IMG/VR virus record: IMGVR_UViG_3300049485_000129
Coordinates: 1-39,534 of that record
Reading direction: 5' to 3' (one strand)
DNA length: 39,534 nucleotides
Source: a virus
Lineage: Duplodnaviria > Caudoviricetes
In this document: piece by piece, positions 1 through 39,534 of the stretch
Numbering within the stretch: the stretch's first letter is position 1
Layout: each line of letters opens with the position of its first letter
Made by a program: the position numbers and the translations under genes
The notes under the pieces: generated by a model
The model's database searches: none
The model's input: only the letters and a program-made list of their open reading frames with translations
What the model was told of the DNA's origin: nothing

Positions 1-52
1 GCTTTTAATTCTACCATCACTTTACCTTCAACAAACAAATCAACTCTTCGTG
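1..52 (-). pseudogene. Host GxxExxY-family gene fragment interrupted by the prophage insertion
   Basis: Reverse complement of 1-50 reads RRVDLFVEGKVMVELKA, matching the (G)TRRVDxxVExKxxVELKA core of GxxExxY proteins. Similarity stops at the TGTAC element end. Confidence 0.7.
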
Positions 53-165
53 TGTACGGCGACACTTAGATTGATATATTAACTTGATCATTTAATCGTG
101 TTTTATCCCGTTTTAATTGGACTTTAGACTCCCTGCTTTTTTTGCCGCGACAAACAGTTTGATAT
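53..165 (+). repeat. Left end with two candidate transposase-binding repeats GCGACAnnnAGnTTGATAT (59-77, 147-165)
   Basis: GCGACACTTAGATTGATAT versus GCGACAAACAGTTTGATAT. The first copy begins 6 nt inside the terminal TG. Confidence 0.65.
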
Positions 166-325
166 CTTCTGTAATCTTTATTGTATCAGCTTTTCAGCTA
201 TTCTGATCAAGTTTATGATCAAGTTTCTTTTTTTGCTTTTCTGTAATCTATTTTTTTTCGTGTAGTCCATTTATTCTATACTACACATACTACACGATGT
301 TATATAATAAATTTTACCAAGTCGT

Positions 326-350
326 CAAATTTCAAACCGTTTGAAATTTG
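326..350. repeat. Dispersed 25-bp palindrome, copy 1 (extends to 323-353)
   Basis: CAAATTTCAAACCGTTTGAAATTTG. Confidence 0.95.
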
Positions 351-484
351 ACGCACATAACCATTACATAAGATTTATTCTGTCTAATGCTTATCTGTTA
401 ATGCTTACGGTTGTTTTGTTGGTTGGCGATCGCTTATTTTTGGTTAGTCAGTTACATAACCGTCACATAAGCATTGTTTTGCGT

Positions 485-772
485 CTAATGCTTGTTAAAT
501 GAATCTTCTAGTTGTCGCTTAATATTTGTTAAGGCGTCTTTTTTGGACGCTCTTATCCATTCTTCTTCCGAAAAGATACCTGATGGATCGCAAATCAATC
601 TTAATATTCTTAGTTCGTGCTGCGCATCTGGAGTATTTACCCCGTTAAACATTGCTTTGAATTTTCTAAAATTTAAGTATTAATTATGTGGGATTATTTT
701 TTCTTCTATTTGCTTAAGCGTCAATCTATTACTCTTAATGCTAAATTCAATCATCTCTTTTATTGTGGGCAT
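485..772 (-). pseudogene. Nonsense-disrupted paralog of the repressor C-terminal domain
   Basis: Translates MPTIKEMIEFSIKSNRLTLKQIEEKIIPHN*YLNFRKFKAMFNGVNTPDAQHELRILRLICDPSGIFSEEEWIRASKKDAL..., colinear with MKTIKEMIEE...HNKYI...DPEEEIFNEEQWLIASKRDSL of 1225-1884. In-frame TAA at 680-682. Confidence 0.8.
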
Positions 773-942
773 ATTTGTTTACCTTTGTTTTGATGTATGC
801 TTAGGTTTTATTTTATTTTATTACATTGCGTATCAAGTAATTAATTCATTTTTGGCTAATTAAATATTTTTTGTTGTTTTGTGTTAACTATTTGAGTGTT
901 TTGTGTAATACTAATAATAATGTATTTTTTGTTTTGTCAATT

Positions 943-1233
943 ATGAATAATATATCAATCGATTCGGATTTATCGCGCCAGCTATGCTTACTTTCAGAAC
1001 TGCAAGAGGTGTTACTGTGCAAGGTTTTTGCTCAGGGTAAAAATATTGTTTTGGATATTGATAATGACAATGCTTTTGATAGGTTATGTTTTCATAAACA
1101 TATTTTAGTTGCATCAGCTATTCTAATGGGCTTTGAAAAAGTAATTTTTTATATTCGCGGTGTTCGTTTTGGGACGGCAACCTGTCCTAAGCATCAAAAT
1201 GATTTGGCAATTAATAGCGTAATTTTACAATAA
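943..1233 (+). CDS. Hypothetical protein
   Basis: ORF 871-1233; ATG at 943 is the likelier start; converges on the repressor gene. Confidence 0.5.
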   Translation: MNNISIDSDLSRQLCLLSELQEVLLCKVFAQGKNIVLDIDNDNAFDRLCFHKHILVASAILMGFEKVIFYIRGVRFGTATCPKHQNDLAINSVILQ

Positions 1234-1884
1234 ATTATTTTTGCCTTGTCTGAGCAGAGAATCTCTTTTTGATGCGATTAGCCACTGCTCTTCATTAAAA
1301 ATTTCTTCTTCAGGGTCATATATTTCTCTAATTGCCATTAACTCCTGTGTGGTAGGAATATCTATACCATTTTTGATGGTATTTATTCTTCTTTCGGAAA
1401 TGTATTTATTGTGATTTTTGATGTATGATTTTATCCTGGACATACTTATTTTGTTCGTATTTTCGCATTCCTCAATCATCTCTTTTATTGTTTTCATTTC
1501 AGGAAATTTTGGTATTATTTTTTCACTGGCAATGCTTAGGACTTCTAAAATACTGTAGGGTTCTTTGTTGATGTCAATAATTAAGCCGGCTCCGGTGATA
1601 GCCGCAATGGTGTTGTATTGTGGATTCCCTACACTATTTTCTAAGTTGCTTAATGTTGTTTTGGATGGGGCAATGCCTGCCCCTAGTTTTTCATTGATTA
1701 ATTTTATTGCCTCTTCTTGTGATAATCCCTGGCACAACCGGGATTCTTTTACTAATTGCCCTAAGGTGTTTAACCCGTTTTTTGTCCACAATAAGCAATT
1801 TGATTGAGTGCTAAATCTCACTTGTTTTGTTTGGGTTGTGGGCTGTTTTTTGTGTTCAATTAGTGCATTTGTACTGATGACCAT
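1225..1884 (-). CDS. XRE-family HTH phage repressor (cI/Repc position), two-domain
   Basis: LGQLVKESRLCQGLSQEEA...SKTTLSNLEN...PQYNTI HTH signature; divergent from the transposase operon. Confidence 0.8.
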   Translation of the reverse strand: MVISTNALIEHKKQPTTQTKQVRFSTQSNCLLWTKNGLNTLGQLVKESRLCQGLSQEEAIKLINEKLGAGIAPSKTTLSNLENSVGNPQYNTIAAITGAGLIIDINKEPYSILEVLSIASEKIIPKFPEMKTIKEMIEECENTNKISMSRIKSYIKNHNKYISERRINTIKNGIDIPTTQELMAIREIYDPEEEIFNEEQWLIASKRDSLLRQGKNNLL

Positions 1885-2077
1885 AGTTGTTACTTTTAGG
1901 TTTTATATTTTGCTTTACTTTAGCATCTTAAATGAAAATTGTTTTTTCTTTTTCTCCCGTAACTCCCTGTATTCCTTATTCTATAACCTTTTTATCGATT
2001 GTAACGTTTTGTTAAGAGTGTTTGACATTCTGAACACTGAACGCTATTATATATATATTGATGTTACATAGTTACTT

Positions 2078-2242
2078 ATGAAAACGAAAGATAAAAAATT
2101 AGTTCGCATTGATCCACGCCTTTATTCATGTGTGGAAGATTTTGCGAAAGCAAAGCGGCTAGAAAAAACAATTGCTTTAGATTTGTTGGTATCTACTGCT
2201 TTGGGTATTTGTGGTATATATGAGAATGGCAAAAGGGGGTAA
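2078..2242 (+). CDS. 54-aa ribbon-helix-helix-like regulator (Ner/Cro position)
   Basis: MKTKDKKLVRIDPRLYSCVEDFAKAKRLEKTIALDLLVSTALGICGIYENGKRG; strand-helix-helix pattern; ends 2 nt before the transposase ATG. Not in the ORF track. Confidence 0.65.
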   Translation: MKTKDKKLVRIDPRLYSCVEDFAKAKRLEKTIALDLLVSTALGICGIYENGKRG

Positions 2243-2244
2243 TC

Positions 2245-4413
2245 ATGTGGTACTCCTTATCTCAATTAGTCGAGATTTCTGAGCAGTTGGCTACGTCTGG
2301 TCGATATCCAAAAGGATTACCGGGTATGCCGTCTAATATAATAGGTATTCGCCGGTTATCTGTGAAAGAAAACTGGCGATCGCAACCTCGTTCTGGGAGG
2401 GGCGGGGGAAAAGAATATTTTTCTGAGGATTTTCCAAAAGAAACTCAGGCAGTTTTAGCTAAATTAGATAGTAAAGAGGATGAAAGGATTGAGGAAGTTT
2501 CTTCTCAAGATCATTCTCAAGAAATAATTGCCCCTATTACTTTAAATGTAGGGTTTGAAGCTCCTGCACCTAATACACCTCAATCTCAATTGAGGTGTGA
2601 TACTAAATTGTCTTTACTATCTGCGTTTGATTTATTTCGTACGCGGGAAAATATGCGGTTGTCGGCGGCTCGTTGGGAGTTTGTACGCCGGTATAATTCT
2701 AATTTGATTAATCTTCCCTCTTGGATTCGTGCGGTTTTCCCGACTGTTTCTCAGATTAGTTTATGTCGATGGGAAAAATTCCGTCAAAAGCATAATTTTA
2801 AGGCTTTTGCTGGTAATTATGGACAGAAAAAGGGCTGCGCTATTGAAAAAAATATTGATATTAAAACTGCTATTTTAGGAGAATTATATAAAAATCCTGA
2901 TATTAAAATTTCATATATTTATACTTATTTAAAGTCAGCTTTTTCTGATGTTAATTTTAGTCTGCGATCGCTTCAAAGATGGACTAAAAATTGGAAGCAA
3001 GAAAATAAGGTTACATTTTTAATGAGGAAAGATAAGGATAAATATAAAGGTAAGTATAAAGGTGCTGTGGGTTCTGCATCGGAAGGAATTGTTAGATTTA
3101 ATCAGCGTTGGGAGCTAGATTCTACTCCTACTGATGTTGAAATTGCTATTTTAAATGAGTTTGGATTGGATTCTAAAAGGTTTACTGTTCTAGGCTTAAT
3201 TGATGTGTTTTCTCGCTCGCTTATCCTTCATGTTGCGGAGCGGGATAATTCTGATGCTGTGATTGCTCTGATTCGTAAAGGTATTACTTTGTGGGGTGTA
3301 CCAGAAGAAGTACGGACTGATAATGGCCGTAATTATATTAGTAATCGGGTGCGCCGTTGTGTCGAAAGTTTAAAGCCAGGTATGGGGATTCAGTGGATTT
3401 GTAATCCTGGCCAACCTCAAGAAAAGCCGTTTATCGAAGCGGCTATGAAAAAGGTTAATTATGGTTGTATGGAGTTTTTACCAGGTTATTTGGGGCATTC
3501 CGTAGCAGAAAGAAAACGTATTTCCGCGCGTAATAATGATGACGAGTTATTGAATTTAACTGAGTTTCAGCAGTTTTTAGATGCTTTTTGTAATGATTAT
3601 AACGAGATAAGATCCCATAGGGGGTTAACTGGGGAATTTAAGGGGATGACTCCTGGTGCTGTAAAGCGTTTGGGAGAGTTAAGAAACCCTGCCTATAAGA
3701 TTGAAAATGAACGAATTTTAGACCTTCTTTTGGCTGAGGTACCTTCCGGTAATGGTAAACGCCGGGTACGGAAAAAAGGTTTGGAAATTGATGGCGGTTG
3801 GTTCATTGATGAGCGTTGTGAACTTTTGAATCACATTGATGATGATGTGTGGTGCTACTGGGATCCTTTTGAGATGGATCTAGGAAAAGTTTATGTTTAT
3901 TCACGTTCTCTTGATGATCCGAATGCTGAATTTATCGGAATTGCTATTTGTCCTGAGCGAGTGGGCCGGTCTCGTGTCGATTTGATTGATGCTCAGAAAC
4001 AGATTGAGCGAAAACGCTCTGAGGCTTTAAAGGTTTTCAAAGGTGCTGCGAGAGTTTCTCGTAAGGATGTCGTCAAGGCCCTGGTTGATGGGTCTGATGA
4101 TGCTTTGGAAAAATTGGCTACTTTACCTGTGGCGAGTTTGACTCTTGATGACGAGTTGCCCGCTGTGAGTGATGCAGCTAATTGCATAGAGATTAGTAGT
4201 CCAGTTGTTAGTAGTAGTAATGATGAACCAAAAGAAGAGGGTCGGGTATTTCTCCATAATGAAAATTCTGTGCCTGGTCGTTACGAACGGCTGTGGTACA
4301 GAAAATTTGACGGCGAAGATTTGACTTTTGAAGATTTGGATTTTATGACTCGTTTTGAGTCTTCTGGATTCATGGGTCGTTCTTTGTCCCAGAGCTTGCA
4401 AAAAGCAGCTTAA
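2245..4413 (+). CDS. MuA-like DDE transposase
   Basis: N-terminal Mu-type HTH (GLPGMP...ENWRSQPRSGRGGGKEY); catalytic motifs WELDSTPTD, RTDNGRNY, KPFIE; C-terminal RRVRKKGLEIDG Mu-transposase C domain. Confidence 0.93.
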   Translation: MWYSLSQLVEISEQLATSGRYPKGLPGMPSNIIGIRRLSVKENWRSQPRSGRGGGKEYFSEDFPKETQAVLAKLDSKEDERIEEVSSQDHSQEIIAPITLNVGFEAPAPNTPQSQLRCDTKLSLLSAFDLFRTRENMRLSAARWEFVRRYNSNLINLPSWIRAVFPTVSQISLCRWEKFRQKHNFKAFAGNYGQKKGCAIEKNIDIKTAILGELYKNPDIKISYIYTYLKSAFSDVNFSLRSLQRWTKNWKQENKVTFLMRKDKDKYKGKYKGAVGSASEGIVRFNQRWELDSTPTDVEIAILNEFGLDSKRFTVLGLIDVFSRSLILHVAERDNSDAVIALIRKGITLWGVPEEVRTDNGRNYISNRVRRCVESLKPGMGIQWICNPGQPQEKPFIEAAMKKVNYGCMEFLPGYLGHSVAERKRISARNNDDELLNLTEFQQFLDAFCNDYNEIRSHRGLTGEFKGMTPGAVKRLGELRNPAYKIENERILDLLLAEVPSGNGKRRVRKKGLEIDGGWFIDERCELLNHIDDDVWCYWDPFEMDLGKVYVYSRSLDDPNAEFIGIAICPERVGRSRVDLIDAQKQIERKRSEALKVFKGAARVSRKDVVKALVDGSDDALEKLATLPVASLTLDDELPAVSDAANCIEISSPVVSSSNDEPKEEGRVFLHNENSVPGRYERLWYRKFDGEDLTFEDLDFMTRFESSGFMGRSLSQSLQKAA

Positions 4414-4474
4414 AAAAAGAATACGAGTAAAGAATACTCGTACACACAAAATTCATATAACAGGAGTCTAACTC

Positions 4475-5212
4475 ATGCGCGATGTAATTGTCAAGACGGA
4501 TAATCTCTCATATTTTGAACAGGTTGTGGATTTCTTATCTAAGAAATCTGGAGAACAGATGTGCTTAGTGTGGGGGTTGCCCGGCACTGGTAAAAGTTCC
4601 GCAGCTAAATATTTGGCTGTTACGGTTGGCGGTCAGTATGTCTCATGCCGGCCCGGTCTTTCGGGGATGGGCTTAATGCGCTTAATTCTCGCTAATTACG
4701 ATGCGAAATGCAATAGTTTTGCTGCGGGAATTGATAAGGTTATTAGCTTTTTAAAAGCCTCTAAACAACCGCTTTTTGTGGATGAAATTGATTTTATTGT
4801 GGAGAAATACGAGGTTTTGGAAGCCTTAAGGACTATCCATGATGAAGCGGGTGTGCCTGTAATTGTTTTGGGTATGCCAGGGATTCAAAATAAAGTGAAA
4901 GTGCATAAACAATTATGCGATCGCATTCACTTTATGGAGTTTGGGTCGGCTTCTTTTTCTGATGTAAAAAGATTTACTTTAGAAAGATGTGAGGTGTCGA
5001 TTGAGGATGATCACCTTAAAAGTATTTTCTCTTTTGCTAAAGGGAACTTAAGACTTGTAAAGCGTTGCCTGGAATACGCGGAGAACTTCTGCTCTTCTAT
5101 GGGATTAAAAGCACTTTCTTCTAAAGATTGGGGTGAAATGGCGTTATTACCTGAATATGCCATTGAACCCGCTCCAAAAATGGCTAAATCTTCAAAAAAA
5201 GGGGGTAAATAA
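4475..5212 (+). CDS. MuB-like AAA+ transposition ATPase
   Basis: Walker A GLPGTGKS, Walker B LFVDEID, LRTIHD, GNLR; directly after the transposase. Confidence 0.9.
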   Translation: MRDVIVKTDNLSYFEQVVDFLSKKSGEQMCLVWGLPGTGKSSAAKYLAVTVGGQYVSCRPGLSGMGLMRLILANYDAKCNSFAAGIDKVISFLKASKQPLFVDEIDFIVEKYEVLEALRTIHDEAGVPVIVLGMPGIQNKVKVHKQLCDRIHFMEFGSASFSDVKRFTLERCEVSIEDDHLKSIFSFAKGNLRLVKRCLEYAENFCSSMGLKALSSKDWGEMALLPEYAIEPAPKMAKSSKKGGK

Positions 5213-5216
5213 CACC

Positions 5217-5843
5217 ATGTATGCAATTTATCAAGATGGTTTAGAAAACGCACGTTTCAATAATCTAACTATTGATATGGCGGATCATTGGTTGAGGTGG
5301 TTATTAATGTATGAGCCAGGCTCTAATCCCCGCGTAGAGTTAGAAAACAAAAGTACGGATATTAAATGTGTAGGAGTTTTCGATTTTACCTATATGCTTG
5401 ATTGGGCAAGAGAGCAATGTTTAAAACGCGAGTTTTTGGAAGATAAACCCACTCGTAAATTTTCTCGGTGGTATGGGCAAGGACTTGAATCCATTAATAA
5501 TATTCCCGAAGTTCGAGAATATTCAAAAATTCCTGATTTTATTGAGGAATTAATAGAGTATTTTTGTCCACATGGGAACAGCATGAAGCTGACTTACTTT
5601 CCTATTGGGGTTGGGTATTCTGCTACTAACAACAATCTTGTTTTTGGAAAAAAATTCACGGCCATTCATTTAGTGGATGGTAGCTTGAATTGCTGGGGAG
5701 TTAAACACGATATAAAGTTTCTATTTGATGGGAAGTCTCAGTATTTTCAAGATGGTGGTGTCTATAAGTTTCATCAGGGCTTTCCTGATGGTATTACGGT
5801 TGCTCCTGCTAATCGGTACTTGATTACTTTAAGAAAGATTTAA
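5217..5843 (+). CDS. AlkB/2OG-Fe(II) dioxygenase-fold protein, metal ligands apparently lost
   Basis: R..RWYG, NSxxLTYFPxG, FG, DGGVYxF and C-terminal RYLITLRK match AlkB spacing, but the HxD and distal H ligands are absent. ATG 5217 follows a GGGGG RBS. Confidence 0.5.
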   Translation: MYAIYQDGLENARFNNLTIDMADHWLRWLLMYEPGSNPRVELENKSTDIKCVGVFDFTYMLDWAREQCLKREFLEDKPTRKFSRWYGQGLESINNIPEVREYSKIPDFIEELIEYFCPHGNSMKLTYFPIGVGYSATNNNLVFGKKFTAIHLVDGSLNCWGVKHDIKFLFDGKSQYFQDGGVYKFHQGFPDGITVAPANRYLITLRKI

Positions 5844-5915
5844 GTTTGTTAAATAGGTATTGGTAGTAATTATCAATACCTATTTGTAAAAATGTTGTAA
5901 AAAGAGGTGAGTACG

Positions 5916-6059
5916 ATGTCATCAAAATGCAAATCTTGTGGAGAACTAATTGAGTGGATCATTACTTTAAAAGGGAAAAAAAGCCCTATTAATGTTTCTG
6001 ATGGACTACCTCATTGGGGTAGCTGTCCAGATGCGAAAGTTTGGAAAAAAGGAGGGTAA
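5916..6059 (+). CDS. 47-aa phage zinc-finger protein
   Basis: MSSKCKSCGELIEWIITLKGKKSPINVSDGLPHWGSCPDAKVWKKGG (CxxC...HxxxC); GAGG RBS. Not in the ORF track. Confidence 0.7.
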   Translation: MSSKCKSCGELIEWIITLKGKKSPINVSDGLPHWGSCPDAKVWKKGG

Positions 6060-6061
6060 CA

Positions 6062-6823
6062 ATGTTAGCTGAATTTGTTGATACACAAATGGATTTGATT
6101 GAAGAAAACCAATATTTAGAGTTGAGAACTGATGTAATCCGTGCTTATCCCACATACGGAGTAGCTGATGAAAAATGCCCATACGCGATAATTCACAAAG
6201 CAACTAAAATGGTTATTTGTCGCTTTGTTGAATTAGATACGGCGCGTTATTTTATGTCATTGGTGTGGGATTCAATTATTTTTGGATTTCAATCTTTATC
6301 CGAATACAACGCTAAGATTACTCAAGATTTTTTAAGAAGTCTTCCAATGGCTAAAGATATCATTGTCGTTGGCGTAAATGATGCAAATAGTTGGCAGGAT
6401 AGACTAGGTTTTTTCGATGAAAAAGGCAGGTTCTTGAGGAATACTTTTGGCACTCCTATTAGTTTTGGATGGACAGCGGATAGATTATTAAAAGGTATGA
6501 AAACGGTTACTCGCCGTACCTGGAAAGCAAAATACGCTCAAATGTTTATCAATGCTTATCAACAAGGAAAATTGATACAAGCATTTGATAAGGATAGAAG
6601 ATATGGAGGTAAATTAATCGGTTATTTAAAGGTTTCTGATATTTATCAGGAGTCAATCTTTGATATGCCTGAATCTGATGTAAGTGCTGAAGGTTATCCT
6701 GAATTATCAAAAGAGGAATTTATAGGTAAGTTTTTCTCAGATATAGAAGGATCTGATAACCATGTAGTTTGGGTTATTCGATTTGAGTTTTTCTTGTTAA
6801 TTGGAGGTGATGAATGCGATTAG
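6062..6823 (+). CDS. ASCH/PUA-like domain protein
   Basis: C-terminal ISFGWT..LLKGMKTVTRRTWK...IGYLKVSDIYQE...DVSAEG...VWVIRF; GGAGG RBS before ATG 6062. Confidence 0.75.
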   Translation: MLAEFVDTQMDLIEENQYLELRTDVIRAYPTYGVADEKCPYAIIHKATKMVICRFVELDTARYFMSLVWDSIIFGFQSLSEYNAKITQDFLRSLPMAKDIIVVGVNDANSWQDRLGFFDEKGRFLRNTFGTPISFGWTADRLLKGMKTVTRRTWKAKYAQMFINAYQQGKLIQAFDKDRRYGGKLIGYLKVSDIYQESIFDMPESDVSAEGYPELSKEEFIGKFFSDIEGSDNHVVWVIRFEFFLLIGGDECD

Positions 6824-7011
6824 AGATGAAGGGGAATCGGCGGGAAGTAGAGGAGTTTTTCTCATATTTAATCAATATGGAAAAGATGAGCTTATCCCAA
6901 ATCGTGCTTATTGATCCGATTAAAAAGTTATCGCCTGGCGTTTATTCCCGCGCTGTAAGTGTAAAAATCGGTTCTGGAATTGCCGTAGCAACGGCATCTT
7001 TAAGGAAATAG
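6814..7011 (+). CDS. Hypothetical protein
   Basis: GGAGG RBS; overlaps the previous stop; same operon. Confidence 0.6.
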   Translation: MRLEMKGNRREVEEFFSYLINMEKMSLSQIVLIDPIKKLSPGVYSRAVSVKIGSGIAVATASLRK

Positions 7012-7061
7012 TTAGTTGGTTAAGTAGTTGGTTGCTTTTAACATTCTAAGAGGCAAAATTT

Positions 7062-7295
7062 ATGCAATTAGTAAAGATACAGAAAAACATGATAATTGAT
7101 GTTGACGCAATTATTTATGTAGAAAGAATAGGGGTAAATGATGGCGAGTATGGATTAAAAATCGCTTTTTCTAGTGGAATAGAAACAATCTTATTTCTAA
7201 GGAAAGAAACTGCGGTTAACGTATGGGAGCTTTTGGAAAGCCGCGCACTTTCTTATGATGAATATGCGGAAGAATATGGGATCGAGTTTTCTTAA
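7062..7295 (+). CDS. Hypothetical protein
   Basis: ORF with GAGG RBS in the early operon. Confidence 0.65.
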   Translation: MQLVKIQKNMIIDVDAIIYVERIGVNDGEYGLKIAFSSGIETILFLRKETAVNVWELLESRALSYDEYAEEYGIEFS

Positions 7296-7347
7296 ATAGT
7301 GGTGGTTGGTAGCTAATAGTTAGTTATTCTTTATTCAGGTAAAATTT

Positions 7348-8085
7348 GTGGAAAAAACAGAAAAATTAATGAATGCGCTAAGTAAAATAATCGATGCTTT
7401 ATCAAATTCGGATGAGACATCTTTAGGTTTTTCAGATTTCACGGGTGATCGGTGGATATATATCGGAGATGACGATTCTTCTGATACCCCCTGGTACTTT
7501 TTTATAAACAATGAAAAATTGTTCATAAGTCAATCTTGTTTAACAGGTTTTTTAACAGGGATTGAGGTAATGTCTAGGGAATTTAAAGGCAAAACAAACC
7601 GTAAGCTATTGGTGAAAATTAAGGCTGATCAGTCTTATGTAATCCAGGTCGGGCTAAAAACAGTTTTTGCAAAAGGATTATTACTCGGATTAGAGAAATT
7701 TACTCAGGAATACGATTTTAAATCTATTCCCGTATCAATTGTGGCAAAAAAAGGGGATTCGGAAAATGTTAATTTCTGCTCCATTTTTGTTAACGAACAA
7801 TTCATTAAAGTTTCTTATCCTTCTATAGATGATTGGGATCCCTCTGTTGCGGTCGATTCTATCACTAATAATTTAATTGGTGATCAGAGCAAAAAAAAAG
7901 AACTTTTGCGCAGAATTAAGGCTGCTCAGATAACACTTAATTGGGATAAAGACCAATTGAGAAATTACGCTTTTGATAAGTTTAAGCAGTCTAATTCGGA
8001 CAATTTATCTTTGAAAGAATTAGATGCTATGGCTTATCAATTGGAGATGATTAACAAAGTGCAGCAACAAGATAAGGAGATTTAA
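7348..8085 (+). CDS. Hypothetical phage protein
   Basis: 245-aa ORF in the early operon; start uncertain (GTG 7348 or ATG 7369). Confidence 0.7.
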   Translation: MEKTEKLMNALSKIIDALSNSDETSLGFSDFTGDRWIYIGDDDSSDTPWYFFINNEKLFISQSCLTGFLTGIEVMSREFKGKTNRKLLVKIKADQSYVIQVGLKTVFAKGLLLGLEKFTQEYDFKSIPVSIVAKKGDSENVNFCSIFVNEQFIKVSYPSIDDWDPSVAVDSITNNLIGDQSKKKELLRRIKAAQITLNWDKDQLRNYAFDKFKQSNSDNLSLKELDAMAYQLEMINKVQQQDKEI

Positions 8086-8087
8086 TT

Positions 8088-9137
8088 ATGGATAGATGGA
8101 CTGAGGAGGAATTGAATTTATTAAATTCTGATATGTCTATTTCTGACTTAGCGCAGGCATTACAAAGAAGTCAAAAGGCAGTTAGAAAAAAAATGGAGAG
8201 TTTGCAAATTGTAGGTGGGAAATTTCAAAAGTTAGATGACGGTGTTTCTCGGTGGAAACCATGGACTGAGGAAGAACTAGATTGCCTTAAGTCTTGCCTT
8301 AGTTCTATGACTGTAAATGAAATTGCGGCGCAGTTGAATCGTACACCTGGTGCTGTTCGTAAGCGTATTGCTGAATTGGGTGAGGGAATCGCTTATAACC
8401 CCATATTGTGGACTAAAGAAGGTGATGACTACATACGCGCTAATTATGGGAAATTACCTGTTTCTAAAATTGCGGTTACAGTCGGCCGTACGGAAATTGC
8501 TGTAAGAACTAGGGCGCGGTTTTTAAAAGTTCGGGTGAACCCTAATTACACTTATTGGACTCCTGAACAAGAAGAGACCTTAAAACTGGAATATAAACCA
8601 GATAAAAACTTAATTAAGGCTTTAGCTAAAAAGCTGGTGAAATCTGTTGCTTCTGTGAAACAAAAAGCTTTGAAATTCGGTCTTTGCCGTACTAGACAAA
8701 GTATGAGATATCGGAAATGGGAGCCGGAAGAAGTTGAGATTTTAGAGGAGTTATCAGGAGATATTCCGATGTTGTTATTGGTGAATAAATTAAACAAATT
8801 TGCTAAAAAACAAGGTCTTTCTCCCCGTACTTATAACTCTGTACGTTTAAAGGCATCGGAATTAAAACTACCGTATCTATGTTCTGGAGATGGCGACTAT
8901 TTCTCTATTTCCAATATTGCGGATGGATTAAGAATGAACCGCCATGTTGTTTCGGGTTGGTTAAAAAATAAGCAATTTGCTAAGATTTTACAGCCAATTC
9001 GTCAGAGTGATGATCCAGGTTGTGTCACTTATATTCCTCGCACAAATTTGAGGAAGTTTATTCAGCAATATCCGGGTGAAATTTCAGCAGTTAATCCCGA
9101 TATGTTGTGGTTCATTAGTTTGTTTGATAGTAAATAA
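8088..9137 (+). CDS. Myb/SANT-like repeat DNA-binding protein
   Basis: Five W(T/E)xE(E/G/Q) repeats, each followed by an IAxxLxRTxxAV-type helix. Confidence 0.7.
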   Translation: MDRWTEEELNLLNSDMSISDLAQALQRSQKAVRKKMESLQIVGGKFQKLDDGVSRWKPWTEEELDCLKSCLSSMTVNEIAAQLNRTPGAVRKRIAELGEGIAYNPILWTKEGDDYIRANYGKLPVSKIAVTVGRTEIAVRTRARFLKVRVNPNYTYWTPEQEETLKLEYKPDKNLIKALAKKLVKSVASVKQKALKFGLCRTRQSMRYRKWEPEEVEILEELSGDIPMLLLVNKLNKFAKKQGLSPRTYNSVRLKASELKLPYLCSGDGDYFSISNIADGLRMNRHVVSGWLKNKQFAKILQPIRQSDDPGCVTYIPRTNLRKFIQQYPGEISAVNPDMLWFISLFDSK

Positions 9138-9149
9138 TTTGAGGTTTGC

Positions 9150-10883
9150 ATGAATACTGACTCTATAGTTTTGATGACTGAAAATAATGAGATTGGGCAA
9201 ATTGATGAGCTTTTTGATTATCAATTATTAGACCAAGAGACGGCTACTTTTGTTCAAATTAAAACCGAGCAAATTAGGGAAAAGCATAGACTTGTTTTAA
9301 ATTCGATCATTGAAATCGGAGAAAAAATGATTGAGGTTAAAAACCGTTTGCCTCACGGGCAATTTGGAGCTTGGTTAAAAAATGAGCTTAAACTTTCTGG
9401 ACAAACTGCAAAGAATTATATGGATGCAGCTAAAAGCCATGAATGGGATGCTTTATCTCCCGAAAGTCAAGATAATATTGCTGTATCAGGACTGTATTAC
9501 TTGTCAAGTTCTAATATTTCCGCTGAGGTACGTCAAGAGGTTGTTGAACGTGCAAATAATGGTGAAAAAATCACTAAAAAGAAAGCTCAAGAAATAGCTA
9601 AAAAAGCTCAACATTCAACTATTGCCTACAAGGAAAAAGTTATCAACAATCAGTTACTTTCTGAGAATTTAACTCCTAGTAATGGCAATTTCAACAATGA
9701 GGATATAATCTATTCTGGAGAAGTTATGGAGTGGGTTTCTCCATCGGGGGAAACATTCACTTTAAAAGCTGGTGATAAGGTGACAAAATCGGGTGCGGTT
9801 CTTAATGATAAATCTAAAGTAATCGTTAAGTTACCTGATTTTCCTGCATCATCTGTTACGGTCGATTTAAGTGATTTGAATGCAGGTGCGCAATCATCAA
9901 GATTGCAATCACTAAAGCCACGGGAGTTTACTTTAAATCAGCCTGATAGCGACAAAAAATACGTTTTTTGTACTTTTTATGACAAGAATCATAAAAATCA
10001 GTATCGACTTGTTTTTAAGGGCAATATTTCGGACAATGGTACTCATACAGTGTATTTGGATGAATTGTCAGATCAACCAATAGAAGAATATGCAGAAAAT
10101 TTGCTAGGGAAAATTTACGCTGCTTATTTAGAAACTGTTGTTGAGGATGTTGAGGGCTGGAAAGTTGGGGACGCGGCTAAACTAATTGAGATTGATAATT
10201 CTCGGTATGAACAGTATGTTGGCCGTGTGGTGATGATCGACAAGGCTAAAGCAGATGGTTCTTTATGGGTTTATTTGACAGATTTACCAACTATAAGATT
10301 TTACGCACAACCATCTTATTTAATACCTGCATCTGAGTTTGATGAGTTTTTCCAGCTAAGTCCTGGTGAATTGGTTGTAGATAAAACTACTGAAAAACTT
10401 GGGGTTGTGTTGGCTAATATGGAAGGAACTGTTAAAATACGGTTTGCGAGCAGGATTATCAAAAATGATGATCCTGGTTTCTTTGAATTTGTTGCAAAGA
10501 GTGTTTTAAGTATGTCTGAAAATATTGACCAAATTGTTAATCTAGCCTGTGATGTATTCGATAACAAATATATCTTTTCTACAGGGGATTTTTCTGAAAA
10601 TCTTACTAATGAAAATCTTTTTGTTATCGGATTAAATTCCGAACAATGGGTTAATGATTTAATTGCTAAGATTGATAAGGGGCTTGTCAAAAATGCGATC
10701 GCGGTTGTTGACCTTCAACCTAATTCGATCTTTTGGCAAGAAGCCGTAAAAGCTGCGCATGGGGTATGTTTTTTACAAGGAGGACAAACATCGTTAACCG
10801 TGTTATTCTTTGGGCAATCAGAGATTTTTGTGAATTTTAAACGGGCTTTTAGTGTTGTCGGGGCTGTGTTAGAATTAGTTTAG
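9150..10883 (+). CDS. DUF3102-domain protein with a degenerate C-terminal adenine-MTase-like domain
   Basis: FDYQLLD...IIEIGEKMIEVKNRLPHGQFGAWL...TAKNYM (DUF3102). C-terminus NAIAVV...WQEAVKAAHGVCF...VLFFG...F...F...G resembles phage Dam C-termini without NPPY. Confidence 0.75.
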   Translation: MNTDSIVLMTENNEIGQIDELFDYQLLDQETATFVQIKTEQIREKHRLVLNSIIEIGEKMIEVKNRLPHGQFGAWLKNELKLSGQTAKNYMDAAKSHEWDALSPESQDNIAVSGLYYLSSSNISAEVRQEVVERANNGEKITKKKAQEIAKKAQHSTIAYKEKVINNQLLSENLTPSNGNFNNEDIIYSGEVMEWVSPSGETFTLKAGDKVTKSGAVLNDKSKVIVKLPDFPASSVTVDLSDLNAGAQSSRLQSLKPREFTLNQPDSDKKYVFCTFYDKNHKNQYRLVFKGNISDNGTHTVYLDELSDQPIEEYAENLLGKIYAAYLETVVEDVEGWKVGDAAKLIEIDNSRYEQYVGRVVMIDKAKADGSLWVYLTDLPTIRFYAQPSYLIPASEFDEFFQLSPGELVVDKTTEKLGVVLANMEGTVKIRFASRIIKNDDPGFFEFVAKSVLSMSENIDQIVNLACDVFDNKYIFSTGDFSENLTNENLFVIGLNSEQWVNDLIAKIDKGLVKNAIAVVDLQPNSIFWQEAVKAAHGVCFLQGGQTSLTVLFFGQSEIFVNFKRAFSVVGAVLELV

Positions 10884-10906
10884 TTAATGTATAGAGTATG
10901 TCGGTT

Positions 10907-10937
10907 AAAACCTAGTTTCTAAAAGCTAGGTTTTTTT
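10907..10937 (+). terminator. Intrinsic terminator of the early operon
   Basis: AAAACCTAGTTT-loop-AAAGCTAGGTTTTTTT. Confidence 0.7.
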
Positions 10938-11074
10938 CATTTAGTTATACGCGCGGGTATATTAAATGGTATTTTAAGGATAGACGTAATATTAGTGTTC
11001 CCGCCTTAATTGGTAGGACTTTACTTTTTTACGGTATAATATAGTAAGCAATTAATTCAATTATTTTTTAATAT

Positions 11075-11614
11075 ATGGCAAAACGTAGCATTATCGAAAC
11101 TATGGATCAAGAAATCCGGCGGCAATTGGATGAGAAGATCATTGCTAATGGATTTGGTAATTATGGGGAATTAAAGGATTGGCTGCATGAAAAGGGCTAT
11201 CACATTCAATCGACTTCAACTGTTCAAATTTATGGGAAAAAGTTGCAAACAAAAATTGAAGATGTAAAAAAAGCTATCGACTATGCTAAAGCTATTCAGG
11301 ATGTGGCCAGAGATGATGAGAATCTCTTGGCTGATTGCTTAAATAGCTTGGTTCAAGAGCGTTTATTTTCTGTTTTAGTTGAGTTGGGGGATGTTTCTTG
11401 TGAAGATGAGATTAATTTTAATGTTTTGATGAGATTAGCTAAAGTTATCCCCGCGCTTTCTGGTGCGTCTGTTCAGATTAAAAAACTTCAGATGGAAATA
11501 CGAAAACGCGCTACTTCTGTAAGTGAAGAGGTTGAAGGGATTGCTATTGAATCTGGTTTATCTGATAATGTTGTTAGCTTGATCAGGGATAAAATTCTTG
11601 GTATAGCTAATTAA
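11075..11614 (+). CDS. Mu gp27-like (DUF3486) putative terminase small subunit
   Basis: MAKRSII..RRQLDEKIIANGFGNYGELKDWL.EKGY.I.S...YG...GLSD...IRDKILGIA, typical of transposable phages. Confidence 0.8.
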   Translation: MAKRSIIETMDQEIRRQLDEKIIANGFGNYGELKDWLHEKGYHIQSTSTVQIYGKKLQTKIEDVKKAIDYAKAIQDVARDDENLLADCLNSLVQERLFSVLVELGDVSCEDEINFNVLMRLAKVIPALSGASVQIKKLQMEIRKRATSVSEEVEGIAIESGLSDNVVSLIRDKILGIAN

Positions 11615-11616
11615 TC

Positions 11617-11641
11617 CAAATTTCAAACCGTTTGAAATTTG
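11617..11641. repeat. Dispersed 25-bp palindrome, copy 2
   Basis: CAAATTTCAAACCGTTTGAAATTTG, 2 nt after a stop codon. Confidence 0.95.
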
Positions 11642-11664
11642 ACTAAAGAGATGAGAGGTTTGTT

Positions 11665-12027
11665 ATGATTTGCCCAAAATGTAATGGCAAAAATTTACAT
11701 CAATTAAAAGATGGTAGATTCTTGTGCAGGGATTGTGAAAATATTTTTGTGGCGGTGAAAGAGCCTGAGCAAAATGAACTTGAAGTTGAACCAATTAAGG
11801 TAATAATTGTCGATAATAAGGAGCAAATTACCTTAAGTAAGCTGTTTATAGTCTTTTGCTTGTGCTTCGGGATTTGGTGGCTTTTTTCTACGATGTATAA
11901 CGCTATTACGGCTGATCCTTTTGGTGGTAAAAGAAGAGTAGAGGAGGCTAGGCAACTTAATGAAGAAATGAAAAAAGTTAATCAATGTCGTACATCTCCT
12001 AATTACAGTGAATGTATGAGAAAATAA
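11665..12027 (+). CDS. Zinc-ribbon single-pass membrane protein
   Basis: CPKC...CRDC followed by hydrophobic LFIVFCLCFGIWWLF. Confidence 0.7.
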   Translation: MICPKCNGKNLHQLKDGRFLCRDCENIFVAVKEPEQNELEVEPIKVIIVDNKEQITLSKLFIVFCLCFGIWWLFSTMYNAITADPFGGKRRVEEARQLNEEMKKVNQCRTSPNYSECMRK

Positions 12028-12121
12028 ATAATTTTTAATAAAAAATCACTGGTTTTTGAATTGTTTAAAAACCAGTGATAGGTTAAGATTAAGTGAGTGT
12101 AACTTAATTTAATTTTAACAC

Positions 12122-13369
12122 ATGAATAGTCAAACAATTAAACCAATTATTGGAAGAGTGGGCGGAAAATGGAGAATCTCTAAATGGGTTATTGAACACA
12201 TTAAAAGATTTGAATGGTCGTTATATGTTGAGCCATTCTGTGGTAGTGCAGCAATCTATTTTCAATTACTTAATGAGGGTATTCCTGAATTAATTAAAAG
12301 TCGTGGACATCACCCGCGATTTGTTCTTAATGATATGGATTCTAAAATTATGAGTCTGTATCGTTGTTGCCGTGATTTTCCTGAGTTGTTAGCTTATGCT
12401 GTGTATTTTACTCCCTATAGTAGAGAGGAACATAGAGAAGCTCAAAAAGGTGAAGCCGTTGATGATTTGATTGAAATGTGCGATCGGTATTTAGTTGAGA
12501 ATAAGCAATCACAAAGCCATGAAGGTGGTTGGAGTTTTGATAAGTTTAAAGACGGTAATGATACTAAAGAAAATATTAATCAGTGGAATAAATCTCAAAG
12601 ATATTTAAGAGCGTCGCAACATTTAGGAAAGCAATTTAACGAGCTTAAACAAGGCATTGAATTGATACCTGACGCTAATATCAGAAAACAATCTCAACTA
12701 GCTTTAGATGCGATTTTAGCTGAGGTACAGAAAACTTTAGAAACTGATATTAGGGTAGAGTTTGTGAGAAAGTTTTTATGTGATGATTTACAATCGTTTA
12801 AAGCTGAAGCTGGCGGAACTTGGGGAATGGCAAAAGATAAAAATATTAACCCTGCTGGTGGATCACATTCATTAAATAAACCCGATTATTTTACTTATAG
12901 AACATTAAGAGATAATGACAATAATTCGAGGCTTTTAACAGCGTCATCTCACTTACAAGAAATATCAGAACTCAAAAAAGTCTATCTTGAAAATGATGAT
13001 TTTGAAAAGGTTTGCAGACGTTGGGCAACACCGCACACACTAACGTATTTAGATCCCCCATATTTTGGAAAAGAGGATTATTATTCAGAAAAGTTCACTA
13101 AAGAATGTCACTTGAGATTATGTCAGATGGCACACGAATTAGAAGGACAGGTAATTATTTCCTATTATCCACATCCTGAGATTATGGCAATGTATTCAGA
13201 GAGTGATTGGGAGTTTCATTACAAGGAAACTGTGGCAAGTAGCGTGGGTATTACTAGAAATTCTAAAACTAAAACTCGCCCAAAAAGAACAGAATTATTA
13301 CTTGTTAGAAAAAATAGGAATGTCGATAAAATCAGTGTTAACTTATCAGGACAAATGAGGTTATTTTAA
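12122..13369 (+). CDS. Dam-like (D12 class) DNA adenine methyltransferase
   Basis: GGKWR, YVEPFCGS, VLND, YLDPPY, TELLL motifs. Confidence 0.88.
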   Translation: MNSQTIKPIIGRVGGKWRISKWVIEHIKRFEWSLYVEPFCGSAAIYFQLLNEGIPELIKSRGHHPRFVLNDMDSKIMSLYRCCRDFPELLAYAVYFTPYSREEHREAQKGEAVDDLIEMCDRYLVENKQSQSHEGGWSFDKFKDGNDTKENINQWNKSQRYLRASQHLGKQFNELKQGIELIPDANIRKQSQLALDAILAEVQKTLETDIRVEFVRKFLCDDLQSFKAEAGGTWGMAKDKNINPAGGSHSLNKPDYFTYRTLRDNDNNSRLLTASSHLQEISELKKVYLENDDFEKVCRRWATPHTLTYLDPPYFGKEDYYSEKFTKECHLRLCQMAHELEGQVIISYYPHPEIMAMYSESDWEFHYKETVASSVGITRNSKTKTRPKRTELLLVRKNRNVDKISVNLSGQMRLF

Positions 13370-13372
13370 ATT

Positions 13373-13507
13373 ATGAGCAATAAAGAAAAGAAACAAAACA
13401 AGTGCATTAGTAAATGTAATCTTACAAAAATAGTTACCGAGCAGAAAGAGTTTTATTTTTGCTCAAGCTGTAATGGATTATATCCTGTACAATCTAATAA
13501 TCAATAA
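13373..13507 (+). CDS. 44-aa cysteine-rich protein
   Basis: MSNKEKKQNKCISKC...YFCSSCNGLYP; fills the gap between the MTase and terminase genes. Confidence 0.45.
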   Translation: MSNKEKKQNKCISKCNLTKIVTEQKEFYFCSSCNGLYPVQSNNQ

Positions 13508-13530
13508 TCTAATTATCAAATTTTAAAATT

Positions 13531-14967
13531 ATGGAAAATCATGTTTTATTAGAATATCAAAAACGGTGGATTGCAGATAAAGCTACTGTGAAAATATGTG
13601 AAAAGTCCCGCCGTATTGGTCTTTCATGGACTGAGGCTGCTGATTCTGCTCTATTGGCTGCTTCTCAAAAAGGTATGGACGTTTTTTATATTGGATATAA
13701 TAAAGAAATGTCTGAAGAGTTTATTAGCGATGTGGCTTTTTGGGCTAAAAATTATCAATTAGCTGCTTCGGAAGTTGAACAGGAAATCGTTAAAGATGAG
13801 CGAAAAGACATTTTAACTTTTAGGGTGCGTTTTGCTTCTGGTTTTAAGGTTGTCGCTTTAAGTTCCCGGCCTTCAAATTTACGGGGAAGGCAGGGAAAAG
13901 CTATTATTGATGAGGCCGCTTTTCATGAGGATTTAAAAGAATTGCAAAAGGCTGCTTATGCGTTTTTAATGTGGGGCGGTAAGGTTTCTATTATTAGCAC
14001 TCATAATGGCGTGGAGTCGGAATTTAATGAGCTAATAACAGATGTTCGGGCGGGAAAATTGCCGTATTCTATTCATAAAGTTACTCTTGATGATGCTTTA
14101 GACGAGGGGCTATATAGAAGAATTTGTTTGACTAATAATCAAAAGTATTCTAAAGATTTGGAGATTAAATGGAGGCAAGATTTAATTGATTTTTATGGGG
14201 ATGGTGCAGATGAAGAATTGTTTTGTATTCCCCGTCATAGTGGTGGTGCTTATTTTTCGAGAGTATTAGTTGAGTCAATTATGTCTAAAGATTTATCTAT
14301 TATTAGATATAAATTAAGTGATGATTTCGCCCTTTTACCTGACAGACAAAGAGAGTATGATTGTCATCAATGGTTACGGGAATCAATATTCCCTGAATTA
14401 GAAAAGTTTGGCTATGGTAATTGTTATTTGGGTTTTGATTTTGCTCGTTCTGGAGATTTATCTGTTTTAATGATTGGTCAGGAACAAGAAAATTTAACTT
14501 TAAAGGTTTTTCTAACTTTAGAAATGCGTAATATTCCGTTTAAGCAACAGGAACAGATTTTATTTTCTGTGTGCGATCGCTTGCCAAAGTTCGCTGGGGG
14601 ATCTATCGATGCCAGAGGAAATGGTCAATATTTGGCGGAGGTAATGGGCGATCGCTACAAAGGTAAAATTACCCAAGTACAAATATCTAATAAATGGTAT
14701 CAGGAGGCTTTTCCAAAGTACAAGGCGGCCATTGAGGATAAAAAGATTATGCTGCCGGCAAGTGCTGATTTACTTCAGGATCATCGAATGATTATGGTTG
14801 ACAAGGGTGTGCCAAAGGCTATGGATAAACGGGTACGGGGATTAGATGGGGGTTTTAGGCATTCTGATGGCGCGATCGCTGCTTGTTTATTATGGTGGTC
14901 AATCTCTCAGAATAATAAACCTGTTTTTAGTCCTGATTTTGGTTTTATTGATCCTAGTTGGGGTTAA
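13531..14967 (+). CDS. terL: Terminase large subunit, Mu gp28-like
   Basis: LLEYQKRW, EKSRRIGLSW, NLRGRQG, IIDEAAFH, ISTHNG, GFDFARSGD, RHSDGAIA. Confidence 0.92.
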   Translation: MENHVLLEYQKRWIADKATVKICEKSRRIGLSWTEAADSALLAASQKGMDVFYIGYNKEMSEEFISDVAFWAKNYQLAASEVEQEIVKDERKDILTFRVRFASGFKVVALSSRPSNLRGRQGKAIIDEAAFHEDLKELQKAAYAFLMWGGKVSIISTHNGVESEFNELITDVRAGKLPYSIHKVTLDDALDEGLYRRICLTNNQKYSKDLEIKWRQDLIDFYGDGADEELFCIPRHSGGAYFSRVLVESIMSKDLSIIRYKLSDDFALLPDRQREYDCHQWLRESIFPELEKFGYGNCYLGFDFARSGDLSVLMIGQEQENLTLKVFLTLEMRNIPFKQQEQILFSVCDRLPKFAGGSIDARGNGQYLAEVMGDRYKGKITQVQISNKWYQEAFPKYKAAIEDKKIMLPASADLLQDHRMIMVDKGVPKAMDKRVRGLDGGFRHSDGAIAACLLWWSISQNNKPVFSPDFGFIDPSWG

Positions 14968-15053
14968 CGCTTAAAAATTAAGCTAAACCAAAAAGGTTTT
15001 TTTCTGGGTTTATTGGGTGCGTAATTTCTACCCAAATTAAACCAGAGATTAAT

Positions 15054-15422
15054 ATGTATTATGACCAGAAATATGCGGCTATTCTTAAGGCAATGGAAAT
15101 GACACTTAAAGGAAATAGATACTTAATCTCTAGTTCTTTAATTCCTGATAATGATGTTAAGGAAGATTATTTAGTAGAGGATTTTCCTACTTGGCTTTAT
15201 GGTTGGGGATGTAAAGACAGAGGAAATCATCAAGAAGCTACGAGAGTACATAAGGTGTTGAAATTGTTTAAAAATGCCGCTATTTATTGTCCGAAAGGCG
15301 ACATGGAGACATCTATTCAAAAGCATGGATACGCTTCTAATGGCGATATATTGTATGTTATTCATGCTCTTAAAAATCTTGATTTTGAATTAGTACGCCA
15401 TATTGTTAAAGACTTTTGCTAA
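15054..15422 (+). CDS. Hypothetical protein
   Basis: 122-aa ORF followed by a terminator hairpin at 15439-15472. Confidence 0.6.
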   Translation: MYYDQKYAAILKAMEMTLKGNRYLISSSLIPDNDVKEDYLVEDFPTWLYGWGCKDRGNHQEATRVHKVLKLFKNAAIYCPKGDMETSIQKHGYASNGDILYVIHALKNLDFELVRHIVKDFC

Positions 15423-15508
15423 ATGTTTAGGCAAAATGAAAAGCGGTGAAAGTTAAATTTTCATCGCTTTTTAGTGTTAAAATAGAGTGTTGTTAAAATA
15501 TTAAAACT

Positions 15509-15712
15509 ATGCAGGAAGTAAAAATACCGAAATACGCGAAATTAAAGTTTGATGAGTTGCCAAAAAATGCTGATATTGGTCTTTATTATTATCTTATTTT
15601 AGAGAATTTTTGGGTTAGATTTAACGGGACTGATTGGATTCAAACTAAAATATCAATTGAACAAGAAATGAATCTTATGAGAAATAATGAGCATTATATA
15701 ACTAAAGAATAG
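15509..15712 (+). CDS. Hypothetical protein
   Basis: ORF between two terminator hairpins. Confidence 0.55.
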   Translation: MQEVKIPKYAKLKFDELPKNADIGLYYYLILENFWVRFNGTDWIQTKISIEQEMNLMRNNEHYITKE

Positions 15713-15720
15713 TTACCAAT

Positions 15721-15754
15721 AAAAAGCGATAAGATTAAGTTCTTATCGCTTTTT
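15721..15754. terminator. Bidirectional intrinsic terminator
   Basis: AAAAAGCGATAAGA-TTAAGT-TCTTATCGCTTTTT between convergent genes. Confidence 0.8.
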
Positions 15755-15762
15755 ATTGGTAA

Positions 15763-16242
15763 CTAATTATTGCATTTCTTCTTTCTATAATTTTCTGGTA
15801 AGCATGGATTGGATTGATTCCAAAAGTTTAATCTTTGTTTTTTCGCCTGTTCTTCTGCTTTCAGAAAATCTGATTTAGAATTAGGACAAGCGTTCAAATA
15901 TTGACGATATACTACGGCATGACCTTCAGAAACCATTTGTAAGTTAACAAACTTTTGCCCATTAAATATAGCTGCTATGGTACGGCCATAACGATCTTTT
16001 TTCGCTCCAACTATTTGGATTTTCGCGCCAGGCGGGATTAATTCTGATAATCTTTTTTTGGCTAAATCACCACTATTTTGAGATGATTCAGGTGCATCAA
16101 TACAGGCTAATCTAACTTTTGTATTGCCATCGGTAACAATGGTGTCACCATCGATTATACGGGTTACTGTTGCTGTTTGTGATAGTACGGGCATGATTGT
16201 TATCAATAATAACAGCGATGCTAATGAGAGTGATTTGAGCAT
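15763..16242 (-). CDS. Thermonuclease (SNase family) with signal peptide
   Basis: IIDGDT, VRLACIDAPE, DRYGRTIA, VNLQMVSEGHA; likely start MLKSLSL at 16242. Confidence 0.92.
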   Translation of the reverse strand: MLKSLSLASLLLLITIMPVLSQTATVTRIIDGDTIVTDGNTKVRLACIDAPESSQNSGDLAKKRLSELIPPGAKIQIVGAKKDRYGRTIAAIFNGQKFVNLQMVSEGHAVVYRQYLNACPNSKSDFLKAEEQAKKQRLNFWNQSNPCLPENYRKKKCNN

Positions 16243-16316
16243 ATTTTTGATTTGGTTGCTTAATTTATTTGTCACATACAAAATGCTGAATTGATAATTG
16301 ATTGTTGTCATAAGAA

Positions 16317-16583
16317 TTATTCAAAAAAACTACCTTCTTCTACATCTTCAAATCCAAGTAAAATTAAGTATTCTACTAATTTCTCGATATTGATATAAAA
16401 ATCACCATCTTCATCGAACCACTCACTTTGGTATTGAAAGTCGATAAACTCACCATCCCATGTGTCTATAATGTACAAATAACGCCCTTTTTCAGTAACT
16501 CCCATGCACTCTAACCACGATGGGTGATCACTAGCTAAATAACCCCACGAATAGTCACTATAAAACTTCATTGGTTTCCTCAT
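16317..16583 (-). CDS. Hypothetical acidic protein
   Basis: ORF in the minus-strand run. Confidence 0.6.
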   Translation of the reverse strand: MRKPMKFYSDYSWGYLASDHPSWLECMGVTEKGRYLYIIDTWDGEFIDFQYQSEWFDEDGDFYINIEKLVEYLILLGFEDVEEGSFFE

Positions 16584-16608
16584 TTTGTTGTGAATAAGAT
16601 AATTTTAA

Positions 16609-17049
16609 TTAGACATGAACCCAGCTTTTTTCGTGTTTGATATCACTAACTATCCTATCTGAGATATTAAACATTTTAGCTATTTCTACCTGTTTCATGT
16701 TACCTTCTCCTAAGAGATATTTAATTTCCCTTGCGGTACTTTCATCTATTTTCGCATTATACCTTTGGGATCCTTTTTGTGGATTATCGATTTTTAAATT
16801 ATCATCTGTATATAGATGATCAGGGTTAAGGCAACTCCTGTTTTTGCAACTATGTAATACAAACTTATCTCTGGGAATTTCCCCTATATAGGTTTGATAT
16901 GAAAATCTGGTACTCATTAAAACTACGCCAGGGGAAACACAGATAGTTAAACCTGTTTTTTTGGCTATCCAGCATCCTTTAGGATTGTTACCTTTATCGA
17001 TTAATAACTTATCAATTCTTTCTTTGGGGGTTAATCTTTTGTTTGGCAT
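16609..17049 (-). CDS. HNH endonuclease-like protein with C-terminal HTH
   Basis: GCW...VLHSCKNRSCLNPDHL, then KGS..YNAKI...QVEIAKMFNIS...W.HV. Confidence 0.8.
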   Translation of the reverse strand: MPNKRLTPKERIDKLLIDKGNNPKGCWIAKKTGLTICVSPGVVLMSTRFSYQTYIGEIPRDKFVLHSCKNRSCLNPDHLYTDDNLKIDNPQKGSQRYNAKIDESTAREIKYLLGEGNMKQVEIAKMFNISDRIVSDIKHEKSWVHV

Positions 17050-17134
17050 ATCTGGTATGATTGTGTTAATGGTTTGGTATTTTAAACCTAGTTTACAAAA
17101 ACTAGGTTTTTTGTTTGATTGACGTTCAAAACAA

Positions 17135-17371
17135 TTAGCTTTCTAAGTTCAAATAATCCATTTTCCGATTAAACTCTTCATCAGTTTTCGCGTATTCAGC
17201 TTCCCACGTTAAATTTTTCTCTTGTATTTTGGTAGGGTTAATACAAGGTTTTCCCCGTGCGATCGCGTAAATACAAACTCGATTGTACAGTTTAATTGTG
17301 TCCCATTTTCCCTGTCTTAAAATAGCTTGGCAACCGTCAATCGTTGTGGTGCAGGTTGGGCATTTTGCCAT
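17135..17371 (-). CDS. Hypothetical Cys-containing protein
   Basis: CPTC...RVC...CINP. Confidence 0.6.
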   Translation of the reverse strand: MAKCPTCTTTIDGCQAILRQGKWDTIKLYNRVCIYAIARGKPCINPTKIQEKNLTWEAEYAKTDEEFNRKMDYLNLES

Positions 17372-17413
17372 GATTGAAATCCTTTATTTGTGGAATAGGT
17401 AATTATTGCCAAA

Positions 17414-17827
17414 TTAAGTATTATTTATTCGTCTATTGGTTTGAATTAATAATTGAGATAACTCCTTTATTTCTTGAATAGAATAACTTGGCTTTTTCAA
17501 TAAGAAATTGTCTTGATGTTTATCTGTGACAAATAACAAATTATCAAAAATAGCTGAATTATTCTGATAAAGTAAGAGCATTTTAAATTTAAACTCTCTA
17601 GTAACAGAACCTTTATACTCTAAATAAATATTGATTTCAGGGAGATAAAAATCAACTTTCCAATAAACTGGTTTAATGACTTTATCTCCCGGAAAAATCA
17701 ATATTTTTTCTTGGCAAACAATATTTTTAAATCCGAGTGATTTAATAGCAACGTAAAGATTACTTTCAGCAACTGAATCAAAAGAGATGTTATCAATTTC
17801 TCTTTTCGTTGCGCGATATTTGTTCAT
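17414..17827 (-). CDS. DUF1064-like PD-(D/E)XK nuclease
   Basis: MNKYRA.K..IDNISFDS..E...YWKVDF...LEYKG..TREFK.K. Confidence 0.75.
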   Translation of the reverse strand: MNKYRATKREIDNISFDSVAESNLYVAIKSLGFKNIVCQEKILIFPGDKVIKPVYWKVDFYLPEINIYLEYKGSVTREFKFKMLLLYQNNSAIFDNLLFVTDKHQDNFLLKKPSYSIQEIKELSQLLIQTNRRINNT

Positions 17828-18061
17828 TTATTCTTCCGATTCATCTGTTTTTGGATTATTACGAATAAGTCTAATTGTGGTTGTGTATTCTTCATCATCT
17901 TCTTCTGCTTGCAATTGCGCTGCCAACGCTTTACCAATTTGAGAGTAGCTATAAAATGTATAAACCACTTCAGCTATGTTTTTATTTGTAATTTTCGTAC
18001 CTTTTTCTTTTTGTGTATCTAGCTTTGGTAAATCGATAATTGCGGTTACTTTGACTTTCAT
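17828..18061 (-). CDS. Small acidic protein, paralog of 27216-27443 and 27525-27749
   Basis: Shared MKV.V...I(D/E)L..LD.......I......E....FY pattern. Confidence 0.65.
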   Translation of the reverse strand: MKVKVTAIIDLPKLDTQKEKGTKITNKNIAEVVYTFYSYSQIGKALAAQLQAEEDDEEYTTTIRLIRNNPKTDESEE

Positions 18062-18131
18062 ATTTGCTCCTTTTCTTAAGGTTTATTTGAAAAACATTAT
18101 ATACTATTTTTAATGTTTTTTGGTTTTTATT

Positions 18132-19439
18132 ATGCGCGTTTCACCCCAGAATATTGATGCGGAAGAAGCTGTTTTAGGTGCGATTATGTTGGATCCAGAT
18201 GCCATTTCTAAAGTAGCGGATATTCTTATCTTTGATGCGTTTTCACTGGTAGTACATAAGCAAATATATAAATGCGCGATCGCACTCCATCAGCAAAACA
18301 AACCTACAGATTTGATGTCTATGGCTACTTGGTTATTAGATCATAATTTATTAGATTCTATTGGTGGTCAATTCAAATTAGCACAATTGGTTCAAAGGAC
18401 TGTTTCTGCTGTTAATATTGAGTTATACGCGAGTTATATAGTTGATAAATACATTAGAAGAAGTTTGATTCATGCTGCTAATGAAATCGCTGATTTGGGC
18501 TATGATACTGCTACGGAGTTACCGATTATTTTAGATCAAGCGGAGCAAAAGATATTTAAGCTGAATGATTCTAAATCACGATTAGGTTTAGTGCATCTTT
18601 CTGATTCTTTGATATCTACTTTTAAAGAATTAGAATTAAGAAATTCTGAGGGTTACACAACGGGTAGAATGACGGGCTTTTATGATTTAGATGCTATGAC
18701 TGGGGGTTTTCAAAAATCAGATTTAATTATTATCGCAGGACGACCATCTATGGGTAAAACTAGCTTTGCTTTAAATATTGCAGAAAACATCTCGAATAAA
18801 TATAAATTACCTGTAGCAATCTTTAGTTTAGAAATGTCACGAGAACAGTTAACCCAAAGATTATTAATTGGGAGATGTTCTGTAGAATCTGGTCGATTGA
18901 AAAAGGGGAATTTAAGTCTTAATGAATGGGATTCAGTTAGTAGCAGCATTGGTGATTTATCAGATTTATCTATTTATATTGAAGATACATCTAGCGTGAC
19001 TGTAACTCAAATTCGGAGCGAAATTCGTAAGTTGCAATCTCAAAGCAAACAAGAATTAGGATTGATACTGATTGATTATTTGCAATTAATGGATGGTGCA
19101 GGTAGCGATCGCGTCCAGGAAATATCAAAAATCACACGCTCTCTTAAAGGTTTGGCGCGGGAGTTCAATGTACCAGTTGTGGTTTTATCACAGTTAAGTA
19201 GGGGAGTAGAATCAAGAACTAATAAACGGCCCATGATGTCTGACTTGAGGGATTCGGGAACGATTGAGCAAGATAGTGATTTGATTTTAATGTTGTATAG
19301 AGATTCTTATTATAATCCCGATGTTAATAATTCTGATGTGACTGAAGTAATTATAAGTAAACATCGTAATGGGCCAACGGGAACAGTAAAGCTGTTGTTT
19401 GATAATCAACTGACTAAGTTTAAAAATCTTGCCAAATAA
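18132..19439 (+). CDS. dnaB: Replicative DNA helicase DnaB
   Basis: PQNIDAEEAVLG, AGRPSMGKT, FSLEMS, IDYLQLM, LSQLSRGVESR.NKRP.MSDLRDSG.IEQD, KHRNGPTG; no intein. Confidence 0.96.
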   Translation: MRVSPQNIDAEEAVLGAIMLDPDAISKVADILIFDAFSLVVHKQIYKCAIALHQQNKPTDLMSMATWLLDHNLLDSIGGQFKLAQLVQRTVSAVNIELYASYIVDKYIRRSLIHAANEIADLGYDTATELPIILDQAEQKIFKLNDSKSRLGLVHLSDSLISTFKELELRNSEGYTTGRMTGFYDLDAMTGGFQKSDLIIIAGRPSMGKTSFALNIAENISNKYKLPVAIFSLEMSREQLTQRLLIGRCSVESGRLKKGNLSLNEWDSVSSSIGDLSDLSIYIEDTSSVTVTQIRSEIRKLQSQSKQELGLILIDYLQLMDGAGSDRVQEISKITRSLKGLAREFNVPVVVLSQLSRGVESRTNKRPMMSDLRDSGTIEQDSDLILMLYRDSYYNPDVNNSDVTEVIISKHRNGPTGTVKLLFDNQLTKFKNLAK

Positions 19440-19446
19440 TTAAAAG

Positions 19447-19471
19447 CAAATTTCAAACGGTTTGAAATTTG
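19447..19471. repeat. Dispersed 25-bp palindrome, copy 3 (extends to 19442-19476)
   Basis: AAAAG-CAAATTTCAAACGGTTTGAAATTTG-CTTTT. Confidence 0.95.
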
Positions 19472-19515
19472 CTTTTTGAGTGGAAATTATTTTTTATGCC
19501 ATTTTAAGGGGTGAT

Positions 19516-19968
19516 TTAACCATAAAAACAATCATCTAATATTTCTTCAACTGTCAGAGGACATTCTATAGGATAATCATTTTCTTGGCCAAATTTAGCC
19601 CGTTTTCCCTCACTAATTACTAAATCACGACCATCTGGATAAGATTCAGCGATCGCTCTTTCAAAATAAGATTTAAGAGACGGATTTTTTTTCAATTGTA
19701 TTTTAACTCTTTTACGATGTACATCAACTGAATTATACCAACTTGTTTGGATAGATTCGGTTGCGTCATACTGCACTTTTAATTTTAGCAAATGAGCTAA
19801 TAGCATCATTAAATTACTTTCTAAAGTATTTTTTTCTGATTTACCCAAATCCTTTAATTCCTCAATTAAATTTTTAGTATCAATGGATTGAAAATCACCA
19901 ATTTCTAAAGATTTAATTGTTTTTTCAATCCATAAACTAAAATCATTGTCATATAAAGTTTTAAGCAT
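19516..19968 (-). CDS. DUF29 family protein
   Basis: LYDNDF.LW...ID..NLIEEL.DLGKSE...L..LL.HLLK...NPSLK.Y...P.ECP...E.ILD. Confidence 0.9.
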   Translation of the reverse strand: MLKTLYDNDFSLWIEKTIKSLEIGDFQSIDTKNLIEELKDLGKSEKNTLESNLMMLLAHLLKLKVQYDATESIQTSWYNSVDVHRKRVKIQLKKNPSLKSYFERAIAESYPDGRDLVISEGKRAKFGQENDYPIECPLTVEEILDDCFYG

Positions 19969-19999
19969 TTTATTTGCCTCTTGATTCGATGTTATCTCG

Positions 20000-20623
20000 T
20001 TAATTTTTACTTAAAAAAACTAAGGGGTTATTCATTGCCTGCAACTCTTTTTCCATTAGTAATTGTTTAAGATTTTCTGCTCTAAACATAATATCTATCA
20101 CATCTTTGGGTGTGAGTACAGACGGTTTCACTGGATCATTCCCCCCGTGTGTTTTTTCTCCACCCCATGTGGTCGGGGTTTTAGTACGGGCTTTTTCCGC
20201 ACGATCTAATTTTCGATAAGAAATGGTGTAATCAAAATCTAATTTAGTGGTTCTTTCATCTAATTGATTGATTTCATAGCAACCATTATCTTTTGAAATA
20301 ATGACTAACGGGAAGGTCGATTCTTTAATTTCGCTGTCCATATTTTGGATTTCTTTTACCCAATCTATGGAATCATCATAAACGATAAAGCAATGATTGT
20401 AAATCTCGATATTCGGCTTCTGTGTGGGAATCCAGGTTAATAATTCACCTGGTTGGATATTGTATGTATCGCATATTTTTTCTAATACGTTTACGTTCGG
20501 TAAACGGCTAGGTGTGTTGTATAAATCATACCCTGTTCTAAATGCAATACCGGTTTCTTTGACAAACTTATTAACGCTTAACTTTCTTTCGTCAAGAAGT
20601 TTTTTAATGTTGTTCTGAATCAT
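20000..20623 (-). CDS. XRE/HTH_26 transcriptional regulator
   Basis: IKKLLDERKLSVNKFVKETGI...LEKICD.Y..QPGELL. Confidence 0.8.
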   Translation of the reverse strand: MIQNNIKKLLDERKLSVNKFVKETGIAFRTGYDLYNTPSRLPNVNVLEKICDTYNIQPGELLTWIPTQKPNIEIYNHCFIVYDDSIDWVKEIQNMDSEIKESTFPLVIISKDNGCYEINQLDERTTKLDFDYTISYRKLDRAEKARTKTPTTWGGEKTHGGNDPVKPSVLTPKDVIDIMFRAENLKQLLMEKELQAMNNPLVFLSKN

Positions 20624-20641
20624 TTTTCTGTGTGTTTGGGA

Positions 20642-21136
20642 TTAAAAAGCGTGGTCGTACCAGCCATGGTCAGCCAAGTATTTACTGATTATGGGTTGTT
20701 TTTTACTTATACCGATTATGGTAGGCGCGTTGGCGATAGTTAAAAATTCTATTATTGCTGTTTTTACTACAGCTAATAATATCGGTGTTTGGTGCGTGGC
20801 TTTATAATATTTTGGATTATCTTCTCCCCAGTATTTTTGGCATTCTGCTAGTCCATAGGATCCATGAAATCTATTCCAACTGGCTATTATGTGCGCTTTA
20901 ATATCGTTCGCGTATTTGACCTGCGCAGGTGTTCCAGTCATTGCCGGCAAAACGATATCTTTACCCGTAATAATATTATTTATCCCCTCAAGGATTTTTT
21001 CATAAGCTCCCTCTGCTTTTAGGAGTTTAAATAAACTTCTCAAAACCTGTTTTTTCATTTTTAATTTCAAGAAGCTATTAAGTTGCTTCTTGATGATGTT
21101 TAGTTTTTTAGCGATAATTAATCCAATCGTATTCAT
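20642..21136 (-). CDS. Hypothetical protein
   Basis: AAGGAG RBS; LP.MTGTPAQVKYA..IK motif. Confidence 0.65.
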   Translation of the reverse strand: MNTIGLIIAKKLNIIKKQLNSFLKLKMKKQVLRSLFKLLKAEGAYEKILEGINNIITGKDIVLPAMTGTPAQVKYANDIKAHIIASWNRFHGSYGLAECQKYWGEDNPKYYKATHQTPILLAVVKTAIIEFLTIANAPTIIGISKKQPIISKYLADHGWYDHAF

Positions 21137-21199
21137 TGTTTTGCTCCTTGTTTCCGTGTTAATATGGAAACATATTAGTTTAGGTTATTCTATTCTTAT

Positions 21200-21236
21200 T
21201 ATATAACAAGCTGATATTATGTCAACTTGTTATATA
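21200..21236. promoter_or_regulatory. Candidate operator palindrome in a divergent promoter region
   Basis: TATATAACAAG-C-TGATAT-T-ATGTCA-A-CTTGTTATATA upstream of the XRE operon. Confidence 0.55.
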
Positions 21237-21303
21237 CATACATTAGTCTTAATTTTCTTACGTTATTTTGCTGTATATGAAACTTATTAAAAGAATTTTA
21301 AAT

Positions 21304-21651
21304 ATGAGCTGCTTAACAAACTTGGTTTTTAATCCGGGACTGCCCTTTGTCCAGGAAATGCAATTATTCGAGTCTGAATTAATCCCATTAGATTTATTAG
21401 GGTGTTCTTTGCGAATGCAAATTCGTAAGACCGTAGAGGATAGCACTGTGTTAGTTGAACTATCCTCAAGTAATGGTAAAATTATTATTGTAGATGCTGC
21501 TTTAGGTATTTTTAAATTATCGTTGACTGGTAATGAAACGTTAAATCTAAAGAGCGGCGTTTATGACATTGAATTAACTTTTGTGGATAGCACAATTGTT
21601 CCCAAAGTTTTAAGCGGTGAATTTATAGCTGATTTAACAGTTACCAGATGA
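21304..21651 (+). CDS. Virion structural protein (BppU-N-like adaptor)
   Basis: P.DL.G...RMQIR...L.S....I...G...L.L...T......GVYDIEL.......L.G......VTR pattern. Confidence 0.6.
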   Translation: MSCLTNLVFNPGLPFVQEMQLFESELIPLDLLGCSLRMQIRKTVEDSTVLVELSSSNGKIIIVDAALGIFKLSLTGNETLNLKSGVYDIELTFVDSTIVPKVLSGEFIADLTVTR

Positions 21652-21980
21652 TGATTAAAGTCGTTATTATCCCTATTCAAAGAATTAAAATAATTAGCAA
21701 TATTCAACGCGGCCCTCGTGGTGTTGATATTATTATTCCTGTGGCCCCTGTGGCTTTTAATCCTGGTACAAGGGAATTAAGTATTAATGATTTTACATTT
21801 ACTCAAACTACTAATTTAGCTATTTGGAATATTCAGCATAATTTGAATAAATTTGCTCCGAGTATTCGCGCTTTTAATAATTCCGGTGATGAATTATTAG
21901 GGGAAATTTCAATTTTAGACAAGAATAATTTATTGTTTAAAATGACTATTCCCAGTACAGGTATTGCTTATTTATCTTAA
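21648..21980 (+). CDS. Small tail-fibre-associated protein
   Basis: GPRG motif; FTQ....W.I.HNL...P.......G.......G.AYL domain. Confidence 0.6.
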   Translation: MMIKVVIIPIQRIKIISNIQRGPRGVDIIIPVAPVAFNPGTRELSINDFTFTQTTNLAIWNIQHNLNKFAPSIRAFNNSGDELLGEISILDKNNLLFKMTIPSTGIAYLS

Positions 21981-21998
21981 AAAAATTAAGGAGATTTT

Positions 21999-22679
21999 AT
22001 GAAAGTTGCAGCCAATTTGGATTTCCAAAATGCGTCAAAAATTATTAATTTACCCAATCCAAGTAGTGCGGGGGATGCTGTTAATAAAGGTTGGGTGGAG
22101 GGTTTAGTTTCTACTCCGATGCGCCCTCCTTCTGATTTGGATTGTTCTGCTAATCCTAATTACCCGGCCGCTACGGCTGGGGATTCTTATTATGTGACAG
22201 TGGCTGGAAAAATCGGGGGAAGTGCGGGGAAGGTCGTTAATGTTGGGGATTTGATTCAGTGTAAAACCACTAATGCTGGTGGTGATGAGGCTTCGGTTGG
22301 GTCTAGTTTTTATGTTTTAGAAAGTAATCGAGATCAGGCTACTGAGTCGGTTTTAGGTGTTGCCAAAGTTGCAACTCAAACATTAACAAATAATGGTGTA
22401 GATGATTTGACATTTGTTACCCCATTAAAGCTGCAAACTAAAATCAATAACGCTTTTACATCAAATAGATATTCTACTAATATTGGGAATGGGGTTAATT
22501 CTTCTTTTACCATTACCCACAGTTTGGCTGCTGCTACTCCTCATGTGACTATTAGAGAGGCTGCTAGTCCTTATGGGTTAATTTGGGCTGATGTGAATTA
22601 CACGGATAATAATAATATTGCTGTAAGTTTTACTAATCCTCCTACTACTAATCAATACACTGTTTTTATTAGTCAATAA
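21999..22679 (+). CDS. Tail fibre/collar-like protein
   Basis: I.NL..P....DAV.K.WV; ATE...G.AK.ATQ...VTP.KL; F.ITH.L C-terminus. Confidence 0.65.
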   Translation: MKVAANLDFQNASKIINLPNPSSAGDAVNKGWVEGLVSTPMRPPSDLDCSANPNYPAATAGDSYYVTVAGKIGGSAGKVVNVGDLIQCKTTNAGGDEASVGSSFYVLESNRDQATESVLGVAKVATQTLTNNGVDDLTFVTPLKLQTKINNAFTSNRYSTNIGNGVNSSFTITHSLAAATPHVTIREAASPYGLIWADVNYTDNNNIAVSFTNPPTTNQYTVFISQ

Positions 22680-22681
22680 TA

Positions 22682-23833
22682 ATGAAAGTTGCTACTAATC
22701 TGGATTTCCAAAGCACGTCAAAGATAATTAATTTATCGCAGCTAAGTGTTAATTTATCTGCCTCACAACCAGGATTGATTTTCAATGCGGCATCTAATCA
22801 AACAGCTAATATATGGGAAGTAAAAAACTCATCAGGCGATATTGTTTCTTATTACAACCCCTTTTTATCTACTGGCTCAACTTTTCTGAAATTTCAGGGT
22901 CCTGCATGGTCTTTATCAGTTCCGTATTTGAGCGGAACTTTAATGGATATTTCTGCGGGTAGCCAAAATATATTTAAACTCTATAAAGCTAGTGGTGCAG
23001 GCGATGAGTCAATACTACAATTAACTTCTGCTACAGGCACGCAATATTTTCAATTTGTGATTGGTGCCGGGTCAGTTTCAATGAATAGAAATGGTAGTAA
23101 TTTTCTGCAAAGTGGTGGCAACGGAACTGTTATGTTTCCGGTGAATATAGAAGCTGGAAGTACCACCCAAACTACTTTGGCGAGCGGATTTTTTACGGCA
23201 AGAGCGGATAATTTACGCGCGATAATTGGGAAAAGGTTTAGTGTGTCCTCCACTCAAAATATATTTGAAAGCCAAGATGAAAATGGTAATGCTTTGTCTG
23301 TTTTAGCCAAGTTTGATGGTAGTTATCAACCGGCTAGTTTAACAGATAGTTCTACCACTAATAATAGTGTATATTTTTCATCTACAACATCACAATTTAC
23401 TTTTAAAAATAGCGGTGGAGCTTTAAATTCTTTTAGCGGAATAAATACCGGTGATCAAAGCTCAATTGTGGGAATTACAGGGACTGCATCACAATTTAAT
23501 ACGGCTTTAACTGATGGTGATTTTGCTACTTTAGCGGGTATAGAAACACTAACAAATAAAGTAATAGTTAGAAAATCATCAACTAAAACAAGTAGCTATA
23601 CTTTAAGCAATGCTGATGATTATGTCCGATTTAACGGAACTTCTTTGATAGCTACTTTACCAGATGCGATCGCATTAAGTGGTTATCAATTTAAAATCAA
23701 GAATGTTAACACATCTGTGTTAAGGGTGAACACAACTTCATCACAATTAATGGACTCAAATCTCATTATTTATTTAAGTCAATATGAGGTTTTAGATGTG
23801 ATTAGTAATGGTGTAAATTGGGATATTATTTAA
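22682..23833 (+). CDS. Tail-fibre/spike-like protein
   Basis: S/T/G/N-rich; ETLTNK motif; TLP.A....G....IK...SNG.NW.I C-terminus. Confidence 0.65.
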   Translation: MKVATNLDFQSTSKIINLSQLSVNLSASQPGLIFNAASNQTANIWEVKNSSGDIVSYYNPFLSTGSTFLKFQGPAWSLSVPYLSGTLMDISAGSQNIFKLYKASGAGDESILQLTSATGTQYFQFVIGAGSVSMNRNGSNFLQSGGNGTVMFPVNIEAGSTTQTTLASGFFTARADNLRAIIGKRFSVSSTQNIFESQDENGNALSVLAKFDGSYQPASLTDSSTTNNSVYFSSTTSQFTFKNSGGALNSFSGINTGDQSSIVGITGTASQFNTALTDGDFATLAGIETLTNKVIVRKSSTKTSSYTLSNADDYVRFNGTSLIATLPDAIALSGYQFKIKNVNTSVLRVNTTSSQLMDSNLIIYLSQYEVLDVISNGVNWDII

Positions 23834-23851
23834 TATAAAATTAGGTACTTT

Positions 23852-25087
23852 ATGTCTTATTTTAAAACTGTTGAAACTAATCCTGCTGATTCTTTTGCTC
23901 TCGATGCTTTTCAAAGGCAAAGGGTTTCTGAGCAATATTCTTTATGCGATTTACAACAAATTCGAGACGGATTACCATTATTAATTGATGGGGTTGTAAA
24001 TGGGACAGGAACAAAAACTTATAATACTGGAGAAGCTAGTACAACTTTAGCCACTTCTGCTAGTGGAGATTATGCGATCGCTCAAACTAAGCAACGCTAT
24101 AAATATTACGCGGGGAAAAGTAGCGCGATCGCTATAACTTTTTATAATTTTCATGTTCAGACAAATATTATTAAAAGAGTTGGATATTTTAATTCTTCTA
24201 CTACTGCTCCCTATACGGGCAGTTTTGACGGAATTTATTTAGAAAGTAATGGCGTTACGGGGGTCGTTTCTTTAAACATTGATAGAGGTGGTACTAGCAT
24301 AGATTCCGCAGCGCAAAGTGCGTGGAATAAAGATGTTTTTGATGGATCAAATAGCTCAAGTAATCCAAGTGGATTATCTACTGATTATATTAAAAATCAA
24401 ATTCTTTTTGTTGATCTTCAGTTTTTAGGAGTTGGGCGTGTTCGTGTCGGCTTTAATATTAATGGAAAATTGTATATTGCCCACGAATTTAATCACGCTA
24501 ATTTAGTTCAAAAAGCATATATGTCCTCTCCAAGTCACTCTGTAAGATGGGAAATTAGGCAGTCGGGAGCGGGTTCAGGGACTTTTACATATATATGCGC
24601 GGCGGTTAATTCTGAGGGAGCAATTAACAATAATACAGGATTAATTTTCACAGAAAATACGGCAGAAATTCCGACTGCTACTAATACTATTGGAACTACT
24701 TACGCATTACTGGGATTAAAACTGCAACCTACTGCATTAGATGTGACAATTGACATTCTCAATCTTTCTTTATTAGCTAATACTAATGATTACTTTTTCT
24801 GGGAGTTATTAGTTAATCCTACAATTGCGGGAACATTTACATTTAATAATTATCCTAATTCAGCAATTCAAACAGCTATTGGATCATCGACAAATACTAT
24901 CTCTAATCCCGGTACAAGAATCGCATCAAAAATGACCCAAAATACAGATTCTGCTTTAGTTAGCATCGAAAATACATTAAGACTTGGATCAACTATTAAC
25001 GGCACTTCTGATATAATCGTTTTAAGTACAACGCCAATTTCATCTAACATCAATTCATTTGCGAGTATTACATGGAGGGAAATGTGA
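23852..25087 (+). CDS. Virion structural protein (beta-rich)
   Basis: DAF.R.RVS, Q.K.R..Y..GKS, .LGVGRVR.G, W.E motifs, as seen in cyanophage virion proteins. Confidence 0.6.
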   Translation: MSYFKTVETNPADSFALDAFQRQRVSEQYSLCDLQQIRDGLPLLIDGVVNGTGTKTYNTGEASTTLATSASGDYAIAQTKQRYKYYAGKSSAIAITFYNFHVQTNIIKRVGYFNSSTTAPYTGSFDGIYLESNGVTGVVSLNIDRGGTSIDSAAQSAWNKDVFDGSNSSSNPSGLSTDYIKNQILFVDLQFLGVGRVRVGFNINGKLYIAHEFNHANLVQKAYMSSPSHSVRWEIRQSGAGSGTFTYICAAVNSEGAINNNTGLIFTENTAEIPTATNTIGTTYALLGLKLQPTALDVTIDILNLSLLANTNDYFFWELLVNPTIAGTFTFNNYPNSAIQTAIGSSTNTISNPGTRIASKMTQNTDSALVSIENTLRLGSTINGTSDIIVLSTTPISSNINSFASITWREM

Positions 25088-25266
25088 TTTACAAAGTGAT
25101 TCAGCCTGCTACTTTCTGGATTTTACAATCGAACGGGGGGTATAAAAGAAAATATTTTGACCCTTCGGCAGACCCAGAAACACCTATTTTGTTAAACAGT
25201 ATGGATATGTATCCTAGTGAAATTACATTAGGATTAGAACAAGGATTGATTGAGGTATATAGTTAA
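25084..25266 (+). CDS. Hypothetical protein
   Basis: GTG overlapping the previous TGA, with GGAGG RBS. Confidence 0.5.
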   Translation: MIYKVIQPATFWILQSNGGYKRKYFDPSADPETPILLNSMDMYPSEITLGLEQGLIEVYS

Positions 25267-25334
25267 GTTAAAGTCGTTCTGCGGAGTAAAATTCGCAGAA
25301 ATTTAGTTTATTATTAAATTTTGGTTTTAAGCTT

Positions 25335-25685
25335 ATGGGATTTGGTTTGAAAAATGGCAAGAATTGGATTTCTCCAAACACTGGTGCTATATATGCGAAT
25401 GCGTATTTAAAAATCGGGGATATTAATTATTATAGTAAAGATTTAAGGTCAATCTCTTTTTTTATTTTAATTTTTAATAGCCATGCTGATAGATTAGCTA
25501 ATAAAAGCCCAGTTCACACTCAGCAGATGGCAATAAATGGTGATCAGTTTGATTTGTATGTTTCGCCTTCTGCGATTAAGAATGGGCATACAAATCTACA
25601 CGAAAAGATATATAACTATTTGATTGATTTGATAAATATCAATGAAAGCAATTTGATTTTTACTGATTGGCAAAATGATATATAA
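25335..25685 (+). CDS. Hypothetical phage protein
   Basis: TG....NAY.KI...Y.YL pattern; followed by a terminator at about 25726-25756. Confidence 0.6.
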   Translation: MGFGLKNGKNWISPNTGAIYANAYLKIGDINYYSKDLRSISFFILIFNSHADRLANKSPVHTQQMAINGDQFDLYVSPSAIKNGHTNLHEKIYNYLIDLININESNLIFTDWQNDI

Positions 25686-25803
25686 TAAATTTAATTTACC
25701 TCCTTTTACTGCGTTTATTTACTCACCCTAGTATTTCTAAAAATACTGGGGTTTTTAATATATTTCAAGATGCTATAATTATTAATTATTAAGGATTAAA
25801 AAT

Positions 25804-27039
25804 ATGCAAAAAACTATTAATATTCCTATCCCTCCGTTTTTAGAAAAAATTTGGTTATCTTTGGCCAACTCTAATCAAACGCCTATACCTGGTCAACAAA
25901 GGCCATTGGCACTTGATCAATTAGGTGGGGATGATTTTTCTGCTATAGGGAGAAGGTATGATTTGGAAATTTCTGAATTTCCTGTTAGAGATCACCTTAA
26001 TAAGGCAAAAAAAATCATTGAGATGGTTGAATATTGTCCTGAAATTGCCACAGCTATTGATATTATTACTGGAGATTGCTTTAGCTCTGATGATGGGGAT
26101 GATCAGGGGTTTGACATCGGGGAAACTCTTAATGATGACATAACCCCCATAGATCCAGAAGTGAAGCGTATTTTAAAACGTCTTATTGATGAGGTAATTG
26201 GGGGAGTAAATCTTGAATTAGCCGTTGAAAGAATGATTGCTTATGGCGATGCTTTCGCTAGTCTTGGAGTGAATTTTAAACAGAAAAAGATTGAGAAAAT
26301 ATTGTTTTTGCCTACATGGGAAATGTTTAGAGTTGAGTTAAACAATGGGCGGTTAGAAAGATTTGAGCAAAGACGTTATTTGTCAGATGCAAATGGTATT
26401 GAATTTCATCCTATTATTTGTATTCATTGGCGTTTTAGACGGAATAAATTATATGGTAGGTCTTTGTTTTTGGAGTGTATTTCTGATTGGGAAAATCTTA
26501 AGCAATCTACCGAAGATTTAGCTTTTGCTTCCCGTAGCATCGGGGTAAATCCCAACCTCCATATCATGCCAGATTGTGTTGATGAGGATTACAGAAAAGA
26601 CTACAAAAGGGCTTATGAAGATAAGAAAAGAAGTGGGTTAGTAACAGATTTTTATTTGATGTATGGCGCGGATATTAAAAAGCTATCCCAAATCAACCCC
26701 GACTTAAAAGTAATGGGTGATAGTGTTTTGATGTGGCGGTCAAGAATTGCCATGCGATCGCGTGTTCCCGTATGGTTGCTAGGCTTACCGAATATTGGTG
26801 CGCGTGAAATTAGTGGACAACCTGCTCTCGCTTATGCTAGATTTATTAATAAGTTGCGGATGAATTTAGTTGAGGGAATTAAGCATATTTGTAACTTAGA
26901 ATTAGCTTTAAATGGCATTCCTAAAGAGCGTTGGCAATATAGAATTATATTCCCTAAAATTGCTGTTAATCCGTACGGTTTGTCATTAAATCTTAACGAT
27001 GAATCAAACTCTGATGAAATTGAGGATTTAGATGAGTAG
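25804..27039 (+). CDS. Phage portal protein (not Mu DUF935 type)
   Basis: PEIATA.D.I, YGDAF, IHWR....LYGRS, .VP..LLG; lies upstream of head genes. Confidence 0.75.
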   Translation: MQKTINIPIPPFLEKIWLSLANSNQTPIPGQQRPLALDQLGGDDFSAIGRRYDLEISEFPVRDHLNKAKKIIEMVEYCPEIATAIDIITGDCFSSDDGDDQGFDIGETLNDDITPIDPEVKRILKRLIDEVIGGVNLELAVERMIAYGDAFASLGVNFKQKKIEKILFLPTWEMFRVELNNGRLERFEQRRYLSDANGIEFHPIICIHWRFRRNKLYGRSLFLECISDWENLKQSTEDLAFASRSIGVNPNLHIMPDCVDEDYRKDYKRAYEDKKRSGLVTDFYLMYGADIKKLSQINPDLKVMGDSVLMWRSRIAMRSRVPVWLLGLPNIGAREISGQPALAYARFINKLRMNLVEGIKHICNLELALNGIPKERWQYRIIFPKIAVNPYGLSLNLNDESNSDEIEDLDE

Positions 27040-27199
27040 AGAATTAAAATTTGAAGGGCAAAACTTACCACCAATTGATGATTTATTGTCAATTGGTAAT
27101 GTTTCTGAATCTGATGTAATTCGTGCTGTAGAGTCTTGGCGTAAAAACCCACCAGAGGAAGGTTTTGAATTAATCTTAGAAGCGGAAATAGAAAACTAA
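27032..27199 (+). CDS. 55-aa hypothetical protein
   Basis: MSRELKFEGQNLPPIDDLL...AVESWRKNPP...ILEAEIEN; overlaps the portal stop. Not in the ORF track. Confidence 0.55.
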   Translation: MSRELKFEGQNLPPIDDLLSIGNVSESDVIRAVESWRKNPPEEGFELILEAEIEN

Positions 27200-27215
27200 T
27201 CTTTTAGGAGTAAAT

Positions 27216-27443
27216 ATGAAAGTTCAAGTATTGGTAAATATTGAATTACCGGAGTTAGATAGTTGTAAAAAAAATAACGTAATTATCGATGCAAATAACT
27301 TAAGTGAAATTATCGCTGATTTCTATGCAGCAGATCAATTAGCTGAGATAATTCGGAATAAATTAATAGACGAAGATATTAGCGGTGATGGCGACACTGA
27401 GTATTATTTGCCAGAAAATGTGTACAAAGCAATACCTTATTAA
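27216..27443 (+). CDS. Small acidic protein, tandem paralog A
   Basis: AGGAG RBS; similar to the next ORF. Confidence 0.7.
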   Translation: MKVQVLVNIELPELDSCKKNNVIIDANNLSEIIADFYAADQLAEIIRNKLIDEDISGDGDTEYYLPENVYKAIPY

Positions 27444-27524
27444 AAGTTCGATCAAAAAATACTGAAAAAAGAAGATTTGTAGAAATAAGGTCAGTTTCTT
27501 GTAATTATTTAAAAAGAGGTAAGC

Positions 27525-27749
27525 ATGAAAGTTCAAATAGTAATGAATATTGAGTTAGAAGAGTTAGATAGCTGTGAGGAAGATGGAGTACCAGTTACTG
27601 CTGATGAATTAGCTGAAATCATATCCGATTTCTACACTGCTGATGAATTAGCGGAAATAATTAGAGAAAAGCTAATAGAGGAAGAAAATAGCGGTAATGG
27701 TGATACTGAGTATTTTTTACCCGATAGTGTTTATGTTGGACTAGCTTAA
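27525..27749 (+). CDS. Small acidic protein, tandem paralog B
   Basis: Shares ELDSC...EII.DFY.AD.LAEIIR.KLI.E..SG.GDTEY.LP with the previous ORF. Confidence 0.7.
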   Translation: MKVQIVMNIELEELDSCEEDGVPVTADELAEIISDFYTADELAEIIREKLIEEENSGNGDTEYFLPDSVYVGLA

Positions 27750-27761
27750 GTAATAGATGGT

Positions 27762-27786
27762 CAAATTTCAAACGGTTTGAAATATG
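27762..27786. repeat. Dispersed 25-bp palindrome, copy 4 (1 mismatch)
   Basis: CAAATTTCAAACGGTTTGAAATATG, abutting the GGAGG RBS of the next gene. Confidence 0.92.
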
Positions 27787-27794
27787 GAGGGTAA

Positions 27795-28535
27795 ATGGCT
27801 TTAGAATTTATTTTTGATAGGAAATTACAGCGATATCGCTATAAAGATTCTGGTCGTTTTCTCGGAGAGCAGGCCGTAAGAAATTTGACTATTAAATCGA
27901 TTGACCAGGTTAGCCAAGATGTCGGCGTTATTTCTAATCTTTTATTAGAGGGGAAAATCACTGTAGGGACTTGGGAAGAACAGACGGCGATCGCACTTAA
28001 ACAATTGCACACTCAAGCGTATTTGTTGGGCAAGGGTGGGATTAAAAATATGACTCAATCAGATTATGGCGTGATTGGGTCAAAACTTAAAAAACAGTAC
28101 CAATATTTAAGAGGTTTTAGTGATGATTTAATTAATAAAGGTATGTCTGAAGCTCAATTCAAAATGCGTATTCAACAGTACCTGGAAGCGAGTAAAGGAA
28201 CTTTTGAAGAAGCTAGGGCGCGATCGCATTCTAATTCTGGTTTTAAATGGGAAAAAAGAGTACGAACTAAATTTAATTCTTGCCCGCCATGTATTAGCTT
28301 TGAAGGACTAGGATGGCAACCAATTAATACTTTACCTAATACGGGTGAGCAATGTGATTGTAGGGCTAATTGTGGCTGTTACAAACAGTTTTCTTTAGAC
28401 GATCTTAGGCCAACTGATTTTTTAATTAGTAAAAGATTTGGGTGGCTGTTAAGAAGTGAGTTAAACAAAGAGCTTTTAGAAGGAGAAAATAATGACGACT
28501 TCCAATCGAGTACCAGCAAATATAACAATAGCTGA
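27795..28535 (+). CDS. Head morphogenesis (gpF/SPP1 gp7-like) minor head protein
   Basis: CPPC...LP..G..C.C..NC.C motif; position after the portal. Confidence 0.7.
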   Translation: MALEFIFDRKLQRYRYKDSGRFLGEQAVRNLTIKSIDQVSQDVGVISNLLLEGKITVGTWEEQTAIALKQLHTQAYLLGKGGIKNMTQSDYGVIGSKLKKQYQYLRGFSDDLINKGMSEAQFKMRIQQYLEASKGTFEEARARSHSNSGFKWEKRVRTKFNSCPPCISFEGLGWQPINTLPNTGEQCDCRANCGCYKQFSLDDLRPTDFLISKRFGWLLRSELNKELLEGENNDDFQSSTSKYNNS

Positions 28536-28845
28536 AATCGCTACACGACATGAATTAATGCCGAAATATGATTGCTATTGGATGAATATAAAAAGCAAGG
28601 TAGCTTATGTTTGTAGAATATCGAGCAATTCTTTTGAAGATTGTTATCAAAAACTTATGTATGCAATTACTAAAAGAACAAATAATCTAAAAGATGATTA
28701 TGTTATTTTTGATATACATTTAGATGCTAATAGGAATGAAATAGCGGGTGTGAAAATAGCGAGTGAACACGCGTTATTGCAAAAATATCGTGATTATTAT
28801 GATGAGTGGATTGCTAAACAACAGATGAATAGCTGTCACCAATAA
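28492..28845 (+). CDS. Hypothetical protein
   Basis: AAGGAG RBS. Confidence 0.55.
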   Translation: MTTSNRVPANITIAEIATRHELMPKYDCYWMNIKSKVAYVCRISSNSFEDCYQKLMYAITKRTNNLKDDYVIFDIHLDANRNEIAGVKIASEHALLQKYRDYYDEWIAKQQMNSCHQ

Positions 28846-28862
28846 ATTAACTAAATTGAACT

Positions 28863-29441
28863 ATGAAAAAGGATAGCAAATATATCGGTTATTTAAACAA
28901 GGTGTCTATTGAAATAAGAAAGACACCTTTGGCTGATTTGGAAAGAAAATTAATTGTTTCTTTAGCTGATGACCAAGATTTAACCTATTATCAAATAGCA
29001 GAAAAACTTAAATACACCAGTGGCTATATAGGAGATATTGCTAGGGAATTATTTGGATTGCTTACTCAAAAACATCATGTTAAAGTAACTAGAACAAATA
29101 TTTTTTCTACATTAGACGCTATTTTAAGTAAAGAACCTGATGACACATTTTATGTTTGTCATAACATAAAAGAAGCAAGGTTATTAAACCAAGATATTAT
29201 TACTTTTAAAAGCACTTGTATTATGGTTAATTTATCATCGTATTGGAAATTTAATGCTACTAATCAAACGCTAATCTTAAAACATCAATATCCAATAATT
29301 ATAGATATTTCTGAGATTACTATTGGTAATTTAGGGGAACATTTATTACTGATTTCTAATAGGGAGCAGTTATCAGGAGATGCCTTAATAGAATTAATTA
29401 AAATTATCAGAGATTACTTGCAAGCAGATGATGTAAAATGA
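28863..29441 (+). CDS. HTH protein (N-terminal HTH like those of cyanobacterial NB-ARC/AAA proteins)
   Basis: TY.QIAE.L.Y..GY...IA.EL..LL......KV...N. Confidence 0.55.
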   Translation: MKKDSKYIGYLNKVSIEIRKTPLADLERKLIVSLADDQDLTYYQIAEKLKYTSGYIGDIARELFGLLTQKHHVKVTRTNIFSTLDAILSKEPDDTFYVCHNIKEARLLNQDIITFKSTCIMVNLSSYWKFNATNQTLILKHQYPIIIDISEITIGNLGEHLLLISNREQLSGDALIELIKIIRDYLQADDVK

Positions 29442-29450
29442 GTCGTATAA

Positions 29451-29526
29451 GGGGTCTTAGTTCAATGGGCAATTAGAACATCGCCCTGTCACGGCGAAGA
29501 TACGGGTTCAAGACCCGCAGACCCCG
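29451..29526 (+). tRNA. trnD: tRNA-Asp (GTC)
   Basis: Acceptor GGGGTCT/AGACCCC, D stem GTTC/GAAC, anticodon arm TCGCC-CTGTCAC-GGCGA, T loop TTCAAGA, discriminator G; no encoded CCA. Confidence 0.9.
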
Positions 29527-29550
29527 TGTTTAATTAGGTTTTAAATACTT

Positions 29551-29775
29551 ATGGATTTGATTTTAATTGCTATAATAGATACCAGTTACCCAGATAATTT
29601 TATTTATTTGGGTAAAACTGCAAATACTCAATTATGCAGGAATATGGGGATAAAAAATGGCTATTCTATAACGTTTCTGGATCAAGATACTAAATGCTAT
29701 GGTATTGCTACCTTTAACGATTTAGATAAATGCCGTATTCCGCCAAAATTTCAACCTAATATTTACAAAAAATAA
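29551..29775 (+). CDS. Hypothetical protein
   Basis: TAATG overlap with the next gene. Confidence 0.5.
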   Translation: MDLILIAIIDTSYPDNFIYLGKTANTQLCRNMGIKNGYSITFLDQDTKCYGIATFNDLDKCRIPPKFQPNIYKK

Positions 29776-30413
29776 TGTTTATCCCAGATGAAAATCAATT
29801 ATTAAAAATTAGACAATTTCTCCCAAATGGCGCGGAGGTTTCCTCGAGTGATTTTATTTGTTATACTTTTATTGTCACAGATAATCTAGTAAGCCGTGGA
29901 CTATCGAAGTGGGGAATTAATGAATTAGATGTGATCGCTGAATTGTCGTTAGGAAATCCCTTTACTTTAAACCATGAATGGGACGAAGTAGAAAACTCCC
30001 AGGGCTTTATTTTTGATGCTAGAATAGTTGAAGAAGATACCGCTCCCAACGATGTTTTAAACGCTGCTGGCAATGGTGACAATAATCGCCAAATCATCGC
30101 AAAAGAGGGGTATTGTTATATAGAGTGTGACGTATGCTTTCCCTTTTCTAGCCCAGTTGTTTCGGGAATTGAATATGGTGTTCTCAAATATGTTAGCTTG
30201 GGCGGTTTTATTTACGAAGATCATTTTTGCCCTCTTTGCAATTGTAGTTTTCGTGATAAACAATGTTCCCACGATGATCCATCTGAAATAAATGCGTATA
30301 TGGCAAGTATGAGTAAAGATGTGGCACCGTATTATATTCGTTATGGTGTGTATGATTTGAGCGAATTAAGCTTAGTTTTAATTCCAAATATACCGGGTGC
30401 AAAAGTTAAGTAA
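29775..30413 (+). CDS. Putative prohead maturation protease
   Basis: NHEW...G.IFDA, VSLG, C..C...C.H, ELSLV..P..PGA; directly before the capsid gene. Confidence 0.7.
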   Translation: MFIPDENQLLKIRQFLPNGAEVSSSDFICYTFIVTDNLVSRGLSKWGINELDVIAELSLGNPFTLNHEWDEVENSQGFIFDARIVEEDTAPNDVLNAAGNGDNNRQIIAKEGYCYIECDVCFPFSSPVVSGIEYGVLKYVSLGGFIYEDHFCPLCNCSFRDKQCSHDDPSEINAYMASMSKDVAPYYIRYGVYDLSELSLVLIPNIPGAKVK

Positions 30414-30437
30414 TTGTAAAAAATATGAGGTTTTTAT

Positions 30438-32342
30438 ATGCCTAGACAGAGAAATAAAAATTTACAGGGTAATCCATCTATTATTATCAATGATTCTTCA
30501 AAAGAATTAGTGACGGAAAAATCAACATCAAGATTGATTGGAAAACCTCAACACGATGCTATACAAAGAATTAATCGCCGAACTAATGCAGATCAAAATA
30601 ATAAGGAAGAAGAGCTAGGTCAGGTAATTTCTCAAAATCAATTTATTGGTAATGATAATGCTGATGTTTCTACATCTGCGGAATCTCCAAAATCTCCAAA
30701 ATCTCCTAATTCTTCTACAAATTTGCCTGCTAATCCAGGTGAGATCACTTTAACTGAAACACAGTTAAAACAAATGTTAGATACAGCTATTCTTAAGGTT
30801 CAAAGTGACAGTAAAAATACTATTAACCAATATGAACAAAGATTACGCGAACTTGGTGATAGCTTGATCGCAAGTCAAAGAGAATTTCGAGAAAAAGAAG
30901 AGAATTTATTAAAACAAGTTGAATACGAAAAACAACAAAAAGATACGGTAGCGCGTATTTTTAATGATTTTGGTTACGCCCCTTCTCCTGCCGATAATAA
31001 TAATGTCTATATTGCGCCATTAAGTATGCGCGGCGGAGGAATGGATGGCAAAACTGCTTATCGTGAGTTCAATACGCTGTGCGAAGATAACAAATTGTTA
31101 CAAACTCGGTCAATAGTCGTCCCATCAACGGGCGAAAGAGTTCTCCATCAAGACGTTACTCCCTTGCAGCGATTTATTGTTCAAAATCGCGATGCGATAC
31201 GCAATGGAATGGAAGATATGGCTAGGAAAGTTGGTTTATTAAATGGATCAGACAATTATCGAGGTAGTGATGCACCAACTACATTCAGTACGTTGCCATT
31301 TGCGTTACAAACATATTTATCAACAGTGGTAAGGGCTGAACATACGCCACAATTTGTCTTATGGCAATTCGTTAATAGAACCGTATCAGTTGGCATCCCT
31401 CCGGGTCAGACAACATCTGTACCTCGTGTTTTCAACTTACCAACAGGAACATCATCATCTGATTGGGAACGAACTGTTGGTGTCAAAACTGTTGTAGATC
31501 GCCAAGCGTTAACCGGCTCAGATCAAAAAATTGTTATTAAATTGAATGGTATGGGGAAAAATAGCGCGATGCCGCCGGTGTCCATTCCAGAATTTATAAC
31601 GCTAAATTCATTGCTCAGATTGGAAAATCTCCTTCAAGAAAAATTAGGAATCAATTATTACGAATTTGAAGATTTAGCCATTTATGAAATGCTGGCTAGT
31701 ACCACGGCTGTTGTGTATAACAATAAAGATAGTGTGGTATTTGCGCCAGGTTCAGTTACTAATGGCGGGCAATCAACATTGGGCTTTTTGAGCGATTTAA
31801 ACGCTTATGCTAGTAGCTTGAATATTAGACGATATCCTGATGGATGTCGTGTTTATGTTTGCCCTGATCAGCATATTGCCCAAATTGATAAATCGATGCA
31901 AAATCGGGCATTTTATCAAAATAGAACCAATGTGGAAGAATTAACAAATATGTTGAATAAATCCACCAATAATCCTGATCTATTTAGAGTTAGTGGATAT
32001 TGGGGAACGATGTCCGGACTCCACATTTTTAGTCAAAGTAATTTCGGAAATGGAACGGTTGGCAGTCGTGGGGTGCAGACAGAAACACTCGGCGGGACTT
32101 CTGTTACTACAAGAAGTGGCTATTTATTGGGAGCGGATACCATGGGTTGGTCAACCTCTATGCCAATGCAAGTTCGACAAGATGCTGGCGGCACAGATTT
32201 CAATTTGAGTCAAGATTTTATTTGGGTAAGTCACGAGGGTTGGGGCCCTCTCGATGTTGATCCTAATTCAAATCCTCCTAGCTCGGCCGGGCAACAATTA
32301 AGAGTAATTGAAGTCCGTATGAGTGATACTACGATTGGCTAA
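30438..32342 (+). CDS. Major capsid protein with long N-terminal scaffold-like extension
   Basis: Low-complexity and coiled-coil N-half; C-half with G...G......S, LG..T.G...DF.....W....G HK97-fold-like pattern; synteny. Confidence 0.75.
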   Translation: MPRQRNKNLQGNPSIIINDSSKELVTEKSTSRLIGKPQHDAIQRINRRTNADQNNKEEELGQVISQNQFIGNDNADVSTSAESPKSPKSPNSSTNLPANPGEITLTETQLKQMLDTAILKVQSDSKNTINQYEQRLRELGDSLIASQREFREKEENLLKQVEYEKQQKDTVARIFNDFGYAPSPADNNNVYIAPLSMRGGGMDGKTAYREFNTLCEDNKLLQTRSIVVPSTGERVLHQDVTPLQRFIVQNRDAIRNGMEDMARKVGLLNGSDNYRGSDAPTTFSTLPFALQTYLSTVVRAEHTPQFVLWQFVNRTVSVGIPPGQTTSVPRVFNLPTGTSSSDWERTVGVKTVVDRQALTGSDQKIVIKLNGMGKNSAMPPVSIPEFITLNSLLRLENLLQEKLGINYYEFEDLAIYEMLASTTAVVYNNKDSVVFAPGSVTNGGQSTLGFLSDLNAYASSLNIRRYPDGCRVYVCPDQHIAQIDKSMQNRAFYQNRTNVEELTNMLNKSTNNPDLFRVSGYWGTMSGLHIFSQSNFGNGTVGSRGVQTETLGGTSVTTRSGYLLGADTMGWSTSMPMQVRQDAGGTDFNLSQDFIWVSHEGWGPLDVDPNSNPPSSAGQQLRVIEVRMSDTTIG

Positions 32343-32433
32343 TTATTAGCTAAATTGTTAATTTTTTGTTATTTTATCGGGAAATTAATAAAGGTTATTG
32401 TATATTAAAAATAATCTTTATTAACAAAAAAAT

Positions 32434-32688
32434 ATGCCAGTGGATACTTTATTACCGTCAATAGATACCCCTGTTATTAACACAGAGATTTGTGACAAAG
32501 ATTGTGTAATTGAACTGTGGCGAGATGCTTTTAAATCATTAATGAAATGGGAGAGGAGTTATGCGGAACAAGGGATAAAAGCCATTCTCATTGATGCCCA
32601 TCTTATTAATATTCAAGATTGGGATAAAGACTACATATTTGAATTATCAAAAGTAGCTTTTGAATCATTGATGAAATATGTTGATTGA
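32434..32688 (+). CDS. Hypothetical protein
   Basis: ORF in the late region. Confidence 0.5.
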   Translation: MPVDTLLPSIDTPVINTEICDKDCVIELWRDAFKSLMKWERSYAEQGIKAILIDAHLINIQDWDKDYIFELSKVAFESLMKYVD

Positions 32689-32702
32689 AATATGGGGGAA
32701 TT

Positions 32703-33026
32703 ATGCCTGATGAAAGTCAAAAAGAACTGATTAATGATTTGAAAAATTGGGTAGCTTTAACTCAGGCGACCATTGAAGAAATCCGCAAAGATGAAGAGAT
32801 CACTACTAATCGAATTAGCAAAGTTGATGACAGATTAATTATTGTTGAAAAATGGATGCCAGTCATCGATGAAAAACTTAAGAATATTGATGCTTTCCAG
32901 GATCAACTTCATAAGTTAGTTTGGGCGATCGCGCTGGCCGTTTTAGTTCCTGTTGTAGGGTTTTTTGTTAGACCTCCTCCTGTTGATTACAACAATAATC
33001 AACCTCCTAGCGGAATTAAAAAATAG
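32703..33026 (+). CDS. Coiled-coil single-TM protein (holin/XhlA-like candidate)
   Basis: Coiled coil followed by LVWAIALAVLVPVVGFFV. Confidence 0.5.
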   Translation: MPDESQKELINDLKNWVALTQATIEEIRKDEEITTNRISKVDDRLIIVEKWMPVIDEKLKNIDAFQDQLHKLVWAIALAVLVPVVGFFVRPPPVDYNNNQPPSGIKK

Positions 33027-33071
33027 TATGAGATAATTTGTGTTATTAGTCAAAATTTATTACCTAATTTT

Positions 33072-33305
33072 ATGCCTGAAGAGAATACAGAAAAGTCTAA
33101 AACATCAGATGTTATTAATGCTGACGTTGCTTCTAAAATCAATCCTAAAGTGACTACTTCCTCAAGTCCTAAAAATGCTTATCCAAGTGATTTTTATGAT
33201 GCTGCGGGTATTTTTAGATGCCCTAAATGCGGAGAAAAAAGAAGAACAGTTAATGGGCAGTTATTTTGTCCACAGAATGACGCACAATGTCCTTTAAAAA
33301 AATAA
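33072..33305 (+). CDS. Small zinc-ribbon protein
   Basis: CPKCG...FCP....CP. Confidence 0.6.
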   Translation: MPEENTEKSKTSDVINADVASKINPKVTTSSSPKNAYPSDFYDAAGIFRCPKCGEKRRTVNGQLFCPQNDAQCPLKK

Positions 33306-33638
33306 ATGTTTACCGAACAACAAAGATTTCAAATCTTATCTCATCTTGACAAAACAATAGATGATATTGCTGTTATTTGGGCTGCTTTAGATAGGGTTGA
33401 AAATACATCTCAATCTCTCATAGATAATGTTTTAAGTGCTGTTAATCAAATGGATGCTGTATTAGATAAAAGGCAATTATCAGGTACGGATGAAGCTGGA
33501 TTAACAAGAGTAGATGTGATTGAGTTTGACCCGTGCAAACAGATAACCCAAATAAACCGACAACGTTACGCATTAAAACGTAAGTTGGCTAAATTAATTG
33601 GTGTAGTAGTTGATTCAGAAGTAGAAGGTGTTTTTTAA
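33306..33638 (+). CDS. Putative head-tail adaptor
   Basis: L.RVDVIEF motif; position after the capsid gene. Confidence 0.5.
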   Translation: MFTEQQRFQILSHLDKTIDDIAVIWAALDRVENTSQSLIDNVLSAVNQMDAVLDKRQLSGTDEAGLTRVDVIEFDPCKQITQINRQRYALKRKLAKLIGVVVDSEVEGVF

Positions 33639-33660
33639 ATTTCAAACGGTTTGAAATTTG
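33636..33660. repeat. Dispersed 25-bp palindrome, copy 5 (1 mismatch)
   Basis: TAAATTTCAAACGGTTTGAAATTTG makes up essentially the whole intergenic space (stop 33638, ATG 33662). Confidence 0.92.
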
Positions 33661-33661
33661 T

Positions 33662-34036
33662 ATGAAAAGTTATTTCTCCAAATATGCAAATAGTACGCTA
33701 TTCCTTAAAGTACCGAGCATCGGATTTGTGGAGATAGATTCATTAACGGGAAATGAATACCCCACAGAGAAAATAGTAAAATTCACGGCTTTATTAAAAA
33801 ATACGGCAAGTTCTATTCAGTATGCCGAAGGGCAAAACATAAATGTTGTGAACGTGGAGGGGTATTTAGTCGATCCTATGTTATTCCCAAAAGATATTAA
33901 AACGCCTTTTGAATGTGAAGCTATAATTAATAATGTGAGTGGGATATTGCGAGTACCCTTGTTATTTTCTTCCCCTTTTAATGTGCAAAAATTTACGGGT
34001 GAAAAAATACAGGGTACTTTTACTAAATCTTCTTAA
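33662..34036 (+). CDS. Putative head-closure protein
   Basis: D..TGN...T, beta-rich; synteny. Confidence 0.5.
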   Translation: MKSYFSKYANSTLFLKVPSIGFVEIDSLTGNEYPTEKIVKFTALLKNTASSIQYAEGQNINVVNVEGYLVDPMLFPKDIKTPFECEAIINNVSGILRVPLLFSSPFNVQKFTGEKIQGTFTKSS

Positions 34037-34044
34037 TAATTACT

Positions 34045-34236
34045 ATGGTTTCAATAGGCGATCGCATTCGTTTTACCCGTCAGGCATCAGCTAATTATTT
34101 AATTTCTCCCGATGCGATTTTCTTAGTAGAAGCTGTGAATCCAAATCACACATTAAGACTAAGAAATGAAAAATCAGATGAGGAAATAATTGGTTTCCCT
34201 AATGCAGAAAAATATTTTATTAAAGTGTATAATTAA
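34045..34236 (+). CDS. Small SH3/KOW-like protein, tandem paralog
   Basis: IGDRIRFT...A.YLI.PD....V...NP. Confidence 0.55.
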   Translation: MVSIGDRIRFTRQASANYLISPDAIFLVEAVNPNHTLRLRNEKSDEEIIGFPNAEKYFIKVYN

Positions 34237-34258
34237 ACCAAATTCAAGGAGGTTATTT

Positions 34259-34519
34259 ATGCTTAAAGCAAATGATCCGGTTAGGTTTACTAAAAAAGGT
34301 GATTTAGTTGCGCTTATTAAAGAAGGTGATTTAGTTAGATTTACCGAAGAATCTGCCGCATACTTTTTAATTGATCCTCCTGATTCGCTTTGGGTGGTGT
34401 GGAGAGAAAACCCTGATGAGAAAACTTTCGTGCTAAAAAATGTTATCGAAAGTGATCGGGAAATTATTGTGTTTTCGCATGATGTGATGATTGACACTTC
34501 AACTTACCGGGCTGCCTAA
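34259..34519 (+). CDS. Small SH3/KOW-like protein, tandem paralog
   Basis: AAGGAGG RBS; EGDLVRFT...A.FLI.PPD...V...NP. Confidence 0.6.
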   Translation: MLKANDPVRFTKKGDLVALIKEGDLVRFTEESAAYFLIDPPDSLWVVWRENPDEKTFVLKNVIESDREIIVFSHDVMIDTSTYRAA

Positions 34520-34520
34520 A

Positions 34521-34904
34521 ATGAAAATTAATATTAATTTATCTCGAGTAAATCAAAAAATTAGTAATGCTTTTGAACGAACATCAGACAGATTTAGCGA
34601 TGTCTTACAAGAGATGATCACCTCAGTGATTTGGGATTGGAATAATGTAACTTATCGGAGAAATGGTGATGTTGTCTTTACTCCTCGTGATATTGTGGAT
34701 TTGGGCGGTTTACGAGATTCTCAATCATTGGAGTTCCCCACGGACTTAAAAGCAAATTTTAGCTATTCTGTAGTTTATGCGATCGCGGTACATGAGGGAT
34801 ATATTACTAAGAAAGGTAATTATATTCCTGGTCGGCCGTGGACTGAAGAAGCTACTCGAAGATTTGATTTTGTCGCTACATTTTCTGATGTTTTTGCTCT
34901 CTGA
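34521..34904 (+). CDS. HK97 gp10-like tail completion protein
   Basis: PRDIVD.G.LR.S...YA..VHEG.......P.RPW. Confidence 0.7.
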   Translation: MKININLSRVNQKISNAFERTSDRFSDVLQEMITSVIWDWNNVTYRRNGDVVFTPRDIVDLGGLRDSQSLEFPTDLKANFSYSVVYAIAVHEGYITKKGNYIPGRPWTEEATRRFDFVATFSDVFAL

Positions 34905-34945
34905 ATAACATGGGACTAATATTAATTTAGTCCTTTTTTTCTTAT

Positions 34946-35365
34946 ATGAATATTTTAGAATTACGGCAAAAAATAACTTCTGTTTTAGATGATTTAATTG
35001 GTGAATATGAGTTTGTTAATGGTCGATGTGTTAAAGCGATCGCTGTTATTCCTGATAGTAATTACGGTTATGATTATCCACCAACTGGTACGAAAACAAA
35101 AGGATTAGAAGTGGTAATTTGGTCGGAAGGAAAATTAGATATTCGCCCGATTATTAGGGGAACTTATGTTGCTAATTTCACTCAAATTATTCTAAAGCAA
35201 TGGGATGCAAAAAAAACAACTGTAGAAGCAACAAATAGATTGATTGCAGGTTTAAATGGTATACTTGAAGTAAGACCTAGAGTAATGCCTGTACCAGGTT
35301 TAAATATGATTGAAACGCAGGTATTTTTTATTAAGTCAATCTATTTGGTAGATCTAAAATTTTAG
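34946..35365 (+). CDS. Putative tail terminator
   Basis: Size and position directly before the tail tube gene. Confidence 0.55.
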   Translation: MNILELRQKITSVLDDLIGEYEFVNGRCVKAIAVIPDSNYGYDYPPTGTKTKGLEVVIWSEGKLDIRPIIRGTYVANFTQIILKQWDAKKTTVEATNRLIAGLNGILEVRPRVMPVPGLNMIETQVFFIKSIYLVDLKF

Positions 35366-35387
35366 TTAATTTAATCGGAGATTTTTT

Positions 35388-36071
35388 ATGACAACTGTAC
35401 AAATTGCACGCGGTACGAAAATTTATGTAGCCCCTTTGAATGCGGGGGATAGGGTGTTTCCAGAAAAAACTGTTTTCACAGCAGGGGCTACCGCAGCAGC
35501 AGCAGCAACTAGCATTACCATAACCATGTCTCCTGCAATTACAAGAGAGATTGTCGCACCGATTTATTTATTATTTGTTGATCTTAATGGACAGGAAGAC
35601 TTGGTAAAAGTTACTTCTAATATTGCAGTTGGGGCTACTACATTAACCGTTGCTGCGCTAAAAAGAGCGATCGCTGAAGATGCTGAGGCGATTTATCCGG
35701 TATCTATTGCTGGCCGTGAAAGCGCGTCTTTTACTAATAACAATACCCAACAAGATATTAATGTTTTTGAGAATGATGGTTACAAAGATAATGTTACTAC
35801 CGTGTTAGGCGGAATGTTACAGCTTAACGGGTTTTATAATCCTTTAGATGCGGGGTGGAATACTTTTAATCACACCCTGAGAGAATTTAAAGAAGTATAT
35901 ATTGAGATTGAGTACCCTAAACCTGCTCCACATTACACAACCGGGCAAATCATTAAAGGATTTGGAGGGGTAAAAGGCGTACCCATAGAAGCAGCTAATC
36001 AAGGGGATATTATTAAAAGTAATGTAGAAGTTGATTTTAGGGGTGTCATTAGTTTTGTTGATCCCGTTTAA
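35388..36071 (+). CDS. Major tail tube protein (siphovirus type)
   Basis: GTKIY, DG.KD, G.Y.P.DAG, EIEYP....KG.G.V.....DII.......RG; followed by chaperones; no adjacent sheath gene. Confidence 0.75.
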   Translation: MTTVQIARGTKIYVAPLNAGDRVFPEKTVFTAGATAAAAATSITITMSPAITREIVAPIYLLFVDLNGQEDLVKVTSNIAVGATTLTVAALKRAIAEDAEAIYPVSIAGRESASFTNNNTQQDINVFENDGYKDNVTTVLGGMLQLNGFYNPLDAGWNTFNHTLREFKEVYIEIEYPKPAPHYTTGQIIKGFGGVKGVPIEAANQGDIIKSNVEVDFRGVISFVDPV

Positions 36072-36073
36072 CA

Positions 36074-36292
36074 ATGATTAGAGCATTACAAACAAAAGGC
36101 GTATTTGCTGTCTATTGTAATGTTTTTCCTAAATTTATCTTAGTAGGAATATTAGGAGTAGAGGATCAGCCTGATCATCCTTTTATTGCTACTTTGATAA
36201 ATTGTGATAATATTGATGAAAAATATAAGGTAATTATTCCTTATATTAAACTTCCAGCCTATAATGTCAAATTAACAATTATTGAGGATTGA
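36074..36292 (+). CDS. Hypothetical protein
   Basis: Tightly packed in the tail operon. Confidence 0.5.
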   Translation: MIRALQTKGVFAVYCNVFPKFILVGILGVEDQPDHPFIATLINCDNIDEKYKVIIPYIKLPAYNVKLTIIED

Positions 36293-36293
36293 A

Positions 36294-36851
36294 ATGACCG
36301 AATTAGCATTTTATATCAAACCAAAAAAATCTACTACATATACAGTGGGAGATGACGAATCAGGAACATTAACGCTAACAAAATTAGGATGTTTGACCGT
36401 CAAGGAAGAATTAGGGTTAAGAGATATAATGAAAAATATTGACCTTAATTCAACTCCATTTTTTGACTTTCAATTAGCGATCGCAACGCTTGCTATTCAA
36501 TTAAGAGGAAGTGAATCTTGGCAACAATCAGATACTGAAGGTTTAACTGTTCCATTAGTAGAAAAAACCTACGAGTTCTTTTTTGAAAAAGAGCGTAGCA
36601 GATGGGAAAATAAATCCTATTCTTTAAAATTTGAAGGGAAAAAAGCTAAGGAATTAGCTGTGAATTTTGCAGAAAAAGCAAATGATATTATCGCTATCAA
36701 TCCGAACGATCCTGAAGATTCTAAAATATATTATATTTACGATTCTGAGTCAGATGTTCCTGATGGTTATGAGTTGTTATCGGGAAAAAAATCCATAGAA
36801 TCCAGCACGGAAACAGTGAAACCGACTGGAATAAGCTCTACTGGAAATTAA
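36294..36851 (+). CDS. Tail assembly chaperone (gpG-like)
   Basis: After the tail tube; G.LTV.E motif; slippery G GGA AAA AAA near the 3' end. Confidence 0.75.
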   Translation: MTELAFYIKPKKSTTYTVGDDESGTLTLTKLGCLTVKEELGLRDIMKNIDLNSTPFFDFQLAIATLAIQLRGSESWQQSDTEGLTVPLVEKTYEFFFEKERSRWENKSYSLKFEGKKAKELAVNFAEKANDIIAINPNDPEDSKIYYIYDSESDVPDGYELLSGKKSIESSTETVKPTGISSTGN

Positions 36852-37204
36852 AACTTTTATACCCTAATGAGCAGCGATTTTCATCTGAAAATTTTGGGGA
36901 TTGTCCAGTAATTTTAATAGAACAAGCATTGGACGCGGCTAATTCCCGTGATTTAGAATTAGCTAATTATCTAGCAGTACCCTTAAGCTATGTTGGAGTG
37001 GGGTTAGTGTCTTCACAAGGCGTAAAGGATGTTAATCCCCAGTGGTTTAATCCTTACGGGAAAATGCTTGAAAATAAAAATGCTAAAGAGTTTATTTCCT
37101 CTGAATGCGCTAAAGTTTTTCACGAATTAAAAGAAGAGAATAAACTACCTGCTTGGTCATTTAATATATTTGATATTGAACTATTAGATAGTTTACGAAA
37201 CTAA
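36782..37204 (+). CDS. -1 frameshift extension of the tail chaperone (gpGT-like)
   Basis: The -1 frame from GGGAAAAAAA is open (KIHRIQHGNSETDWNKLYWKLK...EQALDAANSR...) to the stop at 37204. Confidence 0.8.
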   Translation, partial: GKKIHRIQHGNSETDWNKLYWKLKLLYPNEQRFSSENFGDCPVILIEQALDAANSRDLELANYLAVPLSYVGVGLVSSQGVKDVNPQWFNPYGKMLENKNAKEFISSECAKVFHELKEENKLPAWSFNIFDIELLDSLRN

Positions 37205-37243
37205 AATAAGAATTTCCTTATTTTAGTTTTTTCTTAAATTCTA

Positions 37244-37316
37244 AAACAGGGGAAGGATTTGAACCTCCGTCCTTTGGGTTATGGGCCCAACAAGCTGACC
37301 ACTGCTCTACCCTGCT
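37244..37316 (-). tRNA. trnM: tRNA-Met (CAT), initiator-like and atypical
   Basis: Acceptor AGCAGGG/CCCTGTT, anticodon arm TTGGG-CCCATAA-CCCAA, T arm GGAGG-TTCAAAT-CCTTC; TATAAT just upstream. Confidence 0.8.
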
Positions 37317-37373
37317 TCTTTTATTATAATTCAAAACGGTATTTTTTGTGCAATATTTAATTAGGAGCTTATT

Positions 37374-37559
37374 ATGCAAAACAATCTAGGAATCAAGATT
37401 TTATTACTATTTTCTGCATTGTGTTTATCTGGTTGGGTGCAATTAGCTGATAGCCTCTTTTTAAGCAACAAATCAGATAATTTAGCGCGTGTAGTGCATA
37501 ACGATAAAGATGCAAATCCTCCACCTCCTCCACCTCCCAAACAGAATAAGAAAAAATAA
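37374..37559 (+). CDS. Small secreted or membrane peptide with a polyproline tail
   Basis: AGGAG RBS, hydrophobic N-terminus, NPPPPPPPKQNKKK. Confidence 0.5.
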   Translation: MQNNLGIKILLLFSALCLSGWVQLADSLFLSNKSDNLARVVHNDKDANPPPPPPPKQNKKK

Positions 37560-37568
37560 GAGTGAAGG

Positions 37569-37593
37569 CAAATTTCAAACCGTTTGAAATTTG
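37569..37593. repeat. Dispersed 25-bp palindrome, copy 6
   Basis: CAAATTTCAAACCGTTTGAAATTTG between convergent genes. Confidence 0.95.
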
Positions 37594-38064
37594 CTAATTC
37601 AAAAACACATTCAAAATCGGGACTTTATAAATTAAAGATGCAAATCTTGTTTTAAAGCCTTCTTGAAGTTGAGTTAATTTTGATGAGGACATTAAATCGG
37701 ATTGCTCCTCTTCTAATTGCAAGATTTCGTTTTTAAGCAGTTCAATTCTAATTAATATATCACTCAATCTTGAGTGATTTTTTTCTGCTAAAATTTTTAA
37801 CTCCTGATTGATTTCCTCTTCCATTCTTGTGAGTTCTTCATCATCTTCTATTCGACAAGATTTATTTTTAAAAGAAACAATCACACGGCCATGTCCATTT
37901 AAAAAAACAGTTTGTTTATGATGTTCTGGGTAGTCGCCCGGCTTTGATAATATTTCTATCGCTTGATCAACGGCAGAATCATTTATCTCCGATAGTTTTG
38001 TATCTATTTCTTTGGCTTGTTTTTTTAGGTCAAAATAATATGACAATATAGAATTGTTTTTCAT
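37594..38064 (-). CDS. Coiled-coil hypothetical protein
   Basis: ORF 37594-38097; likely start MKNNS at 38064. Confidence 0.65.
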   Translation of the reverse strand: MKNNSILSYYFDLKKQAKEIDTKLSEINDSAVDQAIEILSKPGDYPEHHKQTVFLNGHGRVIVSFKNKSCRIEDDEELTRMEEEINQELKILAEKNHSRLSDILIRIELLKNEILQLEEEQSDLMSSSKLTQLQEGFKTRFASLIYKVPILNVFLN

Positions 38065-38150
38065 TGCTTTGTGTGTTATGATAATATTTAATAACACAAG
38101 TTAACTCATCTCTTTTTAAACAATATCTCTCATCCCTGAGATATTGTTTT

Positions 38151-38456
38151 TTATATATGCACAATTGATGATTTGTACGGAATATATCCCGATACAATCT
38201 GACCAGGATGCTTGAAAGATGCACTGCCATCTTTTGCGGGTAATATCCCACCTTCTGACTCAATTAAATGAGTTCCTGTGATCTGATCATACCCTACATA
38301 AGTACCAGTAATTTCTTGACTTCTATCTTTAGCACGTTGCTTTTTTAATGTTGTTTCTGATGCGATCGCGCGGCTATTCATTAACCGACTTTCTGATAAA
38401 CAAACATCGTAATTAGGGCAATCTGGATTATGGCATTTTCCTAATGGACAATTCAT
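38151..38456 (-). CDS. Hypothetical protein with Cys-rich N-terminus
   Basis: CP..C..P.CP....C, then YVGYD..TG.H. Confidence 0.6.
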   Translation of the reverse strand: MNCPLGKCHNPDCPNYDVCLSESRLMNSRAIASETTLKKQRAKDRSQEITGTYVGYDQITGTHLIESEGGILPAKDGSASFKHPGQIVSGYIPYKSSIVHI

Positions 38457-38499
38457 GTTTTTAACTGTTTAAATTATTCTTTATATTAACATATTAAAG

Positions 38500-39336
38500 C
38501 TAATTAATACATTGACATTGCCTGTTTTCTATTGACATAATTTCCATTTCAATTGGGGTTAATTCCCCTATATCACTCCATCTAAAATTACGCCCTAGCC
38601 CAACAATACTTCTTAAATTTGCATTATTTTCTATATCACAGCCCCTTTTATACAGATCAGGGTGTTTTTCTTTTAATTCTAAGACTTCCAATGGCTTTCG
38701 ATTTGGGCAAAAGAAACAAGATGATTTAGGCGGTATTTTAAGCCCTTCATTAGCAATTAAAACATTGCAATGACCTTGACTTAAACCATAGTCAATTAAA
38801 GGGTATTCATAAATAAATGTTTTATCTTCGGATATATTATGTTTTAAGATTCTCCTCGTTTCACCAGCGTGATAACCGATAAATCTCCTGACTTTAATCC
38901 CTTCTTTTAAAAGATTTTGATATTTGTTTTTAACATACCTATCCATAGGTACTACTTTGTATTGTAAAGCGCAGCTACTGTGTCCATAAGCTTTACTTGG
39001 CAATTCATGGTTTAATAAGCATTTTCCTTCGATTGAGGAATATTGCTGACCTGTTTTACGATGGGTAAAAGAATTTTGTTTTACAACTGTAATAGATGGC
39101 ATTCCGTTATCAATTAACCACTGATTAAATATTTCTAAATACTCGTAAGTTTCTGGCATTTCTGCTTGAGTGTCAGCAAATATAATATCATCTGGAATAA
39201 TGTTTTTATATTTTAAAGCGATTAATAATGCAGTAGAATTAACGCCTCCCCCATAAGAAACAACAATAGGAGACAAAGGGTTAATAGATGATTGTTCTGT
39301 GTGATTTGTGGTTTCAAAAAGTTCTAATTGTGACAT
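38500..39336 (-). CDS. PAPS-reductase-like / PP-loop family protein
   Basis: VVSYGGGVNSTA, FADT.AE.PETY, C...YK..P, IG....E..R, YPL, PPKSSCFFCP. Confidence 0.82.
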   Translation of the reverse strand: MSQLELFETTNHTEQSSINPLSPIVVSYGGGVNSTALLIALKYKNIIPDDIIFADTQAEMPETYEYLEIFNQWLIDNGMPSITVVKQNSFTHRKTGQQYSSIEGKCLLNHELPSKAYGHSSCALQYKVVPMDRYVKNKYQNLLKEGIKVRRFIGYHAGETRRILKHNISEDKTFIYEYPLIDYGLSQGHCNVLIANEGLKIPPKSSCFFCPNRKPLEVLELKEKHPDLYKRGCDIENNANLRSIVGLGRNFRWSDIGELTPIEMEIMSIENRQCQCIN

Positions 39337-39358
39337 AAATATTATGTTGAATATAAAT

Positions 39359-39534
39359 TCATATTAACATATCCGCATTAAACAAATTTTGATAAAACGG
39401 ACTATTTCTAAACTGCCTTTCATGGTGATTTGATTCATATTCAAACTCAGTAATTTGCCCATTTTTTCTGAGTAAACGACCTGTAATTTTATAATTTGGA
39501 TTAATTTGATCATCTGAAAGATTACTCTGACAAA
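39359..39534 (-). CDS. 3' end of a hypothetical CDS (truncated by the window)
   Basis: Open frame CQSNLSDDQINPNYKITGR...NADMLI* ending at 39359. Confidence 0.5.
   Translation of the reverse strand, partial: CQSNLSDDQINPNYKITGRLLRKNGQITEFEYESNHHERQFRNSPFYQNLFNADMLI

Follow-up and report, generated by a model that had tools for sequence, protein, structure and literature searches.

Six dispersed palindromes in a Mu-like cyanobacterial phage are predicted binding sites of its own DUF3102 protein

Results

Six near-identical palindromes lie between the genes of a Mu-like phage

We analyzed a 39,534-nucleotide stretch of viral DNA (IMG/VR record IMGVR_UViG_3300049485_000129, positions 1 to 39,534; here called the window). 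The source element is a Mu-like (transposable) cyanobacterial phage. Its coding share is 89% (set of 60 ORFs), and an Rfam scan of the window returned two tRNAs and nothing else. The following features define the setting:

53..225, plus strand: left end of the transposable phage; a contig from the same run carries other DNA before 53
81, 204 and 216: three TGATCAAGTT-type repeats, likely candidates for transposase sites
2245..5212, plus strand: genes for a MuA-like transposase and a MuB-like ATPase, which mark the element as Mu-like
12122: position of a D12 methylase
20000-20623: gene for a Cro-like protein, whose helix is kept in the related viral contig L001

An exact 25-mer palindrome was found at 326, 11617, 19447 and 37569, and copies with one mismatch each at 27762 and 33636, as the initial sequence-only reading had reported. 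The individual sites are as follows:

323..353 (core 326-350): site 1; centre C, arms extended to 15 bp, noncoding, 273 bp inside the left end
11617..11641: site 2; 2 nt past the stop codon of a Mu gp27-like small terminase gene, next ATG 23 nt on; arms identical at the orthologous place in L001
19442..19476 (core 19447-19471): site 3; lies where the dnaB and DUF29 genes converge, each arm reaching 17 bp, with A/T tails; the sole terminator-like copy; L001 arms identical, outer extension different yet still pairing
27762..27786: site 4; one mismatch; stop codon 12 nt before, ATG of the gene at 27795 8 nt after, ribosome-binding site adjoining
33636..33660: site 5; one mismatch; begins on the TAA of the upstream gene, next ATG 1 nt beyond its end
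37568..37594 (core 37569-37593): site 6; between convergent genes, adjoining the stop codon of the minus-strand gene

No match with three or fewer mismatches arose in 100 shuffles of the sequence. Decayed copies were absent from the window: none had two to five mismatches to the 23-bp core, and one had six mismatches versus 1.3 expected. Five of the sites contain no coding base and the sixth overlaps a TAA; equally noncoding placements make up 8.7% of all 25-mer placements, giving a probability of 4e-7 for six such. A stop codon lies before, or is overlapped by, five of the six, so the intergenic, mostly post-stop placement first described for these copies holds. Three sites sit within co-directional gene runs, 1 to 23 nt upstream of a start codon, and two sit between convergent genes. 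The sites are two-fold symmetric and are dispersed, unclustered, over 37 kb. Successive gaps measure 11291, 7830, 8315, 5874 and 3933 bp, in agreement with the earlier estimate of about 4 to 11 kb, and this spacing is more even than random intergenic placement would give (CV 0.33, P ~0.009, 20,000 draws).

The phage encodes a DUF3102 protein with a predicted KorB/ParB-like fold

The sequence-only reading had proposed a DUF3102 protein as the reader of the palindromes. The gene has these parts:

9150..10883, plus strand: DUF3102 gene, 577 aa, in which a coiled-coil and helix-turn-helix domain is followed by a middle region and, at the C terminus, by a Dam-like domain
9210..9629, plus strand: DUF3102 domain, residues 21-160; modeled as a KorB/ParB-like DNA-binding fold that forms a homodimer via its N-terminal helix
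9396..9422, plus strand: predicted recognition helix, S83-G-Q85-T-A-K-N89-Y-M91
9423..9479, plus strand: position of the in-gene palindrome of relatives; here diverged and non-palindromic
10497..10880, plus strand: residues 450-577, a domain of the Dam (PF05869) fold from which the NPPY catalytic motif is missing

Both the family assignment, by a PF11300 match of 46.9 bits (cut-off, 24.4), and the absence of a palindrome inside the gene were borne out. One contig, of depth 15.6, carries 1007 different letters in place of 9127-10179. The DUF3102 domain, modeled at a pLDDT of 93.9, is predicted to fold like the KorB/ParB DNA-binding domain. KorB, ParB, SopB or Spo0J accounted for six of the top eight structural matches (Z 6.1-6.8), with KorB in the top two rows (Z 6.7-6.8, rmsd 2.9-3.5, 97 aligned), Z 6-7 being a middling score for a helical domain. 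Foldseek with this domain returned no match at E <=0.001, and a profile sequence search of solved structures gave 0 matches for DUF3102. Homodimer prediction scored 0.76 versus 0.00 for the best control, with pLDDT of at least 85 and agreement between runs in at least 92% of contacts; 20 of 30 solved dimers, compared with 1 of 23 single chains, attained the mark used. Pfam found no ParB CTPase domain, and only ~20 residues precede the long first helix. The suggestion of a ParB-like system stands for the DNA-binding fold and is not supported for ParABS partition, given the missing CTPase domain and the unclustered sites: the DUF3102 system is not a member of ParABS.

The middle region bears a weak KOW/SH3-like resemblance, below our bar for naming it. 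The Dam fold of the C-terminal domain was recognized by structure (TM 0.79-0.82 by query) and by profile (E 4.5e-6). An NPPY-type motif is present in 52/52 Dam-fused relatives and absent here, and by its sequence the domain is likely inactive. Among the 120 relatives listed, 55 carry a methylase family. The DUF3102 family itself comprises 5,975 representative proteins at E <=0.001. We found no study of its function in the largely non-subscription literature searched; no paper naming DUF3102 concerned phage DNA sites, judging by title or the start of the abstract, and a search for "PF11300" found no paper.

Recognition-helix residues covary with the palindrome

The palindrome that relatives were said to carry inside their DUF3102 genes is indeed there. 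The accompanying argument that the present site could not sit inside such a gene did not survive: the 25-mer has a stop in the "KFQTV*" frame, while the second frame, which relatives use, is open and reads QISNGLKF or QISNRLKF. Relatives carry a near-identical site in the gene as [Q/E]IPNGLEF. Only two of the 15 DUF3102-bearing phage records inspected showed the in-gene site in additional copies.

We learned a helix-to-site code from 122 distinct pairs of helix and in-gene site, taken from relatives with their own in-gene palindrome. In these pairs the bases of the site vary combinatorially with two residues of the helix: bases 7 and 8 follow helix position 10 (each ~1.0 bit above permutation), base 9 follows position 14 (0.91 bit), and the cross terms are small (0.07 and 0.23), the helix-to-base map having been chosen on the same data as were used to score it. 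At position 14, N goes with A/G and R with C/T in 20/20 and 16/16 cases with R10, 8/8 and 7/7 with D10, and 5/5 and 5/5 with Q10. A test of independent pairs yielded 2 to 3 pairs and was not significant, on a poorly resolved tree (5/125 branches starred). Q85 and N89 of the present protein occupy the two positions found to be site-tracking in relatives; within the half-site, Q85 is predicted to read CA at bases 7-8, and N89 to read A at base 9. Applied to the helix SGQTAKNY, the code ranks the present site in the top 2 to 5 of 56 site types: one type (plus one tie) beats it on bases 7-9 and four do so on bases 5-9. Conversely, 2 of 137 and 6 of 137 helices fit this site better. Base 6 is T in this site, where the model predicts C (0.86). 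The in-gene training sites are separated from the codons of the helix by ~30 nt, and the two travel together as a cassette; because the gene here has no in-gene copy, such side-by-side linkage cannot explain its helix-site match.

A search with the DNA pattern only, for near-variants of the site, returned 126 loci. Six have a DUF3102 gene, in each case around the match, and the 120 without one are mostly AT-rich asymmetric matches or an unrelated repeat type (39 of the loci spanned only ~600 bases). All five DUF3102 genes with a whole helix in this set combine Q10 with N14, against a background of 6/232, and in four of the five the site is one symmetric arm base away from the present one. Among 33 window proteins, DUF3102 alone matches these five loci, some of which are short. 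For viral loci with the outline of this site, DUF3102 was present at 31/43 symmetric versus 0/51 asymmetric matches, or at 8/16 versus 0/26 when counted by distinct site. The covariation of recognition helix and palindrome that had been proposed as a check was therefore found, which makes DUF3102 the likely reader, with binding as a prediction. Taking helix, site and relatives together, we think it quite likely that the DUF3102 protein binds the six sites.

The site is conserved in one relative and absent from the species genomes searched

L001 keeps 24/24 arm bases at each of two orthologous sites, and the blocks that contain them are 74-75% identical. All 6 window copies have C/G as their centre base, and both L001 copies have T. 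Across viral contigs, the exact site with a C/G centre was absent, and with the centre freed only L001 matched. The exact 23-bp core (C/G centre) was not found in one genome each for 185,579 species; the outline of the site gave five matches in 401 genomes of the order of genome G004, none of them this site; and an exact-site scan of metagenomes gave no match. A host repeat of the REP type, which the sequence-only reading had named as a refuting outcome, is disfavored to the extent of these scans.

Viral contigs scanned with one protein at a time, the DUF3102 domain or the capsid protein, yielded no relative. DUF3102 homologue searches returned the protein itself only, or nothing among shorter proteins, and so gave no reading of the DUF3102 helix of the L001-type phage, which co-occurs in the same run. 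Terminase relatives besides L001 are distant (49-67%) and uninformative. Among 401 cyanobacterial genomes, one (G400) matched the capsid protein, and 57 kb of it contained neither a repeated palindrome family nor a DUF3102 match; nine genome regions around lower-scoring DUF3102 matches or G400 held no site set of this outline. One provirus (G005), which has four head genes in common with the window (36-46% identity), carries a different site in three dispersed copies. Applied to its two DUF3102 proteins, the code predicts that site for neither (6 to 25 of 56 site types outscore it). Arrays of mixed sites occur in some phages, including one complete phage without DUF3102 over the Pfam cut-off, and hence a site may belong to a protein other than the local one. 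In contigs aligned to the left half of the window, a data type that drops rare forms, no joint among those listed pointed to recombination between sites. Two listed joints that end at a site (352 to 11856, and 19471 to 2081) look like the contig of a second phage misplaced on the repeat and were rejected.

Discussion

Our preferred reading, to which we assign a probability of roughly 0.7, is that the palindromes are binding sites of the phage's own DUF3102 dimer and mark the phage genome at roughly even intervals. Binding for the sake of gene control, with dimers blocking or tuning transcription at gene junctions as KorB or a stoperator repressor does, is a rather unlikely purpose. It is consistent with the positions of the sites close before three start codons and between convergent genes, with KorB being both the top structural match and a long-range silencer (PMC11790492), with the short intergenic gaps that stoperators occupy (PMC9283540), and with the weak KOW-like resemblance of the middle region, below the naming bar as that is. 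Against it, none of the promoter-like matches listed, whose totals equal those of shuffles, overlaps a site, the best early one (2022-2050) included; the protein has no CTPase domain for sliding; and intergenic placement may merely reflect that genes tolerate no insertion. It is less probable still that something else reads the sites: the Cro-like protein, the repressor, a D5-like repeat protein, or the DUF3102 protein of another element, for which they would be decoys or passports. The Cro-like helix is conserved in L001, the dispersed site of G005 fits neither of its DUF3102 proteins, and mixed-site arrays exist even in a phage without DUF3102 over the cut-off. Yet the site has the family's in-gene outline, the phage's own helix is among the best 3 to 7 of 137 for it, the loci with a near-identical site, some of them short, have DUF3102 alone in common with the window, and no site lies at the start of the Cro-like or the repressor gene. 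Comparably low odds apply to a centromere of the plasmid type, or to a counterpart of the Mu strong gyrase site that helps the ends to pair. The ParB-like fold, the position of site 1 at 273 bp from the left end, and an even spacing that would suit compaction all fit such a role. Arguing against a centromere, Pfam finds no ParB CTPase domain, the DUF3102 helix is preceded by some 20 residues, and no ParA was found among the 60 ORFs scanned in a record that is 72% complete. As for end pairing, host gyrase in Mu uses one site, at the genome centre (PMC10052514), and the analogy drawn by the sequence-only reading is not supported.

Two further readings have lower odds. If the palindromes acted as hairpins in RNA, for termination or processing, and had been copied to several places in the genome with no protein to read them, one would understand why a stop codon precedes five of six sites, why folding energies of -13 to -16.5 kcal/mol are reached by sites 1, 3 and 6, and why the outer extension of site 3 is altered between the window and L001 and still pairs. 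However, a terminator scan passed only one of the six, the folding of sites 2, 4 and 5 does not surpass that of shuffles (z -0.4 to -1.2), an ATG comes 1 nt beyond the end of site 5, and the core arms are invariant in sequence between phages, beyond what pairing calls for. The match to the helix code would also be left unexplained. We therefore regard hairpins as a decidedly poor explanation, and a plain terminator, which the earlier reading also thought the poorer fit, is disfavored by the one flagged copy in six and the three that fold no better than shuffles. Poorest of all is an origin from outside, in which a host repeat or a very small mobile element invaded the phage. The difference in centre base (C/G in the window, T in L001) hints at copying within each genome, but the exact 23-bp core is absent from the 185,579 species genomes, the outline matches in the 401 genomes differ, metagenomes gave none, there are no decayed copies, and the positions are conserved in L001.

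Under the preferred reading, DUF3102 would dimerize, and each half-site would be read by a KorB/ParB-type helix. Docked dimers would bring the C-terminal cargo to the phage's own DNA and not to that of the host or a rival phage. In many relatives this cargo is an intact DNA methylase; with its catalytic motif lost here, it would act as a structural or protein-recruiting scaffold. The two sites between convergent genes may also serve as terminator hairpins. We hold this purpose, a self-marking tether, only tentatively, at somewhat less than even odds.

A broader proposal, which we consider possible though doubtful, is that DUF3102 and its sites form a fast-diversifying lock-and-key identity system of phages, in which rivals collect foreign sites as decoys or passports. 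Helix and site would be swapped as one cassette, with a two-to-four-residue code setting the site, and each phage would tag its own genome so that dimer and cargo act on self only. The present phage would then be a derived state, in which the key has moved out of the gene and spread along the genome. The locus offers a defined 25-bp site, two defined residues and swaps of specificity that the code predicts, and the loss of the gene's own site copy makes it useful, since the helix-site match does not come from adjacency. If binding is true, nature would have supplied, in the DUF3102 family, a collection of small DNA-reading dimers that follow a simple code, and the question becomes why phages should mark their own genomes and collect each other's marks.

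Several known systems resemble this one in part. KorB of plasmid RK2 is a CTP-dependent sliding clamp with KorA as partner and a 16-bp operator, OB (PMC11790492). The two systems share the fold of the DNA-binding domain, and in each a protein of a mobile element is matched to specific sites near and far from genes. Unlike KorB, DUF3102 has no CTPase domain, is predicted to dimerize through an N-terminal coiled coil, goes with a 23-25-bp site that varies from phage to phage, and is often fused to a methylase. As in ParB-parS and Noc-NBS (PMC7383237), two helix-turn-helix domains would meet each palindrome and a few residues would switch specificity; the best structural matches of DUF3102 include the Spo0J, SopB and ParB domains. 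It differs from those systems in lacking the CTPase domain, in having no ParA that we found, in its dispersed sites, and in the number of site types, at least 56 in a small sample versus two main ones for ParB/Noc (PMC7383237). The stoperators of cluster A mycobacteriophages are likewise many intergenic copies of one site for a phage protein, but they are asymmetric 13-mers, oriented with transcription and bound by a monomeric immunity repressor (PMC9283540), whereas the sites here are symmetric 25-mers whose covariation points to the non-repressor DUF3102 as predicted binder. The Mu strong gyrase site is similarly a cis element in a Mu-type genome that could aid genome organization; in contrast, the present element occurs in six copies matched to a phage protein. 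Finally, prophage fusions of a ParB-CTPase with a methyltransferase also join a ParB-related module to a DNA methylase (PMC12704722), in a paper whose main text names neither DUF3102 nor palindromes. Those fusions use the CTPase fold, whereas DUF3102 joins the methylase to a part that resembles the DNA-binding domain.

Genome context and placement of the palindromes

The window is the entire virus record, linear and with a completeness estimate of 72%. Its genes include those for a MuA-like transposase and a MuB-like ATPase, for small (Mu gp27-like) and large terminases, and for the head and tail. In X1, a sequencing run of the source sample, a contig matches positions 53 to 3372, but other DNA precedes 53; positions 1 to 52 weakly resemble (E 0.053) a fragment of a PD-(D/E)XK nuclease gene and look host-derived. 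The left end of the phage is therefore position 53, and the phage likely transposes. The GCGATCGC octamer, which we take to be the cyanobacteria-linked HIP1, occurs 25 times (0.11 expected). Together with the best database matches of the window proteins, which are cyanobacterial, these counts point to a cyanobacterial host.

Palindromic sites and other features of the window
326: site 1, left-end region of the phage
11617: site 2, within a co-directional gene run, 23 nt upstream of an ATG
19447: site 3, between convergent genes
27762: site 4, within a co-directional gene run, 8 nt upstream of an ATG
33636: site 5, within a co-directional gene run, 1 nt upstream of an ATG
37569: site 6, between convergent genes
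81, 204, 216: three TGATCAAGTT-type repeats, likely transposase sites
9150-10883 (+): DUF3102 (PF11300) gene
10905-10936 and 17081-17112: second hairpin family, two copies with T-tails, resembling an ordinary terminator
12122-13369: D12-class adenine methylase, 415 aa, separate from the DUF3102 protein
15708-15767: hairpin with 27-bp arms, between convergent genes
17828-18061 (-): third gene related to the tandem acidic paralogues of 27216-27749
18120-19439 (+): full dnaB helicase gene, within a largely minus-strand block
27216-27749: two tandem acidic paralogues, 74-75 aa (70% DNA identity), directly before site 4
29451-29526 and 37243-37317: tRNA genes for Asp and Met (CAT), within the structural region
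38500-39336: PAPS-reductase-like gene (phrog_424), right edge of the window

The dnaB gene is odd for a phage replicating by transposition; L001, a diverged relative among viral records, has it too (76% identity). In L001, the D12-class adenine methylase (887-1208) is cut down to short pieces and adjoins an extra HNH-like gene. No tape-measure gene was identified before the end of the window record.

All six copies of the palindrome claimed by the sequence-only reading are present, four exact and two with one mismatch; 100 shuffles gave none, and no tail of decayed copies was found in the window. On a coding map of 60 ORFs, five sites are entirely noncoding and the remaining one overlaps a stop codon, bearing out the essentially intergenic location that had been described; only 8.7% of placements are equally free of coding sequence. 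Spacing is also more regular than under random intergenic placement (P ~0.009).

Conservation and terminator potential of the sites

The 23-bp core (C/G centre) had no match in one genome per species from 185,579 species, a set that excludes the actual host genome, and none of five outline matches from a scan of the order around G004 (401 genomes) was the window's site. On the genomes searched, a host repeat, which the sequence-only reading had set against its own proposal, is disfavoured as the origin of the palindromes. L001 is the only other viral record carrying the site; its two copies occupy the positions equivalent to sites 2 and 3, inside blocks 74-75% identical to the window. The 24 arm bases are all identical at both sites, and the centre is T in L001 (577, 7166) and C/G in all six window sites (e.g., 11629, 19459). 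This unchanged core with an altered centre suggests a protein site, and the uniform centre within each genome hints at homogenisation inside the genome or a centre preference. At site 3, an outer extension has changed between the two records yet still pairs, which suggests that this site doubles as a terminator; it is also the only one of the six flagged by a terminator scan. For sites 2, 4, and 5, predicted folding is no stronger than that of shuffled sequences. The palindromes are mostly unlikely to be plain terminators, in keeping with the earlier preference for a dimer-binding site. Run X1 also holds a second, L001-type phage with the same palindrome, at a depth of ~8-16 versus 36-52 (X1 contigs on window 1-20000).

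Predicted structure of the DUF3102 protein

Residues 21 to 160 of the 577-aa DUF3102 protein gave an all-helical model (pLDDT 93.9). Six of its eight best structural matches were KorB, ParB, SopB, or Spo0J domains (Z 6.1-6.8, middling scores), and the other two were Raf1; the top Foldseek row was also ParB, but with an E value of 1.2. The ParB-like nature proposed for DUF3102 thus holds for the predicted DNA-binding fold, and neither domain search nor the structure model revealed a ParB CTPase domain. A homodimer via the long first helix was predicted with a score of 0.76 (best control, 0.00; 20 of 30 solved dimers but just 1 of 23 single chains come up to that mark), with contact agreement of at least 92% and pLDDT of at least 85. 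Such a two-fold dimer would suit a palindrome. Residues 450 to 577 have a predicted Dam methylase fold (TM ~0.8, E 4.5e-6), and the NPPY motif kept in all 52 Dam-fused relatives is absent from the window's protein. A methylase family is present in 55 of the 120 relatives listed. The middle part weakly resembles KOW/SH3 repeats.

An apparent helix-to-site code in relatives

DUF3102 genes of relatives often hold a palindrome of the same outline just after the recognition helix, in either of two frames; this statement of the sequence-only reading proved accurate, as did its observation that the window's gene lacks one. Scanning viral contigs by outline alone gave 94 loci, L001 not counted. DUF3102 was present at 31 of 43 symmetric-site and none of 51 asymmetric-site loci or, counted by distinct site since one type makes up 25 of the 43, at 8/16 versus 0/26. 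The dispersed set is a minority state, because only 2 of 15 DUF3102 phage records examined had additional copies of the in-gene site. Another record, L351, carries a QIPNGLEF-type site thrice within 600 bp (301, 478, 874), two in frame in one DUF3102 gene.

In-gene sites were inferred from peptides, with 393 of 394 unambiguous bases correct at 46 loci of known DNA. From 242 proteins, 9 without a parsable helix and the window's own were set aside; 140 of the remaining 232 had a near-perfect in-gene palindrome (122 once duplicates were removed). With helix positions counted from a conserved Trp, position 10 covaried with bases 7 and 8 of the half-site (1.01 and 1.02 bits over the permutation level) and position 14 with base 9 (0.91 bits; cross terms, 0.07 and 0.23), so that the covariation proposed earlier was found in relatives' in-gene sites (n = 122). 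Positions 9, 10, 13, and 14 correspond to outward-facing recognition-helix positions 1, 2, 5, and 6, if S8 is the cap. Within each of the three most frequent position-10 classes, the position-14 rule has no exception (61/61), so that it resembles a combinatorial code more than shared descent alone. With identical helices left out, the median rank of the true site was 3-4% of 56 types, the helix-to-base map having been picked from those same data. Scaffolds that are nearly identical bear different helix-plus-site cassettes, indicating that helix and site move together, and the family tree is too poorly resolved for an independent-pairs test.

Application of the code to the window

The window's helix has Q at position 10 and N at position 14 (Q85 and N89), for which the model predicts T at base 5, A or C at 7, and A at 8 and 9. 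The site has T, C, A, and A; at base 6, the model predicts C and the site has T. One of 56 types outscored the site on bases 7-9 (with one tie) and four did so on bases 5-9, and the site was fitted better by 2 and 6 of 137 helices, respectively, than by its own.

A DNA-only search for near-variants, using no protein and including a metagenome scan, gave at least 126 loci. Among those listed, six had DUF3102, with the match inside the gene in each. All five whole helices there read S-D-Q-[T/S]-A-x-N (background, 6/232), and in four of the five genes the site encodes [Q/E]IPNGLEF, one symmetric arm base off the window's site. That frame is open in the window's site, so the claim that the palindrome could not sit inside the DUF3102 gene was wrong. 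The five genes, which may share one cassette, do not count as independent cases. In the poorly resolved tree, however, the window's scaffold does not lie near theirs, and among 33 window proteins, DUF3102 alone matches these loci. Codon linkage cannot yield the match between helix and site, because the window's sites lie outside the gene. Continued binding can explain it, as can selection-kept descent from a lost in-gene copy. The window thus adds a case in which an unlinked helix and site conform to the code.

Besides the scarcity of dispersed sets, other results count against DUF3102 as the reader. The provirus G005 has portal, head-morphogenesis, protease, and capsid genes related to those of the window (36-46% identity). 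A different site of this outline is scattered over it in three copies (C1:10314, 21060, 46298), and neither of its two DUF3102 proteins predicts that site. The window's Cro-like protein retains its helix in L001. In five records, two to four different DUF3102-type palindromes are clustered, ~25-125 bp apart.

Mixed-palindrome clusters
G718:C1:24161-24291: one palindrome apparently fits the helix encoded locally
G719:C1:20947-21127
G721:C1:23457-23537
G723:C1:10018-10097: one palindrome apparently fits the helix encoded locally
G426:C1:7039-7094: complete record, no DUF3102 over the Pfam cut-off

A custom profile gave one weak DUF3102 match in G426 (E 0.016). Given such clusters, including that of G426, sites can be foreign to their phage; the clusters are possibly decoy or passport arrays.

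Proposed role of the sites

The sites, their placement and conservation, and the covariation are observations. A DUF3102 dimer with the predicted fold, dimer interface, and helix contacts would sit on each palindrome. We put the probability that the protein binds the six sites at roughly 0.8. What binding would serve is less clear-cut. A self-marking tether is our tentative preference, somewhat short of an even chance if binding occurs, because the sites are symmetric, spaced evenly, and clear of the listed promoter-like matches, because the protein has no CTPase domain with which to slide, and because the family's commonest cargo, a methylase, would gain from staying on its own genome. The main rivals are control of genes by DUF3102 bound at junctions, which we consider unlikely, and a role of the sites in end pairing or partition, which is quite improbable. 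If the tether holds, the Dam-like cargo of the window, having no catalytic motif, would make the lattice structural or partner-recruiting.

Comparison with known systems

Literature searches returned unrelated matches for DUF3102 and nothing for PF11300. A survey of ParB-fold fusions, in its accessible text, notes prophage methylase fusions and not DUF3102 (PMC12704722). As far as the available portions of the sources describe them, KorB-OB and ParB-parS resemble the proposed system of the window in fold and in symmetric dispersed sites (PMC11790492; PMC7383237), and stoperators resemble it in placement (PMC9283540); the window's system belongs to none of the three. The Mu gyrase site, as portrayed in the accessible part of its source, is single and central (PMC10052514), in contrast to the six dispersed palindromes of the window.
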